In this document: positions 1 through 42,479 of the stretch, piece by piece
Layout of the letters: every line of letters begins with the position of its first letter
How positions within the stretch are numbered: position 1 is the first letter of the stretch
IMG/VR virus record: IMGVR_UViG_2939127364_000002
Direction: 5' to 3' (one strand)
DNA length: 42,479 nt
From: a virus
Lineage: Duplodnaviria > Heunggongvirae > Uroviricota > Caudoviricetes
Program-made: the position numbers and the translations under genes
Notes under the pieces: model-generated
Database searches by the model: none
What the model saw: only the letters and a program-made list of their open reading frames with translations
Told to the model about the DNA's origin: nothing

Positions 1-201
1 TTACCCATTGGCGCGGCTTAAGAGCTTATTTTTGAATTCACAATGGTCACGATATAACCATCTTGCTCGCCCGTGGATAACTTTGGCTTTTGGCAGGTCG
101 CCGGACTTAATCCGGTCGTAGATGAAGGTTTTACCGAAGCCAGTATCGGCCATGATGAATTTCAAATCAACCAGGGAATCAGGCTGTAGTTCGTGTTGCA
201 T
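1..201 (-). CDS. torI: Excisionase / recombination directionality factor, TorI-like (66 aa, winged-helix Xis/AlpA type)
   Basis: Complete 66-aa ORF MQHELQPDSLVDLKFIMADTGFGK...; recognised as TorI of the KplE1/CPS-53 prophage; GGAG 9 nt upstream of ATG at 199..201; its stop codon is bases 1..3 of the window. Confidence 0.8.
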   Translation of the reverse strand: MQHELQPDSLVDLKFIMADTGFGKTFIYDRIKSGDLPKAKVIHGRARWLYRDHCEFKNKLLSRANG

Positions 202-220
202 GAGTGCTATCTCCGAATAG

Positions 221-236
221 GGAATCGAACCTGCAA
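221..236. repeat. 16-bp exact copy (ggaatcgaacctgcaa) of the argW T-arm sequence; candidate att core copy
   Basis: Identical 16-mer at 41411..41426 inside the tRNA; flanks diverge immediately on both sides. Confidence 0.6.
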
Positions 237-244
237 ATCAGGTA

Positions 245-267
245 ATAAAAAACCGCCATCAGGCGGC
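245..267 (-). terminator. Rho-independent terminator at the end of the early-left operon
   Basis: Minus-strand hairpin ccgcc-(4 nt loop)-ggcgg followed by T-tract (A-run 245..252 on plus strand). Confidence 0.6.
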
Positions 268-426
268 TTGGTGTTCTTTCAGTTCTTCAATTCGAATATT
301 GGTTACGTCTGCATGTGCTATCTGCGCCCATAGCATCCAGTGGTTATAGCAGTCGTTGATGTTCTCTGCTTCGATAACTCTGTTGAATGGTTCTCCATTC
401 CATTCACCTGTGACTCGGAAGTGCAT
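259..426 (-). CDS. Hypothetical small protein (55 aa)
   Basis: ORF MHFRVTGEWNGEPFNRVIEAENINDCYNHWMLWAQ... not in the track (under 60 aa); GGAG 8 nt upstream of ATG; stop lies in the terminator loop. Confidence 0.3.
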   Translation of the reverse strand: MHFRVTGEWNGEPFNRVIEAENINDCYNHWMLWAQIAHADVTNIRIEELKEHQAA

Positions 427-526
427 TTATCATCTCCATAAAACAAAACTCGCCGTAGCGAGTTCAGATAAAAGAAATCCCCGCGAGTTCGAGGATTGTT
501 ATTCACCTTTGACGGCAAGTTGCAGG

Positions 527-1159
527 TTAGCCACGGTTCACCTCCTGCGGCGGTTCTGGTAGCGGCGTCCAGAACAAGGCGTTCCCTAACCACGATAAAG
601 TGCCGTCGCTCAACTCCACGTATTCCCCTTGCACCTGGCCTGCCATATACTCACCGTGCTTTGAATAAATTAAAATCCAATCATCTTGAGCGGGCATTCG
701 CGCACTACAGCTTATCCAAGCATCCGGAGTTACCGGATAGTTGCGCATTGCGACCTTTAATGCCTCATAGAAGCAACCTTTCAGATTGCTGAACTGACGC
801 CCATTTAGCGGGCCGTGTTCAGTCAGCATGTTGTGTAATTTCCATGCCGCGTCGTTTACTTCGCTGGATGGCAGGGAAGGCAACTTGTAAGTTTGGCTTA
901 CAGGTTCGGCTTCCAGTTCTGCTATGCGTTTTTTTGCTGCCTCCCGCTCAACACGCAGCTTCCCTACCGTTAGCGCAATATCCTCGTTCTCCTGGTCACG
1001 GCGTTTGATGTATTGCTGGTTCCTTTCCCGTTCATCCAGCAGCGCTAGCACAATCGATGGTGTTACCAGCTCATGGAAAAGGTCCGCGTCAAATCCCCAG
1101 TCGTCGTGCATTGCCTGCTCTGCCGCCTCACGCAGTGCCTGGTAATTAATTTCGCTCAC
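527..1159 (-). CDS. Phage protein with C-terminal DUF551-like domain
   Basis: C-terminus ...[18 protein letters not shown]...[10 protein letters not shown] matches the DUF551 signature; start placed at GTG 1159 with AGGAGG 6 nt upstream rather than track start 1180. Confidence 0.55.
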
Positions 1160-1323
1160 TGGTTGCCTCCTTTGCGCCACATCGCATTCAGATATTTGTT
1201 GTCATTAACAGAACCGAAACTATTTCTCTTAAGCAATTCCTCTCTCGATGGCATTGGCTTTACGCGTTGGCGAATAATCATTTCTGCCGGAAGAATGCCG
1301 GGATTGTATGCAAGTCCTCTCAT
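1159..1323 (-). CDS. Hypothetical small protein (54 aa)
   Basis: [34 protein letters not shown]... with AAGAGGAA RBS; its TGA overlaps the GTG start of the downstream gene (GTGA). Confidence 0.3.
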
Positions 1324-1339
1324 GGTAAATTCCTCTTTG

Positions 1340-1654
1340 TTAATTTATTCGTATGCCTGCTCTTTCTTCATCGAGTTTTTTTAGCTTGTATCGCATAGCT
1401 CTTACTGAATAAATTGAGCGGCAGGTTGCAATTGCTATTTCTTCTGCGGAGAACTTACCGAAAAGTGATACTTCGGCTCTTGTCCATCGTCTTCCACGAA
1501 GTCGGCTAACAATGTCAGCGCCAATCCTTGTTGCTTTCGCCATTACTGCTTTTTCAGTCCTTTCCAGTTTTTCAGCGATAACTTCAACTGGCATTGTCGC
1601 CGCTACTTCGCGCAAGAAATCGACTTCCCATTTCTCCCATGGAGTCTTTTTCAT
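1340..1654 (-). CDS. Hypothetical early protein (104 aa)
   Basis: Track ORF in the early-left gene string; no family recognised. Confidence 0.45.
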
Positions 1655-1665
1655 AGGCGATACCG

Positions 1666-2148
1666 TTATTTGATAAGAAGTGAAGGTTTCCCAACCTTGA
1701 GTTGAGCACCGGGGATATTTATTCCTGCTTTTAGTTGGTGTTTGATTGCCAGTTTGTCGGCTTTAATTGTCGTTTCAAACTCAACGTATTCAGGAGGAAG
1801 GGCGCTTGAGTCGATGATTTCTACAGTTTCTGACGGTTTGCGGATTGTTACCTGGTGAATACCTGCTCGAATCTTTTTCTTGCCAACCATTTCAAGCGAT
1901 GACGCTATATACGCCATAATGCTGTCAATCTTATTTTGAATTACTGCGGCTCTCTCATTTAGTGACTTTGCCTCTTCCTTGAGGCGTTCAGCATAACCAG
2001 ATTCATTTTTAATAATGGCGAGAAGTTGCTCTATTTTATCGGTAAATTCTCCTTCCATGCCTTCTATTGTGTCAGCAATCATCTCTGGCTCTAAATCTGA
2101 ATCCATCAATTTTGCGTATTCATTGGCTATTTCATATAGTTTGCTCAC
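1666..2148 (-). CDS. Recombination-associated protein, resembles Sipho_Gp157 family
   Basis: N-terminus VSKLYEIANEYAKLMD... and position immediately downstream of RecT; start moved to GTG 2148 with GGAGG 6 nt upstream. Confidence 0.45.
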   Translation of the reverse strand: MSKLYEIANEYAKLMDSDLEPEMIADTIEGMEGEFTDKIEQLLAIIKNESGYAERLKEEAKSLNERAAVIQNKIDSIMAYIASSLEMVGKKKIRAGIHQVTIRKPSETVEIIDSSALPPEYVEFETTIKADKLAIKHQLKAGINIPGAQLKVGKPSLLIK

Positions 2149-3043
2149 TGGCAACCTCCAGTTTCGCTTTGCATTCTATGTAAATGGCTTGTACGTTCTG
2201 CTGCAATTTCATTCCAGACGTCAGGCGATATGCTTCTGCAAAATATCGCTTCAAATCATCCATGTTTTCTGCCTGAGCCATTTCATCGCAAAGAAGTTGT
2301 ACTTTATCCATTATTTCCTGCTGGCGTTTCCGTTCATCTTCGCGGATATCTTCCTCTGATTTGTGCGGCATAACTGGTTCAGTCCACACACCTTCTTCTT
2401 CGTTTAGTACGTGAATAGCACTATCAAGACGTGATGCCTTAGGCCAATACTTGCTTGCACGCTTTACGACCGTCTTTCGCGCCATCTCATTCCAGTGATT
2501 TACCCATGGTCCTTTATCGCTGAATGCTGCCTTGCTTGTTTTCCTTACAGCCTCAATTTCAGCCAGACTCATCTCTTCCGTTAGATAATCACCTGCTGGC
2601 ATCTTAACTGTGCAGTAAACGCCAACGATATCACCACGATCACCGAAGGCGTTGTATTTATGGGTTGGTGCTTTATCAAGCCCGTTTGACTCATAGGTAT
2701 CGTTAGCATGAACAAGTTTTGCCTGACCCCATGAGATAACACCAGACTCCATTGCAATATGGAGCAATCCCATATAACTGATATCAAGGCACACCATGCC
2801 GTCGCGCGGAACCAGATAAGCCAGTTTGCTAGCTGGGTTTAAGGTGATGCCGATCGCCGCAACATTGATGATGGCGTTCTGTGCGCTGGTTGGATTTGCC
2901 AGTGCTGTTTTAGCCAGGTAATCGTTTTTCTGGAAATACTGAATTGCAAACTGGCTTTCCTTAGCCCATGTCACCGTCTGTTCAGTCAATGCTCCGCAGA
3001 ATAACTGCTCCTGCTGTTTAACGAATTCAACGATATTGCTCAT
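2132..3043 (-). CDS. recT: RecT-family single-strand annealing recombinase
   Basis: 303-aa ORF of typical RecT size and sequence character; GGAGAA RBS; sits in the recombination slot of the early-left operon. Confidence 0.7.
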   Translation of the reverse strand: MSNIVEFVKQQEQLFCGALTEQTVTWAKESQFAIQYFQKNDYLAKTALANPTSAQNAIINVAAIGITLNPASKLAYLVPRDGMVCLDISYMGLLHIAMESGVISWGQAKLVHANDTYESNGLDKAPTHKYNAFGDRGDIVGVYCTVKMPAGDYLTEEMSLAEIEAVRKTSKAAFSDKGPWVNHWNEMARKTVVKRASKYWPKASRLDSAIHVLNEEEGVWTEPVMPHKSEEDIREDERKRQQEIMDKVQLLCDEMAQAENMDDLKRYFAEAYRLTSGMKLQQNVQAIYIECKAKLEVASEQTI

Positions 3044-3351
3044 GCAGCTTCTCCAAAAATGTGTCTGCGTTTGAATATTGCGAAGGCATATTCAGCCTTA
3101 ACTCTTTCAGTTATTGCATCCCAGAACCATTCAGCGGCTTTTTCCTGATAGTTACAGTCATCATCTTCCAGCCAGTCGATAGCGTCCTTAGTGTGTTCAT
3201 CTGGTTTATATGAGCGAAGCATTTCGCTTATTGGGTCGCAACGTTTGCAGAGGCGATCAACTTCACTGTTGATTCGCTCGTAATCTTCATCAGTAAAACT
3301 TGCGATTATTTGCGATATTTCACGCTTATCATTCAGAGTCAGAATCATCAT
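3040..3351 (-). CDS. Hypothetical early protein (103 aa)
   Basis: Track ORF with AGGAG RBS 5 nt upstream of ATG; no family recognised. Confidence 0.5.
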   Translation of the reverse strand: MMILTLNDKREISQIIASFTDEDYERINSEVDRLCKRCDPISEMLRSYKPDEHTKDAIDWLEDDDCNYQEKAAEWFWDAITERVKAEYAFAIFKRRHIFGEAA

Positions 3352-3569
3352 CTTTCTCCTGTTCTTTGTGCTGATTGAGAATTTTGTTCATCTGACGAAT
3401 GAATTCTTCGTCTGACCAGTTATCTGTAAAACTCATTTCCTGCGATACCATGGAAGGTTGATAGCTGATTTCATCGCTTTATTTGCTTCAAGCCACATTT
3501 TGGAATCACCAATAAATCTGGCTATTACTGCTTTGTTTTGTGCTGCACGAAGCACCTGGTGATTGATGG

Positions 3570-3704
3570 CTATTTCATTGCGCATAACGCCTCCAGTTGT
3601 TTCTTTGCTGCTCTGATTAATTGTTTAACTCGGCGTGATAATTCAGATTCGTGCGGGTAGAAAGCGGACATGACGCCGCTACCCGCGAACTGAAAGTGCA
3701 TCAT
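3570..3704 (-). CDS. Hypothetical small protein (44 aa)
   Basis: MMHFQFAGSGVMSAFYPHESELSRRVKQ... with AAGGAG 7 nt upstream; the longer track ORF 3570..3809 would run through a terminator hairpin. Confidence 0.3.
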   Translation of the reverse strand: MMHFQFAGSGVMSAFYPHESELSRRVKQLIRAAKKQLEALCAMK

Positions 3705-3770
3705 GGGTAACTCCTTCTGTTTGATTACATAACGAAAACGCCTCAAGTGAAGCGTTATTGTTATGCATAT

Positions 3771-3794
3771 AAAAAAGCCCTCACACTGGAGGGC
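3771..3794 (-). terminator. Terminator-like hairpin within the early-left operon
   Basis: Minus-strand stem gccctc/gagggc with 6-nt loop followed by TTTTTT. Confidence 0.5.
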
Positions 3795-3912
3795 AAAGAA
3801 GATTTCCAATAATCAGAACAAGTCGGCTCCTGTTTAGTTACGAGCGACATTGCTCCGTGTATTCACTCGTTGGAATGAATACACAGTGCAGTGTTTATTC
3901 TGTTGTTTATGC

Positions 3913-3938
3913 CAAAAATAAAGGCCGACTATGCGGCC
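3913..3938 (-). terminator. Terminator-like hairpin directly after the 3939..4121 gene
   Basis: Minus-strand stem ggccg/cggcc with 6-nt loop followed by TTTATTTTTG. Confidence 0.5.
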
Positions 3939-4121
3939 TCAGAATGGTTTGTATCCATGTTTAAAGGCGAAATCGTATGCCTCATCATTAGTGCTGAAGT
4001 ATTCATAATCAGCAAATCCATCACGATAAAACTTGCAGCACCAATGAGGCGGAATGCCATCCTCATGACCATAGTCTTGATGGAACACATCCTCGACGAT
4101 GATATTTTCATCTTTTCCCAT
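3939..4121 (-). CDS. Hypothetical small acidic protein (60 aa)
   Basis: MGKDENIIVEDVFHQDYGHEDGIPPHWCCKFYRDGFADYEYF...; GAGGTGA RBS 4 nt upstream of ATG; rich in Asp/Glu and aromatics. Confidence 0.55.
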   Translation of the reverse strand: MGKDENIIVEDVFHQDYGHEDGIPPHWCCKFYRDGFADYEYFSTNDEAYDFAFKHGYKPF

Positions 4122-4183
4122 ATATCACCTCAAATAAGTGGTTTGCTGCCAAAACAATGAACCATCCGGAAATTCCAGATAGT

Positions 4184-4411
4184 TCATAATTCACTCTTCA
4201 ATACTTCCAGCTTACTAATCGCCGAAAGATATCCGCGCTGATAGGGCATCATCATTCCTTCGAGCTTGCCACTTCTTAACTCCTCCCTGAGCAATTGTAT
4301 TGCTTGATCAATAACCTCTGCCTTAGCGTCCTTTATGGCTTGCTTGCGGGGCTTTGCTTTCTGCTTTGGCAGATTTCTCAAGCATGATGGAATGTATGTC
4401 TGATTCATCAC
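4184..4411 (-). CDS. Hypothetical early protein (75 aa) immediately downstream of N
   Basis: Track ORF abutting the N stop codon; no family recognised. Confidence 0.5.
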   Translation of the reverse strand: MMNQTYIPSCLRNLPKQKAKPRKQAIKDAKAEVIDQAIQLLREELRSGKLEGMMMPYQRGYLSAISKLEVLKSEL

Positions 4412-4774
4412 TTACCTGGCTGTCAGTTGTTTTGATTTCCGGTATCCTGCCGCGTAAATGGCTACGTTTGGAAGACATACACCAGTTTCTGGTTGCTTAT
4501 GTCCAAACTCATTCGCGTACACAATGGCTGCTCTCTCCAGATTGCGTCTGTATTCTTTCTGTTGCCAGATCACGTCCTGTGCCATGAACTTAATTGGCTT
4601 AGCGTCTTCTATGCGCTCAGGCGTTTCGTGAGTACCTTTAGCCTGAATCTGCGCTCTGCTTAGAGTAGGGCGGTGTAATACTTCTGAGCTTGCCGTAATC
4701 TCATTCTGGAGCGCTGCACGACGCTCACGACGACGACCTGATGCTGAGCCATTGAAAGCTGTTCTGCGTGTCAT
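4412..4774 (-). CDS. N: N-like transcription antiterminator
   Basis: Arginine-rich N-terminus ...GRRRERRAALQ... resembles the lambda N arginine-rich motif; first gene left of the oL region; AGGAGG 7 nt upstream of ATG. Confidence 0.65.
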   Translation of the reverse strand: MTRRTAFNGSASGRRRERRAALQNEITASSEVLHRPTLSRAQIQAKGTHETPERIEDAKPIKFMAQDVIWQQKEYRRNLERAAIVYANEFGHKQPETGVCLPNVAIYAAGYRKSKQLTAR

Positions 4775-4877
4775 AGTGACCTCCTGATGAACTTTGGTGA
4801 TGCAATGGCCGGTGCTTATCTTCGGCTTGCCTCAACGGGCTGCATTTCATCGCATCCCAAAGTTCACTTTGGTTATT

Positions 4878-4891
4878 AGGCTTTTCAGCCT
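4878..4891 (-). promoter_or_regulatory. Candidate nutL boxB-like hairpin
   Basis: On the leftward transcript: CTACG then AGGCU-GAAA-AGCCU; same design as the hairpin at 7461..7474. Confidence 0.4.
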
Positions 4892-4961
4892 CGTAGATTC
4901 ATCTCTGAATCGTTGTATATTCACCGCCCTGGTGAGTAGTGCGTCCTGCTGATGGGTAAAC

Positions 4962-5005
4962 TTTATCGAAATGATAAATCAATGGCAATAGCAAAATGAT
5001 AAATT
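4962..5005. promoter_or_regulatory. oL/pL operator region
   Basis: Two copies of ATGATAAAT (4972..4980, 4996..5004) plus TTTATCG at 4962..4968; the same motif recurs at oR. Confidence 0.5.
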
Positions 5006-5181
5006 CCTTTGGTTTTCAAATATCGTATTGATTCTTATGGTGTTTTATTTTGTTGTAGGAATCCGACAGGATAAATAAAGAGATTTGAGGGAGATCTGGA
5101 TTGCGTGGTTTAGTGAGTTGTATCTGTTTATTTTTCAACAAATACAATTGGTTATGTGTTTTTAGGTGGGGGGATCGTGAG

Positions 5182-5209
5182 GCAAAGAAAACCCGGCTCT
5201 GTGGCCGGG
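5182..5209 (-). terminator. Rho-independent terminator closing the cI operon
   Basis: Minus-strand hairpin cccggc-(6 nt loop)-gccggg followed by TTTTCTTTG, directly after the stop at 5218. Confidence 0.6.
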
Positions 5210-5217
5210 TTAATGCG

Positions 5218-5838
5218 TTAATGCTGGGGAGTGATTTTTTTGTTGTCTGTTGGCTGGGTATTTTGTGGCGGCGCTTGCAAAGTGGAAGGCTGTTGCAAAG
5301 GTGCGTGGTCTGACTTTAAAGCTGATACCAGCCCGGGAATCGCAACTATTACAGCGATAATGACACTAAAAATGGCTAATCGTATAGAAATACCCGACTG
5401 AACACCACTAATTGCGGTATTAACCCCTGTTATTTGTCCTTGAATTCCTTCGAATCTCCCATTAATTGCTTTTATATCGCCAGCAGCGCTATCCATCTTT
5501 CCATCGATCTTGGACGATAGAGAGTTTATGGCTGCATTAAGTGATGCAAATTGGACATTAACGCTTTCACGAGATAGAGCCATGTCAGCCCTAATGGAAG
5601 AAGCAATAGACTCCATCTCTGCTTTATTAGCAGCTAAGCGAGCATCAAGTTCCTCTCTGCTGATCGTTCCCACTTCTTCCTCCGTTTGTGGCGGTTTTAT
5701 GTAATTATTTTGCACCTTGGTGGGAGAATTATCAAATTCAGCCTCAAAATAGGAACCGCCAACAACCTTCAACCTCCGGCTTTCAGATATGTTGGTGTCT
5801 TGCTTTCCATGATTATTTAAATTGCTGTCGTCACTCAT
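5218..5838 (-). CDS. Membrane-anchored coiled-coil protein of unknown function (206 aa), distal gene of the cI operon
   Basis: Polar N-terminus, heptad-like central region, single hydrophobic segment IRLAIFSVIIAVIVAIPGLVSAL near the C-terminus, Pro/Gln-rich tail; ATGA overlap with the upstream gene. Confidence 0.6.
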   Translation of the reverse strand: MSDDSNLNNHGKQDTNISESRRLKVVGGSYFEAEFDNSPTKVQNNYIKPPQTEEEVGTISREELDARLAANKAEMESIASSIRADMALSRESVNVQFASLNAAINSLSSKIDGKMDSAAGDIKAINGRFEGIQGQITGVNTAISGVQSGISIRLAIFSVIIAVIVAIPGLVSALKSDHAPLQQPSTLQAPPQNTQPTDNKKITPQH

Positions 5839-6269
5839 AATAGCTCTACGGTGAAAAATGATTCATTTTTATGAAGTTCATTTTTAGGGTCTTCATTATC
5901 CTGCAATATCCCTATAACACTATACAGCCCTTTAGCTGGGACCCTAATTTCTTTCAATGTTACTATTACCTGTCCGCCAACCCCTGTTTCAAAATGGCTA
6001 TCTTTCGTATCGATGAAAAGTGAAACTGATTCCGAAGAGCCGTCAGGGAATTGAATTTCCTCACCTTTTTTTATAATTAGGTGCGCGGGGATTACCATAA
6101 TACCCAAATTATATCTTGAATTTGGTTTCAACCCGATCATACCAACCCTGAAATCAATTGATAGCCGCGCAGGAAATTCATTGCATGTAAAATTAAGCGT
6201 CGGTTGGTTGGGTTCTTCGCTGCTATCAAATGGGGTTATAAAAGATATTCTTTCTAAATTAAGTGCCAT
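5835..6269 (-). CDS. Hypothetical soluble protein (about 144 aa) between cI and the membrane protein
   Basis: Start placed at ATG 6269 (MALNLERISF...) with AGGAG 5 nt upstream; track start 6323 has no good RBS; no family recognised. Confidence 0.55.
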   Translation of the reverse strand: MALNLERISFITPFDSSEEPNQPTLNFTCNEFPARLSIDFRVGMIGLKPNSRYNLGIMVIPAHLIIKKGEEIQFPDGSSESVSLFIDTKDSHFETGVGGQVIVTLKEIRVPAKGLYSVIGILQDNEDPKNELHKNESFFTVELL

Positions 6270-6370
6270 AAATTCTCCTGCATCGCTGTATGCTCTACGA
6301 GCATCTCGGCGACTTATCATCACCCAAACGTCTCTTCAGGCCACTGGCTACCAGCTATGTGACGATGAAG

Positions 6371-7075
6371 TCACGAATTTTTCAGCCACTCCCTTGCCTC
6401 GATGTCATCCAGATGGCGAGATTGCTTCAGAATACCAGCCACATACTCCACCTTTGCTACTTGATGATAAGGCAACGTTATAGGCCTGTGGTCCTGGTTA
6501 ATGCTTGTAAATTGGTATTCTCCATCTCTGTCATAGCCAAGAACCTTAATCATGTTGTGTCCTTCAACGGTTCTGACAAACACCTCATCACCCGGGAATA
6601 CTTTGGTGTTAGGCTCAATGAGTACATATTCTCCTGATTTTATTCTGGGCCACATGCTGTCTCCTTTCACACGAAGACCAAAGGCATCTGGATCATCGCT
6701 ATAAATTTTGAGCCACCCATCGCGCTCTTCGGTCATCTCGATGGCACCATCAACACCAAGAATTGCCTCACCAACCACGCGCACTAACCCTTTTCTTACC
6801 TGACCGACAAAAGTTAAAGAATCTGAGCATGATGCAATTGGTGTTACATCATGCACCAAATCAAGCCACCCATTAGGTAACCCAAGTGCGGCTTCAAATT
6901 TTCTTGCTAGTTTATCCCCTATGTTTCGAGTGCTTTTTTCACCGGAGACTTGCGTGAGTTGAGAAGGGCTAACCCCAAGCTTATCGGCAAAGCTTGCATT
7001 AGTGTTACCCGCGATTTTTTTATGCTCATCTAGCAAAAACGCTAGATTTGATTTGCGAATATCTTTGTTTTCCAT
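6371..7075 (-). CDS. cI: CI-type prophage repressor (HTH plus S24 LexA-like autopeptidase domain)
   Basis: N-terminal HTH ...SFADKLGVSPSQLTQV...; C-terminal ...GDSMWP... serine-lysine dyad signature; divergent from cro across the operator region. Confidence 0.9.
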   Translation of the reverse strand: MENKDIRKSNLAFLLDEHKKIAGNTNASFADKLGVSPSQLTQVSGEKSTRNIGDKLARKFEAALGLPNGWLDLVHDVTPIASCSDSLTFVGQVRKGLVRVVGEAILGVDGAIEMTEERDGWLKIYSDDPDAFGLRVKGDSMWPRIKSGEYVLIEPNTKVFPGDEVFVRTVEGHNMIKVLGYDRDGEYQFTSINQDHRPITLPYHQVAKVEYVAGILKQSRHLDDIEAREWLKNS

Positions 7076-7100
7076 CCCACAATTTTCCCTCTATTTAGCA

Positions 7101-7180
7101 AATGGATAAATACGCAATATGATAAATTTACATTGCGGTTGATTTATCAAAATGGTAAAGTTATTCTGTATGATAAACGG
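7101..7180. promoter_or_regulatory. oR/pRM/pR operator region
   Basis: TGATAAA at 7120..7126 and 7171..7177, inverted TTTATCA at 7143..7149, GGATAAA at 7104..7110; lies between divergent cI and cro. Confidence 0.55.
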
Positions 7181-7188
7181 AGGCACTA

Positions 7189-7422
7189 ATGAGTAATGAA
7201 CTACTACGCTGGCGAAAAGAGGCTTCTAGTGAGGAATGGAAGCGACTCGCCGCATTAGCGAAAACTTCAGTTGGCTATCTTGACCAGATTGCATATGGAT
7301 TTCGAAGAGCTTCCCCTGATAAAGCGAATGCAATCGAAGAAGCTACTCGTAATTTCACGGGTTATAAACCTGTGAAAAAGGAAAACCTGGTGTTCGTATC
7401 GCGTAGAGCATCGGCAGCATAA
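7189..7422 (+). CDS. cro: Cro-like repressor (77 aa)
   Basis: Small basic protein, first rightward gene after the operators; GGAGG 6 nt upstream of ATG. Confidence 0.75.
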   Translation: MSNELLRWRKEASSEEWKRLAALAKTSVGYLDQIAYGFRRASPDKANAIEEATRNFTGYKPVKKENLVFVSRRASAA

Positions 7423-7460
7423 GTAACACCGCTATTTTCACAATGGACATTCGTCCTACG

Positions 7461-7474
7461 TCGCTGAAAAGCGA
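7461..7474 (+). promoter_or_regulatory. Candidate nutR boxB-like hairpin
   Basis: CTACG then UCGCU-GAAA-AGCGA between cro and cII; a second hairpin atgcgt/acgcat follows at 7505..7520. Confidence 0.4.
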
Positions 7475-7558
7475 GCCCCAAGATATCTGACCAACTAAGG
7501 CCATATGCGTTTCCACGCATACCTTTCAACTAACTATTCACTATTGGAAAATTAACAA

Positions 7559-7855
7559 ATGACACAAGCAAGTTACAGCAAGCCAACACAGCGAGAAATT
7601 GATCGCGCTGAAACTGATTTACTCATCAACCTGTCAACGCTTACCCAGCGCGGTCTGGCAAAGATGATTGGCTGTCATGAATCGAAGATAAGCAGAACGG
7701 ACTGGAGATTTATTGCTTCGGTCTTGTGTGCTTTCGGAATGGCATCAGACATCAGTCCGATTAGCAGGGCTTTTAAGTATGCGCTTGATGAAATCACAAA
7801 GAAAAAATCCCCGGCCGCCACCGAGGATTTTAAGCAAATTGATATGCAATTCTGA
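7559..7855 (+). CDS. cII: CII-like transcriptional activator
   Basis: HTH ...LTQRGLAKMIGCHESKISR...; C-terminus KKKSPAATEDFKQIDMQF parallels lambda CII KKRPAATERSEQIQMEF. Confidence 0.8.
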   Translation: MTQASYSKPTQREIDRAETDLLINLSTLTQRGLAKMIGCHESKISRTDWRFIASVLCAFGMASDISPISRAFKYALDEITKKKSPAATEDFKQIDMQF

Positions 7856-7887
7856 GGGAATTACTGGATCAATCCACAGGAGTAATT

Positions 7888-8049
7888 ATGACAAAACGTC
7901 GTAAGAAATACCAGGAAAAAGAAGAGATTCGACACCCTGATTCACCTGAGGGATTAGTGGTAGCCGCAGCAAATAACAGGGCGTTCGCAGAGCGCCTTGT
8001 TGGTGTTTACAGACTAGCCAAAGCAGGAGTGAAACATGGGCGTCGTTAA
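7888..8049 (+). CDS. Hypothetical small basic protein (53 aa)
   Basis: MTKRRKKYQEKEEIRHPDSPEGLVVAAANN... with AGGAG 6 nt upstream; not in the track. Confidence 0.3.
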   Translation: MTKRRKKYQEKEEIRHPDSPEGLVVAAANNRAFAERLVGVYRLAKAGVKHGRR

Positions 8050-8098
8050 ATTAGCTGATTACAGGCATAACCCTGTACAACATCAGGAGGCATCCAGT

Positions 8099-8926
8099 AT
8101 GGGGTATGTCTCTATACACCGCCAGTTTATGGACAGCAGGCTCTATAAGGACTCTCAGGCAGTACATCTTTGGCTTCACTTAATCCTCAAGGCTAATCAC
8201 GAATCTACTGTCGTCAATACGGATATCGGTCCGATAACTGTTGATCGCGGTCAGATGATAACTGGACGCCCGTCGCTGGTCAGAGAAACATTCATCCCCG
8301 ACAACAAAGTTCGGAGCTTATTACGGACTTTTGAGTCGAAAGGTATGCTTAATATTTGCTCGATGGGGAAGAAATTTAGCCTGTTTACAATCGTTAAATA
8401 TGACGATTTTCAGGCAAAAAATTGTCCAACGGTTGTCCAACGGTTGTCCAACGCAAACACCAGTAATGGCGCGGCTCTCAGCGGAGATTGTCCAACGGTT
8501 GTCCAACGGTTGTCCATAAACAATAATATAAATAATATCTCTAATACTGACGTATTAGAGAGTGCCACAGCAGACAAAAAGTCTGACAAGAAAAAACCTT
8601 CCGTTAGCTGTCAGGATGTTGTCGATGCTTACCACGAAATCCTTCCTGAAGCGCCAAGAATCCGCGCACTGAATGACAAGCGTAAAAACCAGATCCGAAC
8701 GTTCTGGCGCAAAGCCGGAGTGATAACCCGCCAGCTTGACGGGCATGGGTTCACGATGCAGGACTGGAGAAATTATTTGAGCTACGTTGGCGAAAATTGC
8801 CGATGGATGTTCGAAGAGCGCCCAAACCATCAACGCGGAACCGTCTGGCACAAAAAGGGATTTGATTTCCTGCTTAACGATAATACCTACCTGAAAGTTC
8901 GTGAGGGTGAACACGATGACCGATAA
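8099..8926 (+). CDS. Replication initiator, O-like
   Basis: Start placed at ATG 8099 (MGYVSIHRQF...) with AGGAGG RBS instead of track start 8036; ori-like iterons lie inside the gene; followed by the helicase gene. Confidence 0.7.
   Translation: MGYVSIHRQFMDSRLYKDSQAVHLWLHLILKANHESTVVNTDIGPITVDRGQMITGRPSLVRETFIPDNKVRSLLRTFESKGMLNICSMGKKFSLFTIVKYDDFQAKNCPTVVQRLSNANTSNGAALSGDCPTVVQRLSINNNINNISNTDVLESATADKKSDKKKPSVSCQDVVDAYHEILPEAPRIRALNDKRKNQIRTFWRKAGVITRQLDGHGFTMQDWRNYLSYVGENCRWMFEERPNHQRGTVWHKKGFDFLLNDNTYLKVREGEHDDR
8422..8517. repeat. Replication origin iterons: two clusters of three tandem 11-bp repeats (TTGTCCAACGG)
   Basis: Copies at 8422..8454 and 8488..8517 (last copy partial), then AT-rich stretch 8515..8560; all inside the O-like gene. 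Confidence 0.7.
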
Positions 8927-10352
8927 TTTTTATGCGCCGCCCCATAGCATCGAGGCAGAGCAGGCGGTGATTGGTGGATTGCTTCTGGATGATGACAGCA
9001 GTGAGCGCGTCCAGAAAGTTCTGGCGATGCTGAAGCCCGATTCATTTTACAGCCGACCACACAAAATCCTTTTCGAAGAAATAACCAGAATGCACCGTGA
9101 GCAAAAGCCAGTAGATGGCCTGACGCTTTTCGATGAACTGGAGCGTAAATCGTTAACGGTGTCTGTTGGCGGTTTTGCTTATATCGCTGAGATCGCAAAG
9201 AACACGCCAAGCGCAGCAAACATCGTTGCCTATGCAATGCAGGTTCGTGAAACCGCAATGGAACGCTACGCCATCAACCGCATGACTGAAGCGACGGAAT
9301 TGCTCTATTCCCGCAACGGAATGACTGCAACGCAGAAGTACGAAGCTATTCAGTCGATTTTCACGCAACTGACAGACCATGCAAAAACCGGATCGCGTCG
9401 CGGCCTTCGCTCATTTGGTGAGGTCATGGAAGACTGGGTTAGCGACCTTGAGAAGCGATTTGACCCGTCAGGCGAACAACGAGGAATGAGCACAGGGATC
9501 CCATCGCTGGACAGGATGCTGTCACCGAAAGGCCTGGTGAAAGGCTCTCTGTTTGTCATTGGCGCTCGCCCTAAGATGGGGAAAACGACGCTATACAGCC
9601 AGATGGCAATCAACTGCGCAGTGCATGAGAAAAAGCCCGCTCTGATGTTCAGCCTTGAAATGCCCGGTGACCAGATACTGGAAAAACTGGTAGGACAGAA
9701 GTCAGGTGTTAACCCGAATATTTTTTACCTTCCGGCGACAAATGACGCTGATGACGGCTATCAGGGTGATTACGATGGTGACTTCAACAGGGCGATCGAA
9801 ACAGCCAATCGCTTGAGTGAAATCGACCTGCTTTACATCGACGACACGCCGGGATTATCTCTGGCTCAAATCGTCAGCGAAAGCCGTCGAATCAAGCGAG
9901 AAAAAGGATGTGTTGGCATGATTCTGGTCGATTACCTGACACTAATGACCGCTGAGAAGGCCGATCGCAACGACCTTGCTTACGGCATGATCACCAAAGG
10001 ACTGAAGAACCTTGCCAAAGAGCTTGATTGCGTTGTTGTGCTTCTGACACAGCTTAACCGCGCACTGGAAAGCCGAACCAATAAACGCCCATTACCAAGT
10101 GACTCACGAGATACAGGGCAGATTGAACAGGATTGCGATTATTGGGTGGGGATCCATCGTGAAGGCGCTTTTGATGACAGTGTTCCACCTGGTGAAACCG
10201 AACTAATCCTTCGTCTCAATCGTCATGGCAATACCGGCACGGTGTATTGCATTCAGGCAAATGGCGCTATTTATGACACAGACCAACAGTCTGCTGAAAT
10301 GCGCCGACGTGAACGCGAGGAACCGCAGTCCAAGAAGAAAGGAGGATTCTGA
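8916..10352 (+). CDS. DnaB-type replicative DNA helicase
   Basis: N-terminus ...FYAPPHSIEAEQAVIGGLLLD...; Walker A GARPKMGKTT; start at ATG 8916 (GAGGGTG RBS) overlapping the O-like gene end. Confidence 0.9.
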   Translation: MTDNFYAPPHSIEAEQAVIGGLLLDDDSSERVQKVLAMLKPDSFYSRPHKILFEEITRMHREQKPVDGLTLFDELERKSLTVSVGGFAYIAEIAKNTPSAANIVAYAMQVRETAMERYAINRMTEATELLYSRNGMTATQKYEAIQSIFTQLTDHAKTGSRRGLRSFGEVMEDWVSDLEKRFDPSGEQRGMSTGIPSLDRMLSPKGLVKGSLFVIGARPKMGKTTLYSQMAINCAVHEKKPALMFSLEMPGDQILEKLVGQKSGVNPNIFYLPATNDADDGYQGDYDGDFNRAIETANRLSEIDLLYIDDTPGLSLAQIVSESRRIKREKGCVGMILVDYLTLMTAEKADRNDLAYGMITKGLKNLAKELDCVVVLLTQLNRALESRTNKRPLPSDSRDTGQIEQDCDYWVGIHREGAFDDSVPPGETELILRLNRHGNTGTVYCIQANGAIYDTDQQSAEMRRREREEPQSKKKGGF

Positions 10353-10455
10353 TGACCATCTACATCACTGAGCTGATAACAGGGTTATCGTTACTAATGG
10401 TTCTTACTGTATATATTATTAAGTATATTCTTTATGCGAATAAAAAAACTAATTG
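10351..10455 (+). CDS. Possible 34-aa hydrophobic peptide
   Basis: MTIYITELITGLSLLMVLTVYIIKYILYANKKTN; AAAGGAGGA 6 nt upstream; ATG overlaps the helicase stop (TGATGA); speculative. Confidence 0.3.
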
Positions 10456-11045
10456 ATCACGATGAGCTTCTGTCAACATTATCATATGACTCAGAAACAG
10501 GAATATTTAAATGGCTAAAAACAAATTCAGTAGTAAGAGTAAAAGGTAGTATTGCTGGAGGTGTTAGTGGTGGTTATATATGCATTAGCATAAATAATGT
10601 TTTGTATTATGCGCATAGACTTGCTTGGTTCTATGTATACAAAAAATGGCCTCCTAAGTTTATTGATCATGTAAATGGGAACAGACTTGACAATAGGATT
10701 TCAAATCTAAGACTGGCAACAGAAGAGCAGAATGCAAGAAACATTGTAGGGAATAGATTAAACACATCCGGTGCAATTGGAGTGTCTTGGTATAAGCCAA
10801 CTGGCAGGTGGAAGTCTTATGTTGGTTATAAAAATAAGACAATATCGTTAGGGTATTTCGACAGCAAAGAAGATGCAGCATTCATAGCAGCACTAGCAAG
10901 AAAGAAACTATATGGAACTTATGCGAGTAAAGCACTTAATTGCGAGCATGAGCTTTTATCTCAATTTAATAATGATGAGGATAAACTTGCGGAATATCTT
11001 AAGGAAAAATCTAAAAGGACTCGAAAGCGTGTTAAAAACAGATAA
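10434..11045 (+). CDS. HNH endonuclease with AP2 DNA-binding domain (homing-endonuclease-like)
   Basis: ...YAHRLAWFYVYKKWPPKFIDHVNGNRLDNRISNLRLATEEQNARN... (HNH) and ...GVSWYKPTGRWKSYVGYKNKTISLGYF... (AP2-like); gene is visibly AT-rich. Confidence 0.75.
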   Translation: MRIKKLIDHDELLSTLSYDSETGIFKWLKTNSVVRVKGSIAGGVSGGYICISINNVLYYAHRLAWFYVYKKWPPKFIDHVNGNRLDNRISNLRLATEEQNARNIVGNRLNTSGAIGVSWYKPTGRWKSYVGYKNKTISLGYFDSKEDAAFIAALARKKLYGTYASKALNCEHELLSQFNNDEDKLAEYLKEKSKRTRKRVKNR

Positions 11046-11076
11046 AGGCCTGCTGGTAATCGCAGGCCTTTTTATT
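11046..11076 (+). terminator. Rho-independent terminator after the HNH-AP2 gene
   Basis: Stem aggcctgc/gcaggcct with 8-nt loop followed by TTTTTATTT. Confidence 0.6.
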
Positions 11077-11105
11077 TGGGGGAGAGTAATTGGAGGCTTT
11101 AAGAA

Positions 11106-11333
11106 ATGAGTTCGATGACTGAGCTTGTCTGCGCCGACTTTCAGGAGAACATTGGTCGTGCAAAGCGGTACTGGTCTGCTTCCAGACTTCCGACTGGCGA
11201 GAGACAGAAAAACGCCCCTAAGCCACGGATCTATCCGCGCGACCGCGTTCTTCGCCGGTTGGTTAAAATCGATACTGATTTTCAGTGTGACAGAATTATC
11301 CAGCAATTAGATTTGATGACTGATGATGAATGA
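11106..11333 (+). CDS. Hypothetical nin-region protein (75 aa)
   Basis: Track ORF with GGAGG-type RBS; no family recognised. Confidence 0.5.
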   Translation: MSSMTELVCADFQENIGRAKRYWSASRLPTGERQKNAPKPRIYPRDRVLRRLVKIDTDFQCDRIIQQLDLMTDDE

Positions 11334-11748
11334 TTTCATTCTGCACGAAACCAATAAATCACAATTCTGGTTAGTTCTGAAACAAATCCTCTCTACCGGC
11401 AAACGCTGGCGAATCAAAATATCTGAGTACCGTGAGAAGCGTACATTGTCACAAAACAATCTGCTGTGGATGTGGAATGCAGAAATAGCCGCACAGTTAT
11501 CTGCTGCTTCTGCTGAAAACTTCACGCCTGAAGAGGTTCATGAGTGGCTGAAAGATATATTTTGTCCGGCTAAAAGGGTGACGATTTTTAATATTACACG
11601 ATGCGTTAAATCAACACGTCAGCTTGATATTGGAGATATGCACAAATATCTGACCGATATTGACCAGTGGGCGCATCAGAAGGGATTACGACTAACCATT
11701 CCTGATAATTGCGAGTACCGGGATCTAAAGGAGAGGCAAGTAGAGTGA
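11323..11748 (+). CDS. ninB: NinB-like recombination protein
   Basis: ...RTLSQNNLLWMWNAEIA... parallels lambda NinB ...RSLDQNRKLWACLGDVS...; position at the start of the nin region. Confidence 0.75.
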   Translation: MMNDFILHETNKSQFWLVLKQILSTGKRWRIKISEYREKRTLSQNNLLWMWNAEIAAQLSAASAENFTPEEVHEWLKDIFCPAKRVTIFNITRCVKSTRQLDIGDMHKYLTDIDQWAHQKGLRLTIPDNCEYRDLKERQVE

Positions 11749-12272
11749 CTATCAAATCAAATACGCCAGCACACGACAAGGACTGCTGGCAAACGCCGCT
11801 CTGGCTTTTTGATGCACTGGATATTGAGTTTGGATTCTGGCTGGATTCGGCAGCGAGCGACAAAAATGCTCTGTGTGCTCACTGGCTAACTGAGGCCGAC
11901 GACGCGCTCAATTCTGAGTGGGTAAGCCACGGTGCAATCTGGAATAACCCGCCGTACAGCAATATCAGGCCGTGGGTGGAAAAAGCCGCTGAGCAGTGCA
12001 TACAACAGCGACAGACGGTAGTTATGCTTGTGCCAGAGGATATGTCAGTCGGATGGTTCAGCAAGGCTCTGGAGAGTGTTGACGAAGTTCGCATCATCAC
12101 TGATGGACGGATTAATTTTATCGAACCATCGACAGGGCTGGAGAAGAAGGGAAACAGCAAAGGCTCCATGCTGCTGATTTGGCGACCGTTCATCAGTCCT
12201 CGACGGATGTTTACTACCGTATCCAAAGCGGCATTGATGGCGATCGGGCAGGGCGTCAGGAGGGCGGCATGA
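11745..12272 (+). CDS. Phage Dam-like DNA N6-adenine methyltransferase
   Basis: NPPY catalytic motif (...[12 protein letters not shown]...); start placed at GTG 11745 (AAGGAG RBS) overlapping the ninB stop. Confidence 0.8.
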
Positions 12273-12451
12273 GGCGACAGCGACGAAGTATCACCGACAT
12301 CATCTGCGAAAACTGCAAATACCTTCCAACGAAACGCTCCAGAAATAAACGCAAGCCAATCCCAAAAGAATCTGACGTAAAAACCTTCAATTACACGGCT
12401 CACCTGTGGGATATCCGGTGGCTAAGAGAACGTGCGAGGAAAACAAGGTGA
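12269..12451 (+). CDS. Hypothetical small basic protein (60 aa)
   Basis: [30 protein letters not shown]...; AGGAGGG RBS; ATGA overlap with the methyltransferase stop. Confidence 0.4.
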
Positions 12452-12618
12452 TTGACCCAAATCGAAGTTACGAACAAGAAAGCGTCGAGCGGGCTTTAAC
12501 TTGCGCTAACTGCGGTCAGAAGCTGCATATGCTGGAAGTTCACGTGTGCTCCGATTGCTGCGCAGAGCTGATGAGCGATCCGAATAGCTCAATGTACGAG
12601 GAAGAAGACGATGAATGA
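12448..12618 (+). CDS. Hypothetical Cys-rich (zinc-ribbon-like) protein (56 aa)
   Basis: ...[20 protein letters not shown]...; GTG start overlapping the previous stop; acidic C-terminus. Confidence 0.4.
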
Positions 12619-13336
12619 GTTAATAAATGGCAACGCCATCAAAATGACAAGCATTGAAATCGCTGAGTTGGTAGAAAGCCGCCATAGCAATGTAAAAGTA
12701 TCCATAGATAGATTGGTGAAACGTGGCGTTATCAAGCCTCCTGCATTGCAGCACACTAACATAATCAATGATTTAGGTGTTATTACCGGGAAGCGTTATT
12801 TCTACGTCTTCGAGGGCGAACAAGGAAAGCGAGACAGCATTATTGTCGTCGCCCAATTGTCGCCAGAGTTCACCGCTCGCCTTGTTGACCGCTGGCGAGA
12901 GCTTGAAGAAACTGCGGTTAATATCCCCAAAACGCTACCAGAAGCGTTGCGCCTTGCTGCTGATCTTGCTGAGCAGAAAATGCAACTGGAAAACCAGCTC
13001 GCAATTGCCGCACCTAAAGTTGAGTTTGCCGATCGCGTTGGCGAGGCCAGCGGAATTTTGATTGGAAACTTTGCAAAGGTTGTTGGAATTGGTCCAAACA
13101 AACTGTTTGCGTGGATGCGCGATCACAAAATCCTTATTGCTTCAGGTTCCCGGCGCAATGTGCCAATGCAGGAATATATGGATCGCGGCTATTTCACAGT
13201 GAAAGAAACAGCGGTCAGTACAAATCACGGAATACAGATATCGTTCACTACAAAAATCACCGGACGTGGCCAACAGTGGCTGACCAGAAAGCTGCTCGAT
13301 AACGGAATGCTGAAAGTAACAGGGGAGGCTGCTTAA
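12611..13336 (+). CDS. Rha-family regulator with C-terminal KilAC antirepressor domain
   Basis: N-terminus ...MTSIEIAELVESRHSNVKVSIDRLVKRG... (Rha-like); C-terminal ...GNFAKVVGIGPNKLFAWMRDHKIL... (KilAC-like). Confidence 0.7.
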   Translation: MNELINGNAIKMTSIEIAELVESRHSNVKVSIDRLVKRGVIKPPALQHTNIINDLGVITGKRYFYVFEGEQGKRDSIIVVAQLSPEFTARLVDRWRELEETAVNIPKTLPEALRLAADLAEQKMQLENQLAIAAPKVEFADRVGEASGILIGNFAKVVGIGPNKLFAWMRDHKILIASGSRRNVPMQEYMDRGYFTVKETAVSTNHGIQISFTTKITGRGQQWLTRKLLDNGMLKVTGEAA

Positions 13337-13626
13337 TGGCTAACCTACGCAAAGAAGCGCGCGGAAGAGAATGCCAGGTACGTATTTACGGCGTATGCAA
13401 TGGCAACCCTGAAACTACAGTTCTGGCACATTACCGGATGGCTGGAATTTGCGGAACGGGGATGAAGCCTGACGACCTGATCGGCGCATGGGCTTGTAGC
13501 GCGTGTCACGATGAAATCGACCGACGCACCCATAACCTCGACAACAAAGACGCCAGACTTTACCACCTCGAAGGCGTGATCAGGACGCAGGCGATACTGC
13601 TGAAGGAGGGGAAGATTAAGTCATGA
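13336..13626 (+). CDS. YbcO-like DUF1364 protein (putative nuclease)
   Basis: MANLRKEARGRECQVRIYGVCNGNPETTVLAH...ACSACHDEIDRR resembles E. coli prophage YbcO. Confidence 0.7.
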   Translation: MANLRKEARGRECQVRIYGVCNGNPETTVLAHYRMAGICGTGMKPDDLIGAWACSACHDEIDRRTHNLDNKDARLYHLEGVIRTQAILLKEGKIKS

Positions 13627-13985
13627 ACGAATATCAGTTTGTGCTTCCTTACCCGCCGTCGGTGAATACCTACTGGCGAAGACGGGGAAGCAAATACTAC
13701 ATCAGCGATAAAGGCCAGAAATACCGAAAAGACGTTCAGCAAATCATCCGCCGACTCAAGTTAGACATTTTCACCAAATCACGACTCCGCATCAAAGTCA
13801 TCGCAGACGTTCCAGACTCCCGCCGCCGCGACCTCGATAACATCCTGAAAGGTTTACTCGATTCCCTTATCCACGCCGGATTTGCGGAAGACGACGAGCA
13901 ATTCGATGACATTCGCGTAATTCGTGGTGTGAAAGTACCAGGCGGACGGCTTGGAATAAAAATCACCGAACTGGAGAACGTATGA
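13623..13985 (+). CDS. rusA: RusA Holliday-junction resolvase
   Basis: ...LPYPPSVNTYWRR...PDSRRRDLDNILKGLLDSL... matches RusA; ATGA overlap with the upstream gene. Confidence 0.85.
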   Translation: MNEYQFVLPYPPSVNTYWRRRGSKYYISDKGQKYRKDVQQIIRRLKLDIFTKSRLRIKVIADVPDSRRRDLDNILKGLLDSLIHAGFAEDDEQFDDIRVIRGVKVPGGRLGIKITELENV

Positions 13986-14170
13986 ACGCCACAATTCAAA
14001 CGATACCAGAGCTTCTTATCCAGACACGAGGCAATCAGACCGAAGTGGCGAGGATGCTTTCCTGTGCAAGAGGAACAGTGCTCAAGTACAACCGAGACAG
14101 CAAAGGTGAGCGTCACGTAATAGTTAACGGCGTCCTGATGGTCAAACAGGGCAAGAGGGGAAGACCATGA
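13982..14170 (+). CDS. ninH: NinH-like protein
   Basis: ...GNQTEVARMLSCARGTVLKY... parallels lambda NinH ...GNQTEVARRLKCSRGTVRKY... Confidence 0.7.
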   Translation: MNATIQTIPELLIQTRGNQTEVARMLSCARGTVLKYNRDSKGERHVIVNGVLMVKQGKRGRP

Positions 14171-14790
14171 GACTCGAAAGCGTAGCTAAATTTCATTCGC
14201 CAAAAAGCCCGATGATGAGCGACTCACCACGGGCTACGGCTTCTGACTCTCTTTCCGGTACCGATGTGATGGCTGCTATGGGGATGGCGCAATCACAAGC
14301 AGGATTCGGAATGGCTGCATTCTGCGGTAAGCACGAACTCAGCCAGAACGACAAACAAAAGGCTATCAACTATCTGATGCAATTTGCACACAAGGTGTCG
14401 GGGAAATACCGTGGTGTGGCAAAGCTCGAAGGAAATACTAAGGCAAAGGTACTGCAAGTGCTCGCAACATTCGCTTATGCGGATTATTGCCGTAGTGCCG
14501 CGACGCCGGGTGCAAGATGCAGAGATTGCCACGGTACTGGCCGGGCCGTTGATATTACCAAAACAGAGCAGTGGGGGAGAGTTGTTGAGAAAGAATGCGG
14601 AAGATGCAAAGGTGTCGGCTATTCAAGAATGCCAGCAAGCGCCGCATATCGCGCTGTAACGATGCTAATCCCAAACCTTACCCAACCCACCTGGTCACGC
14701 ACTGTTAAGCCGCTGTATGACGCTCTGGTGGTGCAATGCCACAAGGAAGAGTCAATTGCAGACAACATTTTGAACGCGGTCACACGTTAG
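14167..14790 (+). CDS. Q: Late-gene antiterminator Q
   Basis: Zinc-finger segment CRDCHGTGRAVDI...CGRCKGVGY typical of Q family; last gene before the late promoter region. Confidence 0.8.
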   Translation: MRLESVAKFHSPKSPMMSDSPRATASDSLSGTDVMAAMGMAQSQAGFGMAAFCGKHELSQNDKQKAINYLMQFAHKVSGKYRGVAKLEGNTKAKVLQVLATFAYADYCRSAATPGARCRDCHGTGRAVDITKTEQWGRVVEKECGRCKGVGYSRMPASAAYRAVTMLIPNLTQPTWSRTVKPLYDALVVQCHKEESIADNILNAVTR

Positions 14791-14832
14791 CAGCATGATT
14801 GCCACGGATGGCAACATATTAACGGCATGATA

Positions 14833-14861
14833 TTGACTTTTTGAATAAAGTTGGGTAAATT
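14833..14861 (+). promoter_or_regulatory. Candidate late promoter pR-prime
   Basis: TTGACT (14833..14838), 17-bp spacer, TAAATT (14856..14861), about 40 nt after the Q stop. Confidence 0.4.
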
Positions 14862-14896
14862 TGACGTCAACGATGGATAAATGCACTCGTTAAGTA

Positions 14897-14930
14897 AAGC
14901 CCTGAGTTAATAGCTCAGGGCTTTTTGCGT
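14897..14930 (+). terminator. Rho-independent terminator (tR-prime equivalent)
   Basis: Stem agccctgag/ctcagggct with 7-nt loop followed by TTTTTGCGTTTT. Confidence 0.6.
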
Positions 14931-15224
14931 TTTAAGCGCGGCCTTTCTGAAAGCACATCAAACCAAATACCAGACAGACAAAAATAATCACCTTATCCGC
15001 TGTGGCTACGGTGCGGTGTGCTTTGCATAAAAGAAAACCAGCGCAATGGCTGGCTTCGTGAAAGCGGGTGGCATGAGGTTGCGCTAACAACCTCCTGCCG
15101 TTTTGCCCGTGCATATCGGTCACGAACAAATCTGATTACTAAACACAGTAGCCTGGATTTGTTCTATCAGTAATCGACCTTATTCCTAATTAAATAGAGC
15201 AAATCCCCTTATTGGGGCTAAGAC

Positions 15225-15548
15225 ATGAAGATGCCAGAAAAAAATGACCTGTTAGCCGCCATTCTCGCGGCAAAGGAACAAGGCATCGGGGCAATCCTTG
15301 CGTTTGCAATGGCGTACCTTCGCGGCAGATATAATGGCGGTGCGTTTACAAAAACAGTAATCGACGCAACGATGTGCGCCATTATCGCCTGGTTCATTCG
15401 TGATCTTCTCGACCTCGCCGGACTAAGTAGCAATCTCGCTTATATAACGAGCGTGTTCATCGGCTACATCGGTACTGACTCGATTGGTTCGCTTATCAAA
15501 CGCTTCGCTGCTAAAAAAGCCGGAGTAGAAGATGGTGGAAATCAATAA
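15225..15548 (+). CDS. S: Holin, lambda S type, with dual-start motif
   Basis: [34 protein letters not shown]... nearly identical to lambda S; Met1-Lys2-Met3 start; upstream cccc-ttatt-gggg hairpin as in lambda. Confidence 0.9.
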
Positions 15549-16008
15549 TCAACGTAAGGCGTTCCTCGATATGCTGGCGTGGTCGGAGGGAACTGATAAC
15601 GGACGTCAGAAAACCAGAAATCATGGTTATGACGTCATTGTTGGCGGAGAGCTATTCACTGATTACTCCGATCACCCTCGCAAACTTGTCACGCTAAACC
15701 CCAAACTCAAATCAACAGCCGCCGGACGCTACCAGCTTCTTTCCCGTTGGTGGGATGCCTACCGCAAGCAGCTTGGCCTGAAAGACTTCTCTCCCAAAAG
15801 CCAGGACGCTGTGGCACTGCAGCAGATTAAAGAGCGTGGCGCTTTGCCGATGATTGATCGCGGTGATATCCGTCAGGCAATCGACCGTTGCAGCAATATT
15901 TGGGCTTCATTGCCCGGTGCTGGCTACGGTCAGTATGAACACAAGATCGATAGTCTGATTGCCAAATTCAAAGAAGCTGGCGGGGTGGTTAATGAAACTT
16001 CGCTATAA
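15532..16008 (+). CDS. R: Endolysin, lambda R-type lytic transglycosylase
   Basis: [39 protein letters not shown]... nearly identical to lambda R. Confidence 0.9.
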
Positions 16009-16453
16009 GCTGGTTATTTCTGCTTTCCTCCTGACTTTATTCGGTTCTCTCGTCTGGTCAGCTAACCACTACCACAATAAAGCCATTGAATACAAAAAAC
16101 AGCGCGACGAAAACGCTATGGCATTAGATTCGGCTATGGCGACGATCTCTGATATGCAGAAGCGTCAACGTGACGTAGCAGAACTCGATGCCAGATATAC
16201 AAAGGAGCTTGCTGATGCTAACGCGACTATCGAAAGTCTCCGTGCTGATGTTTCTGCTGGTCGTAAGCGCCTGCAAGTCGCCGCCACCTGTGCAAAGTCA
16301 ACGACCGGAGCCAGCGGCATGGGCGATGGAGAAAGCCCAGGACTTACAGCAGATGCTGAACTCAATTATTACCGTCTCCGAAGTGGAATCGACAAGATAA
16401 CCGCGCAGGTTAACTACCTGCAGGAATACATCAGGACGCAATGCCTGAAATAA
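15992..16453 (+). CDS. Rz: Rz i-spanin
   Basis: N-terminal transmembrane segment then ...ANHYHNKAIEYKKQRDENA...RQRDVAELDARYTKELADA... parallel to lambda Rz; start placed at ATG 15992. Confidence 0.8.
   Translation: MKLRYKLVISAFLLTLFGSLVWSANHYHNKAIEYKKQRDENAMALDSAMATISDMQKRQRDVAELDARYTKELADANATIESLRADVSAGRKRLQVAATCAKSTTGASGMGDGESPGLTADAELNYYRLRSGIDKITAQVNYLQEYIRTQCLK
16215..16400 (+). CDS. Rz1: Rz1 o-spanin lipoprotein, embedded in Rz in another frame
   Basis: MLTRLSKVSVLMFLLVVSAC with lipobox Cys, proline-rich mature part; AAGGAG 7 nt upstream of ATG. Confidence 0.7.
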   Translation: MLTRLSKVSVLMFLLVVSACKSPPPVQSQRPEPAAWAMEKAQDLQQMLNSIITVSEVESTR

Positions 16454-16495
16454 TTTTTTTGCAAATCACAAAGTCCATTTAATGAGCCTCGCGAT

Positions 16496-16518
16496 GCGGG
16501 GCTTTTTTATGTCCGCAG
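16496..16518 (+). terminator. Terminator-like hairpin after the lysis cassette
   Basis: Stem gcctcgc/gcggggc (one G-U pair) with 3-nt loop followed by TTTTTT. Confidence 0.45.
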
Positions 16519-16651
16519 TAAACGCGCATCTCACGCGCATATTAACGAGAGCCTTTCAGTAAGCGAGCCTGAGAAATGCCGTTATAGGTGGCGACCTCTC
16601 TCGGGCGGCTTTTCTGTGAGACAGGCTCACTTTCTAAAAGGTAAAGACGCT

Positions 16652-17170
16652 ATGAATCATCAATTGGCTAATCTCGATTTCCGGGACATGGTGGTTGTTT
16701 CTGGTGATCGCGTGATCACAACCTCCCGCAAGGTAGCAGCTTACTTCGACAAGCAGCATCACCACATCATTCAGAAAATCGAAAAGCTAGACTGTTCGGA
16801 TGAATTTCTAACCAGCAACTTTTCGCGGGTTACCTATGAACACAAGGGTAATCAGTATGTTGAATATGAAATTTCCAAAGACGGCGCGATGTACATCATC
16901 ATGTCGTTTACCGGCAAAAAAGCTGCCGCCATCAAAGAGGCGTTTATCAAAGCATTTAATTGGATGCGTGACAGGCTGATGGAGATGGCTCACTCATACC
17001 AAAGAGAGCACAACGAGTTAATGCTGGAGTTCATGAAGGAAAAGGATGTTGCCAGTATGTCAGGACGCTTGCTGAACCGCTGGGGCAGGATCAAAAAACC
17101 GCAACTCATAGCAAGAATCGAAAGGCTTGAGCAGCAGGCGCAAATATCGATCCCCGGACTGCCAAAGTGA
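16652..17170 (+). CDS. Rha-family phage regulatory protein
   Basis: ...DFRDMVVVSGDRVITTSRKVAAYFDKQHHHIIQKIEKL... Rha-like; start placed at ATG 16652. Confidence 0.65.
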   Translation: MNHQLANLDFRDMVVVSGDRVITTSRKVAAYFDKQHHHIIQKIEKLDCSDEFLTSNFSRVTYEHKGNQYVEYEISKDGAMYIIMSFTGKKAAAIKEAFIKAFNWMRDRLMEMAHSYQREHNELMLEFMKEKDVASMSGRLLNRWGRIKKPQLIARIERLEQQAQISIPGLPK

Positions 17171-17583
17171 CCATTCCAAAGCCCATCTACTGGTGGGCTT
17201 GATAATGAAACCGTGATTTACATCCCTCACAATCCAGGTATGTAAAAGCTGGATCATGCGAGAACGGATTTAACTAAATCTGTGCGCCACCAGTTAACGG
17301 CAGTACCACGAAACAACCCAAGCCAGTAAGTGGGGAAATAACACTGGCAGCCACTGAAAGATGAACCTCCTGCCTTATGGCAAAAAAGATTCTTTGTGGT
17401 GGCGGACTGATGGAAAGACATCGGTTATTGCAGAGGCCATTCAATGAGTGGTCTCGACAATGGCTTATACCCTACACGGGATAACTTAACTGATATCCCT
17501 TTTAACGGATAAACGGAGCCAATAATGGCAGAGAATGTCGGCATTATGGCAGTGAAATTTGGATAAATCGGAGATTAGTACAT

Positions 17584-17934
17584 ATGCCGCCACGAACCCC
17601 AAAAGCCTGCCGTGTTCGCGGTTGCCGCCATACCACAACTGACCCGTCAGGCTATTGCGAAAGCCACAAAAGTGAAGGCTGGAAGCAATACAAGCCAGGA
17701 CAATCCCGTCATCAGCGCGGTTATGGTTCGAAGTGGGACAGTATCCGCGCGGGTGTCCTGAAGCGTGACAAAGGCCTGTGTCAGTTATGTCTGCGTGCTG
17801 GTGTGGTGCGTGAGGCGAAAACCGTTGACCACATCATCCCTAAAGCGCATGGCGGCACTGATGCAGACTGCAATCTGCAGAGCCTGTGCTGGCCGTGTCA
17901 TAAGGCGAAGACGGCCCGTGAACGGCTAAAGTGA
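17584..17934 (+). CDS. HNH endonuclease, packaging-associated
   Basis: Cys-rich N-terminus and ...VDHIIPKAHGGTDADCNLQSLCWPCHKAKT... HNH motif; immediately upstream of the terminase genes. Confidence 0.85.
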   Translation: MPPRTPKACRVRGCRHTTTDPSGYCESHKSEGWKQYKPGQSRHQRGYGSKWDSIRAGVLKRDKGLCQLCLRAGVVREAKTVDHIIPKAHGGTDADCNLQSLCWPCHKAKTARERLK

Positions 17935-17958
17935 TAATAATTCTCAACTGCATGAGGG

Positions 17959-18009
17959 GAGGGGCGGGTCAAATCCCTGCAGCCTGACATCTTCCGGACT
18001 GCCCGCCCC
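17959..18009. other. Candidate cos region: G/C-rich inverted repeat
   Basis: GGGGCGGG (17961..17968) and CCCGCCCC (18002..18009) between the HNH gene and the terminase small subunit. Confidence 0.3.
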
Positions 18010-18059
18010 ATCGTTTTTTTATACCCGCGAAAAATGAAATTTAACCAGGAGTGCCGCAT

Positions 18060-18554
18060 ATGGCTGGAACGGCGGGGCGTTCCGGGCGTCGCCCCAAGCC
18101 AACGGCGCGCAAGGCGCTGGCCGGAAACCCCGGCAAGCGAGCCCTGAACAAAGATGAACCTGTTTTTACGCCCATCAAAGGTGTTGAGCCACCGGAGTGG
18201 TTCGCTGAAGAAGATCTCCCTCTCGCTACAATCATGTGGCAACTGACAACTAAAGAACTCTGCGGTCAGGGCCTGCTGTGCGTGACTGACCTCGCGGTGC
18301 TTGAGCGGTGGTGCGTGGCCTATGAGTTCTGGCGACGTGCCGTGAAAAATATTGCCAGACAGGGCAACACCATCACCGGTGCAATGGGCGGCATGGTCAA
18401 AAATCCGGAGCTGACCGCCAAGAAAGAACAGGAGTCCGAGATGAGCAGCACGGGGGCAATGCTCGGACTCGACCCCAGCAGCCGCCAGCGTCTGATTGGC
18501 CTGGCGGGGAAGAAGAAAGCCACTAACCCGTTTCTGAAAATCATCGAATCATGA
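18060..18554 (+). CDS. Terminase small subunit (P27-like)
   Basis: [34 protein letters not shown]... typical P27-family N-terminus; AGGAG RBS; ATGA overlap with the large subunit. Confidence 0.8.
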
Positions 18555-20284
18555 GCCGGAAATCTTACCCCAACGTAAATGCTGCCAATCAGTATGCCCG
18601 TGATGTCGTGCGCGGAAAGATTGTGGCCTGCCAGTTTGTGATTCAGGCCTGCCAGCGCCATCTTGATGACCTGATGGAGGAAAAAAGTAAGTCGTTTCGT
18701 TACCGCTTCGACAAGGACCTGGCTGAACGGGCCGCGAAATTTATTCAGCTGTTGCCGCACACCAAGGGTGAGTGGGCATTTAAACGGATGCCCATCACGC
18801 TGGAGCCGTGGCAGCTCTTTGTGATCTGCTGTGCGTTTGGCTGGGTCAATAAAGGTACCCGGCTGCGCCGCTTCCGGGAGGTGTATACCGAAATCCCCCG
18901 TAAGAACGGCAAATCGGCAATCTCTGCCGGTGTCGCCCTGTATTGTTTTGCCTGTGATAACGAGTTTGGCGCGGAAGTGTATTCCGGTGCCACGACAGAG
19001 AAACAGGCGTGGGAAGTCTTTCGCCCGGCGCGACTGATGTGTAAACGCACGCCCATGCTGACGGAAGCGTTCGGGATTGAGGTTAACGCCTCAAACATGA
19101 ACCGTCCGGAGGATGGCGCGCGGTTTGAACCGCTGATCGGTAACCCCGGTGATGGTTCATCACCCCACTGTGCGGTGGTGGATGAATATCACGAGCATGC
19201 CACCGATGCACTTTACACCACGATGCTTACCGGGATGGGGGCGCGACGTCAGCCACTGATGTGGGCCATCACCACCGCCGGGTACAACATTGAGGGGCCG
19301 TGCTACGACAAACGGCGGGAAGTCATCGAGATGCTCAACGGCTCGGTGCCTAACGATGAACTGTTCGGGATCATCTATACCGTTGATGAAGGTGACGACT
19401 GGACCGACCCGCAGGTGCTGGAAAAAGCCAATCCAAATATTGGCGTGTCGGTTTATCGCGAATTTTTGTTAAGTCAGCAGCAGCGTGCGAAAAATAACGC
19501 CCGTCTGGCAAACGTCTTTAAAACAAAACACCTCAATATCTGGGTGTCGGCGCGTTCGGCGTATTTCAACCTGGTGAGCTGGCAGAGCTGCGAGGATAAA
19601 TCACTGACCCTTGAGCAGTTCGAGGGGCAGCCGTGCATTCTGGCCTTTGACCTGGCGCGTAAGCTGGATATGAACAGTATGGCGCGACTTTATACCCGCG
19701 AGATTGACGGTAAAACGCATTACTACAGTGTGGCTCCGCGCTTCTGGGTACCGTATGACACGGTGTACAGCGTCGAGAAAAATGAAGATCGCCGGACAGC
19801 CGAGCGCTTTCAGAAATGGGTGGAAATGGGCGTTCTGACCGTTACCGATGGTGCGGAGGTGGATTATCGCTACATCCTCGAAGAGGCCAAAGCGGCGAAC
19901 AAAATCAGCCCGGTCAGCGAGTCACCCATCGACCCCTTCGGGGCGACCGGGTTGTCACATGACCTTGCTGATGAAGACCTGAACCCCGTCACCATCATTC
20001 AGAACTACACCAACATGTCCGACCCGATGAAAGAGCTGGAAGCGGCAATTGAATCGGGGCGCTTTCATCATGATGGCAATCCCATCATGACCTGGTGTAT
20101 CGGCAACGTGGTCGGAAAAACCATTCCGGGTAACGATGATGTGGTGAAACCTGTCAAAGAGCAGGCGGAAAACAAAATTGACGGTGCAGTTGCGCTGATT
20201 ATGGCGGTTGGCAGAGCCATGCTGTACGAGAAAGAAGACACGCTGTCTGACCACATTGAGTCCTATGGGATCCGCTCGCTTTAA
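18551..20284 (+). CDS. Terminase large subunit
   Basis: 577-aa ORF directly after the small subunit with typical terminase length and ATPase-like central region. Confidence 0.85.
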
Positions 20285-20295
20285 CTGAGGTAATT

Positions 20296-20478
20296 ATGAT
20301 CATGCTGATTCTCGCGCCTCTGGTGGGCGTGCTGGGGGCGCTTTTGCTGGCGTATGGTGCCTGGCTGATTTATCCCCCGGCGGGGTTTGTTGTTGCCGGG
20401 GCGTTGTGCCTGTTCTGGTCGTGGCTGGTGGCGCGATATCTCGACCGTACACAGTCGTCTGCCGGCGGAGGTAAATAG
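20296..20478 (+). CDS. Hypothetical small membrane protein (60 aa)
   Basis: Two hydrophobic segments ([26 protein letters not shown]...); GAGGT RBS; stop overlaps the portal GTG start. Confidence 0.45.
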
Positions 20479-21719
20479 TGTTCTTTTCGGGATTATTTCA
20501 ACGAAAAAGTGACGCACCGGTGACCACGCCAGCAGAGCTGGCGGATGCTATCGGGTTGTCCTACGACACCTATACCGGAAAGCAGATCAGCAGCCAGCGG
20601 GCCATGCGACTGACGGCGGTTTTTTCCTGTGTCAGGGTGCTGGCGGAGTCGGTCGGGATGTTGCCCTGCAACCTGTATCACCTGAACGGCAGCCTGAAGC
20701 AGAGAGCCACTGGCGAACGTCTGCATAAACTGATCTCCACGCATCCCAATGGCTATATGACGCCGCAGGAGTTCTGGGAGCTGGTGGTCACCTGTCTGTG
20801 CCTGCGGGGAAACTTTTACGCCTACAAAGTGAAAGCATTTGGCGAAGTGGCTGAACTGCTGCCCGTCGATCCCGGCTGTGTGGTACCGAAGCTTAACAGT
20901 AGCTGGGAGCCGGTTTACCAGGTCACATTTCCGGACGGCTCCACGGATGTACTGAGCCAGGAAGATATCTGGCATGTGCGCACGCTGACGCTGGACGGTC
21001 TGGTGGGGCTGAATCCCATCGCCTATGCCCGCGAGGCAATATCGCTGGCGGCAGCGACCGAAGAGCACGGGGCCAGACTGTTCAGCAATGGCGCGGTGAC
21101 GTCGGGTGTGTTGCGTACAGAGCAGACGCTGTCAGATCAGGCTTATGAGCGCCTGAAGAAAGATTTTGAGGAGCGTCACACCGGGCTTGGCAATGCTCAC
21201 CGCCCGATGATCCTTGAGATGGGGCTGGACTGGAAGTCGATGGCGCTGAACGCCGAGGACAGCCAGTTCCTGGAAACCCGCAAGTTTCAGCTTGAAGAAA
21301 TCTGTCGTCTGTTCCGTGTGCCCTTGCACATGGTGCAGAACACCGATCGTGCCACCTTCAACAATATCGAAGAGCTGGGGCTGGGATTTATCAACTATTC
21401 ACTGGTGCCGTATCTGACCCGCATCGAACAGCGGATCAACACCGGACTGGTACGAAAAAGTAAGCAGGGCGTTTATTACGCCAAATTTAACGCCGGGGCG
21501 TTACTGCGCGGGGATATGAAGTCCCGTTTTGAAGCCTACGCCACCGGGATCAACTGGGGAATTTACTCTCCCAATGACTGCCGCGACCTGGAAGATATGA
21601 ATCCGCGTCCCGGTGGTGATGTCTATCTCACACCGATGAACATGACCACGAAACCCTCCGATGGCAGTAAAGCCGGTAAGCAGAAGGATAACGCCAATGC
21701 AGACGAAACAACGTCTTGA
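20478..21719 (+). CDS. Portal protein (HK97-type)
   Basis: 413-aa ORF after the terminase; GGAGGT RBS before GTG; size and order fit an HK97-type portal. Confidence 0.85.
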   Translation: MFFSGLFQRKSDAPVTTPAELADAIGLSYDTYTGKQISSQRAMRLTAVFSCVRVLAESVGMLPCNLYHLNGSLKQRATGERLHKLISTHPNGYMTPQEFWELVVTCLCLRGNFYAYKVKAFGEVAELLPVDPGCVVPKLNSSWEPVYQVTFPDGSTDVLSQEDIWHVRTLTLDGLVGLNPIAYAREAISLAAATEEHGARLFSNGAVTSGVLRTEQTLSDQAYERLKKDFEERHTGLGNAHRPMILEMGLDWKSMALNAEDSQFLETRKFQLEEICRLFRVPLHMVQNTDRATFNNIEELGLGFINYSLVPYLTRIEQRINTGLVRKSKQGVYYAKFNAGALLRGDMKSRFEAYATGINWGIYSPNDCRDLEDMNPRPGGDVYLTPMNMTTKPSDGSKAGKQKDNANADETTS

Positions 21720-22347
21720 TGTACCGCTGAGTCTGAAATCTGTCAGTGACTCCGGTGAGTTTGAAGGGTATGGCTCCGTCTTTGGTGTAAAGGACAGCCA
21801 CGATGATGTGGTGATGTCCGGGGCATTTGCTGCTTCCCTACGGGCGTGGAGTGACAGAAAAGCGTTACCTGCGCTGCTCTGGCAGCACCGCATGGATGAA
21901 CCCATCGGTGTTTACACCGAAATGAAGGAAGACGATGTCGGGCTTTACGTCAGGGGACGGTTGCTTATTGATGATGATCCCCTCGCAAAACGCGCACATG
22001 CACACATGAAGGCCGGTTCGTTAACCGGCCTTTCTATTGGGTACGTCCTGAAAGACTGGGAATACGACCGGAGCAAAGAAGCCTTTCTGCTGAAAGAAAT
22101 CGACCTCTGGGAAGTCAGCCTGGTGACGTTCCCGTCTAACGACGAGGCGCGGATCAGCGACGTCAAGAACGCACTGGCCCGCGGGGAAATCCCCGAACAG
22201 AAAAAAATCGAAAGAGTCCTGCGTGATGTCGGACTCTCCCGTACCCAGGCCAAAGCATTCATGGCCGGGGGCTATGGCGCACTGTCCCTGCGCGACGCTG
22301 AGGATGTGGGCTCTGCACTGAATGCACTGAAAAATCTGAACTTCTAA
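21697..22347 (+). CDS. Prohead maturation protease (HK97-type)
   Basis: Start placed at ATG 21697 with AAGGA RBS; position between portal and capsid genes. Confidence 0.8.
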   Translation: MQTKQRLDVPLSLKSVSDSGEFEGYGSVFGVKDSHDDVVMSGAFAASLRAWSDRKALPALLWQHRMDEPIGVYTEMKEDDVGLYVRGRLLIDDDPLAKRAHAHMKAGSLTGLSIGYVLKDWEYDRSKEAFLLKEIDLWEVSLVTFPSNDEARISDVKNALARGEIPEQKKIERVLRDVGLSRTQAKAFMAGGYGALSLRDAEDVGSALNALKNLNF

Positions 22348-22361
22348 TCAGGAGAAATACG

Positions 22362-23567
22362 ATGGCGGTTGATATTAAAGATGTCGAACAGGTCGCGCAG
22401 GAGCTGCAGCAGAAGTTTGACGACTTCAAAGCAAAGAACGACAAGCGCGTTGAGGCGATTGAGCAGGAAAAAGGCAAACTTGCCGGGCAGGTGGAAACCC
22501 TGAACGGGAAACTCAGCGAGCTGGAAAATCTCAAAAGCGACCTTGAAAAAGAGCTGCTTGAGCTGAAACGTCCGGCAGGTGGTGCGCAAAATAAACTGGC
22601 CACAGAGCACAAAGAGGCGTTTGTGGGCTTTCTGCGTAAAGGCCGTGAAGACGGTCTGCGCGATCTGGAGCGCAAGGCATTGCAGGTGGGCACCAATGAA
22701 GACGGCGGCTATGCCGTGCCGGAAGAACTGGATCGCAACATTCTCAATCTGCTGAAAGATGAAGTGGTGATGCGCCAGGAAGCCACGGTGATCACCGTTG
22801 GCGGTTCCGACTACAAAAAACTGGTGAATCTGGGCGGCACGGCTTCCGGATGGGTTGGCGAGACTGACGCGCGCTCCCAGACTGCCACCTCAAAACTGGG
22901 ACTGATTGAACCTTTCATGGGGGAAATCTACGGTAACCCGCAGGCCACCCAGAAAATGCTGGATGATGCTTTCTTCAACGTGGAGGCCTGGATCAACAGC
23001 GAGCTGGCAACCGAATTTGCCGAACAGGAAGAAATTGCCTTTACCACCGGCGATGGTGCCAAGAAGCCGAAAGGGTTCCTGGCGTATGAGTCCACTGCTG
23101 AAACCGATAAGGTTCGTGCGTTCGGTAAACTTCAGCATATTGTATCCGGTGAAGCGACGACGGTGACCGCAGACGCCATTATCAAACTGATTTACACGCT
23201 GCGTAAGGCACACCGCACTGGCGCGAAGTTCATGATGAACAACAACAGCCTGTTTGCCATCCGTCTGCTGAAAGACACCGAGGGTAACTATCTGTGGCGT
23301 CCGGGGCTGGAGCTGGGGCAACCGTCCTCTCTGGCGGGTTACGGTATCGCTGAAAACGAACAGATGCCGGATATCGCCGCTGATGCGAAAGCTATTGCAT
23401 TTGGTAACTTCAAACGGGGTTACACCATCGTTGACCGTATCGGTACCCGCATTCTGCGTGATCCGTACACCAATAAACCGTTTGTCGGTTTTTATACCAC
23501 CAAGCGCACCGGCGGCATGCTGGTCGATTCGCAGGCCATCAAACTGCTGAAGATTGCAGCGGCGTAA
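22362..23567 (+). CDS. Major capsid protein (HK97 fold) with N-terminal scaffolding-like coiled-coil domain
   Basis: 401 aa; coiled-coil N-terminus (...KLAGQVETLNGKLSELENLKSDLEKELLELK...) then capsid core; AGGAG RBS. Confidence 0.9.
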   Translation: MAVDIKDVEQVAQELQQKFDDFKAKNDKRVEAIEQEKGKLAGQVETLNGKLSELENLKSDLEKELLELKRPAGGAQNKLATEHKEAFVGFLRKGREDGLRDLERKALQVGTNEDGGYAVPEELDRNILNLLKDEVVMRQEATVITVGGSDYKKLVNLGGTASGWVGETDARSQTATSKLGLIEPFMGEIYGNPQATQKMLDDAFFNVEAWINSELATEFAEQEEIAFTTGDGAKKPKGFLAYESTAETDKVRAFGKLQHIVSGEATTVTADAIIKLIYTLRKAHRTGAKFMMNNNSLFAIRLLKDTEGNYLWRPGLELGQPSSLAGYGIAENEQMPDIAADAKAIAFGNFKRGYTIVDRIGTRILRDPYTNKPFVGFYTTKRTGGMLVDSQAIKLLKIAAA

Positions 23568-23574
23568 TCACTCA

Positions 23575-23594
23575 GGGGCGCTGAATTGCGCCCC
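23575..23594 (+). terminator. Stable hairpin after the capsid gene (possible attenuator)
   Basis: Stem ggggcgc/gcgcccc with 6-nt loop; downstream tract is only weakly U-rich. Confidence 0.35.
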
Positions 23595-23617
23595 CTGTTC
23601 TGACAGGTGAAAGAATC

Positions 23618-23806
23618 ATGATCCTGAAACAAGATCTGAAATGGTCACCGGACGGTATGCGCGTTGAGATCATTCGTGCTGGTGAGTATGAAGATAAAGA
23701 ATTACCCGAACGGGTACGTGAAATTGCCACTGCAGCAGGGATTGTTTCTGATAAGAGAACACCTGTTGCACGGGTATCTGATAAGGCTAAAAAACAGCAT
23801 TCATAG
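23618..23806 (+). CDS. Hypothetical head-region protein (62 aa)
   Basis: Track ORF with plausible RBS; no family recognised. Confidence 0.4.
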   Translation: MILKQDLKWSPDGMRVEIIRAGEYEDKELPERVREIATAAGIVSDKRTPVARVSDKAKKQHS

Positions 23807-23817
23807 AGGTAGCCCAA

Positions 23818-24123
23818 ATGATGCCTACTCTGGAAGAGCTTCGTGTTCAGTGCCGGATTGATGATGACAATGAACAGGAGAATGCACTTCTTATGATGTA
23901 TCTGGCAGCAGCCAGAGAAGAGGCTGAAAAGTTTTTAAACCGGACACTTCACGATGAAACTGTTCCTGATCAGGATACGACCGGGCTTGTAATAACACCG
24001 CTGATAAAGTTGCGTCTTATGCAACTGGTTGGCTACTGGTACGAGAACAGGGAAATGCAGGATGCTGTACCTGATTTTTTCTATACCGGACTCCGAATGT
24101 ATCGGTTTCATCCCGGAACGTAG
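23818..24123 (+). CDS. Head-tail connector protein (gp6-like)
   Basis: About 100 aa, MMPTLEELRVQCRIDDDNEQENALLMMYLAAAREEAEKFLNR... typical of gp6-like connectors. Confidence 0.7.
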   Translation: MMPTLEELRVQCRIDDDNEQENALLMMYLAAAREEAEKFLNRTLHDETVPDQDTTGLVITPLIKLRLMQLVGYWYENREMQDAVPDFFYTGLRMYRFHPGT

Positions 24124-24132
24124 GAGGATTTC

Positions 24133-24471
24133 ATGCAGGCAGGAAGATTACGTGATCGCGTGGTTATTCTGAATATTACGACCTCCCGTACCCCTTCAGG
24201 TCACCCGGAGGAAACCCTGAAAGAGGGGGCTACGGTATGGGCAGAGGTTAAGGGGATCAGTGGGCGGGAACGTATATCGGGCGGTGCGGAAACCGCGCAG
24301 ACAACAGTAAGAGTCTGGATGCGATTTCGGCGCGATGTGACGGCCGCCTCACGTCTGAAAGTGCTGACCGGGGCATTCAAGGGAGCCATTCTGAATATCG
24401 ACGGGCCGCCGATCCCGGACGCACGATCCTCCAGGCTTGAAATACTTTGCAGCCAGAGAGGTGGAATGTGA
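24133..24471 (+). CDS. Head-tail adaptor / head closure protein
   Basis: MQAGRLRDRVVILN... N-terminus typical of head-tail adaptor family; AGGAGG RBS. Confidence 0.7.
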   Translation: MQAGRLRDRVVILNITTSRTPSGHPEETLKEGATVWAEVKGISGRERISGGAETAQTTVRVWMRFRRDVTAASRLKVLTGAFKGAILNIDGPPIPDARSSRLEILCSQRGGM

Positions 24472-24917
24472 CGGATTTTAGTCTGGATTTTTCTGGCCTG
24501 GCGGATATTGCAAGAGATCTGGAACTTCTCAGCAGAGCAGAGAGTAATAAGGTGCTTCGCGATGCCTCCCGTGCCGGTGCAGAGGTTATCCGGGGGGCGG
24601 TTATTGACCATGCGCCAGAGCGAACCGGAAAACTGAAGAAAAATGTGGTTATTCTGACTCAGCGTTCAAAGCGTCGGGGGGAAATTATCTCGGGTGTCCA
24701 CATTCGTGGACGGAACCTGCGGACCGGAAACAGTGATAACAGCATGAAAGCCAGTGATCCCCGAAATGCGTTTTACTGGCGCTTTGTGGAGCTGGGAACG
24801 ATAAACATGCCCGCGCATCCGTTCATTCGCCCGGCTTTCGATACGACAGAGGAACTGGCAGCACAGATTGCCATACAGCGAATGAATCAGGCTATTGATG
24901 AGGTCTTAAGTAAATGA
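24468..24917 (+). CDS. Neck/tail-completion protein (HK97 gp10-like)
   Basis: Start at GTG 24468 overlapping the upstream stop (GTGA); family call from order and sequence character. Confidence 0.6.
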   Translation: MTDFSLDFSGLADIARDLELLSRAESNKVLRDASRAGAEVIRGAVIDHAPERTGKLKKNVVILTQRSKRRGEIISGVHIRGRNLRTGNSDNSMKASDPRNAFYWRFVELGTINMPAHPFIRPAFDTTEELAAQIAIQRMNQAIDEVLSK

Positions 24918-25258
24918 GAGAGACCACACTGTATTCCCTGCTGTCTCAACTGGCCGGAGGACAGGTTTATCCTTATGTGGTCCCGCTGACGGAGGGAAAG
25001 CCTGCGGTATCTCCGCCATGGCTGGTATTTTCTGTGGTGTCTGACACTGCGTCTGATGTGCTTGATGGTCAGGCTGAATCCAGAATTACCGTGCAGATCG
25101 ATGTCTGGGCAACAGTACCTGATGACGCAGATGATATCCGTGAGCAGGCGCTTGATGCGGTAAGGCAACTTGCACCCTCCGTTATTTCTAAAACTCAGGG
25201 TTATGATCCTGATTCCCGTCTGAGCAGAGCCACGCTTGAATTTCAGGTAATAGCCTGA
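24914..25258 (+). CDS. Tail terminator-like protein (DUF3168-like)
   Basis: 114 aa, last gene before the major tail protein; ATGA overlap with the upstream gene. Confidence 0.6.
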   Translation: MRETTLYSLLSQLAGGQVYPYVVPLTEGKPAVSPPWLVFSVVSDTASDVLDGQAESRITVQIDVWATVPDDADDIREQALDAVRQLAPSVISKTQGYDPDSRLSRATLEFQVIA

Positions 25259-25279
25259 GGTCGTTAATGATTTTACCCA

Positions 25280-25300
25280 CCCGCCGCTGGCGGGTTTTTT
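25280..25300 (+). terminator. Intrinsic terminator-like hairpin upstream of the major tail gene
   Basis: Stem cccgcc/ggcggg with 3-nt loop followed by TTTTTTATTTT. Confidence 0.5.
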
Positions 25301-25317
25301 ATTTTCAGGAGACGAGT

Positions 25318-26022
25318 ATGTCCTCTAATTTTGAACGTTCTCAGCAGACCAAAGTCATGATCTCGTCTGCACCGGTAACGGCAGAAACGCTGAGTTCTGC
25401 CAGTTTTCTTGAACTGAGCTGTACGATTAAAGAGGTTCAGTTTACCGCCGGGCAGAAACAGGATATTGATGTCACTACGCTGTGTTCTACCGAGCAGGAG
25501 AATATCAACGGTTTTGGGGCTGCTTCAGAGATTTCCATGTCAGGAAACTTTTATCTCAACGCTGCCCAGAACGCGTTGCGTAGTGCTTATGACAACGACA
25601 CCACATACGGTTTCAAAGTTATTTTCCCGTCAGGAAATGGATTTACCTTTATGGCAGAAGTTCGCCAGCATACCTGGTCTGTGGGAACCAACGGTGTTGT
25701 TGCTGCCACATTTTCCCTGCGCCTGAAAGGAAAGCCCTCTCTGACCACTGAACCTTTGAAACTCCTCTCTGATTTGAAAAGTACACTACAGGTTTCTGCC
25801 AGTGAAACGCTGAATATGTCTGTTGAGGCATCAGGTGGTGTGCCTCCTTATTCATATGTCTGGAAGAAAGGCAGCTCTCCAGTTTCCGGGCAGACATCGG
25901 CAACTTTCAACAAGGCCTCCGTGACATCCGGTGATGCCGGTGCGTATACCTGCGAGATTTCTGATTCAGCAAGCCCTGTTAACAAGGTGACCTCCACTTC
26001 CTGCACTGTTACCGTCAGTTAA
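25318..26022 (+). CDS. Major tail protein with C-terminal Ig-like domain
   Basis: Start placed at ATG 25318 (AGGAG RBS) because the track start 25267 runs through the terminator hairpin; C-terminal ...PPYSYVWKKGSSPVSGQ... Ig-like segment. Confidence 0.85.
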   Translation: MSSNFERSQQTKVMISSAPVTAETLSSASFLELSCTIKEVQFTAGQKQDIDVTTLCSTEQENINGFGAASEISMSGNFYLNAAQNALRSAYDNDTTYGFKVIFPSGNGFTFMAEVRQHTWSVGTNGVVAATFSLRLKGKPSLTTEPLKLLSDLKSTLQVSASETLNMSVEASGGVPPYSYVWKKGSSPVSGQTSATFNKASVTSGDAGAYTCEISDSASPVNKVTSTSCTVTVS

Positions 26023-36555: not shown

Positions 36556-37578
36556 ATGGCAGTAAAAATTTCAGGTGTACTGAAAGACGGCACAGGAAAA
36601 CCGGTACAGAACTGCACAATCCAGCTGAAAGCAAAACGTAACAGCACCACGGTGGTGGTGAACACGCTGGCCTCAGAAAATCCGGATGAAGCCGGGCGTT
36701 ACAGCATGGACGTTGAGTACGGTCAGTACAGCGTTATTCTGTTGGTGGAAGGATTCCCGCCGTCACATGCCGGGACCATCACCGTGTATGAAGATTCCCG
36801 ACCCGGTACGCTGAATGATTTTCTCGGTGCCATGACGGAGGATGATGCCCGTCCGGAGGCTCTGCGGCGTTTTGAGGCGATGGTGGAAGAAGTTGCCCGC
36901 CAGGCATCGGAGGCATCGCGGAATGCCACCGCCGCATGGCAGGCATCTGAACAGGCGCAGACATCAGCAGGTCAGGCATCGGAAAGCGCCACGGCAGCAG
37001 TGAATGCAGCCGGAGCGGCAGAAGCATCAGCCACACAGGCAGCCTCATCCGCAGCATCTGCAACCAATGCGGCAAATAGCGCTTCTGCTGCAAATACTGC
37101 AAAAACCGGCGCAGAAGCTGCAAGAGATGCTGCAAATACTGCAAAAACCGGCGCAGAAGCTGCAAGAGATGCTGCAAATACTGCAAAAACCGGCGCAGAA
37201 GCTGCAAGAGATGCAGCTCTGGATGCCCAAACTGCTGCTGAATTAGCTGAAGCAAATGCAAAAATTTCTGAAACAAATGCAGCTGAGAGTAAGCGATTAG
37301 CAGAAGCAGCGATAGATGTGGCAAACTCATCTGCAGGAATATATCAGGACACCACATCTGGTTTGGCGGGAACGGCAACCGGAGGTTATTTTTCGGTGCC
37401 GTCACCCCTGGATGACGAGGTGCTGATTTTGTATCGGAATGACGCCGGAATTGCTACTGAAGTTAAGAGATACCCGAGCGCGGCGGGGGTTGAAAACACG
37501 CGCGTATCGATGATAGGGGTGGCGGCCAGTCTGGTGCTGACACAATCAATTATTGCGGCGCATCACGCGTTTCTATGA
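36556..37578 (+). CDS. stf: Side tail fibre protein, proximal part (lambda Stf N-terminal domain)
   Basis: MAVKISGVLKDGTGKPVQNCTIQLKAKRNSTTVVVNT... matches the lambda Stf N-terminus; contains three perfect 42-bp tandem repeats. Confidence 0.8.
   Translation: MAVKISGVLKDGTGKPVQNCTIQLKAKRNSTTVVVNTLASENPDEAGRYSMDVEYGQYSVILLVEGFPPSHAGTITVYEDSRPGTLNDFLGAMTEDDARPEALRRFEAMVEEVARQASEASRNATAAWQASEQAQTSAGQASESATAAVNAAGAAEASATQAASSAASATNAANSASAANTAKTGAEAARDAANTAKTGAEAARDAANTAKTGAEAARDAALDAQTAAELAEANAKISETNAAESKRLAEAAIDVANSSAGIYQDTTSGLAGTATGGYFSVPSPLDDEVLILYRNDAGIATEVKRYPSAAGVENTRVSMIGVAASLVLTQSIIAAHHAFL
37087..37212 (+). repeat. Three perfect tandem 42-bp repeats inside stf (14-aa unit AANTAKTGAEAARD)
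   Basis: Identical units starting at 37087, 37129 and 37171. Confidence 0.9.
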
Positions 37579-37594
37579 CAATGAGGAAACTGAA

Positions 37595-38914
37595 ATGAGC
37601 GTAGAAACAGAACTAGCAAAACTGACGACAGCAACAGCCGCGCTACTGGAGTCGGTGAATGTAAACAAAGCGGCGCTGGATGCAGCAGTCATAGCGGCAA
37701 ATGCAGCAGAAGCAAAGGCCACCGAACAGGCTGGCGTGTCAACAACCAAAGCGGCCGAGGCAGTAGCCGCCGCGCAAGATGCGTTAAATCGGGCTCAAGC
37801 TGCGTTGGATTCAGCGGCCACGGCAGCAGCGCAAGCTGCCGCAGCCACAGCGGTTGCGACAGCGAATTTAGAAACCGCACTACCAGCCAGCGCATACATT
37901 AAAGATGCTAACCGTTACGCCGTCGAGCGCGCGTCAGGCGGGCGTCAAACCGTGCTGTATGATGATCTAGGCAATCCAAGCGTGATGAATATCATCCCAA
38001 TTTTTCGTTACGAGGATCTCGGCTACAGCGAGGACATGGGAACCGGGGTAGTCAGCTGCTTTGATGTTGGCACTGGCACCAACAAAAGCGAGATTTTTAT
38101 CGGTGCATTTCAGTCATCATTGGTCGGCAGTCGCGCAGTGTCATTGCCGCGTACAGGCCCGGCGACATTCGTAAACTTCGATACAGCAAAAGGCTACTGC
38201 GCAAACAAAGGAGCTGGCTGGCATCTGATGACAATGCACGAGTGGGCAGCAATTTCGCTGTGGTGCATGGCTAATGGCTTCGAGCCGCGCGGAAACACGA
38301 ACTTCGGACGCGCACATGATCGCTACGTAGAGCGAGGTCGCCGCATGGATGGCGGACTGCCGGGCGATACCGCCGGAACACCGCGCGTGCATGCGGGATC
38401 AGGGCCGGATGCGTGGCGGCACAATAATTCGCCGTGGGGAATTAGTGATTTAGTCGGCAACGTATGGGAATGGCTAGACGGATTCAAGTTGCAAGATGGA
38501 CAAATCATTGCCAGTACATTTAACACGCAAGCTGAAGCAAGTTGGGCTGCACAAGCCGCCTATTTCGATGCAACGCAGACCACCGGCGGTGCGCCGCGCC
38601 TGTCTGATGCAGTAGTCAATCGCCTGGGAGCAATCGGCGATAACACGACCGACGGATACTCAGCAAGCGGAAATTTCGACGTTATGGAAAAAACAGGCAC
38701 ATATGTCAGCAATCAGCTGCTGAAGCGTCTATTGGTCGAGCCATCGACAGTGCTGCCGAAAGGTCGCGTATATATGCGAAATTTTGGCGAGCGGCTCCCG
38801 TATCGTGGCGGCGCTTGGGACTACGGCATCAATGCCGGCCTCGCCGCGCTCGCTTGCATCGCTTCGCGCGACTTTGCGCGCACCAGCATCGGGTTCCGCC
38901 TCGCTTTTGCGTGA
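37595..38914 (+). CDS. Distal tail fibre protein with C-terminal FGE-sulfatase (SUMF1)-like domain
   Basis: Ala-rich N-terminal region; C-terminal ...GWHLMTMHEWAAI...GNVWEWLDGF...RGGAWDYG...SIGFRLAFA matches formylglycine-generating-enzyme family motifs; GAGGA RBS before ATG 37595. Confidence 0.65.
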   Translation: MSVETELAKLTTATAALLESVNVNKAALDAAVIAANAAEAKATEQAGVSTTKAAEAVAAAQDALNRAQAALDSAATAAAQAAAATAVATANLETALPASAYIKDANRYAVERASGGRQTVLYDDLGNPSVMNIIPIFRYEDLGYSEDMGTGVVSCFDVGTGTNKSEIFIGAFQSSLVGSRAVSLPRTGPATFVNFDTAKGYCANKGAGWHLMTMHEWAAISLWCMANGFEPRGNTNFGRAHDRYVERGRRMDGGLPGDTAGTPRVHAGSGPDAWRHNNSPWGISDLVGNVWEWLDGFKLQDGQIIASTFNTQAEASWAAQAAYFDATQTTGGAPRLSDAVVNRLGAIGDNTTDGYSASGNFDVMEKTGTYVSNQLLKRLLVEPSTVLPKGRVYMRNFGERLPYRGGAWDYGINAGLAALACIASRDFARTSIGFRLAFA

Positions 38915-38958
38915 CCTGATGTTGTGTTTTCTGATGGCGCCACGACAGTGGCGCTTTG

Positions 38959-39081
38959 CCTGGAGGCTGTCGCATGAATGAGTTAATCATCGAGCAAAAA
39001 GTAAGGGAGATGATCTTGTATGGCTACATCGCACTGCGGCAACTGCCAAGAGCTAACACATACAGACTGAGAAATCATTAT
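38959..39081 (+). CDS. Possible small protein (40 aa)
   Basis: MNELIIEQKVREMILYGYIALRQLPRANTYRLRNHYSQNP with GGAGG 8 nt upstream; not in the track. Confidence 0.25.
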
Positions 39082-39111
39082 TCTCAGAACCCATGACCAA
39101 AGGAGCTAAAA

Positions 39112-39492
39112 ATGACAAAAACATATCTGCACGCCGGCATCGCGCACGCTGATACATCAGAAGAATACATGATGGAGCTAGGCATCGACGCCGACACCAG
39201 AGCAGCAATCATGAGCCAAATTGACTTTGAAACAGCGCAGGATGCAGTAGCAGCAAAAAAACTGCGTGATGCCGCCGTAGCTGCCATCAAAGTAACTGTA
39301 AGTGGCAAAGTTTTCGATGGAGACGAGGTCGCGCAGGGGCGCATGGCGAGAGCGGTGGCAGCAGCTGAAAGCGCGACCATCACCACATATCAATGGAAAC
39401 TTGCAGACAACAGCGTCGCTACAGTGTCGCTGGATGAGCTAAAGCAGGCGCTGGCGTTGGCATTCCAAGCTCAAAGCGAATTATGGGTATAG
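39112..39492 (+). CDS. Hypothetical protein downstream of the tail fibres (possible fibre accessory protein)
   Basis: 126-aa track ORF with AAAGGAG RBS; family not confidently recognised. Confidence 0.45.
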   Translation: MTKTYLHAGIAHADTSEEYMMELGIDADTRAAIMSQIDFETAQDAVAAKKLRDAAVAAIKVTVSGKVFDGDEVAQGRMARAVAAAESATITTYQWKLADNSVATVSLDELKQALALAFQAQSELWV

Positions 39493-40077
39493 GCGATCTG
39501 CAACTGATTGCACCCATTGGGGAGATAATAAATGATATACAGAACCATGTAAACGGCGCTCGCAACATTTTAGCGGCGGGGCACGCCGTACTTGCCTGTG
39601 GAGGGACGGTGCAGTCAGACCGCCCGTTGAAGCAGGAACCAGACGCTGAGCAATCAGCCGTCACCCACTAATGGGAATCCCCCTCCTGAGTCACGAAGTG
39701 CGAAGGTGGGGGAGGATGTCAATCTGGTGCTGCTGTATCAACTCGCATCAGCAGTATCCGGTATTTCTTTCACTCGCTTAGAGCGGTGGTTTCTTCCTCC
39801 GTCGCAATACCTGCATCAACAGCATCCTGACGCCGGTCAATCTCTGAGTCTGCCTGCGCTCGTAAATGAACGTTTACGAAAATGAATATCCTCCACAGCG
39901 TAATCAAGACGTAACTGTGGCGGGCATTGAAAATCTTTACTCACTCACTAACCAGAATTCAGCCTCTTCAAACATTTCCTGAACAGTACGGCTTATCTGT
40001 TCTTTCTCATGCTTGCTGGCGTCAGTGTTGATCGCCGGCAGTGTCATCATCGGTTTGCAAGGCTTTGCGCTGCTTTT

Positions 40078-41235
40078 CTATGACACCTTCTCATCAAGCC
40101 AATCCGCCCACCACTGCATCATTTCTCTGCGCTTATCGAGATACTGAGCATGGTTGTAAATTCCACGTACAGATCCGCCGTTGGCATGTGCCAGTTGCAC
40201 TTCAATGGCGTCGGCAGGCCATTCGTGCTCGTTCATAATCGTGCTGAATTCATGCCTGAATCCGTGACCGCTTTCCAGACCTTCATAGCCGATTTGTTTG
40301 ATCACAAGCAATACCGCGTTCTCGCAGATTGGCTTCTTCTTATCGTTGCGCCCGGCAAAAACAAACTCTGAGACTGGTTTGGTGATTGAGCTTAGCGTAG
40401 TGAGAAGTTCAACCACCTGGTCTGACATCGGGACCACATGAATTTTGCGTCCCTTCATCACACTGGCGTCGATGGTGATAATCCTGTTTTCAAAATCGAC
40501 GTTCTTCCATAGCATGGAACGAAGCTCTTTCGTTCTTAGGGCTGTATAACGTAAAACTTTTGTCGCAATGAGCGATACGATACTTCCTGAAAATGTTGCC
40601 AGTGCTTTGTTGAATGCAGGGATCTGGTCTGCTGGAAGGAACGGGAAGTTCTTCTTGCGGTATCCCTTCATGGCGTCAGCAAGGTCAGGTGCCGGGTTAT
40701 ATTTAGCCCTACCAGTGACAATAGCGTAACGGAAAACCTCGCCGCATCTTCTGCGGGCTTTGTTGGCTCGCTCCATTGCACCGCGATCTTCAAATCTGCG
40801 GATTACTTCCAGCAGTTGCATCGGCTCAATATCCTGAATTTCAAGGCCGCCGATGATGGGTAAAATGTCGTCATCAAACATTTTTGCAAGTTCATTTGCA
40901 TAGCCTACTGACCAGACTTGCTTCTTGTGCTCGTACCATTCCTTGTAAATGGCGCTAAAGGAATTGTTGTTAGACGAAGTCTTTTTCGCTTTTACCGGAT
41001 CGATACCAACCGAGATGTCTTTCCTCGCGGTCCATGCTTTATCCCTTGCCTCCTGCAAAGTCATAAGCGGATATTTTCCGACGGTCAGGATTTTCTCCTT
41101 ACCGTCAATCTTGTAGCGAAGCTGCCATACCTTTTTCCCGGATACAGGAACATAAAGGTACAGGCCATTACCATCGAGAAGGCGGTATGGTTTTTCTTTC
41201 GGCTTTGCTGCTTCAATCTGCTTAACGGTGAGCAT
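40078..41235 (-). CDS. intS: Tyrosine integrase, IntS-like
   Basis: MLTVKQIEAAKPKEKPYRLLDGNGLYLYV... recognised as the CPS-53/KplE1 integrase; start placed at ATG 41235 rather than track start 41271; adjacent to argW. Confidence 0.9.
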   Translation of the reverse strand: MLTVKQIEAAKPKEKPYRLLDGNGLYLYVPVSGKKVWQLRYKIDGKEKILTVGKYPLMTLQEARDKAWTARKDISVGIDPVKAKKTSSNNNSFSAIYKEWYEHKKQVWSVGYANELAKMFDDDILPIIGGLEIQDIEPMQLLEVIRRFEDRGAMERANKARRRCGEVFRYAIVTGRAKYNPAPDLADAMKGYRKKNFPFLPADQIPAFNKALATFSGSIVSLIATKVLRYTALRTKELRSMLWKNVDFENRIITIDASVMKGRKIHVVPMSDQVVELLTTLSSITKPVSEFVFAGRNDKKKPICENAVLLVIKQIGYEGLESGHGFRHEFSTIMNEHEWPADAIEVQLAHANGGSVRGIYNHAQYLDKRREMMQWWADWLDEKVS

Positions 41236-41281
41236 GGGTAAAAATCCGGTGGGTAAAATTATTTTATCCACTTTTTACCCG
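41236..41281. promoter_or_regulatory. Cluster of GGGTAAAA / TTTTACCC 8-mers upstream of intS (candidate recombination-protein binding sites)
   Basis: GGGTAAAA at 41236..41243 and 41251..41258, inverted TTTTACCC at 41273..41280. Confidence 0.35.
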
Positions 41282-41396
41282 TCATGGAGTGCGGCTGTCA
41301 ACGATCTGACGCGAACCATGACGAACCGTGAATATACGGAAGGCTTGATATTCAGGGGATTTTGCGGACTGGTACGGATGGGAGCGAACTGATAAA

Positions 41397-41471
41397 TGGT
41401 GTCCCCTGCAGGAATCGAACCTGCAATTAGCCCTTAGGAGGGGCTCGTTATATCCATTTAACTAAGAGGAC
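41397..41471 (-). tRNA. argW: tRNA-Arg (anticodon CCU)
   Basis: 75-nt cloverleaf GTCCTCTTAGTTAAATGGATATAACGAGCCCCTCCTAAGGGCTAATTGCAGGTTCGATTCCTGCAGGGGACACCA with anticodon CCT and encoded CCA. Confidence 0.9.
41411..41426. repeat. att core copy within the argW T-arm
   Basis: Exact 16-bp match to 221..236. Confidence 0.6.
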
Positions 41472-41546
41472 AATGCGGCATGAGTATACCCGCTAATGGA
41501 GTGCGGGGTAAGTACGCTGCCGCTCGATTGCTTAAACCCTCGCCAT

Positions 41547-42479
41547 TTATGCCGGGTTTTTATAATTTTTCTTAATGTTTTCCGCACGTTCTGCTTTTTG
41601 GCGTGCTTCTGCTTTACGCTTATTGCTCATGTCGTTACGAATCTGTGCATGACTCATTAACGCGAAGATAAAGGTGCCGCCGCAGATGTTCCCCGCTAAA
41701 GTAGGTAGTGCGAAGGGCCAGATGAAATCGCTCCAGTGCAGCGTACCGTTAAACACCAGATAGAGGATTTCAACAGAACCGACCACGATATGGGTGGTGT
41801 CACCCAGGGCAATAAGCCAGGTCATCAATATAATCACCACAATCTTTGCCGCACCCGCTGCAGGAAACATCCAAACCATAGTGGCGATCAGCCAGCCGGA
41901 AATGATCGCGTTGGCAAACATCTCGCTGGGGGTGTTTTTCATCACATCCATGCCGATTTTGACAAATGCATCGCGAGTTTCTTCATTGAAGATAGGCATA
42001 TATTCAAATGCCCACGCCGCAATACCTGTCCCGAGAATATTACCCAGCAGCACGACGCCCCATAACCGTATAAGTAAGCCGACGTTGCTCATTGTCGGTT
42101 TTTGCATGACGGGTAGTACCGCAGTCACGGTATTTTCGGTAAATAATTGCTGGCGGGCCATAATGACGATAATAAAACCAAAGGTATAACCGAGATTCTC
42201 CAGCAAGAAGCTGCCCGGCACACCTTCCAGTTCGACTTGAAATATCCCTTTTGCCAGTAACGAAGCGCCCATCGACAGACCCGCCGCAATGGCTGACCAC
42301 AGTAGCGCCACTGCGTCGCGTTCCAGCTCTTTTTCACCATCCTGGCGGATATGCTCATGAATTGCCATCGCCCGGGAGGGGAGTCGGTCTTCATCTATTT
42401 CTATTTTTTTGCCGCGCTCTTTTTCTTCGCTCTCAACTTCAATTTCGTCGCTGTGTTGATCAATTTTGTCGTTGTCCAT
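41547..42479 (-). CDS. yfdC: Inner-membrane formate/nitrite-transporter-family protein
   Basis: 310-aa ORF MDNDKIDQHSDEIEVESEEKERGKKIEIDEDR... recognised as YfdC, the gene next to argW in E. coli; its start codon is the last 3 bases of the window. Confidence 0.85.
   Translation of the reverse strand: MDNDKIDQHSDEIEVESEEKERGKKIEIDEDRLPSRAMAIHEHIRQDGEKELERDAVALLWSAIAAGLSMGASLLAKGIFQVELEGVPGSFLLENLGYTFGFIIVIMARQQLFTENTVTAVLPVMQKPTMSNVGLLIRLWGVVLLGNILGTGIAAWAFEYMPIFNEETRDAFVKIGMDVMKNTPSEMFANAIISGWLIATMVWMFPAAGAAKIVVIILMTWLIALGDTTHIVVGSVEILYLVFNGTLHWSDFIWPFALPTLAGNICGGTFIFALMSHAQIRNDMSNKRKAEARQKAERAENIKKNYKNPA

Follow-up and report, generated by a model that had tools for sequence, protein, structure and literature searches.

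The left end of this prophage raises the question of whether its excisionase gene would leave the chromosome with the rest of the element. The window, that is, the whole stretch of 42,479 nucleotides analysed here, opens with torI, an RDF (excisionase) gene placed correctly at 1..201 by the earlier note; its product is identical to TorI of K-12, HkaC of HK620 and gp18 of Sf6. A search of the window confirmed that the 16-mer GGAATCGAACCTGCAA (plus strand) occurs exactly twice, at 221..236 in the torI leader and at 41411..41426 in the T-arm of argW. No third copy was found in the window with up to two mismatches allowed, the chance expectation was 0.05, and none of 100 shuffled sequences held two copies. 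The earlier note had taken this repeat for the att repeat that bounds the prophage, so that torI would lie outside and be left behind by excision. Two ways out had been offered, namely a host-resident RDF, or a true attR with a longer tRNA match beyond the window edge and 221..236 as an internal site.

The apparent paradox of an excisionase outside its prophage arises because attR lies 73 nt beyond the left edge. Over its first 1.5 kb the window is 100% identical to E. coli CP53 (NZ_CP033096.1), in the record of which dsdC lies directly to the left of torI. The window ends at the torI stop codon, and inspection of the DNA left of position 1, as had been proposed, revealed a second copy of the argW 3' region. 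This outer core, ATGGTGTCCCCTGCAG (plus strand), is located at window positions -88..-73 (2912..2927 of the CP53 flank, L001), and its sole other copy is at 41396..41411. This core corresponds to the acceptor end (3') of argW and one further base. On the tRNA strand it reads CTGCAGGGGACACCAT, the published duplicated core of KplE1, which is common to HK620, Sf6 and Kapi1 (PMC2951348, PMC8787464). The flank reads ...ATGGTGTCCCCTGCAG-N-...tattttacccgctattttaccc from L001 2912 to 3010, and the remainder of the P arm lies outside the window together with the attR core. An attR beyond the window edge was thus correctly anticipated, while its match to the tRNA is not longer, being the adjacent 16 nt. 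The features of the window are collected in Table 1.

Table 1. Positions of the recombination module and neighbouring features within the window.
Feature	Position	Strand	Remarks
torI, RDF/excisionase	1..201	-	66 aa; phrog_66 excisionase; annotated torI in CP53
First P-arm IntS arm-type repeat GGGTAAAA, part within the window	1..6	-	Overlaps torI stop codon
torI ribosome-binding site GGAGATA	208..214	-	
RDF-leader element CAGGTTCGATTCCC	220..233	-	Invariant core GTTCGATT at 223..230
Left 16-mer copy	221..236	+	In torI leader; not an att core
Rho-independent terminator	240..269	-	Stem 269..250, T-run 249..240; ends lambda-orf55-like gene
Lambda orf55-like gene	259..426	-	phrog_676
N-like antiterminator gene	4412..4774	-	phrog_271, E = 1.3e-38; upstream of torI
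intS-type integrase	40078..41235	-	ATG at 41235; phrog_1; adjoins argW, opposite end from torI
P' arm IntS arm-type repeats	41236..41280	-	Overlap intS promoter
Inverted arm repeats TTTTACCC	41251..41258 and 41236..41243		
Arm repeat GGATAAAA	41262..41269	-	
Arm repeat GGGTAAAA	41273..41280	-	
TorI-type 8-mer AGATCGTT	41300..41307	-	attL; abuts -35 TTGACA of intS promoter
TorI-type 8-mer GGTTCGCG	41310..41317	-	attL
TorI-type 8-mer GGTTCGTC	41320..41327	-	attL
TorI-type 8-mer AGTCCGCA	41363..41370	-	attL
TorI-type 8-mer AGTTCGCT	41383..41390	-	attL
attL copy of true att core ATGGTGTCCCCTGCAG	41396..41411	+	CTGCAGGGGACACCAT on tRNA strand
argW, tRNA-Arg(CCU)	41397..41471	-	ARAGORN; intact, regenerated by phage-borne core
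Right 16-mer copy	41411..41426	+	argW T-arm; 1-nt overlap with true core

To rebuild the empty attB, the dsdC side was fused through the outer repeat with the argW/yfdC side, which gave a sequence of 416 nt. This sequence was present, contiguous and at 100% identity over its full length, in 912 of 5,426 complete E. coli genomes, where the matches were annotated dsdC, tRNA-Arg and yfdC; the comparison with an uninterrupted argW locus, also proposed earlier, therefore identifies the outer core as the site of integration. The junction expected from the inner repeat, torI fused to the 5' part of argW, was found in none of the 5,426. Free phages, including HF4s, N7, Kapi1, Sf6 and HK620, were compared at the core edge, and their homology to the CP53 chromosome has its limit exactly at base 1 of the core (query position 63). 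In HK620, Sf6 and others, torI is followed after 72-73 nt by the core, which continues without a break into the P' arm and int. The substrate for excision in vitro was a 135-bp attR with an inner primer corresponding to window 5..24 (PMC3509656); since this attR ends 24 nt into torI, 221..236 is not needed for excision in vitro. The occurrence of outer-core empty sites, together with free phages carrying torI (HK620, Sf6 and Kapi1 among them), places torI inside the prophage, to be packaged with the phage, and refutes both its abandonment on excision and a host-resident RDF. No evidence contradicting the outer-core boundary was found in the comparative data.

The contrary reading, in which 221..236 and 41411..41426 are the att cores and torI stays behind on excision as a resident RDF of the host, draws on the fact that an exact 16-nt direct repeat brackets almost the whole prophage. 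Such recombination would cut argW off behind the T-loop and join it to the torI leader, giving the junction absent from every genome searched, against 912 with the outer-core attB; the published core is the adjacent 16-mer, free phages carry torI, and in genera other than that of E. coli the tRNA agrees with just 12-13 of the 16 nt. As an att core the 16-mer at 221..236 fails in recombination, in identity across the putative overlap and in being required in vitro, and this reading can practically be dismissed.

The window represents a lambdoid prophage of about 41.5 kb from E. coli CP53, inserted in argW and equipped with a recombination module of the KplE1/HK620/Sf6 type. The prophage is bounded by the two copies of the core CTGCAGGGGACACCAT, at 41396..41411 on the right and 73 nt past the left window edge. 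In KplE1, HK620, Sf6 and Kapi1, attP lies between int and xis, so that the two genes come to occupy opposite ends of the prophage (PMC2951348, PMC8787464). The same arrangement applies here: attP is situated between torI (xis) and intS, and after integration intS stands by argW with torI at the far end, inside the element, as the last prophage gene and transcribed toward attR. The module has the core at both ends, an intact argW with a corresponding empty site, the int-RDF layout, and both TorI-type and arm-type sequences. Excision from core to core would rejoin torI, attP and intS and restore dsdC-argW-yfdC. The predicted attB after excision is ...ACACAAGG-ATGGTGTCCCCTGCAG-GAATCGAACC..., and the predicted attP is torI-...GATGT-CTGCAGGGGACACCAT-TTATCAGTTCGC...-intS. 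The rest of the prophage is lambdoid and carries tail genes along with N-, CI-, Cro- and Q-like genes. As for the recombination module, it is well studied and its architecture is not new.

KplE1 (CPS-53) of K-12 has the same core, TorI, torI leader including the 16-mer, and P arm, as well as the same five TorI-type sites, attL arm repeats and dsdC/yfdC site (PMC2951348, PMC3509656). KplE1 is, however, a 10-kb defective remnant with neither repressor nor lysis genes, whereas the CP53 element is a full-length lambdoid prophage; in K-12 the segment upstream of the leader also differs and the terminator hairpin has decayed. In HK620, Sf6, Kapi1 and CUS-3 the contiguous torI-core-P' arm-int segment is 96-98% identical, and there is no difference from CP53 in the terminator or in the leader element that precede torI. 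IntS is 98-99% identical to the Int proteins of HK620, Sf6 and CUS-3. These four are P22-like podoviruses, in contrast to the lambda-like body with long-tail genes of the CP53 prophage, and in their records the leader is entered as a boundary sequence or a predicted pI promoter rather than as a T-arm copy. The Salmonella P22-like phage g341c shares the argW core, the xis-attP-int layout and a leader reading GTTCGATTCCC-N5-GGAGATA, but it has an integrase of 61% identity, another Xis family and arm repeats of the form GGGCATAA instead of GGGTAAAA. As in lambda, the RDF gene is distal in the early-left operon behind terminators with an N-like gene upstream, and RDF supply decides directionality. 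In lambda, xis and int are adjacent and co-transcribed with attP beyond int, whereas attP splits them in the CP53-type module, where int has an autoregulated promoter in attL and cannot be reached by the prophage PL transcript (PMC2951348).

The sites in attL correspond to those of the published module. IntS arm-type sites carry TAAA (PMC2951348), and TorI sites are built on GTTCG, GATCG or GTCCG. The five putative TorI sites agree with the published I1-I5 in their motifs and spacing (12 nt, 2 nt). TorI and IntS are both repressors of PintS.

The inner repeat bears a definite relation to the core. In the tRNA the two 16-mers, GGAATCGAACCTGCAA and ATGGTGTCCCCTGCAG, abut with a 1-nt overlap; in the phage both 16-mers occur in tRNA order and orientation, 293 bp apart. 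The copy at 41411..41426 takes in the 5' T-stem and the T-loop, flanked on one side by the end of the variable loop and on the other by two 3' T-stem bases. The identity of the inner 16-mer with the tRNA ends right before TGCAGGG, and it was rightly observed in the earlier note that the DNA adjoining 221 does not continue into the tRNA 3' tail. In attP, TGCAGGG occupies 7 nt between the inverted sequences GATGTC and GACACC. The attP C half-sites read TTCGATGT(A/C)|TGCAGGG where the tRNA reads TTCGATTCC|TGCAGGG; over the longer interval, attP has (T)TCGATGT(A/C)|TGCAGGG|GACACC and the tRNA TTCGATTCC|TGCAGGG|GACACC. This arrangement suggests a 7-nt overlap TGCAGGG between inverted core-type half-sites, which would probably mark the position of strand exchange, and 41411..41426 is the putative B-side core-type half-site of attB. 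The inner 16-mer repeat is neither chance nor an att site. Secondary or pseudo att sites and tRNA relics likewise present a short tRNA-identical direct stretch near a prophage end. Unlike these, the stretch in the torI leader lacks the putative overlap TGCAGGG, is conserved in phages instead of being a decaying host scar, and showed no recombination in any of the 5,426 genomes.

The leader stretch was followed among TorI homologues sampled from one-genome-per-species contigs and from IMG/VR. On the minus strand, (C)AGGTTCGATTYCC was found upstream of the RDF gene in E. coli/Shigella, Citrobacter-like bacteria, Serratia, Pantoea, Edwardsiella and Erwinia. Of 152 TorI-type loci, 128 had the element, and these account for 23 of the 38 distinct proteins; the additional TTGC of the 16-mer (minus strand, 233..236) is confined to the E. 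coli group. Among 17 lineage representatives GTTCGATT was invariant in all, with the 5-nt spacer and the upstream flank varying freely, and in 11 of them GGAG follows 16 nt after the G of GTTCGATT. Singleton variants of the element occur within E. coli. In two RDF gene families, and across many Enterobacterales, the ribosome-binding site is preceded by the core GTTCGATTYCC at an almost constant interval: most leaders of g341c-type Xis genes also have it, in a module with an Int of 61% identity and the same argW core, and some leaders are identical ahead of both families. The RDF proteins behind this invariant core are just 35-75% identical. A reverse scan of viral contigs for GTTCGATTYCC-N5-GGAGAT found such an xis directly downstream in 116 of the first 120 contigs. 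Within the window GTTCGATTYC is confined to the tRNA and the torI leader, with 0.14 copies expected. Tandem copies occur in Midgardsormr38-like phages (period 16) and in locus L125 (period 13), and a precise deletion has removed the element from the Dryocola leader (locus L016) and from several of the g341c type. Three isolated phages, Chronis, RCIP0114 and Eho49, are without it and keep the core and arms. All sampled modules, TorI-type and g341c-type alike, have an argW-type core; more distant integrases (at most 39% identity) belong to other architectures.

These comparisons show that purifying selection acts on GTTCGATTYCC in the leaders of both RDF families, all in argW-targeting modules. 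The element is nevertheless dispensable, since viable phages and many prophages are without it. Judged from its distribution, it belongs specifically to the RDF leaders of modules that target argW, where it is kept by selection although it can be lost. The explanation as a whole, a boundary of the KplE1/HK620 type with a separate conserved element in the torI leader, is in our judgement very probably correct.

Upstream of the element, the terminator that had been placed at 245..267 was recovered as a hairpin with its T-run, the stem at 269..250 (minus strand). It comprises an 8-bp stem with five G-C pairs and a 4-nt loop, followed by TTTATT, and is the sole stable RNA structure here, appearing in both MFE and centroid folds. 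The orf55-like gene and its terminator are 96-98% identical to lambda, HK022 and 434, with matches starting at about 244-247, which places the mosaic joint between the lambdoid segment and the recombination module at about 244..250. In many lineages terminators with unrelated stems lie directly upstream of the leader. A consensus scan of 1..1400 detected no sigma-70-like promoter. The torI gene probably lacks a promoter of its own and depends on transcripts of the early-left operon that run through the terminator, as an N-like antiterminator may permit. The earlier proposal that torI is reached by N-dependent read-through, or from a promoter overlapping the 16-mer, thus agrees with the terminator and the N-like gene in its first part, and the scan returned no sigma-70-like sequence for the second. 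Silencing of torI has reportedly been attributed in later work to transcription termination (Rho control). PtorI has been called 'non-characterized', and it has been argued that the control of excision rests on RDF expression (PMC2951348).

The leader element is a candidate DNA site for a recombination protein, for which the integrase is the most likely ligand, TorI being possible in addition or instead. The integrase is favoured because the element copies the attB B-side half-site TTCGATTCC beside the putative overlap TGCAGGG; the copy is exact and ends at the B|overlap boundary. It shares TTCGAT with many attP C sites and has neither a partner half-site nor an overlap. The alternation of C and A in TTCGAT/TTAGAT is found in attP C sites and in variants of the leader element alike. 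Counting against an integrase site, the element resembles the tRNA (B) version and not GATGT, the apparently preferred attP half-site consensus. Core-type sites alone usually bind integrase weakly. As a TorI site, the element reads GGTTCGAT, which matches the TorI 8-mer R-G-(T/A)-(T/C)-C-G-Y-N at positions 1-6 and not at 7; the base after GTTCG is A in the leader elements of every lineage, whereas 29 TorI-type sites, drawn from six lineages, have C or T there. A TorI site would leave the conserved ATTYCC unexplained.

By analogy with the repression of the intS promoter at attL by IntS and TorI, a recombination protein on the leader element would damp read-through expression of the RDF. The integrase may also connect the element with the P-arm sites by the torI 3' end, so that the gene is looped out. 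Two observations count against an operator: the tandem copies, 16 or 13 nt apart, are not helically phased, and many functional-looking modules are without the element. An operator that damps RDF read-through is put forward tentatively, as an analogy that may well not hold. That GTTCGATTYCC is a deliberate copy of the attB B side, letting integrase and/or RDF gate RDF read-through, may be regarded as possible though somewhat doubtful.

Three further candidate features of the leader were rejected. A second TorI-like element (RTYCG), abutting the Shine-Dalgarno sequence (SD) at a fixed offset in several lineages, is confounded by the SD context CGGAG and absent in some lineages; the sequences beside the SD are ATTCG in E. 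coli, GTCCG in Edwardsiella and loci L130 and L126, and GTTCG in P. stewartii. A full pseudo-core, GATTCC followed by 7 nt and GAGATA, was dropped as GAGATA is the SD and matches GACACC at three of six positions; the spacing of GATTCC and GAGATA equals that of attB in some lineages. Pairing of GGUUCG with CGAAC in torI codons 4-5 is restricted to E. coli and not conserved.

Other origins or functions of the leader element were weighed against a protein-binding site. It could be a functionless relic of an ancestral attP that held at least 31 nt of the argW 3' region and was later split by torI and the P arm; removal of the 293 bp between the two pieces would recreate a contiguous tRNA 3' segment, and loss of the element leaves the module intact. 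A neutral relic would decay, whereas the core is invariant beside randomised noncoding bases and ahead of RDFs of 35-75% identity; the element has been duplicated in some lineages, and the intervening segment contains a functional P arm, so that no simple insertion could have produced it. We therefore consider a mere relic unlikely, while an origin of the element in the tRNA is possible and compatible with a present function. Nested or tandem integration, use of a secondary site with later aberrant excision, and entry of torI into a 31-nt tRNA copy were weighed as origins too; the conclusion on the boundary depends on none of these. The leader might alternatively be kept as a mosaic 'boundary sequence', a linker serving as a joint for the recombination of phage modules. 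Sf6 carries the annotation bsq2 over torI and its leader, the shared module has the element at its 5' edge, and identical leaders precede two unrelated xis families. Stretches of 11-13 nt are nonetheless very short for homologous exchange, selection for future recombination would be weak and leaves the base-by-base invariance unexplained, and joints lie on both sides as well, at the ATG and at about 244..250; such a role is very improbable.

Regulatory roles other than a binding site for a recombination protein fare little better. A CII-dependent promoter of the 'pI' type, or another PtorI promoter, would accord with the HK620 record, in which a 'phage integration' promoter (1664..1702) and a CII site (1689..1701) lie over the leader element, with the Sf6 record, in which 'pI' (18404..18431) does so, and with the drawing of PtorI as a non-characterised promoter in 2010 (PMC2951348). 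Both record annotations are predictions only. The lambda CII site has the consensus TTGC-N6-TTGC, whereas HK620 reads TTGC-N5-TTGC and the window TTAC-N5-TTGC at this place, and this CII-like part is not conserved outside the E. coli group. No sigma-70-like hexamer pair was found, the conserved bases include no plausible -10, and a promoter at the leader would make Xis when Int alone is wanted, so that a promoter is held to be distinctly improbable. At the RNA level, an anti-SD or a T-arm-like hairpin might lower the translation of torI or direct processing, to which the fixed distance to the SD, the ability of UUCC to pair with GGAG and the 5-bp T-arm-like stem that Edwardsiella-type leaders can form would be suited. 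RNAalifold returned no conserved pairs across 12 lineages, the single-sequence fold gives the terminator only (z = -0.8), and Rfam yielded nothing above sub-threshold noise (STnc130, E = 0.91; rimP, E = 0.61); the most conserved bases, GTTCGATT, are moreover not those that would pair. As conserved RNA structure was not found, a DNA site is likelier than an RNA element, for which the chance is judged to be slim.

As far as the searchable literature shows, in which no account of it was found, the T-loop-like element of the RDF leader is undescribed and constitutes a modest lead. It is identical to the T-loop, precedes two RDF families in many genera, and comes with natural duplication and deletion variants that are ready test cases. 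If IntS or TorI binds the element, it would provide a simple handle on the silencing of prophage RDF genes. Gating of RDF read-through at such a site, if true, would amount to a second feedback loop on directionality in widespread prophages with int and xis split by attP.

A joint of mosaic type lies directly upstream of the leader element, the GTTCGATTYCC core that precedes the torI ribosome-binding site. From approximately position 244 of the window onward, lambda, HK022 and 434 match the lambda-orf55-like gene and its terminator at 96-98% identity. In the K-12 prophage KplE1 this position is occupied by sequence of no relation (yfdT/ypdJ), and the hairpin there has decayed. Near-identical leaders (terminator, gcctggcttccAGGTTCGATTTCCaaaccGGAGATGaaaccc) also occupy the 70 nt upstream of xis in two pairs of loci, L213/L214 and L140/L146, which differ in their excisionase: two unrelated families are involved, one beginning MQHQLQPD... 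and the other MRELRDDS.... The occurrence of one leader before unrelated xis genes therefore places a mosaic joint at the start codon.

Scanning of positions 1..1400 on both strands yielded 5 terminator sites against 1.4 expected. Besides the terminator of the orf55-like gene, two further terminator-like hairpins stand a short way upstream of that gene, which brings the minus-strand terminators inside the 250 nt preceding torI to three. Rfam gave a weak hit to the Salmonella sRNA STnc130 (22.6 bits, where the gathering score is 55; E = 0.91). The hit lies antisense to the 5' end of torI, the leader element and the terminator, and is probably noise.

Features located in the window and in compared records
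Feature	Record	Coordinates	Strand
Mosaic joint upstream of leader element	window	244..426	
Mosaic joint upstream of leader element	L002 (compared locus)	1150..1310	
Terminator-like hairpin	window	465..446	-
Terminator-like hairpin	window	497..476	-
STnc130 match	L001 (CP53 record)	3151..3278 (window 151..278)	+
Tandem leader element	L005 (Midgardsormr38-like phage)	2300..2345	-
Truncated torI homologue	L029 (Erwinia tracheiphila)	2501..2640	
Gene 17 / hkaB	L003 (Sf6)	1457..1597	
Gene 17 / hkaB	L004 (HK620)	1324..1464	

The argW attB site was empty in 912 of 5,426 complete E. coli genomes, while the leftmost 1.5 kb of the window, comprising torI and its upstream region, was matched in 3,587 genomes of the same collection; these counts confirm that argW-dsdC is an integration hotspot in heavy use. 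In several prophages (L011, L013, L147, L152, L214 and L241) identity to the argW 3' end, downstream of xis, ceases after TGCAGGGGACA and the host flank beyond is not tRNA-like; the insertion site in these cases may be a variant or secondary one, or else the end of a different host tRNA. The torI homologue of Erwinia tracheiphila is cut off after approximately 37 residues and fused, with scarcely a gap, to the att core (…gccttattcgatgtaTGCAGGGGACACCAT); it seems to be what a deletion has left of the recombination module. The attP core lies within the small 46-amino-acid ORF annotated as gene 17 in Sf6 and hkaB in HK620, which also overlaps the stop codon of torI. This ORF would be split by integration and is probably not a real gene.

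The leader element itself varies in sequence and copy number. GTTCGAT has changed independently to GTTAGA(T/C/G) in E. coli, Citrobacter-like, Edwardsiella-like and Salmonella-like leaders (L068, L139, L116, L189 and L193), and the C half-sites of attP differ by the same C/A alternation (TTCGATGT versus TTAGATGT). In Midgardsormr38-like Erwinia phages (L005, L128, L129 and L131) the element is present in tandem, as two copies of AGGTTCGATTCCC with a period of 16, and a second tandem arrangement, GTTCGATTCCCgcGTTCGATTACC with a period of 13, occurs in the leader of L125; a related contig, L132, has one copy. Precise loss has occurred more than once, in L016 (Dryocola), L230, L237, L238 and L242, where the terminator is followed by ...gcctg|GAGATAatgatATG or ...gcctg|gaggaaagcATG and the Shine-Dalgarno sequence stands directly behind it. 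These element-less leaders are natural deletion variants that could serve as controls.

Follow-up and report, generated by a model that had tools for sequence, protein, structure and literature searches.

The window analysed here, meaning the whole 42,479-nt stretch of DNA, is occupied almost entirely by a prophage that extends from torI (1-201) to intS and argW (40078-41471), beyond which lies yfdC (41547-42479, 99.7% amino acid identical to K-12). The two ends of the prophage carry the parts of a site-specific recombination module:

1-201, minus strand: torI, recombination directionality factor (excisionase), 100% amino acid identical to K-12 TorI, attR-proximal and inside the prophage
221-236, unstranded: the 16-nt sequence GGAATCGAACCTGCAA, repeating the argW T-arm, 19 nt upstream of torI; a conserved element of the IntS/TorI module, distinct from the crossover site
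40078-41235, minus strand: intS, P4-type tyrosine integrase of 385 aa with Pfam arm-binding, central and catalytic domains, 99.5% amino acid identical to K-12 IntS
41236-41411, minus strand: attL, made up of the P' arm, which includes the intS promoter region, and the 16-nt crossover core (41396-41411)
41397-41471, minus strand: argW, host gene for tRNA-Arg(CCU) (tRNA call), its 3' end rebuilt by the phage core

The intS gene adjoins attL and is transcribed away from it, with a predicted promoter inside attL, and torI lies at the opposite prophage end, ~40 kb away and uncoupled from int. The published att core of this module, CTGCAGGGGACACCAT (PMC2951348; PMC8787464), matches the window exactly at one place only, 41396-41411, where it overlaps the 3' end of argW; torI therefore lies inside the prophage, whose left end falls beyond the window. 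The window opens at the torI stop codon, and the second core copy (attR) is expected ~74-89 nt to the left of base 1, the true attP/attR core of K-12 and Sf6 being located 73 nt past the torI stop. Between torI and intS, PHROGs and Pfam assignments give a complete lambdoid set (immunity, replication, nin region, Q, lysis, packaging, head and tail), arranged in the lambdoid order cIII-N-(cargo)-cI-cro-cII-O-P-nin-Q-lysis-late, with operators shared between OL and OR.

Immunity, replication and lysis regions

The left part of the prophage contains the following features:

250-269, minus strand: intrinsic-terminator-like hairpin and T-run, end of the leftward early operon, at a mosaic boundary with lambda and HK022-type phages
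259-4121, minus strand: leftward early accessory genes (PHROGs, Pfam), including the next six
259-426, minus strand: orf55
527-1180, minus strand: Ead/Ea22-DUF551
1666-2154, minus strand: Mu Gam-like
2132-3043, minus strand: RecT
3433-3585, minus strand: Kil
3570-3809, minus strand: cIII-like
4412-4774, minus strand: N-like antiterminator (phrog_271), 85% amino acid identical to mEp506 N
4964-5005, unstranded: OL operator repeats, motif AAATGATAAAT, a repeat family common to OR
5218-6323, minus strand: two cargo genes between N and cI, in the place of mEp506 hicCBA
6371-7075, minus strand: cI repressor with a LexA-like S24 autocleavage domain (PF00717; GDSM and K motifs), 99.6% amino acid identical to mEp506 cI
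7098-7161, unstranded: OR operator repeats, three copies
7189-7422, plus strand: cro, 77 aa
7559-7855, plus strand: cII
8036-8926, plus strand: O-like initiator (PHROGs), full length, 99.3% amino acid identical to mEp506 O
8916-10352, plus strand: DnaB-like helicase (PHROGs), full length, 99.8% amino acid identical to mEp506 P
10434-11045, plus strand: free-standing HNH homing-type endonuclease (phrog_99, weak PADLOC HEase match) in a low-GC stretch (0.40)
11106-14790, plus strand: nin region and late regulator, with NinB, an N6-adenine methyltransferase, NinE, NinF, a KilAC/Ant-like protein, DUF1364, RusA, NinH and Q
14167-14790, plus strand: Q antiterminator
15225-16453, plus strand: lysis cassette, with holin, GH24 endolysin, Rz and embedded Rz1
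16188-16400, plus strand: Rz1, embedded, lipobox VSAC
16616-17170, plus strand: Rha-family regulator (phrog_518), an accessory gene

Similarity to lambda, HK022, 434 and others begins at ~244. The block at 259-4121 also contains small genes of no assigned function. The first cargo protein (206 aa) has a coiled coil and a C-terminal membrane helix, and the second has 162 aa; the pair is assigned to phrog_5820 and phrog_5893 only, with sub-threshold matches in Pfam and NCBIfam and no PADLOC match.

From the end of the cargo genes onward, window positions 6324-10384 are 98.8% nucleotide identical to the viable phage mEp506. Compared with that phage, cI, cII, O, P and the endolysin are full length, as are the methyltransferase, NinE, NinF, the KilAC/Ant-like protein, DUF1364, RusA, NinH and Q. 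NinB and the small ORF at 11106-11333 have no mEp506 match and are assigned on the basis of PHROGs only (NinB profile coverage 8-157 of 161). The cro gene differs from that of mEp506 by 1 bp, the mEp506 record being one C shorter; the window allele is found in 33 IMG/VR contigs and the mEp506 allele in 0.

Structural genes and the side-fibre region

The right part of the prophage encodes the virion, followed by a partly decayed fibre region:

17584-23567, plus strand: HK97-type packaging and head module, with HNH, TerS, TerL, YmfR, portal, prohead protease and major capsid protein, full length and 92-100% amino acid identical to the AB104 prophage
18060-18554, plus strand: TerS, P27 family
23618-32282, plus strand: head-tail connector and tail module, with major tail protein, G/T chaperones, tape measure, M, L, K and I
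26399-26405, plus strand: G/T slippery site AAAAAAG
26750-29956, plus strand: tape measure protein
32343-36491, plus strand: J central tail fibre (1160 aa) and Lom outer-membrane protein, full length, 98.4% and 97.0% amino acid identical, respectively
36550-37578, plus strand: intact side-tail-fibre proximal protein of 342 aa ('prophage tail fibre N-terminal' domain, PF08400)
37595-38914, plus strand: distal fibre protein of 439 aa, of the diversity-generating retroelement (DGR) variable-protein type, with an FGE-sulfatase/C-type-lectin fold (PF03781)
38790-38909, plus strand: DGR variable region (VR), at the extreme C-terminus of the distal fibre protein
38937-38954: GC-rich hairpin downstream of the VR
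38974-39153, plus strand: DGR deletion scar, joining 79 nt from the start of avd to ~100 nt from the end of the reverse-transcriptase (RT) gene
39112-39492, plus strand: DUF4376 protein (Pfam), non-essential residual sequence
39739-39875, annotated on the opposite strand in E. coli ET5: tail-fibre-assembly (tfa) gene fragment, non-essential residual sequence

The order of the packaging and head genes is that of an HK97-type module (HNH, P27-family TerS, TerL, portal, prohead protease, HK97-fold capsid), and the PGAP names agree. From HNH to Lom, 22 proteins are full length and share 88-100% amino acid identity with the annotated AB104 prophage. The late-region DNA is 94-96% nucleotide identical to the deposited phage records vB_EcoM-606R7, vB_EcoS-640R1 and phi467.

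A reading made earlier from the sequence alone had suspected a disrupted stf. This suspicion is dispelled by E. coli ET5, in which 36550-37578 and 37595-38914 are separate genes with the same layout and the same reading phase, ruling out the former as the 5' half of a frameshifted stf. The distal fibre protein matches PDB 5vf4 (E = 2e-59), is 46% amino acid identical to VHML ORF35, and carries an agreeing PGAP name in ET5. When its VR is compared with the template repeat (TR) of the relative ET5, the window's own TR being lost, 20 mismatches appear, of which 15 coincide with adenines of the template (Fisher p = 1.5e-8), in AAY codons. Relative to ET5, ~1.48 kb comprising avd, TR and RT have been deleted (ET5 positions 6693-8175 are missing from the window). 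Beside the target gene just 79 nt of avd and ~100 nt of RT remain, with no RT, Avd or template repeat; the element is therefore a DGR remnant and not a DGR, and with these components deleted the VR is frozen. Among 5,426 complete E. coli genomes the lectin-fold DGR fibre module occurs in 2, and no phage record from Escherichia has it; the remnant is the sole unusual detail of the prophage.

The window protein resembles the VHML ORF35 and PDB 5vf4-type proteins and the ET5 system in its C-terminal FGE/C-type-lectin-type domain, C-terminal VR, adenine-specific AAY differences and GC-rich hairpin, and differs from the complete ET5 DGR in having lost the avd, template repeat and RT that ET5 retains. 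In contrast to the VHML ORF35 type, the module is fitted to a lambda-type tail by its N-terminal ~100 aa together with the partner Stf-N protein. A speculative and rather doubtful extension is that the prophage represents a viable phage with mEp506 immunity, carrying a fossil, DGR-diversified, lectin-fold receptor-binding side-fibre tip that can still be rewritten by a DGR in trans. Both the VR and the hairpin after it are intact, which would make such rewriting possible; the host range of the phage could then still be altered by a compatible DGR, for example the ET5 one, acting in trans.

Completeness and probable viability

Taken together, these features identify in the window, with good confidence, a ~41.5-kb lambdoid siphovirus prophage that was integrated into the argW 3' end by a KplE1/HK620/Sf6-type recombination module and is probably viable. 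The prophage is a mosaic of parts that are already known, combining mEp506 immunity and replication, HK97-type packaging and head, and a lambda-type tail with J and Lom. Viability is considered probable because every gene that can be aligned to a reference is full length, and all genes comparable with a viable phage or annotated prophage share 85-100% amino acid identity with their counterparts, with the exception of Rz (78%). The sequence-only reading had described a full-length prophage at argW flanked by intS and torI, with no obvious disrupted ORF apart possibly from stf; the tRNA, integrase, TorI and lambdoid gene set bear this out, and alignments against mEp506 and the annotated AB104 prophage revealed no frameshift or truncation in any essential gene. 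The window contains neither stx nor any other gene recognisable as virulence cargo.

The most serious alternative, though an improbable one, is a cryptic prophage that is non-inducible or non-infectious despite intact reading frames, having been domesticated or recently inactivated by lesions invisible in ORFs (attR, cos, promoters, missense changes). It would accord with the position of attR beyond the window edge, and with the state of the right arm, where the 1.48-kb deletion in the DGR and the fragments of tfa (39739-39875) would represent ongoing decay. The exact mosaic is, moreover, absent from complete E. coli genomes and phage records, where coverage of at least 80% of either window half is found nowhere, and these records thus include no identical phage of demonstrated viability. 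Against a cryptic state stand the full length and high identity of the compared genes and the regulatory DNA of the immunity region, which is ~99% nucleotide identical to mEp506. The decayed DGR associated with the fibre represents some gene loss in a non-essential region, and the decayed parts are dispensable, lambda PaPa itself having no side fibres.

For the preferred reading of a viable prophage, SOS induction is plausible from sequence, because cI has an S24 autocleavage domain and matching operator repeats are present in OL and OR. By homology, the LexA-like cI would occupy OL and OR in the lysogen, and its autocleavage under SOS would derepress pL and pR. N would then allow pL transcription to pass the terminator at 250-269 into torI, and attL and attR would be recombined at the core by TorI, autoregulated IntS and IHF. 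The resulting circle would be replicated by O and the DnaB-like helicase, and Q would switch on the lysis, HNH/terminase, head and tail genes.

Recombination module and comparison with known systems

The argW locus of K-12 holds only the 10,215-bp CPS-53, and the proposal that the present prophage is a relative of that remnant holds for the recombination module, but not for the rest. A stronger version, in which the prophage is the K-12 remnant CPS-53 itself in an enlarged, intact, ancestor-like form, as opposed to an unrelated phage with a shared integration module, draws on the common site and the near-identity of IntS and TorI (99.5% and 100%). It is nevertheless highly improbable. DNA matches are limited to positions 502-2897 and 11461-11711 of the K-12 locus (L001), corresponding to identities of 97.9% across yfdC-argW-intS (attL included) and 98.0% across torI and 50 nt; outside the module there is no DNA match, and yfdG through ypdJ have no protein homologue in the window. 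The gtr O-antigen modification genes of CPS-53 are typical of P22-like podoviruses such as Sf6, unlike the window with its lambda-type tail. Unrelated phages are known to exchange the module.

The 16-mer GGAATCGAACCTGCAA is an exact direct repeat, with copies at 221-236 and, within argW, at 41411-41426, and these copies had led the sequence-only reading to set the prophage limits at 221 and 41426, a placement at odds with the K-12 and Sf6 cores 73 nt past torI. That the mobile unit is bounded by this repeat, leaving torI outside as part of an older remnant, is next to impossible: although the repeat is far above chance (2 matches observed against 0.05 expected in shuffles), the 16-mer also lies, again 19 nt upstream of torI, in K-12 CPS-53 and in the free phage Sf6, where the core experimentally used or annotated is CTGCAGGGGACACCAT, excision at the 16-mer would strip argW of its acceptor 3' strand, and the predicted torI-16mer-argW excision junction occurs in 0 of 5,426 complete genomes, which together effectively refute the 16-mer as a boundary. 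In the Sf6 annotation a putative promoter, pI, is placed over the 16-mer. Speculatively, the copy upstream of torI could be a relic of the insertion of the RDF gene into an ancestral 31-nt block of attP/argW identity.

A lambdoid prophage at argW with an IntS/TorI module is common in E. coli and has been described before. The functional phages HK620, Sf6, CUS-3 and Kapi1 are documented carriers of the KplE1 module (PMC2951348 and PMC8787464, among other sources), published lambdoid and Stx prophages at argW carry it too, and torI is also carried by phage HK633. The window shares with KplE1 (CPS-53), HK620, Sf6, CUS-3 and Kapi1 the integration into the argW 3' end at CTGCAGGGGACACCAT, the position of intS at attL with its promoter in attL, the position of torI at the opposite prophage end, and the T-arm 16-mer upstream of torI. 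Elsewhere the genomes are unrelated, K-12 retaining a 10.2-kb remnant with gtr genes as against the ~41.5-kb lambda-tailed siphovirus of the window. HK620, Sf6 and Kapi1 are P22-like podoviruses.

Among lambdoid siphoviruses, mEp506 and the HK022/HK542/mEpX2 group are the closest to the window. Phage mEp506 resembles it in cI, OR, cII, O and the DnaB-like helicase (the 98.8% identity extending over 4 kb), in the nin-Q region (96.6% nucleotide identity) and in overall gene order. It differs in having its own integrase and excisionase, adjacent as in lambda, a hicCBA cassette at the site of the two cargo genes, no HNH gene after the helicase, and different head, tail and fibre genes. The prophages Argw*W (strain W), the Stx1a and Stx2a prophages at argW, and R18 (dsdC-torI) share the site, the module and a complete lambdoid gene content, and differ in their mosaic; R18, unlike the window, has Mu-like sheath tail genes and several pseudogenes.

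Attachment core and limits of the prophage

Four genes lie near the ends of the window, and its first base falls exactly at the torI stop codon. A Rfam scan of the whole window returned no RNA besides the one tRNA.

1-201, far left end: torI (100% amino acid identity to K-12)
40078-41235, left of argW: intS (99.5% amino acid identity to K-12)
41397-41471, minus strand: argW, tRNA-Arg(CCU) (ARAGORN and Rfam)
41547-42479, right of argW: yfdC (99.7% amino acid identity to K-12)

The sequence-only reading had placed the prophage ends at 221 and 41426. These limits fall on a perfect 16-nt direct repeat, GGAATCGAACCTGCAA (221-236 and 41411-41426), a pair far beyond chance expectation; its right-hand copy is the argW T-arm. 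They do not mark the ends of the prophage. The 16-mer was rejected as an att site, the same 16-mer being found 19 nt upstream of torI in both K-12 and the free phage Sf6. Excision at the pair would strip argW of its 3' acceptor strand, which argues against such ends, and a synthetic torI-16mer-argW junction was found in 0 of 5,426 complete E. coli genomes. The published crossover core for KplE1, HK620, Sf6 and Kapi1 is CTGCAGGGGACACCAT (PMC2951348; PMC8787464). K-12 and Sf6 have this core 73 nt past the torI stop; the window has it once, at 41396-41411, abutting the 16-mer inside argW. Because of this position in K-12 and Sf6 and the single core in the window, torI is assigned to the prophage, which extends ~90 nt further left than position 1, with attR expected outside the window on that side. 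The locus provides a worked example of a conspicuous 16-nt direct repeat at argW that is not the att site: it will lead both boundary-calling software and readers to put attR in the wrong place and to leave out the excisionase gene.

The IntS/TorI module itself repeats 16 nt of the argW T-arm exactly, 19 nt upstream of torI (in the K-12 CPS-53 region, L001, at 11476-11491), and therefore in attP the torI cassette splits a 31-nt argW 3' segment into two halves. On the torI strand, the 16-mer is immediately preceded by an intrinsic-terminator-like hairpin (250-269), and the resemblance to lambda, HK022, 434 and Stx phages starts at ~244; the inner edge of the exchangeable recombination module therefore falls at the 16-mer. 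The 16-mer could be left over from a longer block of identity, or could serve as a promoter or bind Int. Of its 16 nt, Salmonella phage g341c retains 11 and an Erwinia phage with the same core none.

Gene content and intactness

The interval from torI to intS contains a lambdoid gene set in canonical order, as assigned with PHROGs and Pfam.

Minus strand, leftward early genes, in order: small accessory genes, Ead/Ea22-DUF551, Mu Gam-like, RecT, Kil, cIII, N, two cargo genes, cI
Plus strand, rightward genes: cro, cII, O, DnaB-like helicase, HNH endonuclease, nin region, Q, holin-endolysin-Rz/Rz1
Plus strand, nin region members: NinB, methyltransferase, NinE/F, Ant-like, RusA, NinH
Late genes: Rha regulator, HNH, TerS, TerL, portal, protease, capsid protein, head-tail and tail genes, J, Lom, fibre module

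The DNA at 6324-10384 shares 98.8% identity with that of phage mEp506, whose complete genome is deposited with K-12 recorded as the host. End-to-end alignment with the mEp506 counterparts (93-100% amino acid identity) was obtained for cI, cII, O, the helicase, Q, RusA, NinH, the methyltransferase and the endolysin. From the terminase-associated HNH through Lom, 22 of 22 proteins are full length relative to the PGAP-annotated prophage of strain AB104 (88-100% amino acid identity), and the late-region DNA is 94-96% identical to deposited phage records, including vB_EcoM-606R7, vB_EcoS-640R1 and phi467. Further signs of function are Rz1 with its lipobox, the G/T slippery sequence, an S24 autocleavage domain with GDSM/K motifs in cI, and operator repeats common to OL and OR. 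Alignments against mEp506 and the AB104 prophage revealed no frameshift or truncation in essential genes. The earlier proposal of an intact, inducible prophage is partly right, in that the element looks complete and inducibility is plausible.

The cro gene contains one C more than the mEp506 record, within a C-run (window 7311-7314; around 8183 in L011, the mEp506 record PV340542.1), giving a product of 77 aa versus 61 aa. In IMG/VR, 33 contigs have the window allele and none has that of mEp506; the 77-aa product is therefore taken as the normal form, and a cro frameshift in the window was rejected. Pfam gave no match for either version; the missing C in the mEp506 record probably reflects either a sequencing error or a variant cro.

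Several accessory genes were also observed. The recombination genes (1666-3351, minus strand) encode RecT and a Mu Gam-like protein, without a recognisable exonuclease partner, and a 103-aa protein with no annotated function adjoins them (3040-3351). The slot between N and cI, often home to exclusion or defence genes in lambdoid phages, contains two cargo genes (5218-6323, minus strand), and in mEp506 is occupied by hicCBA. One cargo product combines a coiled coil with a membrane helix at its C-terminus. A search for a defence function in both genes with PADLOC gave no match, and Pfam and NCBIfam gave only sub-threshold matches, far under the curated cut-offs, for the 206-aa cargo protein. Directly after the helicase gene lies, in a low-GC (0.40) stretch, a free-standing gene for an HNH homing-type endonuclease (10434-11045, plus strand), which is absent from this position in mEp506 although the region is otherwise near-identical.

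The fibre module and its DGR remnant

Downstream of Lom lie two overlapping ORFs (36550-37578 and 37553-38914) whose frames differ, hence the earlier suspicion of a disrupted stf. The frameshift was rejected: the second gene starts at its own ATG (37595) behind a GAGGAA ribosome-binding site, and the same two separate genes occur in the same phase in E. coli ET5, so that the suspected disruption falls away.

36550-37578: prophage tail-fibre N-terminal domain protein (PF08400)
37595-38914: FGE-sulfatase / C-type-lectin-type protein (PF03781)
38790-38909: variable region (VR) of a diversity-generating retroelement (DGR)
38937-38954: GC-rich hairpin 3' of the VR
38974-39153: DGR scar

The second protein matches PDB 5vf4 (E = 2e-59) and shares 46% amino acid identity with ORF35 of Vibrio phage VHML. 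In ET5, avd, a 120-nt template repeat (TR) and a reverse transcriptase (RT) gene come after the lectin-type gene and make up a complete DGR. ET5 positions 6693-8175 are absent from the window, where all that is left, in the scar, is 79 nt from avd and ~100 nt from the RT gene. Compared with the ET5 TR, which is the template of a relative, the C-terminal 120 nt of the window gene contain 20 differences, 15 of them at template adenines (Fisher p = 1.5e-8), and the adenine differences fall in AAY codons. This marks 38790-38909 as a DGR variable region that has lost its mutagenic machinery (avd, TR, RT) by deletion.

The avd-TR-RT cassette is present in 1 of 5,426 complete E. coli genomes, and the DGR-less form in one further genome, EC6, bringing the module to 2 of 5,426. 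The fibre protein has no match in any Escherichia phage in INPHARED; a GTDB scan returned three marine gammaproteobacterial loci only, and an IMG/VR scan one relative at 87% amino acid identity, the rest at ≤56%. Side fibres are dispensable in lambda, and decay of this module is therefore no argument against viability. Few cases are documented in E. coli in which a DGR-type receptor-binding protein has been grafted onto a lambda-type tail, and this decayed module is one of them.

Relation to CPS-53 and other argW prophages

As the sequence-only reading stated, K-12 has only a ~10-kb remnant at argW, the 10,215-bp CPS-53. The proposed kinship with this remnant was overstated. The DNA in common with K-12 comprises only yfdC-argW-intS (97.9% identity) and torI plus 50 nt (98.0%), and the other CPS-53 proteins have no homologue within the window, so the relationship is through the integration module only. 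Shared immunity with mEp506, and IntS and TorI that scarcely differ from the K-12 proteins, allow cross-immunity and cross-excision with CPS-53 to be predicted.

A complete-looking prophage is thus present at argW-intS as proposed, with its bounds misplaced relative to the core and torI lying inside. It is another mosaic of a known kind, complete lambdoid argW prophages with IntS/TorI having already been documented, and for the main claim it matters little, adding one more to that set; the decayed DGR fibre module and the T-arm 16-mer are its only unusual details. Among complete E. coli genomes and phage records, no record covers ≥80% of either window half, and this absence of the same mosaic elsewhere is usual lambdoid mosaicism.

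Published argW prophages include lambdoid and Stx ones, and the IntS/TorI module is described as strongly conserved across many functional phages and prophages at this site (PMC2951348; PMC8787464). E. coli R18 (L002, NZ_CP186506.1) contains a different full prophage between dsdC-torI and argW, with P22-like early genes, Mu-like sheath tail genes and several pseudogenes (anti-RecBCD, KilAC antirepressor), showing how freely the IntS/TorI module is shuffled.

Follow-up and report, generated by a model that had tools for sequence, protein, structure and literature searches.

The cluster of hairpins that lies between a 60-aa open reading frame (ORF) and cIII on the leftward early transcript is very probably, judging from its similarity to lambda, a prophage copy of the lambda PreS (LPR1) module within an N-dependent early-left operon. 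We regard the region as a real element, predicted by homology to be functional and already known as lambda tL2a together with PreS/LPR1. Coordinates refer to the window, the whole stretch of 42,479 nucleotides that was analysed, and the features of its early-left region described below are on the minus strand.

Gene context of the hairpin region

The window represents a mosaic lambdoid element of E. coli of the HK022/HK97/mEp type. From right to left along the minus strand, PHROG searches identified a CI-type repressor (6371..7075), two genes without assigned function (5835..6323 and 5218..5838), an N-like antiterminator gene (4412..4774; phrog_271, E = 1.3e-38), a 75-aa ORF (4184..4411), the 60-aa ORF, whose function is unassigned and which adjoins the sRNA element on its upstream side (3939..4121; phrog_37822, E = 1.7e-44), cIII (3570..3704, 44 aa; phrog_550, CIII, E = 7.2e-13), kil (3433..3585) and a RecT recombinase (2132..3043). 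A Shine-Dalgarno sequence for cIII (AAGGAG) was read at 3715..3710. Between the repressor block and the N-like gene we observed a candidate pL from the promoter scan (TTGCCA-17-TAAAGT, 4988..4960) and, by sequence reading, a candidate boxB-like hairpin with a GAAA tetraloop (AGGCTGAAAAGCCT, 4891..4878), both recognised by their resemblance to the consensus. Since the N-like gene lies upstream of the hairpins in the same leftward operon, and cIII, kil and RecT lie downstream on the same strand, the hairpin region sits on the N-dependent early-left transcript.

Repeated operator-like words (TTATCATTT) were also observed around the candidate pL (4878..4988). A further terminator-like hairpin, with 14 pairs and the tail TGTTTTGG, was found between the 75-aa and 60-aa ORFs (4157..4187), and is yet another potential stop in the leftward operon upstream of the sRNA locus. 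Elsewhere in the window (40078..42479), we recognised a host junction at an argW-like site from a tyrosine integrase (40078..41271, minus strand), a tRNA-Arg(CCU) (41397..41471, minus strand) and a formate/nitrite-transporter-family gene (41547 onward). The integrase adjoins tail-fibre genes and not the early-left genes, which is unexpected for the order of a simple lambda-type prophage.

Reality of the hairpins

Read along the minus strand, the region presents the stop codon of the 60-aa ORF, a hairpin, an A-rich spacer, a 9-bp stem, a 62-nt stretch, a GC hairpin, a fourth hairpin and cIII. The preliminary description had placed three hairpins here, and all three were recovered on the minus strand with coordinates good to within 2 nt. 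The perfect 9-bp stem was present as described, with 3884..3876 (GTGTATTCA) paired to 3865..3857 (TGAATACAC) around a 10-nt loop (TTCCAACGAG), while the fourth, terminator-like hairpin, in the cIII leader, had been absent from that account. The hairpin cluster exceeds chance. The consensus scan found five terminator-like sites within 3000..5000, compared with 1.5 +/- 1.0 in shuffled sequences, and three of the four hairpins scored as terminator-like, all on the minus strand. Individual hairpins had folding energies with z-scores from -3.3 to -7.0 relative to shuffles, and the whole 242-nt intergenic RNA folded at -84.3 kcal/mol (shuffles -53.3 +/- 4.1, z = -7.5).

Identity with lambda PreS

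A blastn search of 3700..3960 against phage records returned 372 records, 317 of them at 95-99% identity, with matches that included lambda, HK022-like phages, Sf6, Stx phages and Salmonella phages. Approximately 150 nt aligned to the lambda ral–ea10 interval with one mismatch, the identity running from GGCCTTTATTTTTGGC to GAGGGC. In lambda, an Hfq-dependent sRNA named LPR1, and later renamed PreS, is encoded between ea10 and ral, with tL2a supplying the termination site that forms its 3' end (Silverman et al., bioRxiv 10.1101/2024.10.31.621285). These authors observed PreS enriched on Hfq and expressed in lytic but not lysogenic growth, as bands of ~88 and ~68 nt, with the ~88 nt form processed to the ~68 nt form. 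They further reported that PreS opens the ribosome-binding site of dnaN and so activates its translation, about 4-fold and dependent on the seed, with compensatory mutations and structure probing as evidence, that it represses alaS, and that full lambda DNA replication and full phage yield upon spontaneous induction require it (bioRxiv 10.1101/2024.10.31.621285).

We mapped the PreS boundaries from the published deletion and T7 primers (Table S5 of Silverman et al.), which placed a homologue of 86 nt (GGAGCAAUGUCGCUCGUAACUAAACAGGAGCCGACUUGUUCUGAUUAUUGGAAAUCUUCUUUGCCCUCCAGUGUGAGGGCUUUUUU) at 3856..3771, with one copy in the window. Position +1 is 3856, the base just after the 9-bp stem and the first G of GGAGCAATGTCGC, and the RNA ends at 3771, in the U tract that follows GAGGGC. 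The +1 sequence (GGAGCAATG) and the seed (TGTTCTGATTATTGGAA) are both identical between lambda and the window, as are positions +1..+80 through the terminator stem. The difference is confined to the tail, which is TTTTTT in the window and GATTTTTT in lambda, the window being without lambda's GA spacer. The copy thus lies above the limit of 92% identity to lambda LPR1 that the preprint applied; it is located on the early-left transcribed strand, downstream of N and upstream of cIII, ends in a GC-rich terminator hairpin with a U tail (3794..3771), and carries a seed that is the same as in lambda and complementary to the dnaN leader. It is from this sequence identity that we would transfer the function of lambda PreS to the window copy. 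The suggestion, made in the preliminary description, of a processing or sRNA element was therefore well founded, the terminator at 3794..3771 corresponding to the 3' end of PreS/LPR1.

The block is widespread. It was found in 414 phage records, and as a 155-nt segment in 2239 of 5426 complete E. coli genomes, with up to 6 copies per genome; among the matches listed for E. coli genomes, none had an RNA annotation on the block. The 2,537 genomes reported with LPR1 (bioRxiv 10.1101/2024.10.31.621285) are in line with these counts. Rfam 15 gave no family match at the gathering score and none that was meaningful at permissive thresholds; matches in 3500..4200 were at chance level (E at or above 0.3), and the P22 variant described below had no match. 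The hairpin sequences as literal strings were not found in the literature searched, and a literature word search for tL2a/tL2b returned unrelated papers only. A prior name in the EHEC Hfq-CRAC catalogue (Tree et al. 2014, EcOnc01-64) was considered and rejected: there was no peak at the Sakai Sp5 copy (~1,254,626), and EcOnc22 (tail genes) and EcOnc20 (N leader) lie elsewhere. The lack of an EcOnc peak at this copy is expected, because that work used lysogenic cultures.

Terminators flanking the sRNA

The intrinsic terminator at 3794..3771 was identified by consensus scan, folding and alignment to lambda, and consists of GCCCTC-CAGTGT-GAGGGC (3794..3777) followed by TTTTTT (3776..3771), with a folding energy of -11.1 kcal/mol (z = -3.8). 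It is a homologous stem-loop with a T-tract on the pL-transcribed strand, and the Sf6 GenBank record marks the homologous block as 'terminator; homology to phage lambda; tL2A'. It is the homologue in sequence of lambda tL2a, a termination site of the N-controlled early-left operon, and by the same homology it would also be the Hfq-binding 3' end of PreS. Its predicted role is consequently a dual one, as a stop for N-modified polymerase to pass toward cIII, kil and recT and as the terminator and U-tail module of the sRNA. Homology to lambda stops exactly at the terminator stem, and the next module starts right after it.

The upstream hairpin (3940..3914), found by consensus scan and folding, is terminator-like, with a 7-bp stem in GAGGCCG-CATAGT-CGGCCTT (3940..3921) followed by TATTTTT (3920..3914), and folds at -10.9 kcal/mol (z = -3.3). 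The stem overlaps the TGA stop (3941..3939) of the 60-aa ORF. The conserved block contributes its 3' arm and T-tract, while the 5' arm is supplied by whichever gene is upstream. The counterpart of this hairpin is weak in lambda, mismatched in several phages, missing where the upstream gene reaches the GAATAAGCAC motif, and swapped for an unrelated terminator in one locus. It is the terminator of the upstream gene, and a variable feature.

The three hairpins had been proposed to form a series of terminators that the N-like protein overrides. This stood for 3794..3771, with its homology to lambda tL2a and the N-like gene upstream, but failed for the middle hairpin, which has no T-tract and was rejected as a terminator; the terminator and sRNA readings of the preliminary description both hold at once. 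A stricter form, in which the hairpins are only a tL2-type cluster of tandem early-left terminators that make the delayed-early genes N-dependent, with no trans-acting RNA, is very unlikely. Such a cluster would agree with the three T-tract hairpins observed within 210 nt of the transcribed strand, as well as with the homology of the block to tL2a downstream of an N-like gene. It leaves unexplained, however, why conservation across the 60 nt that separate helix and terminator equals that of the terminator, why the seed has 11-12-nt perfect complements in dnaN, and why the middle hairpin is without a T-tract, and it does not predict the Hfq binding, seed-dependent regulation and phage phenotype found in lambda experiments (bioRxiv 10.1101/2024.10.31.621285). 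Tandem termination is in any case compatible with the presence of PreS and is not a true alternative to it.

Seed region and pairing with dnaN

The seed and target-pairing region of the PreS copy (3821..3795) was defined by the published seed deletion and by dnaN complementarity. The deletion covers TGTTCTGATTATTGGAA, at 3820..3804 of the window (primers P970/P971). We used the dnaA–dnaN junction of E. coli K-12 as the pairing target, and its dnaN leader contains a 12-nt perfect complement at -47 (CAAAGAAGATTT) and an 11-nt complement at -27 (TAATCAGAACA). PreS positions 36-62 paired with dnaN -47..-16 at -25.9 kcal/mol, compared with -12.3 +/- 2.5 for shuffled targets, none of which (0/1000) were as stable. 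This analysis of the seed region was used in place of a duplex prediction for whole-length PreS with dnaN, which ignores intramolecular structure and was uninformative. The computed pairing agrees with the published mechanism and is unchanged for the window copy.

The exact 30-nt segment of the dnaN leader that pairs with PreS was observed in representative genomes of Escherichia, Shigella, Enterobacter hormaechei, Pseudocitrobacter and Mixta theicola. No Salmonella match to this E. coli 30-mer was found in the scan of representative genomes; lambda-type PreS copies were nevertheless found in Salmonella phages.

A covarying helix encloses the 5' end

The middle hairpin, identified by folding, inverted repeat and covariation, is the core of a longer helix (3894..3847), with the perfect 9-bp stem at 3884..3857 at its centre. 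It folds as a 14-bp stem at -18.8 kcal/mol (z = -7.0, with 0/200 shuffles as stable), and the last two of these pairs use PreS +1 and +2. An imperfect inverted repeat extends the arms to 22 nt (3894..3873 and 3868..3847, 82% complementary) and reaches PreS +10. Because the helix extends past +1, the PreS 5' end lies inside the 3' strand of a long precursor helix. On the 5' side, the A-rich spacer carries GAATAAACAC at 3900..3891, an instance of the conserved motif GAATAARCAC that was present in all hairpin and body classes; the TAA of this motif is the stop codon of the upstream gene in P22 and many loci.

A helix was present at this position in all 119 related loci (IMG/VR scan with GAGCAATRTCGCTCGTAAC, and reference phages), in four unrelated versions: GTGTATTCA/TGAATACAC, AGCAGA/TCTGCT, AATGCGGA/TTCCGCATT and AATGACCA/TGGTCATT. 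Within an alignment of 10 distinct helix versions, 94.2% of cells paired, compared with 24-49% when the partner was slid. Both sides had changed in 8 of the 16 helix pairs, and the covariation score was 0.60, compared with 0.17 in shuffles (0/500 shuffles). The U.G pairs of the helix are valid on the transcribed strand only, and together with the covariation this indicates that the helix structure is under selection at the RNA level. We infer that the helix helps to excise or to stabilise the sRNA, or the end of the upstream mRNA. The covarying helix containing PreS +1 is a modest addition to the preprint, which leaves the role of the helix undiscussed (bioRxiv 10.1101/2024.10.31.621285).

Modular structure of the family

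The locus was found to be mosaic, with helix types A-D, body types a (lambda), b (P22) and c, and terminator types 1-3. The combinations observed were Aa1, Ba1, Ab2, Bb2, Ac2, Ac3, Bc2, Bc3, Cc2, Cc3, Dc2, Dc3 and Aa2, so that helix, body/seed and terminator types reassort almost freely (IMG/VR loci L008-L127, e.g. L012, L015, L024, L036, L047, L055 and L073). The joints between modules fall in shared motifs (GAATAARCAC, GAGCAATRTCGCTCGTAAC and the GTTCTGRTTA seed core), and the free reassortment fits crossovers within them.

Phage P22 (BK000583.1, L006 1480..1605, plus strand of the locus) carries an unannotated, diverged PreS-like unit of type b2 between orf87 and gene 17. This unit has the helix AGCAGA/TCTGCT, the seed GUUCUGGUUAUUGGAG and a different terminator (GCCGC.../GCGGC with a T-tract), and is ~80% identical over the body. 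The P22-type seeds were GUUCUGGUUAUUGGAG and GUUCUGGUUAAUCGAA. When body types b and c were paired with the same dnaN leader segment, both gave approximately -30 kcal/mol, with 4/500 and 2/500 shuffles as good. The 92% identity cut-off of the preprint leaves out these diverged b and c copies, and the modular locus with its P22-type variants goes modestly beyond that work (bioRxiv 10.1101/2024.10.31.621285).

The Sf6 record also marks the block as 'bsq4; boundary sequence', a concept attributed to Clark et al. 2001 in PMC3029335. It is conceivable on this basis that the block is kept as a shared linker for the exchange of lambdoid modules by homologous recombination, with incidental hairpins. 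Consistent with this, the block is a conserved non-coding stretch between non-homologous gene modules: flanking genes vary among phages while it stays 95-100% identical, and homology stops exactly at the terminator stem, and on the upstream side either inside the first hairpin or after it. Were the block a recombination linker and nothing more, however, there would be no reason to expect that replaced stems are fully compensated, that G.U pairs are valid on the transcribed strand only, or that diverged body types keep their complementarity to the dnaN leader, and the lambda phenotype would be left unexplained. We consider a pure linker highly improbable as the whole account, although boundary and sRNA roles can coexist, and the mosaic pattern explains the earlier 'boundary sequence' label.

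With PreS as the preferred reading, a broader proposal can be offered tentatively, as one that may well not hold in full. The middle hairpin would be a hitherto undescribed, obligatory maturation module, a helix of 15-22 bp that encloses the sRNA 5' end and guides the cutting of the sRNA out of the pL transcript, with RNase III as the obvious candidate for the cut. PreS would belong to a modular family of at least four helix types, at least three body/seed types and three terminator types, including the unannotated P22-type variants, whose diverged seeds would still target the host dnaN leader.

The cIII-leader hairpin

The fourth hairpin (3765..3728) was found by consensus scan, folding and inverted repeat. 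Its core, AACGCTTC-ACTT-GAGGCGTT (3756..3737), is followed by TTCGTT (to 3731), and the structure extends to an imperfect, long bipartite helix whose 18-nt arms are 83% complementary, with a T-rich tail. Lambda has this sequence as well, downstream of ea10 and ahead of cIII. The hairpin may be the region known as tL2b/RNase III in older work on lambda.

Translation of lambda cIII depends on leader structure and RNase III, and in the window the terminator T-tract is just 66 nt from the cIII start codon (3704), with a long hairpin of its own in front of cIII. These observations would suit a cis-acting leader that controls cIII, for instance through RNase III processing or alternative structures. 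The block is nonetheless separated from cIII by ea10 in lambda, gene 33 in Sf6 and gene 17 in P22 (~0.4-1 kb), so adjacency to cIII is not conserved, and the leader hairpin is conserved as a unit of its own, which in lambda comes after ea10. We therefore find a cIII leader scarcely credible as the explanation of the block, and retain PreS.

For mEpX1 (NC_019709.1, L001 2652..2927), the cIII CDS in RefSeq is 91 aa long; it begins upstream of a tL2a-type terminator that the record itself annotates, and continues across it. The start has probably been placed too far upstream. In the window, a TTG ORF at 3570..3809 corresponds to this long mEpX1 cIII.

Proposed mechanism and biogenesis

Homology and computation indicate that the leftward transcript from the immunity region passes the N-like gene, the 60-aa ORF and the hairpin at 3940..3914, then forms the long helix (3894..3847), followed by the 86-nt sRNA body (3856..3771) that ends in the tL2a-type terminator. 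If the window copy behaves as in lambda, the RNA would accumulate in the lytic cycle only, as ~88 and ~68 nt forms, and would bind Hfq via the terminator and U tail. The seed UGUUCUGAUUAUUGGAAAUCUUCUUU would pair with the host dnaN leader, open the ribosome-binding site and raise the level of beta clamp, which would favour phage DNA replication; alaS would be repressed as well.

No sigma-70-like promoter was found by promoter scan between 3940 and 3856, and a promoter of its own for the sRNA was rejected, as TTGGCA at 3915..3910 is without a -10 at usable spacing. Many loci without the whole 3940..3914 region still keep the sRNA. Taken together with the lytic-only expression in lambda, these observations favour processing from the pL transcript, and the sRNA would then be cut from it without its own promoter, its 5' end being made by cleavage within the upstream helix or at its base. 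Neither point, as we infer them here, is addressed by the preprint (bioRxiv 10.1101/2024.10.31.621285). With the well-formed terminator at 3940..3914 upstream, unmodified polymerase may rarely reach the sRNA, and N-modified polymerase should pass tL2a and would continue into cIII, kil and the recombination genes. Given both the strong upstream terminator and this read-through, the 3' end would come from incomplete antitermination, with a fraction of polymerases stopping at tL2a, or from trimming back to the hairpin.

Comparison with known systems

The window copy shares with lambda PreS/LPR1 the sequence from +1 through the terminator stem, the seed, the upstream helix and the position in an N-dependent leftward operon. 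It differs in having the 60-aa ORF in place of ral and cIII in place of ea10, in an RNA of 86 nt compared with 88 nt, and in a stronger upstream terminator hairpin. The terminator matches lambda tL2a in stem-loop, strand and operon, but differs in the context of the T-tract and in joining directly to the cIII leader. The lambdoid bsq4 of the Sf6 annotation is the same DNA block, with a label that describes an evolutionary role and not a molecular product.

DicF of the Qin prophage is another Hfq-dependent sRNA excised from a polycistronic immunity-region transcript that acts on an essential host gene. DicF represses ftsZ, whereas PreS activates dnaN, and the sequences are unrelated. In Stx phages, the sRNA StxS arises from termination at tR' downstream of pR' (PMC7547250). 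The logic is the same, in that an antiterminator-controlled terminator yields an Hfq-binding regulatory RNA as a by-product, but StxS belongs to the late operon under Q, starts at a promoter instead of by processing, and has unrelated sequence and targets (PMC7547250).

An intergenic stretch without annotation is thus, by homology, a likely phage regulator of the host replication clamp. The analysis places the sRNA precisely in a phage without lambda's flanking genes, which is useful for annotation and is not a discovery. The covarying precursor helix, the reassortment of modules and the P22-type copies could guide work on the biogenesis and diversification of this sRNA.

Follow-up and report, generated by a model that had tools for sequence, protein, structure and literature searches.

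Results

The orf60 gene and its signals

The question raised by this locus is whether a 60-codon open reading frame (orf60) in the early region of a lambdoid prophage is a real gene and, if so, whether its product acts against host defences, as the first-pass annotation had proposed. The window referred to below is the whole stretch of 42,479 nucleotides that was analysed (IMG/VR record IMGVR_UViG_2939127364_000002). The gene and its immediate signals are the following:

3939..4121, minus strand: orf60 coding sequence (60 aa, PHROG 37822), acidic and aromatic-rich, with a predicted strand-strand-strand-helix domain
4126..4131, minus strand: Shine-Dalgarno sequence GAGGTG, with its GAGG core 6 nt 5' of the ATG at 4121-4119
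3911..3940, minus strand: terminator-like hairpin and U-run 3' of orf60, the stem overlapping the orf60 UGA stop

The 60-aa acidic, aromatic-rich protein described by the first-pass annotation was borne out, and the gene, whose strand had been left unstated, was found on the minus strand. Translation from the ATG gives MGKDENIIVEDVFHQDYGHEDGIPPHWCCKFYRDGFADYEYFSTNDEAYDFAFKHGYKPF, with a computed pI of 4.56 and a net charge of about -8. The product contains 13 acidic residues (D+E) against 5 basic ones (K+R), and 14 of its 60 residues are aromatic (F/Y/W). When ranked among the 157 window ORFs of at least 50 aa, orf60 falls in the top 1.3% for acidity, and its aromatic fraction (0.23) is about three times the mean of these ORFs (0.08). 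The G+C content of the gene is 40%, compared to 50% for the whole window. The good ribosome-binding site that had been claimed is the GAGGTG at 4131-4126, and the terminator-like hairpin said to follow the gene directly was located at 3940-3911. It consists of a G+C-rich, 7-bp stem (GAGGCCG-CAUAGU-CGGCCUU) followed by UAUUUUUGG, with a fold energy of -13.5 kcal/mol and a z score of -2.8 against shuffled sequences.

Two other ORFs overlap the coordinates of orf60, at 3929-4111 (minus strand) and 3891-4160 (plus strand). A metagenomic protein of 63 aa (P0004) is identical to the orf60 family over residues 1-31 and from there on follows the overlapping frame of window 3929-4111; a frameshift in a copy of the gene, or a sequencing error, is the probable explanation.

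Distribution and conservation of the orf60 family

Family searches revealed that orf60 is a genuine, rare phage accessory gene. The protein matched PHROG 37822 (annotated as unknown function) from end to end (residues 1-60 of 60, E 1.7e-44), which is the sole PHROG matched by all 25 aligned relatives, and homologues with 35-97% identity were detected in unrelated phages. Because of this end-to-end match and these homologues, the ORF goes beyond what chance would give, and its reading as a non-functional ORF is unlikely. Near-identical copies are carried by phages mEpX1 and mEpX2, as gene mEpX2_040 in the latter, and by an Stx2c phage, relatives with 40-49% identity by E. coli phage C1/S192 and by Aeromonas phages of the Chaseviridae, and a further relative by Shewanella phage KASIA.

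HMMER, run exhaustively against 1.84 billion representative proteins, returned only 27 clusters of the family. Members were present in about 20 of 50,697 phage records, in 15 of 5,426 complete E. coli genomes (all copies being chromosomal) and in 1 of 185,579 species-representative genomes. The family is thus found almost exclusively in phages and prophages, within early or replication regions. The possibility that orf60 forms part of conjugative leading-region anti-defence islands was dropped because the gene is absent from all 72,556 plasmids searched.

In the family alignment, Q15 and P24 are invariant and F13, G22, W27, Y39, Y41, and A48 are nearly so, giving the motif I-x-V-x-D-V-F-(H/Y)-Q ... 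D-G-I-P-(P/A)-H-W-C-V-(Q/K)-Y ... D-Y-E-Y-F-x-T-x-E-E-A. Acidity is conserved as well (median pI 4.5, net charge -7), and the aromatic content is around 20% across the family. Between differing pairs of E. coli copies pN was lower than pS, a weak signal given the few sites and few differences involved. A metal site formed by H14, H26, C28, and C29 was ruled out, since these positions are not conserved in the family.

No match to orf60 was obtained in Pfam, NCBIfam or PADLOC, and a profile search against PDB sequences returned only noise. Searches of the published literature by sequence, PHROG number and accessions found no mention of the family; the papers on mEpX1 and mEpX2 deal, according to their titles and abstracts, with other subjects.

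The gene context of the relatives also points to early regions. In phage C1 and its relative L025, the orf60 homologue is the first gene behind a near-consensus promoter (TTGACG, 17 nt, TATAGT), with genes for ParB-like proteins and DNA methyltransferases behind it. In enterobacterial lambdoid phages that are more distant, N is followed directly by the homologue.

The pL operon and the expected expression of orf60

Genomic context analyses revealed that the region is the leftward early (pL) operon of a lambdoid prophage, in accordance with the first-pass placement of the gene in the early-left region of a temperate phage. Reading leftward, the gene order is a LexA-type repressor gene cI (6371-7075), two genes in the rex position, N, orf75, orf60, cIII, kil, small ORFs, RecT, and Gp157. 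The elements nearest to orf60 are:

4412..4774, minus strand: N antiterminator, which puts orf60 in the pL transcript
4184..4411, minus strand: orf75 (PHROG 5305, annotated as unknown function), the upstream neighbour, abutting the N stop codon
4157..4187, minus strand: 14-bp hairpin followed by UUGUUUUGG, overlapping the orf75 stop; terminator-like, in a tL1-like position
3570..3704, minus strand: cIII, the next gene downstream of orf60, its true start being the ATG after AAGGAG

The hairpin at 4187-4157 has a U-rich tail and lies just 5' of the orf60 ribosome-binding site. With a fold energy of -20.8 kcal/mol (z -4.5) it is stronger than the hairpin 3' of orf60. No promoter-like site was found between 4122 and 4190. 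With no promoter-like site of its own and a terminator-like hairpin on either side, orf60 would depend on the N-antiterminated pL transcript and be expressed soon after infection or induction. In the most economical reading, the gene would be off in the lysogen, and N-modified polymerase would transcribe through it. The promoter-proximal position of the homologues in C1 and L025 also suggests early expression.

Homologues of the upstream neighbour orf75 are carried by further lambdoid phages and also, with 38-42% identity, by phages that do not belong to this group, for instance Sasha and SeSz-2 of Salmonella and Bas81 and Bas82 of E. coli. Most of the phages that bear orf75 lack orf60, and a fixed two-gene module of orf75 and orf60 was therefore rejected. 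The 75-aa gene located 5' of the orf60 relative in L008 is unrelated to orf75.

Other genes of the region were recorded in passing. Two minus-strand small ORFs of the pL operon lie between kil and RecT, at 3040-3351 (103 aa, PHROG 3486) and 3329-3451 (40 aa, PHROG 17766), both without an assigned function. The two overlapping minus-strand genes in the rexA/rexB position, between the repressor gene and N, encode proteins of 206 aa (5218-5838) and 162 aa (5835-6323) and are followed by a strong terminator-like hairpin at 5190-5211. Pfam and PADLOC gave no significant match for either gene, and the pair is a candidate exclusion or defence module expressed in the lysogen.

A bounded cassette at the ral locus

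Comparison with lambda and other prophages revealed that orf60 is one interchangeable cargo allele of a bounded ral-locus cassette in lambdoid pL operons. The gene occupies the exact slot of the lambda restriction-alleviation gene ral, between N/orf75 and cIII, and the DNA 3' of its stop is 97% identical to lambda from the ral stop codon to the ea10 start. The boundaries of the cassette were taken as the identity breakpoints mapped in three other E. coli prophages (L033, L034, and L035), each with a different gene in the slot:

4116..4153, minus strand: leader (GGCAGCAAACCACTTATTTGAGGTGATATATG...), the 5' cassette boundary, common to the Nmad5, DUF7446 and 83-aa-ORF prophages and lambda
3771..3932, minus strand: non-coding trailer, the 3' cassette boundary, 97% identical to the lambda ral stop-ea10 start segment
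2630-3253 of L033: alternative cargo, Nmad5 family protein of 207 aa
2124-2366 of L034: alternative cargo, DUF7446 protein of 80 aa
2132-2383 of L035: alternative cargo, hypothetical protein of 83 aa

The shared leader measures 25-38 nt, running from window position 4153 down to 4129-4116 depending on the prophage. It contains the Shine-Dalgarno sequence, and the longer matches reach the first coding bases. The lambda copy of the leader (86% identity) is located upstream of orf28/ral. On the other side, the identity boundary falls at window 3916-3944, and the 3' half and U-run of the orf60 hairpin form part of the trailer shared with lambda. The L034 prophage shares both orf75 and the trailer with the window and carries the DUF7446 gene instead of orf60. 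Because the common leader and trailer bracket the alternative cargos Ral, Nmad5, DUF7446, and the 83-aa ORF, orf60 is identified as an allele of this cassette. The trailer was present in 2,239 of the 5,426 complete E. coli genomes, where the gene just upstream of it varies among Ral, Nmad5, DUF7446, and assorted hypothetical proteins.

No homologue of ral, sieB or gam was found in the window, and none of ral or sieB beside the other copies of orf60. The flank of one orf60 copy (L024) gave a weak Gam-like match.

The trailer contains a very stable hairpin at 3847-3894 (-24.9 kcal/mol, z -5.9) and another, GCCCTCCAGTGTGAGGGC, at window 3794-3777. The latter we take to correspond to lambda tL2a, an annotation that the lambda record consulted does not carry. 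An Rfam search over window 3600-5300 gave nothing near the gathering score of any family, and this stretch is thus not a known RNA gene. Some 150 nt of non-coding trailer is thus conserved beside a highly variable slot. The ea10 gene (DUF2528) of lambda and mEpX2 is absent at window 3726-3800, where the tL2a-like hairpin is joined almost directly to the hairpin 5' of cIII; at this point other orf60 prophages carry ea10, an HNH endonuclease gene or an 82-aa ORF.

The classical occupant of the slot is Ral (PMC12904381). Nmad5 is predicted to modify bases, and phages with point mutations in this enzyme evade Tmn immunity (PMC11846954). The early-left region of lambdoid phages has itself been suggested to be a hotspot of counter-defence genes (bioRxiv 10.64898/2026.07.10.737580).

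Association of the orf60 domain with Gad2 and other enzymes

Analysis of the relatives revealed that the orf60 domain recurs with nucleotide-processing enzymes, above all with Gad2-type anti-defence nucleotidyltransferases. Gad2 is a predicted nucleotidyltransferase that was shown experimentally to cancel Gabija defence (bioRxiv 10.1101/2023.05.01.538930), and its mechanism is still reported as unknown (PMC12904381). A 322-aa protein (P0029) consists of an N-terminal orf60 domain, a linker, and a nucleotidyltransferase-like domain that precomputed Pfam matches assign to Gad2 (PF26128); orf60 aligns only to residues 6-54 of this protein. The fusion occurs on independent contigs and in 11 of 25 related clusters, which form a clade from marine samples, while the other 14 lack the domain. 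Contigs of the marine clade reach about 137 kb, and the fusion is kept down to 50% identity.

The two parts also occur as neighbouring genes. In the metagenomic phage L005 a separate gene of the orf60 type (product P0024) precedes a Gad2-family gene by 11 nt. P0024 and the orf60 domain of P0029 share 57% identity, against only 26% between the neighbouring and the attached enzyme, which indicates that the association of the orf60 domain with Gad2 is old. In Shewanella phage KASIA, p051, an orf60-family gene of a different subclade, lies 18 nt upstream of p052 (3175-4122 of record L036), which is annotated as a tRNA nucleotidyltransferase and proved to be a homologue of the Gad2-like clade (hhalign probability 97%, E 2.8e-11; HMM E 1e-56). 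As a side observation, p052 is thus a Gad2-family relative and not a proven CCA-adding enzyme. Its own relatives were detected in only 67 of 50,697 phage records, some of them from Bacillus phages grown on BEST7003. Since enzymes of this type are rare, their repeated adjacency to the orf60 domain would be unlikely to arise by chance.

An HMM of the enzyme part of the fusion detected no Gad2-like gene in the window, and six other Gad2-like loci had no orf60 domain within 1.5-2.5 kb. An obligate pairing of orf60 with Gad2 was rejected on these grounds, and the Gad2 link may fail to transfer to the orf60 subclade of the window, as the window and most of the Gad2-like genes examined are unpaired.

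Further associations involve other enzymes of nucleotide and DNA metabolism. In one relative the domain is joined to the C terminus of a MazG pyrophosphohydrolase, and a DNA methyltransferase gene lies beside it. In the Aeromonas phages the homologue overlaps by 4 nt an HD/YfbR-like 5'-deoxynucleotidase gene, with a DNA ligase gene nearby. The relative in L006 adjoins a DNA polymerase A gene; the same phage carries separate genes with an Acb2/Tad1 hairpin and of Tad2-like type about 5 kb away.

Predicted structure

Structure prediction, put forward with the first-pass annotation as a way of checking it, yielded an AlphaFold2 model of medium confidence (pLDDT 78.8, alignment of 28 sequences) and no significant fold relative. 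The model has strands at residues 7-15, 26-33, and 36-42 and a C-terminal helix at 45-54. An independent prediction for the homologous domain at the N terminus of the P0029 fusion showed the same topology (pLDDT 79-95). Structure searches with the orf60 model returned no significant structural relative. A resemblance to AP2 was topological only, with all scores below significance, and no member of the family matched Pfam AP2 even at an E value of 10; neither a fold match above noise nor the basic DNA-contact surface of AP2/integrase-type proteins was found.

Discussion

Comparison of orf60 with known systems

The closest comparison is with Ral of lambda (66 aa), which shares with orf60 the slot, the leader, the trailer from the stop codon onward, the operon, and a similar size. 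Early, N-dependent expression would also be common to both. In contrast, the two proteins have no sequence relationship: the hhalign probability was 2.4% and no Pfam or NCBIfam match was obtained, and orf60 was therefore rejected as a Ral homologue. It does lie where Ral-family genes lie, between N and ea10/cIII in the pL operon, but position alone confers no membership. Ral is cited as stimulating the methylation carried out by type I systems (Loenen and Murray 1986, as cited in PMC12904381), and there is no indication of the same for orf60.

With respect to Gad2 (PF26128), the orf60 domain is the N-terminal module of one clade of that family or, in two phages, the product of the gene directly upstream. 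Gad2 has a catalytic domain of the nucleotidyltransferase fold, which the 60-aa orf60 protein lacks, whereas canonical Gad2 proteins are mostly devoid of the orf60 domain. Oad2 of HK446, Abc2, and Gam are, like orf60, encoded in the mosaic early-left region of lambdoid phages. Oad2 is related to P22 EaE, a family different from that of orf60, and cargo of the Oad2/Abc2/Gam type is placed within the recombination genes, whereas orf60 stands upstream of cIII.

T7 gp5.9, phi29 p56, Ugi, and Ocr are small, strongly acidic, early proteins that act stoichiometrically on host DNA enzymes, and phi29 p56 is also built of strands plus a helix. None of the four appeared among the structural matches of orf60, and a 55-residue monomer would be too small for extended DNA mimicry unless it were oligomeric. 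The acidity of orf60 (pI 4.56, net charge -8; family median pI 4.5) is in the manner of the DNA mimics Ocr and ArdA, but no similarity of fold or sequence to them was found. Likewise, orf60 has no sequence or fold similarity to the nucleotide sponges Tad1, Tad2, and Acb2 (no Pfam or structural match), and it matched no PADLOC defence-protein profile.

Proposed role and alternative readings

The ral-slot position, the near-confinement of the family to phages and prophages, the links to Gad2, and the conserved acidity agree with a host-directed or counter-defence role. This context speaks for the anti-defence factor of the first-pass annotation; on the other hand, sequence and structure searches for orf60 returned no target and no similarity to any characterised anti-defence protein, and no fold relative. 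We therefore put forward counter-defence only tentatively as the purpose of orf60, on the strength of genomic context and guilt by association. By this proposal, orf60 would be an acidic domain of about 55 residues, with three strands and one helix, presumably too small for an enzyme. It would act stoichiometrically, using the conserved F-x-Q ... D-G-I-P-P-H-W loop region to bind a protein partner, and would thereby inhibit or divert a host factor by which phage DNA is limited. The partner would most likely be a component of a host defence system or of a nucleotide-based conflict system. In a more specific form, which we consider quite improbable, the family would be a dedicated partner module of Gad2-type nucleotidyltransferases, serving as a brake on the enzyme or for recognition of the host target, which would be Gabija or some other immune protein that senses nucleotides or is based on a nucleotidyltransferase, and stand-alone copies would neutralise the same target alone.

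The neighbourhoods of the family fit equally a role in nucleotide or DNA metabolism outside defence. In this case orf60 would not be a defence inhibitor and would instead be an accessory or regulatory subunit docking on nucleotide-processing enzymes (nucleotidyltransferases, MazG, HD nucleotidases), tuning their activity or specificity or restraining a toxic enzyme; in lambdoid phages it would target a host enzyme, for the sake of nucleotide pools or DNA metabolism during replication. The fusions to the Gad2-type nucleotidyltransferase and to MazG are in line with such docking, as are the 4-nt overlap with the deoxynucleotidase gene near a DNA ligase gene in the Aeromonas phages and the adjacent DNA polymerase A gene in L006. 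Gad2 of SPbetaL7 is moreover toxic when expressed alone (bioRxiv 10.1101/2023.05.01.538930), which makes a restraining partner plausible. However, no such phage enzyme lies beside orf60 in the lambdoid carriers and none occurs in the whole window, the ral slot otherwise carries host-directed cargo, and most Gad2-like enzymes lack the orf60 domain, so that we judge this role unlikely. It also seems improbable to us that orf60 is a takeover factor against a housekeeping host protein of recombination, repair, replication, transcription or division, like Kil, CIII, and Gam, one that would improve lytic growth or the lysis-lysogeny decision and leave dedicated defence systems untouched. Kil and CIII, both small and host-directed, are encoded in the same operon, and small acidic early phage proteins often inhibit host enzymes. 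As family members are carried by phages that infect E. coli, Aeromonas, Shewanella, and marine hosts, such a target should be widely conserved. Against this, orf60 occurs in just 15 of 5,426 E. coli genomes and is freely exchanged for unrelated cargo, which is more typical of arms-race accessory genes than of core functions of takeover, and the Gad2 link speaks for defence.

Two further readings concern the lysogen and DNA binding. The G+C content below that of the surrounding window and the discrete, hairpin-bounded cassette would suit a moron that benefits the lysogen, for instance by superinfection exclusion from the prophage. Such a gene would hardly be expected inside the repressed pL operon downstream of N with no upstream promoter-like site; relatives occur in virulent phages (Chaseviridae, C1, and KASIA), where a lysogen function makes no sense, and PADLOC had no match for orf60. 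We regard a moron as very unlikely. The topological resemblance to AP2 leads to a small regulator that binds DNA in the manner of AP2 or of integrase N-terminal domains, which is the least credible reading of all: the structural scores are subsignificant, the family has no Pfam AP2 match even at E 10, and its median pI of 4.5 and net charge of -7 are incompatible with the basic DNA-contact surface of AP2.

Implications

What is new here is the exact cassette structure of the ral slot and the link to Gad2; orf60 itself is an uncharacterised early accessory cargo of lambdoid phages. The Gad2 link provides a concrete hypothesis for the counter-defence proposal, namely that Gabija or a related system is the target of orf60, and the KASIA genes p051 and p052 offer a natural two-gene pair in which binding of the small domain to the enzyme could be distinguished from binding to the target of the enzyme. 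If the family were indeed a partner module of Gad2-type enzymes, orf60 would open the first way into the mechanism by which Gad2 overcomes Gabija, and the ral slot of E. coli prophages would hold a new anti-defence family. As orf60 is present in the cultured, K-12-infecting phages mEpX1 and mEpX2, its role is directly testable. More broadly, the ral cassette site resembles a compact collection of genes with host-directed products, and cataloguing the cargo of this slot between the shared leader and trailer is a cheap route to host-directed phage proteins.

What the first reader, a model, noticed from the sequence alone, without database searches (positions are those of the whole stretch)
4871..4891. 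Candidate nutL: CTACG followed by a GAAA-loop hairpin, mirrored at nutR
On the pL transcript, upstream of N, CTACG is followed by AGGCU-GAAA-AGCCU. The same arrangement (CTACG then UCGCU-GAAA-AGCGA) occurs at 7456..7474 between cro and cII. The stems differ but the loop and the 5-prime pentamer are shared, as expected for boxB RNA sites of an arginine-rich-motif N protein. The loop is one nucleotide shorter than lambda boxB as I remember it.
Basis: partly seen in the sequence, partly recalled or inferred. Interest (0 to 1): 0.5.

Follow-up and report, generated by a model that had tools for sequence, protein, structure and literature searches.

The report
Phage N antiterminator RNA sites (nutL, nutR)
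The two small RNA hairpins are almost certainly the docking sites (nutL and nutR) where this lambda-like phage's N protein loads onto RNA polymerase to read through terminators; this is an ordinary, known kind of element, and its 4-base GAAA loop always goes with one particular version of the N protein's RNA-binding tip.

Summary
On the minus strand, CUACG (4896..4892) precedes AGGCU-GAAA-AGCCU (4891..4878), between pL and N. On the plus strand, CUACG (7456..7460) precedes UCGCU-GAAA-AGCGA (7461..7474), between cro and cII.

The window carries the immunity region of phage H-19B, whose N protein and nutR have been tested experimentally. In about 440 nt around nutR, the only boxB difference is the loss of one loop C (GACAA to GAAA).

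Across 189 distinct related loci there are two classes:
- N with the arginine-rich motif RRRERLK always has GACAA loops at both sites (77 loci with both sites).
- N with RRR[E/A]RRAxLQ always has GAAA loops (one GCAA) at both sites (98 loci). This class includes the window, Salmonella phage epsilon34 and Stx2 phage VT2-Sakai.
- No locus is mixed, even where the same cro type occurs with either N.

The outer stem pairs change in a compensatory way. The upper stem, the loop and a UACG linker are invariant. A structure-conserved spacer hairpin lies upstream of each boxB.

The element is a new member of a known kind: GenBank already annotates the VT2-Sakai sites as putative nut sites. Binding and antitermination by this N were not tested.

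The parts
4960..4988 (-). pL promoter (TTGCCA, 17 nt, TAAAGT). The transcript start is inferred at about 4953, by homology of the leader AUCAGCAGGACGCAC to the lambda pL transcript.
   Evidence: Promoter scan; leader homology to lambda; operator-like ATGATAAAT repeats read.
4921..4935 (-). pL leader hairpin UCACC-AGGGC-GGUGA. It corresponds to CACC-AUGAA-GGUG in the lambda pL leader, just 5' of the lambda boxA.
   Evidence: Fold; comparison with lambda.
4912..4920 (-). Position homologous to the boxA of lambda nutL. It reads AUAUACAAC, so only the ACAAC tail is kept (degenerate boxA).
   Evidence: Lambda has GGUGA-CGCUCUUAA here. Relatives L093-L095, L110-L111 and VT2-Sakai have UGCUCUUUACACAAC or GCUCUUUAAACAAC at the same place.
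4896..4911 (-). nutL spacer hairpin GAUUCA-GAGA-UGAAUC, between ACAAC and UACG.
   Evidence: Fold. In relatives there are 19 sequence variants of the spacer hairpin and all of them pair.
4892..4895 (-). nutL UACG linker between the spacer hairpin and boxB.
   Evidence: UACG is present in all related nutL and nutR sites collected, though the search pattern required it.
4878..4891 (-). nutL boxB: AGGCU-GAAA-AGCCU, a 5-bp stem capped by a GNRA tetraloop.
   Evidence: Relatives have A-U, C-G or U-A at the outermost pair. The loop type co-varies with the N arginine-rich motif.
4412..4774 (-). N antitermination protein, 120 aa.
   Evidence: Pfam PF25694; PHROG 271; 83% identity to H-19B N overall, with only 3 differences in residues 29-120.
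4691..4750 (-). Codons 9-28 of N: the arginine-rich motif GSASGRRRERRAALQNEITA, the predicted boxB-binding helix.
   Evidence: This is the only divergent segment relative to H-19B N. In H-19B, mutations at R15 and R18 of the motif abolish antitermination (PMC3526286). The variant RRR[E/A]RRAxLQ always occurs with GAAA loops.
7133..7161 (+). Inferred pR promoter (TTGCGG, 17 nt, TAAAGT), a near-copy of pL.
   Evidence: Read. It shares the same -10 hexamer and the TTGATTTATCA operator core with pL. The scan did not list it because the first hexamer matches TTGACA at only 3 of 6 positions. This is an inference.
7430..7443 (+). nutR boxA CGCUAUUUUCACAA.
   Evidence: Same position as the annotated boxA CGCUCUUUU in HK106. 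H-19B has the same CGCUAUUUU. It resembles the lambda nutR boxA CGCUCUUACACA.
7445..7456 (+). nutR spacer hairpin GGAC-AUUC-GUCC.
   Evidence: Fold. Three of its four pairs show compensatory changes in relatives, and 100% of cells are paired. The Sen laboratory reports two hairpins in H-19B nutR.
7457..7460 (+). nutR UACG linker.
   Evidence: Present in every related site collected.
7461..7474 (+). nutR boxB: UCGCU-GAAA-AGCGA.
   Evidence: It differs from H-19B nutR boxB only by the absence of the loop C. The second pair is C-G or A-U in relatives.
7475..7558 (+). Region homologous to the Rho-dependent terminator tR1 that overlaps H-19B nutR. It is the first terminator that N would overcome.
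   Evidence: Near-identity to H-19B downstream of nutR. H-19B nutR/tR1 was studied in PMC3526286. Terminator function here is an inference.

Best explanation
The two hairpins are the boxB elements of nutL and nutR of a lambda-like phage that has the immunity region of phage H-19B. RNA polymerase starting at pL or pR transcribes a nut site with this layout: (boxA) - ACAAY - spacer hairpin - UACG - boxB. The nascent boxB is a 5-bp stem closed by U-A and capped by a true GNRA tetraloop (GAAA). It is bound by the N-terminal arginine-rich helix of N (GSASGRRRERRAALQNEITA). The rest of N is 97% identical to H-19B N. That part engages NusA and RNA polymerase, so the modified polymerase reads through the Rho-dependent tR1 next to nutR and through terminators further downstream on both arms. 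The GAAA loop is the RNA half of a matched pair. N proteins with RRR[E/A]RRAxLQ use GAAA; N proteins with RRRERLK (H-19B, HK97) use the P22-like GACAA pentaloop. Shown here: location, fold, conservation, compensatory changes, and strict co-variation of motif and loop. Inferred: physical binding, discrimination between the two loops, dependence on Nus factors, and antitermination itself.
For: N is identified by Pfam PF25694 (E = 3.5e-20) and by 83% identity to H-19B N, with divergence confined to residues 6-28. Sequence around nutR is near-identical to H-19B over about 440 nt, and the only boxB change is deletion of the loop C. H-19B N, its motif 12-RSRRRER-18 and its nutR/tR1 are experimentally validated; N plus NusA protect the spacer and boxB (PMC3526286). 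The HK106 GenBank record annotates the homologous sites as putative nutL and nutR boxB. The VT2-Sakai record annotates the tetraloop sites as putative N-utilization sites. In 189 distinct loci, 77 with RRRERLK have GACAA at both sites and 98 with RRR[E/A]RRAxLQ have GAAA at both (one has GCAA at nutL); none is mixed. Four cro sequence types occur with both N classes, and the nutR loop follows N each time (215 loci). Covariation: 100% of cells paired, 4 pairs with changes on both sides, and 0 of 500 shuffles reach the observed score. The outer two boxB pairs vary in a compensatory way, while GCU-loop-AGC is invariant. Two such sites are found in the window against 0.003 expected.
Against: There is no direct evidence of binding or antitermination for this N and RNA pair. 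nutL lacks a recognisable boxA at the position homologous to lambda boxA. The site detector required UACG, a U-A closing pair and a G...A loop of 4-5 nt, so an aberrant site would be scored as absent rather than mismatched. Three loci with enough flank lack a detectable site: L089, which is rearranged, and L200 and L205. Many loci are close relatives, so the 175 concordant loci are far fewer independent events. Co-variation shows coupling, but it does not prove that either N rejects the other loop.
Confidence: 0.9

Rival explanations
1. The sites are nut sites, but the GAAA versus GACAA difference is functionally neutral. Both N classes would accept both loops, and the association would reflect linkage and shared ancestry rather than specificity.
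For: nutL boxB lies only about 130-200 nt from the codons for the arginine-rich motif. It is inside the same divergent block, so linkage alone could explain the nutL association. The extruded base of pentaloop boxBs is not part of the GNRA fold (PMC12027372; PMC12550061). From memory, Legault et al. 1998 found that lambda N peptide tolerates a tetraloop version.
Against: nutR lies about 2.7 kb away, across the highly mosaic immunity region. It still matches N in all 175 loci that have both sites. The same four cro types carry GACAA with one N class and GAAA with the other. In the window, nutR differs from H-19B and mEp506 essentially by the single loop base. In P22 the looped-out C contacts the peptide (PMC12550061).
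Confidence: 0.15
2. The hairpins act mainly as something other than N sites. Candidates are RNA stability or processing elements, Rho-utilisation modulators, or targets of an exclusion protein such as a Nun-like factor from another phage.
For: In lambda and H-19B, nutR overlaps the rut site of tR1, and Rho and NusA footprint on the spacer. GNRA-capped 5-bp hairpins are over-represented in the window overall: 12 found against 2.5 expected.
Against: Only these two hairpins have UACG, a U-A closing pair and GAAA. They sit exactly where nut sites sit, they are homologous to tested nut sites, and their loop tracks the N motif. There is no T-run, so they are not intrinsic terminators.
Confidence: 0.04
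3. Chance resemblance: two unrelated short palindromes that happen to share a pentamer and a loop.
For: Each hairpin is only 14 nt long. The nutR region as a 66-mer does not fold significantly better than shuffles (z = -1.1).
Against: Expected count is 0.003 against 2 observed. The sites are conserved with compensatory changes in over 200 loci from E. coli, Salmonella and Enterobacter phages.
Confidence: 0.01

Closest known systems
Phage H-19B (and HK97, HK106, BP-4795, mEp506) N / nutL / nutR
   Same: The immunity region is the same (cI 234 aa, cro 77 aa, cII 98 aa). The nut architecture is the same: boxA - ACAAY - spacer hairpin - UACG - boxB. The flanks are near-identical, and N residues 29-120 are 97% identical. 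H-19B N needs its arginine-rich motif and, with NusA and NusG, overcomes Rho at nutR/tR1.
   Different: H-19B has GACAA pentaloops (nutL GCGCU-GACAA-AGCGC, nutR UCGCU-GACAA-AGCGA) and a 7-residue-longer N terminus (RSRRRERLKAKALANGVLAREEAI). The window has GAAA tetraloops and GRRRERRAALQNEIT. The nutL stem differs by two compensatory pairs, and the N leader is about 65 nt shorter.
Stx2 phage VT2-Sakai N and its annotated putative N-utilization sites; Salmonella phage epsilon34 gp43
   Same: The boxB class is the same: UACG + NNGCU-GAAA-AGCNN at both nut sites. The spacer hairpin and motif type are the same (Sakai AASRRRARRANLQSQ; epsilon34 AAGRRRERRAALQNA). GenBank AP000422 annotates the Sakai sites as putative nut sites. 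The epsilon34 paper predicted a novel BoxB specificity from the N-terminal 27 residues (PMC2629481).
   Different: VT2-Sakai N is 90 aa and only 42% identical to the window N; it lacks the central segment. VT2-Sakai nutL has a good boxA (GCUCUUUAAACAAC) and the window nutL does not. Epsilon34 N is about 81% identical and sits in a P22-like podovirus of Salmonella.
Phage P22 gp24 (N) / boxB
   Same: The C-terminal YAAGYRKSKQ(L/I)TAR tail is shared. The stem CGCU...AGCG is shared with nutR. The loop is GNRA-like.
   Different: P22 boxB is the pentaloop GACAA, with the third base looped out and touching the peptide (PMC12550061). The P22-type nutL (read in ST104) has a short linear spacer with no spacer hairpin and no UACG. 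The P22 motif is TRRHERRRKLAIERD.
Phage lambda N / boxB
   Same: The genomic logic is the same: nutL between pL and N, nutR between cro and cII. The start of the pL leader is homologous. The motif core RRRERRA is identical to lambda N residues 6-12, and the Q three residues later matches Q15. There is a U-A closing pair and a GNRA fold.
   Different: Lambda loops are pentaloops (GAAGA, GAAAA) whose fourth base is extruded (PMC12027372). The lambda stem is GCCCU/AGGGC. Lambda has Trp18 where the window N has Ile26. The lambda spacer is 8-9 linear nt, and lambda boxA is intact in both sites. There is no detectable similarity outside the motif.

Membership tests
Lambdoid N-utilisation (nut) site | One site on each early transcript near the promoter: nutL between pL and N, nutR between cro and cII | tested here: met
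   boxB 4878..4891(-) lies downstream of pL (4960..4988) and upstream of N (4774). boxB 7461..7474(+) lies between cro (ends 7422) and cII (starts 7559)..
Lambdoid N-utilisation (nut) site | boxB: a short hairpin with a purine-rich GNRA-type loop, maintained by compensatory change | tested here: met
   5-bp stems with GAAA loops. 100% of cells are paired, and the outer pairs change on both sides.
Lambdoid N-utilisation (nut) site | boxA (CGCUCUUUA-like) 5' of boxB | tested here: inconclusive
   nutR has CGCUAUUUUCACAA at 7430..7443, in the position annotated as boxA in HK106. At the position homologous to lambda boxA, nutL reads AUAUACAAC. The CGCACUACU called boxA in the HK106 record corresponds to lambda pL leader CGCACUGAC, which is not the lambda boxA.
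Lambdoid N-utilisation (nut) site | [quoted passage not shown] | tested here: met
   Pfam PF25694, E = 3.5e-20; motif GRRRERRA at residues 13-20.
Lambdoid N-utilisation (nut) site | N binds boxB RNA, and the site confers N-dependent read-through of terminators | not testable with these tools
   Shown experimentally only for the H-19B homologue (PMC3526286).
H-19B-type nut site | Dyad symmetry (a hairpin) in the boxA-boxB spacer | tested here: met
   GAUUCA-GAGA-UGAAUC (4896..4911) and GGAC-AUUC-GUCC (7445..7456). There are 19 variants in relatives and all pair.
H-19B-type nut site | Sequence homology of the nut flanks to H-19B nutL and nutR | tested here: met
   Pairwise alignments.
H-19B-type nut site | GACAA pentaloop boxB paired with the motif RSRRRERLKAK | tested here: not met
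   The window has GAAA at both sites and the motif GRRRERRAALQ.
Lambda-type boxB | GNRNA pentaloop with the fourth base extruded | tested here: not met
   The loop is 4 nt if the U-A pair closes it. Lambda loops were read.
P22-type boxB | GACAA pentaloop with the third base looped out; short linear spacer | tested here: not met
   The loop is GAAA, and the spacer contains a hairpin plus UACG.
Tetraloop boxB class (VT2-Sakai / epsilon34 type) | UACG + NNGCU-GNRA-AGCNN at both nut sites, together with the N motif RRR[E/A]RRAx[LVM]Q | tested here: met
   The window matches both features. 98 of 98 loci of this motif type that have both sites show the tetraloop.

The most novel reading that the evidence does not exclude
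The GAAA-tetraloop boxB paired with the RRR[E/A]RRAxLQ motif would be a fourth natural N-boxB recognition mode. It would stand beside lambda (pentaloop, fourth base out), P22 (pentaloop, third base out) and phi21 (hexaloop). Here a canonical GNRA tetraloop is read with no extruded nucleotide. From memory, Legault et al. 1998 reported that the extruded base of lambda boxB is what lets NusA recognise the N-boxB complex. If so, this class must recruit NusA differently, perhaps through the invariant UACG linker and the spacer hairpin. It also suggests that specificity can be switched at nutR by a single-base insertion or deletion. Finally, it would give a compact peptide-RNA tethering pair orthogonal to lambda N-boxB.
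Probability: 0.35. Interest if true: 0.55.

Novelty: new member of a known kind. Interest (0 to 1): 0.35.

Why it matters
For annotating this window the result is routine. It fixes nutL, nutR, pL, pR and the RNA-binding part of N in a phage with H-19B immunity.

The wider point concerns natural N proteins of the H-19B, HK97 and VT2-Sakai family. They fall into two strictly matched peptide-RNA classes whose RNA halves differ by one loop nucleotide. One class uses a bona fide GNRA tetraloop. The structural papers I could search describe natural boxB loops only as pentaloops or hexaloops.

The pair occurs in clinically important Stx2 prophages such as VT2-Sakai, where N-dependent read-through feeds into late gene and toxin expression. 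It could also supply an orthogonal peptide-hairpin tether for synthetic biology, and it is a clean natural case of protein-RNA co-evolution across a mosaic region.

Tried and rejected
- Rfam: a permissive search of 4300..8000 found no nut or boxB family, only two sub-threshold chance hits.
- PDB sequence search with N: no relative of this N family has a solved structure.
- The first genome-contig scan, with the 50-aa N terminus, was swamped by low-complexity patterns and confirmed nothing. The second scan gave only 7 loci.
- MAFFT alignments that mix pentaloop and tetraloop sites were out of structural register. I therefore counted pairs on gap-free subsets and by direct parsing.
- Ten literature searches found no paper describing a natural tetraloop boxB or the nut sites of BP-4795, 933W or VT2-Sakai. 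Key older papers are not in the held library, so I cite them only from memory: Neely and Friedman 1998 and 2000, Plunkett 1999, Legault 1998, Cocozaki 2008, Franklin 2004, Degnan 2007 (failed look-ups).
- I considered that the window's arginine-rich motif is specifically lambda-like. By hand count it is 10/22 identical to lambda and 9/22 to P22, so I make no such claim.
- I considered the HK106 record's nutL boxA (CGCACUACU) and rejected it as the homologue of lambda boxA.
- I considered the other two CTACG-N5-GAAA matches (7204, 8782) as extra nut sites. Neither is a GNRA hairpin.

Full report
OBSERVATION

On the minus strand, which is the sense of leftward transcription, it reads 5'-CUACG(4896..4892)-AGGCU(4891..4887)-GAAA(4886..4883)-AGCCU(4882..4878). 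This lies 103 nt upstream of the ATG at 4774. On the plus strand it reads CUACG(7456..7460)-UCGCU-GAAA-AGCGA(7461..7474). This lies between the stop codon of the 77-aa cro-like ORF (7422) and the start of cII (7559).

The interval given for the left site (4871..4891) contains the hairpin but not the pentamer. UACG followed by a perfect 5-bp stem and a GNRA loop occurs exactly twice in the 42.5-kb window, against 0.003 expected in shuffles. Both 22-mers fold as the stated hairpins.

CONTEXT

The ORF at 4412..4774(-) is an N antiterminator (Pfam PF25694, E = 3.5e-20; PHROG 271). The gene at 6371..7075(-) is an S24-peptidase cI repressor, and 7559..7855(+) is cII.

A promoter-like TTGCCA-17-TAAAGT lies at 4988..4960(-). 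The transcript that follows begins AUCAGCAGGACGCAC, as the lambda pL transcript does. A near-copy of this promoter, TTGCGG-17-TAAAGT at 7133..7161(+), is the inferred pR.

Megablast shows the cI-cro-cII block is about 97% identical to BP-4795, mEp506 and many Stx1 phages. It matches phage H-19B with the same gene sizes. The window as a whole looks like a complete lambda-like siphovirus genome, judged from ORF sizes and order only.

HOMOLOGY TO KNOWN NUT SITES

The HK106 GenBank record annotates putative nutL and nutR boxA and boxB. Its nutL and nutR flanks are essentially identical to the window. Its boxBs, however, read GCGCU-GACAA-AGCGC and UCGCU-GACAA-AGCGA.

A direct alignment with H-19B covers about 440 nt from the cro start into cII. 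The only change inside boxB is the absence of the loop C.

On the left arm, identity runs from pL up to the CUACG pentamer, with three differences in the spacer-hairpin loop. It breaks down from boxB, through the N leader, to about codon 28 of N, and then resumes. So the nutL boxB and the codons of the arginine-rich motif lie in one divergent block of about 220 nt. nutR, about 2.7 kb away, differs by a single base.

H-19B N and nutR/tR1 have been studied experimentally (PMC3526286). Point mutations in the motif 12-RSRRRER-18 abolish antitermination. N plus NusA/NusG protect the spacer and boxB. [quoted passage not shown]

CO-VARIATION OF THE N MOTIF AND THE LOOP

I fetched 236 loci that encode relatives of this N. 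For each I tabulated the N terminus, nutL and nutR. The 189 distinct loci gave these results:
- 77 loci with RRRERLK-type N (127 aa; H-19B, HK97, HK106) have GACAA at both sites.
- 98 loci with RRR[E/A]RRAx[L/V/M]Q have GAAA at both sites; one of them has GCAA, still GNRA, at nutL.
- The tetraloop class includes the window type (120 aa), the Salmonella phages epsilon34 and g341c, an Enterobacter prophage, a 108-aa form, and the 90-aa N of Stx2 phage VT2-Sakai.
- No locus is mixed.
- Of the 14 loci lacking a detectable site, 11 are truncated contigs, one (L089) is rearranged upstream of N, and two (L200, L205) lack nutR within the available flank.

Four different cro sequence types each occur with both N classes, and the nutR loop follows N every time. 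BP-4795 and mEp506 share the window's immunity region but carry the H-19B-type N, and they have GACAA at nutR. Linkage could explain the nutL association. It cannot easily explain the nutR association, so I read this as selection for a matched peptide-RNA pair.

STRUCTURE SUPPORT

Among the tetraloop boxBs:
- The outermost pair is A-U, C-G or U-A.
- The second pair is G-C, C-G or A-U.
- The three inner pairs (G-C, C-G, U-A) never vary, and the loop varies only in the single GCAA site.

This pattern is what is expected if the protein reads the loop and upper stem, as lambda N does for the closing U-A pair and the loop G (PMC12027372).

For twelve distinct nutR variants, all 108 cells pair and four pairs show changes on both sides. 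None of 500 shuffles, and no slid register, reaches the observed covariation score.

SPACER HAIRPIN AND UACG

Immediately 5' of each boxB lies a second hairpin: nutL GAUUCA-GAGA-UGAAUC at 4911..4896, and nutR GGAC-AUUC-GUCC at 7445..7456. It is preceded by ACAAY and followed by UACG.

Nineteen sequence variants of this hairpin occur in relatives, and all of them pair. Examples are GUCGA/UCGAC, GGUGA/UCACC, GGCC/GGCC and GACC/GGUC. UACG is present in every site collected, although the search pattern required it.

From memory, Neely and Friedman (Mol Microbiol 2000) described this dyad symmetry in H-19B nut spacers. They called it the 'reducer' and reported that H-19B N needs NusA but not NusB, S10 or boxA. 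I could not read that paper here.

BOXA

nutR has CGCUAUUUUCACAA (7430..7443), where HK106 annotates boxA.

In nutL, the position homologous to lambda boxA is just after the GGUGA of the leader hairpin, and it reads AUAUACAAC. More distant relatives and VT2-Sakai keep UGCUCUUUACACAAC or GCUCUUUAAACAAC there.

The CGCACUACU that the HK106 record calls boxA aligns with lambda leader CGCACUGAC, which is not the lambda boxA. The window's nutL therefore seems to lack a functional boxA.

COMPARISON WITH KNOWN SYSTEMS

Known natural boxB loops are:
- the lambda GNRNA pentaloop, with the fourth base extruded (PMC12027372);
- the P22 GACAA pentaloop, with the third base looped out and touching the peptide;
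- the phi21 CUAACC hexaloop (PMC12550061).

The window's loop is what remains when the extruded base of either pentaloop is removed, that is, a canonical GAAA tetraloop. The motif core RRRERRA equals lambda N residues 6-12, and a Q follows three residues later as in lambda. However, the position of Trp18 holds Ile, and overall identity to the lambda and P22 motifs is similar (10/22 and 9/22 by hand count).

Membership in the H-19B-type nut family is met for position, flanks, spacer hairpin and linker. It is not met for loop type. Membership in the lambda or P22 boxB types is not met. The site belongs with VT2-Sakai and epsilon34.

NOVELTY

GenBank AP000422 (VT2-Sakai) annotates 'putative N-utilization leftward/rightward' over the tetraloop sites, although both features end inside the loop. 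The epsilon34 genome paper predicted a novel BoxB specificity from the N-terminal 27 residues without showing the RNA (PMC2629481).

So the kind is known, and this class has already been noticed at the protein level. I did not find, in the searchable library, an explicit statement that this class uses a true tetraloop or that loop and motif co-vary without exception. Several key older papers were not available.

The window's own nutL-leader-motif block is rare in E. coli. Only 1 of 5,426 complete genomes has it. The VT2-Sakai version was found in 58 phage records.

I rate this a new member of a known kind, of modest interest.

WHAT IS SHOWN AND WHAT IS INFERRED

Shown: sequence, position, predicted fold, homology to tested sites, compensatory changes, and co-variation with the N motif.

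Inferred: that this N binds these hairpins, that it discriminates GAAA from GACAA, that NusA is recruited, and that tR1 and downstream terminators are overcome.

Noticed in passing
window 4896..4911 (-) and 7445..7456 (+): Each boxB is preceded by a second, structure-conserved hairpin, flanked by ACAAY on its 5' side and by an invariant UACG on its 3' side. Nineteen sequence variants occur in relatives and all of them pair. In nutL the hairpin is itself capped by a GNRA loop (GAGA).
   Followed up: yes
window 4912..4943 (-); L003 3215..3223: The nutL boxA annotated in the HK106 GenBank record (CGCACUACU, window 4943..4935) aligns with lambda pL leader CGCACUGAC, not with lambda boxA. The true homologous position (window 4920..4912) is degenerate (AUAUACAAC) in the window, H-19B and HK97. 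It is intact in VT2-Sakai and some relatives.
   Followed up: partly
window 5190..6323 (-): Two ORFs of unknown function lie between pL/N and cI: 206 aa (5218..5838, PHROG 5820) and 162 aa (5835..6323, PHROG 5893). This is the position of lambda rexAB. An intrinsic-terminator-like hairpin follows at 5211..5190. mEp506 carries HicAB genes and BP-4795 carries other ORFs in the same slot, so it is a swappable accessory-gene ('moron') site, possibly for exclusion or defence.
   Followed up: partly
window 8782..8803 (+); also L002 about 6458: A third CUACG is followed by a hairpin UUGGC-GAAAAUU-GCCGA (one G-U pair, 7-nt loop) inside the replication gene O, on the pR transcript. It is also present in mEp506, which has the other N class, so it does not track N. 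It is probably chance.
   Followed up: no
whole window: Perfect 5-bp hairpins capped by GNRA tetraloops are over-represented: 12 found against 2.5 +/- 1.5 expected, with a maximum of 8 in 300 shuffles. One of them, at 35846 (+), CGUCA-GAAA-UGACG followed by a U-run, looks like an intrinsic terminator.
   Followed up: partly
window 4775..4877 (-) compared with L148 (H-19B): The untranslated leader between nutL boxB and the N start codon is 103 nt here and about 170 nt in H-19B, and the two are unrelated in sequence apart from the last roughly 25 nt with the ribosome-binding site. The leader travels with the boxB and arginine-rich-motif block. This may matter for N translation control, as it does in lambda.
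   Followed up: no
L089 5700..6010: One relative encodes a tetraloop-class N (RRRERRAALQSAV) but has a rearranged upstream region. It has no recognisable nutL or nutR within 6 kb and is probably a decayed prophage.
   Followed up: partly
L150 and L152/L153 (genome contigs): Contigs filed under Xanthomonas pisi and under a Segatella copri metagenome-assembled genome encode enterobacterial lambdoid N proteins; nut sites were seen in L152 only. They are most likely contaminating or mis-binned contigs.
   Followed up: no

Follow-up and report, generated by a model that had tools for sequence, protein, structure and literature searches.

Phage lambda RexAB excludes T4 rII among other phages, the membrane potential being lost in the process; the proteins by which prophages exclude phages are as a rule small and located in the membrane. 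The slot adjacent to the repressor gene has been described as mosaic and as a defense hotspot, with RexAB, BstA and HigBAC among its contents (PMC8585504; preprint 10.1101/2024.02.24.581848). We analyzed this slot in a lambda-like prophage (Caudoviricetes; IMG/VR record IMGVR_UViG_2939127364_000002), the whole 42,479-nucleotide stretch of which is referred to as the window. A preliminary description of the window had placed a cassette of two genes, here called A and B, downstream of cI on the same strand and in the position of rexAB. The layout agrees with both claims:

4412–4774, beyond the oL/pL-side repeats: N antiterminator gene (N_peptide Pfam match, E 3.5e-20)
4955–5005, no strand: operator-like repeats on the oL/pL side, where the immunity region has its left border (repeat families D1–D3)
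5180–5211, minus strand: intrinsic terminator closing the cI–A–B unit (stem 5190–5211, T run to ~5180)
5216–6317, no strand: cassette-specific DNA, a mobile unit of 1.1 kb (blastn boundaries 5215/5216 and 6317/6318)
5218–5838, minus strand: gene B, 206 aa, following gene A on the same strand
5835–6269, minus strand: gene A, 144 aa, directly after cI on the same strand
6270–6370, minus strand: intergenic leader between cI and gene A, free of a T-run terminator, of which the 6270–6317 part moves with the cassette
6371–7075, minus strand: cI-type repressor gene (Pfam Peptidase_S24, E 3.8e-16, plus HTH; PHROG 4, 'transcriptional repressor')
7098–7161, no strand: operator-like repeats on the oR side, in the gap from cI to cro, with 3 copies of a ~15-nt motif of the ATGATAAAT type

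The window cI is of the H-19B/BP-4795/Stx1-phage immunity type, with DNA 98–99% identical to the cI genes of BP-4795 and AU5Stx1, and is presumably the first gene of the pRM/pRE transcript. The repeats between cI and cro belong to families D1 and D2 and include the inverted repeats I7 and I22 of the repeat scan, and their position suggests that they are the oR-side operators. On the oL/pL side, inverted repeat I1 pairs with the oR side. Because operator-like repeats flank the block, at 4964–5005 on the oL side and at 7098–7161 on the oR side, and N lies beyond them, the cassette occupies the interval from cI to pL/N, which is the rexAB position.

No terminator was found between cI and gene A, either by a terminator scan or in the fold of the leader, which is only mildly structured (z −2.1). 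From this and from the co-orientation with cI, we infer that genes A and B would be expressed from the prophage in the lysogen. A consensus promoter scan gave fewer sites than shuffled controls, and therefore no internal promoter is claimed. An Rfam search in and near the cassette returned no RNA family match. The stem of the closing terminator has 8 pairs, 6 of them G–C, and folds at −16.9 kcal/mol (z = −4.0), with 0 of 200 shuffles folding as well. The preliminary description was right in calling this terminator strong, and a few bases off in placing it at 5182..5209. It corresponds to Timm of lambda, and the HK542 record annotates 'Timm' at the same place.

The mechanical ORF for gene A starts at a GTG (5835–6323, 162 aa). 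In an alignment of 9 homologs, all begin at the internal ATG at 6269, which has an AGGAG 6 nt on its 5′ side, and gene A was therefore assigned to 5835–6269, in keeping with the length of roughly 144 aa proposed earlier. Its TGA stop overlaps the gene B start in an ATGA (5835–5838), as had been noted from the window, and the two genes are translationally coupled. Between homologs dN is modest (0.12–0.28) and synonymous sites are saturated; A and B are both genuine genes, maintained by purifying selection.

The gene A protein had been called soluble, and it lacks a hydrophobic segment (maximum Kyte–Doolittle 19-residue mean 1.01). An AlphaFold2 model of medium confidence (pLDDT 67.8, pTM 0.62) folds it into an all-beta sandwich of 7 strands, and the protein is predicted to be a cytoplasmic beta-sandwich. 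Foldseek with this model returned generic Ig-like, carbohydrate-binding-module and RhoGDI-type matches only, with TM-scores of at most 0.6. The family is very small, with 23 representatives among 1.84 billion proteins, and corresponds to PHROG 5893, of unknown function. Pfam, NCBIfam and PADLOC gave no match for gene A. A match of the gene A profile to TRPM7, obtained in a PDB sequence search, was dismissed as chance.

Gene B, which belongs to PHROG 5820 (function unknown), encodes four segments:

5662–5838, minus strand: variable head, residues 1–59, predicted to be disordered (pLDDT <50)
5383–5661, minus strand: heptad coiled coil, residues 60–152, uninterrupted over ~90 residues
5314–5382, minus strand: single C-terminal transmembrane helix, residues 153–175, conserved in all homologs
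5218–5313, minus strand: tail, residues 176–206 and the stop codon, short and Pro/Gln-rich

The coiled coil opens with a conserved S/T-R-E-E-L cap motif and closes in Gly-rich heptads, and homologs differ within it by indels of exactly 7 residues in the alignment. AlphaFold2 predicted a long helix at residues 61–139 (pLDDT 79–90 over 61–110) and a further helix at 150–174. Exactly one hydrophobic segment was found (residues 154–172, Kyte–Doolittle maximum 2.71). Gene B is thus, as its first description had it, a 206-aa protein with a coiled coil and one C-terminal membrane anchor: a tail-anchored protein of the inner membrane that carries an extended heptad coiled coil. Most of it is cytoplasmic, and only ~30 residues, the presumed periplasmic tail, would face the periplasm. 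A P-I-I-I-Q-V-P motif in the tail is conserved in many homologs and lost in the version of the window. Distant homologs from three loci stop 3–9 residues past the membrane helix, and in these the tail is dispensable. Of the 51 E. coli genomes that carry the cassette, 4 have a disrupted gene B and none a disrupted gene A; the disruptions represent about 2 independent events, are partly clonal, and fit either a cost of carriage or ordinary decay.

The cassette is demonstrably a discrete accessory unit, or moron, that moves between immunity types. HK542 and HK244 carry it with 98.9% identity, behind a lambda-type cI, and it is absent from phages that otherwise share the cI and pL region of the window. 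With the same cI type, the slot holds a three-gene cargo in BP-4795 and is nearly empty in AU5Stx1, whereas 11 E. coli genomes have DUF3024 together with A–B there. The marks of a moron are all present: presence/absence polymorphism among near-identical phages, clean boundaries, its own terminator and atypical composition, the GC content being 41.4% in the cassette and 50.3% in the window. The immunity-region records of HK542 and HK244 already contain the pair as the hypothetical proteins HK542c104 and HK542c105. The term 'uncharacterized' in the preliminary description needs correcting to this extent, the sequences being already in GenBank; both PHROGs are of unknown function. Mentions of HK542 in the literature concern OLD sensitivity only.

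The cassette occurs in ~1% of complete E. coli genomes, and was seen in prophage contexts only, never in the core chromosome. The synteny is kept at deep divergence: in Cedecea, in Proteus and on several metagenomic contigs, an S24 repressor gene has immediately behind it an A-like gene and then one for a tail-anchored coiled-coil protein. The pair moves autonomously, and was also found antisense within tail-gene clusters at two loci and beside dinI at another, and some myovirus prophages carry an A-like gene and a short tail-anchored gene on the same strand within a tail/baseplate cluster. A scan of species-representative genomes for gene B gave a single locus, in Xenorhabdus; a scan of viral contigs was more productive.

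Across Enterobacterales loci, gene B was always preceded by a small gene on the same strand, drawn from three unrelated partner families. Besides gene A, these are a ~97-aa family and a CxxC family. The ~97-aa family may resemble DUF3467/SecB-like proteins, but had no match in Pfam. Its interpretation as a shortened gene A was rejected (hhalign probability 0.2%). Between partner types, gene B proteins are only 4–13% identical in the head, versus 39–83% in the core. The head co-varies with the upstream partner, with stalk and membrane helix conserved, which suggests a membrane effector that is kept and a cytoplasmic partner that can be exchanged. Since gene B also pairs with two other, unrelated families, it is gene B, rather than the A–B pair, that forms the conserved core. 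This point and the presence of the pair in the GenBank records of HK542 and HK244 were missing from the preliminary description.

The preliminary description had proposed profile and structure-based searches and PADLOC, and these placed neither A nor B in a functional family. Searches of Pfam, NCBIfam, PHROGs and PADLOC with A, B, the alternative partners and the distant relatives gave nothing functional, only sub-threshold coiled-coil matches. In PADLOC-DB 2.0, both proteins and the alternative partners hit only coiled-coil noise (LmuB and PbeC, E 1e-4 or weaker). Neither A nor B was similar to PHROGs annotated as superinfection exclusion, and no characterized homolog was present among 95 protein clusters. 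Confident homology to structural or housekeeping phage proteins, which would have spoken against a defense module, was likewise not found in Pfam, PHROGs, NCBIfam or the PDB. A literature search by accession, PHROG identifier and phage name returned no functional study and no paper naming the A or B proteins; a paper on HepS is unrelated to the cassette. For gene B, the coiled coil gave weak Baculo_PEP_C and CCDC90-like matches, and a PDB profile search gave weak matches to coiled coils, hemagglutinin, sigma-1 and pore-forming toxins, mostly trimeric coiled coils. With Pfam gathering thresholds of 33.5 bits for PF07798 (DUF1640) and 34.7 bits for PF10779 (XhlA), the similarities of gene B to toxins, XhlA and DUF1640 are all below the curated threshold and could reflect the composition of a coiled coil and membrane helix.

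We hypothesize that the cassette is a horizontally exchanged moron, read from the repressor promoter, that most likely excludes phages by a Rex-like two-part logic, and we give this reading a probability of roughly 40%. Read-through from the repressor promoter would lead to its production in the lysogen. The gene A protein would reside in the cytoplasm bound to the N-terminal head of gene B, as the co-variation suggests, and gene B would form a parallel oligomer, probably a trimer, like DUF1640-type proteins. An encounter of gene A, or of an alternative partner, with a component of an infecting phage would change the state of the oligomer. The Gly-rich and membrane helices of gene B would then compromise the inner membrane, by depolarization or premature lysis, and the infection would abort. 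Which phages the system senses would be determined by its exchangeable partner. Gene B, being mostly cytoplasmic with one membrane helix, is unlike the four-helix RexB channel, a feature that speaks against this reading. The defense or exclusion module named in the preliminary description thus stands as a mobile accessory unit in the rexAB slot, and its defense part is unsupported by PADLOC or by a characterized homolog. Only its context makes a defense role plausible, and the cassette is a credible candidate for a new prophage-encoded phage-exclusion system. We also put forward, tentatively and as somewhat doubtful, a wider version: the cassette may be the founding example of a modular prophage defense family, in which a conserved, trimeric, tail-anchored DUF1640-like effector (gene B) is combined with interchangeable sensors, from at least three unrelated families, that dock on matching heads, so that a swap of sensor would retarget a membrane 'kill switch'.

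Several other functions were weighed against phage exclusion by abortive infection. Gene B might instead block genome entry or an early membrane step in a non-abortive superinfection exclusion, with A as stabilizer or chaperone and the host surviving. A predicted inner-membrane protein probably made in the lysogen would suit this role, as would the P-I-I-I-Q-V-P motif on the periplasmic side in many homologs. The small size of the periplasmic part, the loss of the motif in the window and of the whole tail in distant homologs, and the lack of similarity to PHROGs annotated for this function speak against it, and the co-variation of the cytoplasmic head with its partner suggests that the input comes from the cytoplasm; we regard such a block as improbable. 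The pair might also be an addiction module, with gene B as a membrane toxin and A as its neutralizer stabilizing the prophage, which would be compatible with abortive defense. A translationally coupled pair in which the gene for the soluble protein precedes that for the membrane protein fits this arrangement, as does the disruption of gene B and never of gene A, and a validated toxin–antitoxin–chaperone system occupies the same slot of other prophages (preprint 10.1101/2024.02.24.581848). The disruptions are few and partly clonal, however, Pfam, NCBIfam and PADLOC linked neither protein to a known family of toxins or antitoxins, and a 144-aa beta-sandwich is unlike typical labile antitoxins, which makes an addiction module very unlikely.

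Two further possibilities were weighed. Characterized eukaryotic members of the DUF1640/CCDC90-like family are membrane scaffolds. This is the closest sequence family, with gene B relatives reaching 31.1 of the required 33.5 bits, and together with the tail-anchored architecture it would favor a lysogenic conversion unrelated to phages, in which gene B acts as a DUF1640/MCUR1-like scaffold or an ElaB/YqjD-like stress protein that alters the physiology of the host envelope or its stress response, A being the partner in the cytoplasm. We consider this unlikely, given that the cassette is confined to prophages and to so few complete E. coli genomes, and that the quick swapping of partner and head looks like an arms race rather than housekeeping. 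A part in the life cycle of the phage itself, with gene B as an XhlA-like lysis accessory or as a factor that modulates induction or the timing of lysis (compare Hex downstream of cI in phage 434), draws on the short gene B relatives labelled XhlA in UniRef, one of which scores 25.4 bits against PF10779, and on the A-like and short tail-anchored genes in the tail/baseplate clusters of myovirus prophages. The cassette of the window, though, lies in the lysogenic transcript, apart from the lysis genes. In phages that are otherwise near-identical, the slot is vacant or has other contents, and the cassette is therefore dispensable. HK542 and H-19B-type phages presumably carry complete lysis modules of their own, which also counts against a lysis role, and a life-cycle function appears to us a poor prospect.

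Should the cassette protect lysogens, the prophage-encoded defenses would gain a new, compact system of ~1.1 kb with the unusual design of a single-pass coiled-coil membrane protein that exchanges its head and its partner together. The exchange is a natural experiment on the rewiring of sensing specificity. A first function would thereby be assigned to prokaryotic DUF1640/XhlA-like tail-anchored coiled-coil proteins, and the case for systematic mining of the lambdoid repressor-adjacent slot for defense genes would be strengthened. The presence of the cassette in HK542, a cultured phage that infects E. coli K-12, makes it tractable. Should it have no phenotype, it would be another conserved phage gene pair without known function.

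Comparison with described proteins shows partial likenesses in several directions. Gene B shares a head, a long stalk and a C-terminal membrane helix with DUF1640/CCDC90-like proteins (PF07798; mitochondrial MCUR1 and CCDC90B, with prokaryotic members), and family members in Proteus and Providencia bear the NCBI name 'DUF1640 domain-containing'. The stalk starts with the S/T-R-E-E-L cap in gene B and with a beta-layer motif in DUF1640 (PMC4786415), and the gene B head is a short segment with predicted disorder, whereas that of DUF1640 is a folded domain. Against PF07798, gene B of the window scores 12.3 bits and its best relatives 25.5–31.1 bits, short of the cut-off. XhlA (PF10779) is likewise phage-encoded and has a coiled coil that leads into a C-terminal membrane helix, and the shortest partners of A-family genes (91–122 aa) are XhlA-type, some being so labelled in UniRef. 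Short gene B relatives score 10.7 and 25.4 bits against PF10779, and gene B itself has no match. It is twice as long as XhlA and sits in a lysogenic operon, not a lysis cassette.

The resemblance to the ClyA-family alpha-pore-forming toxins SmhB, AhlB and MakE is local. Over 58–90 residues, the Gly-rich and membrane helices of gene B match the hydrophobic membrane-inserting head of the toxins and its lead-in helix, with gene B GINTAISGIQSGIS...LAIFGVIIAVVVALPGL aligned to toxin GINAAIDGAIAGIVVGGLLVIGGAIVTAIGAVAGL. The matches are weak (E 0.003–0.014; SmhB/AhlB ~0.01, MakE 0.003), and together with the XhlA labels of short relatives they serve as weak leads toward a membrane-active gene B. Gene B lacks the helical-bundle body of ~350 residues and is not secreted, and the match may be one of composition only.

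BstA and HigBAC resemble the cassette in lying downstream of a prophage repressor, presumably sharing its promoter, at a locus that varies among related prophages. In protein and in mechanism they are unrelated to it: BstA exerts its effect at the replication sites of phage DNA, and HigBAC is a toxin–antitoxin–chaperone system. RexAB also has no sequence relationship to the cassette, neither A nor B giving a Rex match in Pfam, NCBIfam or PADLOC. RexA is about twice the size of the 144-aa gene A protein, and RexB is a polytopic channel with four membrane helices, whereas gene B is a single-pass, tail-anchored coiled coil. The organization of the cassette is nevertheless that of RexAB: two genes, one for a soluble and one for a membrane protein, on the cI strand and on a presumably shared transcript, in the slot between cI and the pL/N-side terminator at the Timm position. 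In HK542 and HK244, it stands physically in the place of rexAB behind the lambda-type cI.

The two-gene cassette (genes A and B) lies on the same strand as cI, in the slot that rexAB occupies in lambda. The immunity region is organised as follows.

Layout of the immunity region of the window
4412-4774, N antiterminator gene (N_peptide, E 3.5e-20)
4964-5005, oL-side repeats, operator-like
5180-5211, minus strand, intrinsic terminator
5218-5838, minus strand, gene B, 206 aa
5835-6269, minus strand, gene A, 144 aa
6270-6370, minus strand, cI-A leader of ~100 nt, lacking a T-run terminator
6371-7075, minus strand, cI (Peptidase_S24, E 3.8e-16)
7098-7161, oR-side repeats, operator-like

The mechanical ORF of gene A reaches upstream to a GTG at 6323. 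Because every aligned homologue starts at the ATG at 6269, which is preceded 6 nt upstream by AGGAG, the length of about 144 aa given in the preliminary description is correct. The ATGA overlap described there was also found, formed by the gene A TGA stop and the gene B ATG at 5835-5838, as was the strong terminator closing the cassette (5180-5211, -16.9 kcal/mol, z = -4.0 against shuffles). From this layout, the slot is predicted to be transcribed with the repressor. Comparison of homologues gave dN values of 0.12-0.28 for genes A and B, with synonymous sites saturated, and dN/dS of ~0.1-0.2 where computable; both genes are evidently under purifying selection.

Comparison by blastn with H-19B, BP-4795 and AU5Stx1, a group of phages with the window's cI type, showed 92-94% identity over window 4846-5215 (pL/oL region and terminator) and 98-99% over 6318-7300 (cI and cro), while 5216-6317 was missing from the group. 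HK542 and HK244 match window 5091-6350 at 98.8-98.9% identity, carry the cassette after a lambda-type cI in place of rexAB, and have it annotated as two hypothetical proteins, then 'Timm'. Gene B is encoded only by these two among 50,697 phage records. Of 5,426 complete E. coli genomes, 51 have the cassette, each of them once and in the chromosome. Its GC content is 41.4%, compared with 50.3% for the window. It is a discrete mobile unit in a polymorphic slot.

The AU5Stx1 slot is ~330 bp long, with a sole ORF of 47 aa. In BP-4795 the slot (L008 1620-2961) holds another uncharacterised hotspot occupant, ORF20-22, three overlapping hypothetical genes of 134, 218 and 95 aa, and this type of cassette follows the same cI in H-19B and many Stx1/Stx2 phages. 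In 11 of the 51 cassette-bearing E. coli genomes, namely 2015C-4498 (L002 5241-5582) and 10 others, a 113-aa DUF3024-domain gene is inserted between cI of the window's type and gene A, giving a three-gene unit; the junction alters the first residues of the GTG-extended frame of gene A from MMIS to MMDD or MMDG.

Elsewhere in the window, a tyrosine integrase gene (40078-41271) adjoins a tRNA-Arg(CCT) (41397-41471) and a host gene of the formate/nitrite transporter family (41547-42479), and 40078-42479 is a prophage-chromosome junction. The integrase may be part of another element, either adjacent or remnant, since it adjoins the tail-fibre end of the prophage, away from the early-left recombination genes at the left end of the window. 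Just past the gene for a tail-fibre N-terminal domain (36550-37578), a 453-aa ORF (37553-38914) has a weak FGE-sulfatase-like domain (E 1.6e-6), unusual in a tail-fibre region. A 296-aa ORF (8036-8926) preceding the DnaB-like helicase gene (8901-10352) encodes the peptide CPTVVQRLSN/CPTVVQRLSI twice. ORFs overlapping it in other frames repeat as well (DNRWT...), which points to direct DNA repeats at 8330-8590 within this putative replication-initiator gene, probably origin iterons.

The gene A protein has no hydrophobic segment and no match in Pfam, NCBIfam or PADLOC; it falls in PHROG 5893, of unknown function. AlphaFold2, with a 9-sequence alignment, modelled it as a seven-strand all-beta sandwich (pLDDT 67.8, pTM 0.62), which Foldseek matched only to generic folds (Ig-like, carbohydrate-binding-module and RhoGDI-type) and to uncharacterised phage proteins. 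Among 1.84 billion representatives, a profile search picked out only 23 matches, about 15 of them stand-alone proteins of 136-153 aa and the remainder Ig-repeat surface proteins.

The gene B protein (PHROG 5820, function unknown) has the coiled coil and single C-terminal membrane helix first described for it. Disorder is predicted for residues 1-59; residues 60-152 form an unbroken heptad coiled coil with a near-invariant S/T-R-E-E-L at its start and Gly-rich heptads at its end, 153-175 are the membrane helix (Kyte-Doolittle 2.71), and 176-206 are a Pro/Gln-rich tail. Indels among homologues are exactly seven residues long. We infer that the N-terminus must be cytoplasmic, because there is no signal peptide and the 150-residue N-terminal part is acidic. 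All similarities found for gene B were sub-threshold: Baculo_PEP_C (21 bits, 38 needed); CCDC90-like/DUF1640 (33.5 needed; the window protein reaches 12 bits, and relatives from Proteus and Providencia under the NCBI name DUF1640 reach 25-31); XhlA (short relatives only); the pore-forming toxins SmhB, AhlB and MakE (local match to the head region of the toxins, E 0.003-0.014); and weak PDB matches to the trimeric coiled coils of haemagglutinin HA2 and sigma-1. The B family includes 95 clusters with source names, all of them from Enterobacterales, including Morganellaceae, and none is named for a function.

In all 51 full-B loci examined, window included, B is preceded on its own strand by an ORF of 92-162 aa, which ends from 49 nt inside the B start to 19 nt before it. 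These partners form three families unrelated to one another in sequence and profile: the A family, of 143-154 aa; a second, of ~92-101 aa; and a third (PHROG 4293), whose members of 112-135 aa show a CxxC...CxxC pattern. Across partner types, identity is 4-13% in the B head (residues 1-59) and 39-83% in the core (residues 60-177); for the window B and one CxxC-partnered B, the values are 7% and 79%. B is apparently a conserved core with swappable partners. Since the head differs by partner while the core is kept, the exchange unit is the partner gene plus the 5' end of B, and this joint exchange is the chief reason to propose docking of the partner on the B head.

A search from the A side gave a matching arrangement. 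In Cedecea, Proteus and several metagenomic contigs, distant A homologues directly follow an S24 repressor, and the next gene, overlapping them, encodes a tail-anchored coiled-coil protein of 108-190 aa; one exception lies within a myovirus tail and baseplate cluster. Pairs with a ~97-aa partner also occur outside immunity regions. In two IMG/VR prophage contigs (L046 3552-4555, L049 3485-4495) the pair is antisense between tail-assembly genes, with genes for a lipoprotein and a small membrane protein next to it, and the Yersinia enterocolitica copy (L006 4695-5699) is a neighbour of dinI, close to Mu-like baseplate genes; the pair thus acts as an autonomous unit. One Proteus mirabilis prophage has a gene of the SieB exclusion family (L067 5234-5788) ~0.7 kb past an A-B-like pair, on the opposite strand, so that the pair and a recognised exclusion gene share one immunity-region neighbourhood.

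The literature portrays the slot as mosaic, or as a variable locus for defence: PMC8585504, citing Degnan et al. 2007, puts BstA in it, and the preprint 10.1101/2024.02.24.581848 puts HigBAC in it. A Rex-like exclusion system is the best-supported reading of the cassette, as a candidate with a probability of about 0.4, because of this slot precedent, the soluble/membrane two-gene layout, the arms-race-like swapping of partners and heads, and the weak leads to membrane toxins and XhlA. In a Rex-like system, the cytoplasmic partner would gate an oligomeric tail-anchored membrane effector, B. A lysogenic-conversion role unrelated to phage, with a DUF1640-like scaffold, is unlikely; non-abortive entry exclusion is somewhat less likely still, and a part in lysis or induction of the phage itself is about equally doubtful.

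A toxin-antitoxin-type addiction pair is the least probable reading. B is broken and A intact in 4 of the 51 cassette-bearing E. coli genomes, by IS1 at about codon 116 in EM18-18-42 (L057 2819-3928), CFSAN064035 and 22AR0322, and by an in-frame deletion of ~98 codons in 2013C-3492 (L058 2539-2853). The four trace to about two independent events, a number too small to make a case for toxicity. The truncated 128-aa form of B is a common database cluster (P0002, 53 contigs).

The preliminary description proposed an exclusion or defence module in the rexAB slot. Its likeness to RexAB stands in position and two-gene layout, but the cassette is not a member of that family, as tests of homology and membrane topology were both negative, and it has no entry in PADLOC 2.0. 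The DUF1640/CCDC90-like and XhlA-like tail-anchored coiled coils are closest by sequence, yet below threshold. With the HK542 and HK244 DNA public since 2007, the cassette is not new as a sequence; a literature search by accession, PHROG identifier and phage name found no paper on the cassette proteins, and their function and partner/head/core modular organisation appear so far undescribed. Genomic context suggests a repressor-linked two-component accessory or exclusion module, predicted to be expressed in the lysogen, and the cassette is easy to test, HK542 being a cultured phage of E. coli.

Follow-up and report, generated by a model that had tools for sequence, protein, structure and literature searches.

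Between its divergently oriented cI and cro genes, the prophage described here carries several TGATAAA-type elements in both orientations, and additional copies of the 9-mer ATGATAAAT occur to the left of the cI operon. A sequence-only reading of this DNA took such elements to be the likely half-sites of the repressor operators, arranged in a manner that sets the immunity of the phage. The questions raised by the locus are whether the repeats are indeed read by the repressor, which immunity group they specify and where the individual operator sites begin and end. Positions given below are those of the window, i.e., the whole stretch of 42,479 nucleotides (42.5 kb) that was analyzed.

The genomic setting is that of a lambdoid immunity region. 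In the segment 4400-7900 of the window the order is N, oL/pL, cargo, cI, oR, cro and cII (Table 1), with divergent cI and cro genes on either side of a multi-site operator. Another operator is situated at pL and precedes N, as in the CI/Cro architecture of the lambdoid phages. The predicted CI protein joins an H-19B-type N-terminal DNA-binding domain to an S24 autocleavage domain at the C-terminus. Its helix-turn-helix domain found no Pfam match at E <= 0.01 and, among CI N-terminal domains of solved structure, was matched only weakly, and the names of the clusters to which CI, Cro and N were assigned do not mention H-19B. The two cargo ORFs are without a PADLOC hit or a Pfam function, and the families that they match, phrog_5893 and phrog_5820, are of unknown function. 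They occupy the slot between cI and oL that is filled by rexAB in lambda; in other phages this slot holds ORF20-22 (BP-4795) and HicABC (mEp506), both of these phages being homoimmune with the prophage, or stk (933W). Farther to the right, an O-like replication gene (8036..8926) contains 11-bp units (TTGTCCAACGG) in two clusters, at 8421-8461 and 8487-8527, each with three units in tandem; these are presumably the origin iterons.

Table 1. Genes, operator sites, promoters and motif copies of the immunity region, in window coordinates
Feature	Position	Strand	Sequence	Evidence and remarks
N-type antiterminator	4412..4774	-		Pfam N_peptide; 120 aa, arginine-rich motif GRRRERRAAL
pL (predicted)	4988-4960	-	-35 TTGCCA (4988-4983), 17-bp spacer, -10 TAAAGT (4965-4960)	promoter scan, 9/12 matches; faces N
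OL1	4962-4978		TTTATCGAAATGATAAA	one palindrome mismatch; top PWM score in window; GQ499358 annotation
OL2	4987-5003		AATAGCAAAATGATAAA	palindrome and PWM scans; GQ499358 annotation
OL3 (weak site)	5019-5035		AATATCGTATTGATTCT	GQ499358 annotation
Terminator	5211-5190	-		downstream of cargo ORFs
Two cargo ORFs	5218..6323	-		162 and 206 aa; co-oriented with cI, between cI and oL
cI repressor	6371..7075	-		234 aa; Pfam Peptidase_S24; PHROG transcriptional repressor families
oR intergenic region	7076-7188			113 bp, between cI and cro
OR3	7094-7110		TTTAGCAAATGGATAAA	palindrome and PWM scans; GQ499358 annotation; 19 bp upstream of cI start codon
OR2 (favored placement, "OR2a")	7110-7126		ATACGCAATATGATAAA	PWM rank, family conservation; abuts OR3
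pR (predicted)	7133-7161	+	-35 TTGCGG (7133-7138), 17-bp spacer, -10 TAAAGT (7156-7161)	read from sequence; mirrors pL
OR1	7143-7159		TTTATCAAAATGGTAAA	palindrome and PWM scans; GQ499358 annotation; fills pR spacer and start of -10
OR0 (fourth OR site)	7161-7177		TTATTCTGTATGATAAA	GQ499358 annotation; fits four OR sites stated for H-19B
cro	7189..7422	+		77 aa; identical to BP-4795 Cro; cluster sources: Cro/YdaS superfamily
cII	7559..7855	+		Pfam Phage_CII
Exact copies of the 9-mer	4971, 4996, 7119	+	ATGATAAAT	the three copies within oL or oR
Exact copy of the 9-mer	425	-	ATGATAAAT	outside oL and oR
Degenerate copy	7104		GGATAAA	
Degenerate copy	7153		TGGTAAA	

The repeats are not spread uniformly over the window. 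The 9-mer ATGATAAAT occurs four times, compared to 0.52 copies expected from shuffled sequence, and the heptamer TGATAAA 13 times (6.2 expected), with five of the 13 copies crowded into the ~200 bp of oL and oR. Both the elements in the two orientations between cI and cro (7120 and 7171 on the plus strand, 7143 on the minus strand) and the two further 9-mers to the left of the cI operon (4971 and 4996, with TGATAAA at 4972 and 4997) are present as had been claimed, and the two intervals quoted for them are correct: 4962..5005 spans OL1 and OL2, and 7101..7180 contains OR2, OR1 and OR0 in full together with the greater part of OR3. A repeat finder that was independent of the motif search detected a 16-nt direct repeat (4964/4989) and inverted repeats at 7094-7111/7142-7159 and 7143-7149/7171-7177.

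The proposal that the heptamer is a half-site has held up, with its unit redefined. The operator is a 17-bp imperfect palindrome, TTTATCA-N3-TGATAAA, of which ATGATAAAT represents the strong half with an extra base at each end, and a C at position 6 and a G at position 12 are common to all seven sites. The inventory of motifs in the earlier reading was accurate and incomplete; OL3, the weak halves and OR0 are additional. Allowing for up to 3 mismatches, the palindrome has seven matches in the window (1.7 expected), five of which are located in oL or oR, and in a scan with a position weight matrix (PWM) only one 17-mer from outside the operators scores above any of the five operator sites.

The local base composition, 67-68% A+T in both oL and oR, suggests a different explanation for these repeats, i.e., that they are promoter or AT-rich structural elements (-10-like hexamers, UP elements) of three promoters packed into AT-rich DNA. 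Overlaps with -10 hexamers do exist at OR1 and OL1, and the OR3 left half, read on the cI strand, is TGCTAAAT, which is like an extended -10. Mononucleotide shuffles of the oL and oR segments, which preserve the local AT content, speak against this explanation in that they yielded a mean of 0.098 copies of TGATAAA (maximum 2 in 20,000 shuffles) as compared to the five observed, as does the 17-bp dyad symmetry of sites whose centers vary. A further argument, from the behavior of the half-sites in related phages, is given below, and we regard the promoter explanation as highly improbable.

Outside the operators, similar sequences appear to be fortuitous. The copy of ATGATAAAT at 425-433 is part of TTTATCATCTCCATAAA (425-442), which overlaps the start of a small ORF, 259..426(-), and its ribosome-binding site. 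The module around this copy is common to lambda and 283 phage records, including phages of other immunities (lambda, 933W), and the copy is therefore attributed to chance and rejected as an operator. The PWM-scoring 17-mer that overlaps this copy, at 426-442, was rejected with it as a chance match, and ATTATCAAACTGATTTA, at 23178-23194 and apparently within coding sequence, was rejected as probably so; TTAAGCAAATTGATATG, at 7830-7846 in the 3' end of cII, is probably due to chance as well. An upstream region of pckA with homology to an H-19B OR3 was reportedly described by Chen et al. in 2005; the operator sites of the prophage match the pckA upstream region at 11-13 of 17 positions at best, a level of similarity that carries little information.

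The immunity group can be assigned by comparison with phage H-19B (AF034975), to which the cI/oR/cro segment is 98.1% identical. The same segment is 98-99% identical to those of BP-4795, AU5Stx1, ST2-8624, mEp506 and many Stx1a phages, all of which differ from the prophage in the cI-oL cargo and the remainder of the genome. CI matches H-19B CI (AAD04644) at 233 of 234 residues, the sole change being N233S at the C-terminus, and Cro matches its H-19B counterpart at 76 of 77. The oR regions differ by four substitutions in 113 bp (7077, 7139, 7163 and 7170) and the oL regions by five in 115 bp (4958, 4969, 4980, 5007 and 5008), all of them outside the strong half-sites. H-19B also differs in its cI-oL cargo, at nine residues of cII and in its N allele, which encodes 127 aa with the motif RSRRRER, as compared to the 120 aa and GRRRERRAAL of the prophage. 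Homology to the H-19B-type phages begins only at ~4846, which places a mosaic junction between nutL/N and oL. None of the differences from H-19B would be expected to alter immunity.

Operator sites for this immunity type are already on record. In GenBank entry GQ499358 ("immunity region; similar to bacteriophage H19-B"), seven 17-bp features, OL1-3 and OR0-3, are labeled as repressor binding sites. Six of them coincide exactly with the palindromes that we found independently, and the 17-mers of this entry differ from those of the prophage only at the center of OL1 and at two bases in the weak half or spacer of OR0. Entry KU238070 likewise carries explicit operator annotations. A review (PMC8065619), citing Shi & Friedman 2001 (Mol Microbiol 41:585), states that the H-19B OR consists of four operator sites and attributes to that study the binding of repressor to the H-19B sites; knowledge of this binding and of the four-site OR comes from that review sentence and from GenBank annotations of unknown rigor. 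On the strength of these sequence comparisons we are confident that the prophage belongs to the H-19B immunity group; its operators are of the already described and annotated H-19B type and are not a discovery of this analysis.

Natural variation among related phages provides a separate line of evidence on which bases matter. With the CI N-terminal domain as query, 92 related loci were retrieved, 55 of which encode an N-terminal domain identical to that of the prophage and constitute a homoimmune set with 21 distinct oR variants. Recurrent polymorphisms in this set fall in none of the 42 strong half-site columns of oR and in 17 of the 71 other columns (Fisher p = 2e-4), where they affect site centers, the spacers between sites and the weak halves of OR2 and OR0. 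OR3 is invariant among the 21 variants save for one singleton and OR1 save for one central-base change; OR0 retains its TGATAAA half and is polymorphic in its left half. The TTGC and TAAAGT of pR are also invariant in the homoimmune set. The wider family comprises 33 distinct types of N-terminal domain that are 49-65% identical to that of the prophage CI. Across these 33 types the offsets of the sites from the cI start are fixed, and the half-sites carry 1.7-1.8 bits of information, as compared to 0.63 bits for the OR3 center and 0.46 bits for the stretch from OR2 to the -35; the OR2 and OR1 centers (~1.4 bits) and the pR -35 itself (1.51 bits) are fairly well conserved.

In most of these relatives, e.g., Klebsiella phage vB_Kpn_Chronis, TGCTAAA/TTTAGCA takes the place of TGATAAA/TTTATCA. 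The replacement is concerted and involves seven half-sites: both halves of OR1 and of OL1, the right halves of OR2 and OL2 and the left half of OL3. All seven are of the G-type in 17 distinct configurations, and mixed cases are few. The H-19B group has six T-type halves (TTTATCA/TGATAAA) and one exception, the right half of OR1, TGGTAAA; a few other relatives are T-type throughout. In G-type relatives both halves of OR1 are switched (TTTAGCA/CGCTAAA), as are both halves of OL1, and the left half of OL3 alternates between ATATC and TTAGC next to a conserved right half, TGATT. Operators and repressors thus vary together, the T/G switch running across the 33 types of N-terminal domain. Such a joint change would be expected if a co-evolving protein reads the sites, and not if they were AT-rich promoter DNA. 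It extends to the right halves of OL2 and OR2 and the left half of OL3, none of which overlaps a promoter hexamer.

Covariation of this kind leaves room for a different reader, with Cro or another factor encoded next to cI as the main protein on these sites and CI recognizing something else. In the window, and likewise in the examined Klebsiella relative, cro adjoins cI. Any covariation of cro with the sites could therefore equal that of cI, and covariation does not tell the two proteins apart as readers. Counting against this idea are the designation of the sites in GQ499358 as repressor binding sites and the existence of T-type relatives (e.g., the one at locus L011) with a different gene start downstream of oR and an unchanged site architecture. 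To our knowledge, CI and Cro share their operators in every lambdoid phage that has been studied, which also weighs against a main reader other than CI, and we consider such a reader very unlikely. Near-identity to H-19B, the annotation of GQ499358, the sparing of strong half-sites by recurrent polymorphism and the concerted switch in relatives all support the half-site interpretation; we think it very probable, from these sequence relationships, that the repeated motifs are the strong half-sites of H-19B-type operators that the prophage CI binds.

The wider comparison also bears on how operator specificity may have evolved. It appears that the repressor family may be split into classes by a single base pair, position 5 of the half-site being either T:A or G:C. 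The G-type relatives, which include Chronis and prophages of Pantoea, Enterobacter and Citrobacter, share with the prophage the cI N-terminal family (at 49-65% identity), the site offsets, the hybrid nature of OR3 and the left half of OL2 (AATAGCA, fixed in most relatives); they differ in having the TGCTAAA/TTTAGCA half-site and in lacking OR0. This last site is specific to the H-19B group, and the corresponding region of the G-type relatives is unconserved. OR3 combines a G-type left half (TTTAGCA) with a T-type right half (GATAAA), and this hybrid state prevails in both classes, the exceptions being a few T-type relatives with a T-type or variant left half. OR3 may therefore be half-cognate in most members of both classes, in which case it would be weak by design. 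Among the residues of the recognition helix, no single one tracks the T/G switch across the 33 types.

The position of OR2 is the one point on which the palindromes and the databases diverge. Public annotations disagree with each other, GQ499358 placing the site at 7118-7134 and KU238070 at 7115-7131, and neither interval fits the palindrome. When a PWM was built from the other six sites, with OR2 itself left out of the training, the 17-mer at 7110-7126 ranked 9th among the 42,463 17-mers of the window and the GQ499358 OR2 ranked 1750th; the latter agrees with the consensus in only 8 of its 17 bases. At 7110-7126 conservation across the 33 repressor types extends to both halves, and the half that reads TGATAAA covaries with the switch. 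The right half of 7118-7134, on the other hand, is polymorphic (7128, 7130 and 7131) among phages whose CI DNA-binding domains are identical and carries 0.46 bits across the family (7128-7132). With this placement, moreover, TGATAAA would be shifted by 2 bp from the register of a left half and would have the wrong orientation for one. Because of its PWM rank, and because the right half of the annotated interval is polymorphic and unconserved in the family, we favor 7110-7126 as the predicted OR2.

The annotated placement has features of its own to recommend it beyond its entry in GQ499358. A site at 7118-7134 would lie 25 bp from OR1 and overlap the -35 by 2 bp, mirroring the disposition of OL2 relative to OL1 and to the pL -35. 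If PRM starts near 7085, as inferred, the site would also precede that start by ~41 bp, a lambda-like distance. The conserved ATAYGCA of 7110-7126 would then serve PRM, and 7110-7126 would not be a dimer site. Weighed against the conservation pattern, and against the KU238070 annotation at yet another position, this alternative seems rather unlikely to us. With the favored OR2 at 7110-7126, oR may be organized as two abutting pairs, OR3 with OR2 (centers 16 bp apart) and OR1 with OR0 (18 bp), the pairs being separated by 33 bp. The combined proposal that OR2 is misplaced in the databases, oR being two abutting pairs, and that the family is divided into T:A and G:C classes at position 5 is offered tentatively, as a possibility somewhat short of probable.

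The promoters pL and pR overlap operator sites. OL1 overlaps the -10 of pL, the left end of OL2 overlaps its -35 by 2 bp, and the right half of OL2 covaries with the switch. The predicted pR fell below the threshold of the promoter scan, its -35 matching at 3 of 6 positions only. OR0 is centered on the predicted start of pR, directly upstream of the Shine-Dalgarno sequence of cro. On the cI strand, the left half of OR3, TGCTAAAT, resembles an extended -10 and forms part of a candidate PRM element, TGCTAAATA (7100-7092). A PRM start near 7085 is problematic in that the GAGGG Shine-Dalgarno sequence would be truncated.

From this layout, and by analogy with other lambdoid phages, a plausible regulatory scheme can be drawn. 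CI, a helix-turn-helix protein with an S24 autocleavage domain, would bind as dimers to the 17-bp TTTATCA-N3-TGATAAA pseudo-palindromes, and Cro dimers presumably share these operators. Repression of pR would be exerted through OR1, over the spacer and -10, and OR0, over the start site, with OR2 lying upstream of the -35; repression of pL would involve OL1 at the -10 and OL2 touching the -35, with OL3 situated further upstream. OR3, adjoining the cI start and covering the probable position of PRM, would provide for negative autoregulation. Occupancy of the operators would keep pR and pL off in the lysogen and define its immunity, and RecA-stimulated self-cleavage of CI would relieve the repression.

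The H-19B-type cI/oR segment is by no means confined to this prophage. It was found in 215 of 5,426 complete E. coli genomes (4%), at 242 places, all of them chromosomal, and ~27 E. coli genomes carry two prophages with immunity of this type. The operator layout would set both the immunity of such prophages and the ease with which they are induced, and in Stx phages of the H-19B type induction bears on the release of toxin. For the window itself, the outcome is a confident annotation of oL, oR, pL and pR and the assignment to the H-19B immunity group; comparative evidence on the location of OR2 and on a shift of specificity within the repressor family is a more modest addition.

Set beside lambda, the prophage exhibits the same general plan, with 17-bp pseudo-symmetric operators that each consist of a consensus and a non-consensus half, sites that overlap the hexamers of pR and pL, a weak OR3 adjoining cI, oL and oR ~2.2 kb apart and a self-cleaving S24 repressor. 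It differs from lambda in that the operator sequence is unrelated, that OR has four sites instead of three, and that the center-to-center spacings are unusual, with 16, 33 and 18 bp in OR (with the favored OR2) and 25 and 32 bp in OL; two abutting pairs of sites in oR would be unlike the lambda geometry. With 933W the relationship is modular: residues 81-234 of the prophage CI are 94% identical to the C-terminal domain of 933W CI, and the N-terminal DNA-binding domains do not align. The annotated operators of 933W are 15-bp features, three of them in oR, and its OL has two operator sites according to the review mentioned above (PMC8065619). The C-terminal domain of 933W CI is reported not to support cooperative binding, and H-19B CI is presumed to be alike in this respect (PMC3202840). 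A non-cooperative C-terminal domain of the 933W type may explain why spacings unlike those of lambda are tolerated in this immunity group, and an oR made up of two abutting pairs, if true, would fit a repressor of this kind.

What the first reader, a model, noticed from the sequence alone, without database searches (positions are those of the whole stretch)
7456..7520. Candidate nutR and downstream hairpin between cro and cII
This is the partner of the nutL candidate: CTACG plus the GAAA-loop hairpin at 7461..7474, followed by a 6-bp stem hairpin (atgcgt/acgcat) at 7505..7520. That is the position where lambda has nutR and tR1.
Basis: partly seen in the sequence, partly recalled or inferred. 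Interest (0 to 1): 0.4.

Follow-up and report, generated by a model that had tools for sequence, protein, structure and literature searches.

The report
Phage nutR antitermination site plus tR1
This is the ordinary rightward N-utilisation site (nutR) and adjoining tR1 terminator region of a lambda-like phage, already annotated or tested in close relatives; its one unusual trait is a four-base GAAA loop on the N-binding hairpin, always paired with a matching change in the phage's N protein.

Summary
Both hairpins are at the stated coordinates. The region lies between cro (7189-7422) and cII (7559-7855) of a lambdoid phage and is about 97% identical to the cro-cII spacer of phage H-19B, whose nutR/tR1 has been dissected experimentally. 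The same boxB and the same downstream hairpin are annotated in phage VT2-Sakai as "putative N-utilization rightward" and "putative rho dependent terminator for pR transcript".

The layout is: degenerate boxA 7430-7438; spacer hairpin 7445-7456; invariant UACG linker 7457-7460; boxB 7461-7474; a C-rich, G-poor tract; tR1 hairpin 7504-7521. "CTACG" is not boxA. It is the last base of the spacer stem plus the linker.

The extra result concerns the boxB loop. Here it is a GAAA tetraloop at both nutR and nutL, whereas H-19B and P22 have GACAA. In 94 related loci, loop type tracked the N arginine-rich motif with no discordant locus: GRRRERRAALQ-type with GAAA, RSRRRERLKAKALANGVLAR-type with GACAA. 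Compensatory changes support the stems.

The site is ordinary in kind. The tetraloop/N pairing looks like an untested specificity variant.

The parts
7430..7438 (+). Degenerate boxA of nutR (CGCTATTTT).
   Evidence: It is homologous to the CGCTCTTTT annotated as nutR boxA in mEp234. It matches 7 of 9 bases of the rrn boxA UGCUCUUUA. Its fifth base is A, the same base as in the lambda boxA16 sequence (cgcuAuua), which lowers N activity in lambda (PMC2724277). The motif is absent from several relatives that keep the rest of the site.
7439..7444 (+). Conserved CACAAT (ACAAY) immediately 5' of the spacer hairpin.
   Evidence: ACAA(C/T)G precedes the spacer stem in every nutR and nutL variant listed, including VT2-Sakai nutL, whose stem sequence is unrelated.
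7445..7456 (+). Spacer hairpin GGAC-AUUC-GUCC. This is the H-19B-type spacer dyad, called the 'reducer' in my recollection of Neely & Friedman 2000.
   Evidence: It appears in the minimum-energy fold. The third pair occurs as A-U, G-C, C-G and G.U in relatives, and no sequence breaks it. H-19B nutR is described as having two hairpins (PMC3526286).
7457..7460 (+). Invariant UACG linker between the spacer hairpin and boxB.
   Evidence: It is present at every nutL and nutR site detected in the surveyed loci, across three N body types. The survey regex itself required TACG, so this shows that no locus lacked such a site where the contig reached, not an independent test of invariance.
7461..7474 (+). 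boxB of nutR: UCGCU-GAAA-AGCGA, the N-binding hairpin with a GNRA tetraloop.
   Evidence: The homologous site is annotated as boxB in mEp234, and the identical sequence ends the annotated putative nutR of VT2-Sakai. Pair 2 covaries C-G to A-U in L090. Loop type tracks the N arginine-rich motif with no exception.
7475..7503 (+). C-rich, G-poor tract downstream of boxB; candidate rutB equivalent.
   Evidence: It is 34% C and 17% G. The C/G ratio runs 1.4-2.5 in 60-nt windows from 7400 to 7580, against about 0.9 for the whole window. Lambda rutB occupies the same position.
7504..7521 (+). tR1 hairpin UAUGCGU-UUCC-ACGCAUA (7 bp).
   Evidence: The identical sequence is annotated as a putative Rho-dependent terminator in VT2-Sakai. 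Sequence-distinct hairpins sit at the same place in five flank types, in lambda and in P22. No T run follows it.
7522..7534 (+). CCTTTCAACTAAC tail after the hairpin; likely pause and release zone.
   Evidence: Lambda has ATTCAATCAATTG and P22 has ACAACTAACTATT in the same position after their hairpins. That RNA 3' ends fall here is inferred, not shown.
4878..4911 (-). nutL partner: spacer hairpin GAUUCA-GAGA-UGAAUC (4911-4896), UACG linker (4895-4892), boxB AGGCU-GAAA-AGCCU (4891-4878).
   Evidence: The outer boxB pair covaries among relatives (A-U, C-G, U-A). The VT2-Sakai nutL spacer stem is GUCGA/UCGAC, unrelated in sequence but in the same place.
4412..4774 (-). N gene, the cognate antiterminator: 120 aa with arginine-rich motif GRRRERRAALQNE.
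   Evidence: Pfam N_peptide, E = 3.5e-20. It matches H-19B N almost exactly outside roughly residues 6-28. There the motif is replaced and is 7 residues shorter.
7095..7123 (+). pR-like promoter that would transcribe cro, nutR and cII.
   Evidence: This is a consensus match only: TTAGCA, 17-nt spacer, TATGAT. Its position corresponds to pR in the homologous records.

Best explanation
The interval is the nutR site of a lambdoid phage, followed by the tR1 region.

Proposed mechanism:
1. RNA polymerase starting at pR transcribes cro and then the nut RNA. That RNA consists of a degenerate boxA, ACAAU, a 4-bp spacer hairpin, the UACG linker, and boxB (a 5-bp stem closed by U-A, with a GAAA loop).
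2. The arginine-rich N-terminus of the phage's own N protein (GRRRERRAALQ) binds the GNRA-fold loop of boxB.
3. NusA binds the spacer, and the N-Nus complex stays attached to the polymerase.
4. Without N, Rho loads on the C-rich, G-poor RNA flanking boxB. It then releases the transcript at pause sites around and just after the 7504-7521 hairpin, before cII. This is tR1.
5. With N bound, polymerase reads through tR1 and later terminators.
6. The same N acts at the nutL copy (4878-4911, minus strand).

This phage and its relatives form a specificity class in which boxB carries a plain GAAA tetraloop rather than the GACAA pentaloop of H-19B and P22, and the N arginine-rich motif has changed in step.

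What is shown: sequence, position, homology, stem covariation, and the loop/motif association.
What is inferred: N binding, Rho dependence, and the location of RNA 3' ends.
For: **Context and chance**
- Gene order is N, cI, cro, cII, with Pfam hits for N and CII.
- The motif occurs only at the two expected sites; 0.02 matches are expected by chance.

**Homology to characterised or annotated sites**
- The spacer is about 97% identical to the cro-cII spacer of H-19B, BP-4795 and mEp506.
- H-19B nutR/tR1 is used as an N-dependent antitermination site with an overlapping Rho-dependent terminator. There, N plus NusA protect boxB and the spacer, and Rho protects the spacer (PMC3526286).
- The mEp234 record annotates the homologous boxA and boxB.
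- VT2-Sakai annotates the identical GAAA boxB and the identical hairpin as putative nutR and putative Rho-dependent terminator.

**Loop and N motif**
- Fifteen loci (the window included) have a short-motif N. They span four N body lineages and five nutR flank types. All have GAAA at nutL, and also at nutR wherever the contig reaches it.
- Every locus with a complete long-motif N (nearly 80) has GACAA at each nut site its contig reaches. No locus is discordant.
- Within the single H-19B-type flank, the loop follows the N type, not the flank.

**Stems**
- All 81 scored cells are paired.
- Two pairs show compensatory changes.
- The slid-register controls pair in only 31-49% of cells.
- The nutL spacer stem is replaced wholesale in VT2-Sakai yet keeps its position.

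**Terminator region**
- The C/G ratio is 1.4-2.5 across the region.
- A hairpin followed by a CAAC/UAAC-type tail sits at the same place in lambda, P22 and five flank types.
- Two single-base variants of the hairpin (C to T in L015 and in L085) keep a G.U pair only in the rightward RNA.
Against: - No experiment exists for the GAAA class. Binding of this N to a tetraloop boxB is inferred.
- boxA is degenerate. Its fifth base is the same as in the lambda boxA16 mutation, and nutL has no convincing boxA. If this phage needed NusB and NusE as lambda does, the site would look weak.
- Fold energy of the region is not significantly better than shuffled sequence (z = -1.81).
- N, its motif and nutL are tightly linked, so part of the loop/motif association is shared descent. 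The independent weight comes from nutR, which lies 2.7 kb or more away across a mosaic immunity region.
- The role of the downstream hairpin in termination is not established, even by my reading of the lambda literature.
Confidence: 0.87

Rival explanations
1. The 7505-7520 hairpin is a Rho-independent (intrinsic) terminator that stops pR transcripts before cII.
For: It is a stable 7-bp stem with four G-C pairs and a tetraloop. It lies where a terminator is expected.
Against: Only three T's follow the stem (ACCTTTCAAC). The terminator scan of 4300-8100 did not list it, although it found the oop-like and timm-like terminators nearby. The identical sequence is annotated as Rho-dependent in VT2-Sakai. 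H-19B tR1 is treated as a Rho-dependent terminator in vitro (PMC3526286).
Confidence: 0.04
2. The downstream hairpin mainly serves something other than termination. Candidates are cII mRNA stability or translation control, since it ends 37 nt before the cII start codon, and a role in the antisense pRE transcript or in the DNA.
For: A hairpin is conserved at a roughly fixed distance upstream of the cII/c1 start in seven sequence types. Being palindromic, it could also fold in the leftward pRE transcript, whose CII-binding site lies at 7568-7581.
Against: Two natural single-base variants keep pairing as G.U only in the rightward RNA and would be A.C mismatches in the leftward RNA. The hairpin sits inside the region annotated or used as tR1 in relatives. 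This reading does not exclude a pause or termination role.
Confidence: 0.12
3. The GAAA boxB is a decayed or inactive nut site caused by a one-base deletion in a GACAA loop, and the phage does not depend on it.
For: The window's nutR differs from the H-19B type mainly by the missing C. From memory, lambda work reported that a tetraloop boxB binds N but does not support full complex assembly.
Against: The same tetraloop is present at nutL and nutR in 15 loci from several N lineages and flank types. It always accompanies the matching motif, and the stems keep compensatory changes. It is also the form found in the widespread VT2-Sakai-type Stx2 phages. That pattern indicates selection, not decay.
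Confidence: 0.03
4. The hairpins are chance inverted repeats with no function.
For: The fold z-score is only -1.81.
Against: The motif occurs only at the two expected sites against 0.02 expected by chance. Covariation, conservation and published work on the homologous H-19B site all point the other way.
Confidence: 0.01

Closest known systems
Phage H-19B nutR/tR1 (AF034975; Neely & Friedman 2000; the Sen laboratory papers PMC3526286 and PMC4499122)
   Same: The sequence from the cro stop to the cII start is nearly identical. Shared features are the boxA position, the spacer hairpin GGAC-AUUC-GUCC, the UACG linker, the boxB stem UCGCU/AGCGA, the downstream tract and the hairpin. The N protein matches almost exactly outside the arginine-rich motif. 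nutL is homologous as well.
   Different: The boxB loop is GAAA here and GACAA in H-19B, at both nut sites. The N motif is GSASGRRRERRAA-LQNEITA here and GNSRSRRRERLKAKALANGVLAREEAI in H-19B, which is 7 residues longer. The outer two pairs of the nutL boxB stem also differ.
Phage VT2-Sakai (AP000422): annotated 'putative N-utilization rightward' and 'putative rho dependent terminator for pR transcript'
   Same: The nutR boxB (TCGCTGAAAAGCGA), the downstream tract and the hairpin TATGCGTTTCCACGCATACCTTTCAA are identical. nutL also has a GAAA tetraloop. The N motif is of the same type, ASRRRARRANLQSQ.
   Different: VT2-Sakai N is a 90-aa protein only about 42% identical overall. Its nutL spacer hairpin has an unrelated stem (GUCGA/UCGAC). 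Its boxA is closer to consensus (CGCTCTTTG; nutL GGCTCTTTAAACAA). These annotations are predictions, not experiments.
Phage lambda nutR-tR1 (NC_001416: rutA, nutR, rutB annotated)
   Same: The order is the same: cro stop, boxA and spacer (rutA), boxB with a U-A closing pair and a GNRA-fold loop, a C-rich G-poor rutB, a hairpin (GTATGCA-TTTATT-TGCATAC) with an ATTCAATCAA tail, then cII. The N motifs share RRRERRA and a Q three residues later.
   Different: Lambda boxB has the pentaloop GAAAA (GAAGA at nutL), whose fourth base is extruded (PMC12027372). Lambda has no spacer hairpin and a 9-nt spacer, and its boxA is required. Lambda N has Trp18 where this N has Ile26. The N bodies are unrelated.
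Phage P22 nut sites and gene 24 protein (NC_002371)
   Same: The C-terminal part of the N protein is homologous (...AAGHRKSKQITAR). The P22 nutL boxB GCGCUGACAAAGCGC equals the H-19B nutL boxB. A hairpin (GCGCAU...AUGCGC) with an ACAACUAAC tail precedes c1.
   Different: P22 has GACAA loops, no spacer hairpin, a good boxA (GCTCTTTA), and a different motif (TRRHERRRKLAIERD).

Membership tests
Lambdoid N-utilisation (nut) site | Lies in the early rightward transcript between cro and cII, with a partner in the leftward transcript upstream of N. | tested here: met
   ORF map and Pfam hits. The motif occurs only at 7457-7472 (+) and 4880-4895 (-). Promoter-like sites lie upstream of each.
Lambdoid N-utilisation (nut) site | boxB: a short hairpin whose loop adopts a GNRA fold, closed by a U-A pair. 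| tested here: met
   UCGCU-GAAA-AGCGA. The stem is 100% paired in relatives, with compensatory changes. The loop is a true tetraloop rather than the usual pentaloop.
Lambdoid N-utilisation (nut) site | boxA (CGCUCUU(U)A) 5' of boxB. | tested here: inconclusive
   nutR has CGCUAUUUU, a 7-of-9 match. nutL has only CGCACUACU, which aligns with the 5' end of the lambda pL transcript rather than with lambda boxA. Several relatives lack boxA altogether.
Lambdoid N-utilisation (nut) site | [quoted passage not shown] | tested here: met
   Pfam N_peptide, E = 3.5e-20. Motif GRRRERRAALQ.
Lambdoid N-utilisation (nut) site | N binds boxB RNA and makes RNA polymerase terminator-resistant. | not testable with these tools
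   Requires binding and read-through assays.
H-19B-type NUT (spacer stem-loop) | [quoted passage not shown] | tested here: met
   GGAC-AUUC-GUCC at nutR and GAUUCA-GAGA-UGAAUC at nutL. Pair types A-U, G-C, C-G and G.U all occur.
H-19B-type NUT (spacer stem-loop) | GACAA pentaloop boxB cognate to the H-19B N motif (12-RSRRRER-18...). | tested here: not met
   The loop is GAAA at both sites and the motif is replaced. The site works like an H-19B NUT but is not predicted to be interchangeable with it.
Rho-dependent terminator tR1 | C-rich, G-poor rut RNA flanking boxB. | tested here: met
   The C/G ratio is 1.4-2.5 across 7400-7580. The tract 7475-7558 is 27% C and 12% G, close to the lambda equivalent at 24% C and 12% G.
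Rho-dependent terminator tR1 | Homology to a region shown to terminate Rho-dependently. | tested here: met
   Near-identity to the H-19B spacer, whose nutR/tR1 gives Rho-dependent termination zones in vitro (PMC3526286).
Rho-dependent terminator tR1 | Rho-dependent RNA 3' ends upstream of cII, suppressed by N. | not testable with these tools
   Needs in vitro transcription with and without Rho, or 3'-end mapping.
Intrinsic (Rho-independent) terminator | G+C-rich stem followed directly by a run of U. | tested here: not met
   It was not reported by the terminator scan. The tail is ACCTTTCAAC.

The most novel reading that the evidence does not exclude
The GAAA-tetraloop boxB together with the short lambda-like motif (RRRxRRAxLQ) may define a separate, experimentally untested N/nut specificity class that does not cross-react with H-19B or P22 (GACAA).

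If so, it would be a natural case in which the extruded loop nucleotide of pentaloop boxBs is dispensable for assembling a working N antitermination complex. The class spreads by modular exchange among N bodies: H-19B-like, Salmonella-phage-like and VT2-Sakai-like.

I found no description of it in the held literature. That library omits most of the subscription journals where it would have appeared.
Probability: 0.4. Interest if true: 0.45.

Novelty: new member of a known kind. Interest (0 to 1): 0.25.

Why it matters
As a nutR/tR1 site it adds nothing new. It confirms that this phage controls delayed-early genes as lambda and H-19B do.

The tetraloop/motif pairing has modest wider value:
- It is a natural matched pair for studying how arginine-rich peptides tell a GNRA tetraloop from GNRA-like pentaloops.
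- It bears on whether the extruded loop base matters for NusA-dependent assembly.
- It predicts which lambdoid phages can cross-activate each other's early operons. These include the Stx2 phages of the VT2-Sakai type, which share the tetraloop.

Tried and rejected
- **Rfam** (E-value threshold, 4300-8100): no nut, boxB or oop family. The only hits were two sub-threshold chance matches elsewhere.
- **Fold energy alone**: z = -1.81, not decisive.
- **Intrinsic-terminator reading** of the 7505-7520 hairpin: rejected because there is no T run.
- **CTACG as a boxA-like element**: rejected. The C belongs to the spacer stem, and boxA lies 17 nt further upstream.
- **The annotated 'nutL boxA' CGCACTACT** of mEp234-type phages: doubtful. 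It aligns with the first bases of the lambda pL transcript, not with lambda boxA.
- **A phage record with the same N and nutL module**: none above 91% identity in the phage collection. Only 2 of 5,426 complete E. coli genomes cover at least 80% of it.
- **Literature searches for a described natural GAAA-tetraloop boxB**: nothing found. Cocozaki et al. 2008 (PMC2446750) is not held, and Neely & Friedman 2000 did not come up in any search of the held library.
- **Pfam and PADLOC on the two ORFs at the rexAB position**: no significant family.

Full report
**Observation**

- CTACG is at 7456-7460.
- TCGCT-GAAA-AGCGA is at 7461-7474.
- ATGCGT-TTCC-ACGCAT is at 7505-7520, and T7504/A7521 extend it to 7 bp.
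- The partner on the minus strand is TACG (4895-4892) followed by AGGCT-GAAA-AGCCT (4891-4878).

The core TACGNNGCTGAAAAGC occurs exactly twice in the window, at these two places. Shuffles predict 0.02 matches.

Folding 7423-7535 as RNA gives three hairpins: 7445-7456, 7461-7474 and 7504-7521. The energy is only 1.8 SD better than shuffled sequence. The case therefore rests on context and comparison, not on thermodynamics.

**Context**

The neighbourhood is a lambdoid immunity region:
- N, 4412-4774 minus strand (Pfam N_peptide, E = 3.5e-20)
- two unknown ORFs at the rexAB position
- an S24-type cI repressor, 6371-7075 minus strand
- cro, 7189-7422
- cII, 7559-7855 (Pfam Phage_CII)
- promoter-like sites where pL and pR should be

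The finding lies in the 136-nt cro-cII spacer.

**Homology to characterised sites**

The spacer aligns almost base for base with H-19B, BP-4795 and mEp506. The leader upstream of N does the same.

H-19B nutR/tR1 is a standard experimental system. Three points come from PMC3526286:
- It is a nut site overlapping a Rho-dependent terminator.
- N plus NusA protect boxB and the spacer, and Rho alone protects the spacer.

GenBank annotations agree:
- mEp234 (EF120460) marks CGCTCTTTT as nutR boxA and TCGCTGACAAAGCGA as boxB.
- VT2-Sakai (AP000422) marks CGCTCTTTGTAACAACGGACATTCGTCCTACGTCGCTGAA as "putative N-utilization rightward".
- VT2-Sakai also marks TATGCGTTTCCACGCATACCTTTCAA as "putative rho dependent terminator for pR transcript".

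The VT2-Sakai boxB and hairpin are identical to those in the window.

**Anatomy**

Reading 5' to 3':

| Coordinates | Element |
|---|---|
| 7430-7438 | boxA-like CGCTATTTT |
| 7439-7444 | CACAAT |
| 7445-7456 | spacer hairpin GGAC-AUUC-GUCC |
| 7457-7460 | UACG linker |
| 7461-7474 | boxB |
| 7475-7503 | C-rich, G-poor tract |
| 7504-7521 | tR1 hairpin |
| 7522-7534 | CCTTTCAACTAAC tail |
| 7559 | cII start |

It is not boxA.

ACAA(C/U)G before the spacer stem and UACG after it are invariant in every nutL and nutR variant I collected. This holds even in VT2-Sakai nutL, where the stem itself is replaced by GUCGA/UCGAC.

This fits the idea that the hairpin pulls the flanking bases together into a lambda-length spacer. 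Compare CACAAU|UACG with lambda's CACAUUCCA. I recall this from the abstract of Neely & Friedman 2000, which called the stem a "reducer". The paper did not come up in any search of the held library. [quoted passage not shown]

boxA is weak:
- Its fifth base is A, as in the lambda boxA16 sequence, a mutation that decreases N activity in lambda (PMC2724277).
- It is missing from several relatives that keep everything else.
- This agrees with my recollection that H-19B needs neither boxA nor NusB.

**Covariation**

I ran a count on nine distinct nutR cores.
- All 81 cells pair.
- The third pair of the spacer stem occurs as A-U, G-C, C-G and G.U.
- The second pair of boxB occurs as C-G and A-U.
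- Registers slid by 1-3 columns pair in only 31-49% of cells.

Across nutL and nutR, the outer boxB pair takes all four Watson-Crick forms. The inner GCU...AGC and the loop are fixed.

**The loop and the N protein**

The one real difference from H-19B is the boxB loop. It is GAAA here and GACAA in H-19B, at both nutR and nutL.

The N protein matches H-19B N almost exactly except around residues 6-28:
- H-19B: GNSRSRRRERLKAKALANGVLAREEAI
- this phage: GSASGRRRERRAA-LQNEITA, 7 residues shorter

I surveyed 94 further loci, taken from annotated phage records, IMG/VR and GTDB genomes.
- Every locus with the short motif has GAAA at nutL, and also at nutR wherever the contig reaches it. These are the window, L005-L012, L045, L086, L088, L090, and the VT2-Sakai-type L091 and L095.
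- Every locus with a complete long-motif N (nearly 80) has GACAA at each nut site its contig reaches.
- No locus is discordant.

N and nutL are adjacent and would be inherited together. nutR is different: it lies 2.7 kb or more away, across a mosaic immunity region. The short-motif class is found with five unrelated nutR flank types and four N body lineages. Within the single H-19B-type flank, the loop follows the N type. That is the pattern expected for a protein-RNA recognition pair.

The short motif shares RRRERRA, and a Q three residues later, with lambda N. Lambda N recognises a GNRA fold formed by a pentaloop whose fourth base is flipped out (PMC12027372).

P22 uses GACAA. From memory of Cai et al. 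1998, the third base is the one flipped out there. If so, removing the C from GACAA leaves the bare GNRA tetraloop seen here.

**tR1**

- The RNA from 7400 to 7580 has a C/G ratio of 1.4-2.5, against about 0.9 for the whole window.
- Its composition downstream of boxB matches the lambda region, where rutA and rutB are annotated on either side of boxB.
- The 7504-7521 hairpin has no U tract and is not an intrinsic terminator.
- Lambda has GTATGCA-TTTATT-TGCATAC plus ATTCAATCAA at the same place.
- P22 has GCGCAT-CAACGA-ATGCGC plus ACAACTAAC.
- Four further flank types carry sequence-unrelated hairpins there.
- Two natural single-base variants (L015, L085) keep a G.U pair only in the rightward RNA, which suggests the structure acts in the pR transcript.

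I infer that it is the pause and release hairpin of a Rho-dependent terminator, as annotated for VT2-Sakai. A role in cII mRNA translation or stability cannot be excluded.

**Verdict**

This is a real, functional-looking nutR with its tR1 region, of the H-19B type. It is ordinary in kind, and an identical copy is already annotated in VT2-Sakai.

Its distinguishing trait is the GAAA tetraloop paired with a matching N motif. This is a coherent specificity variant that I could not find described in the held literature. That library lacks most of the relevant journals, so I rate novelty modestly.

Noticed in passing
window 7804-7831 (minus strand): A strong terminator-like hairpin, AAAATCCTCGGTGGCGGCCGGGGATTTT followed by TTCTTT, lies antisense inside the 3' end of cII. 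P22 and lambda have the oop RNA terminator at this position; P22's is annotated.
   Followed up: partly
window 7568-7581: On the minus strand this reads TTGC-N6-TTGC (plus strand GCAAGTTACAGCAA), just inside the cII start. It matches the CII-binding site and pRE layout annotated in VT2-Sakai and mEp234.
   Followed up: partly
window 5218-6323 (minus strand), with a terminator-like site at 5190-5211: Two ORFs of 206 and 162 aa sit between cI and pL, at the position of lambda rexA/rexB. They have no significant Pfam or PADLOC family. A timm-like terminator follows them. They may be a lysogen-expressed moron or exclusion cassette.
   Followed up: partly
window 4857-4872 (minus strand): A third hairpin, CCAAAG-UGAA-CUUUGG, lies 5 nt downstream of the nutL boxB. 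It is conserved in all H-19B-type and Salmonella-type leaders and is replaced by CCACA-UAAGC-UGUGG in VT2-Sakai. Its function is unknown.
   Followed up: no
window 7430-7438: The nutR boxA reads CGCUAUUUU. Its C-to-A difference from consensus is the same base as in the lambda boxA16 mutation (PMC2724277). Relatives alternate between CGCTATTTT and CGCTCTTTT or lack boxA altogether.
   Followed up: partly
window 10434-11045: An ORF with HNH_3 and AP2 domains, a homing-endonuclease type, is inserted after the DnaB-like helicase gene (8901-10352).
   Followed up: no
L089 (Xanthomonas pisi contig, 394 bp); L091 and L092 (Segatella copri MAG contigs): Enterobacterial lambdoid N genes and nut sites appear on very short contigs assigned to unrelated organisms. 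This most likely reflects contamination or mis-binning in those assemblies.
   Followed up: no
window 4400-5010: This N and nutL module (H-19B-like body, short motif, GAAA boxB) is rare. No phage record exceeds 91% identity, and only 2 of 5,426 complete E. coli genomes cover at least 80% of it. The nearest relatives are in Salmonella and Enterobacter phages and in one IMG/VR contig (L008, 95% protein identity).
   Followed up: partly
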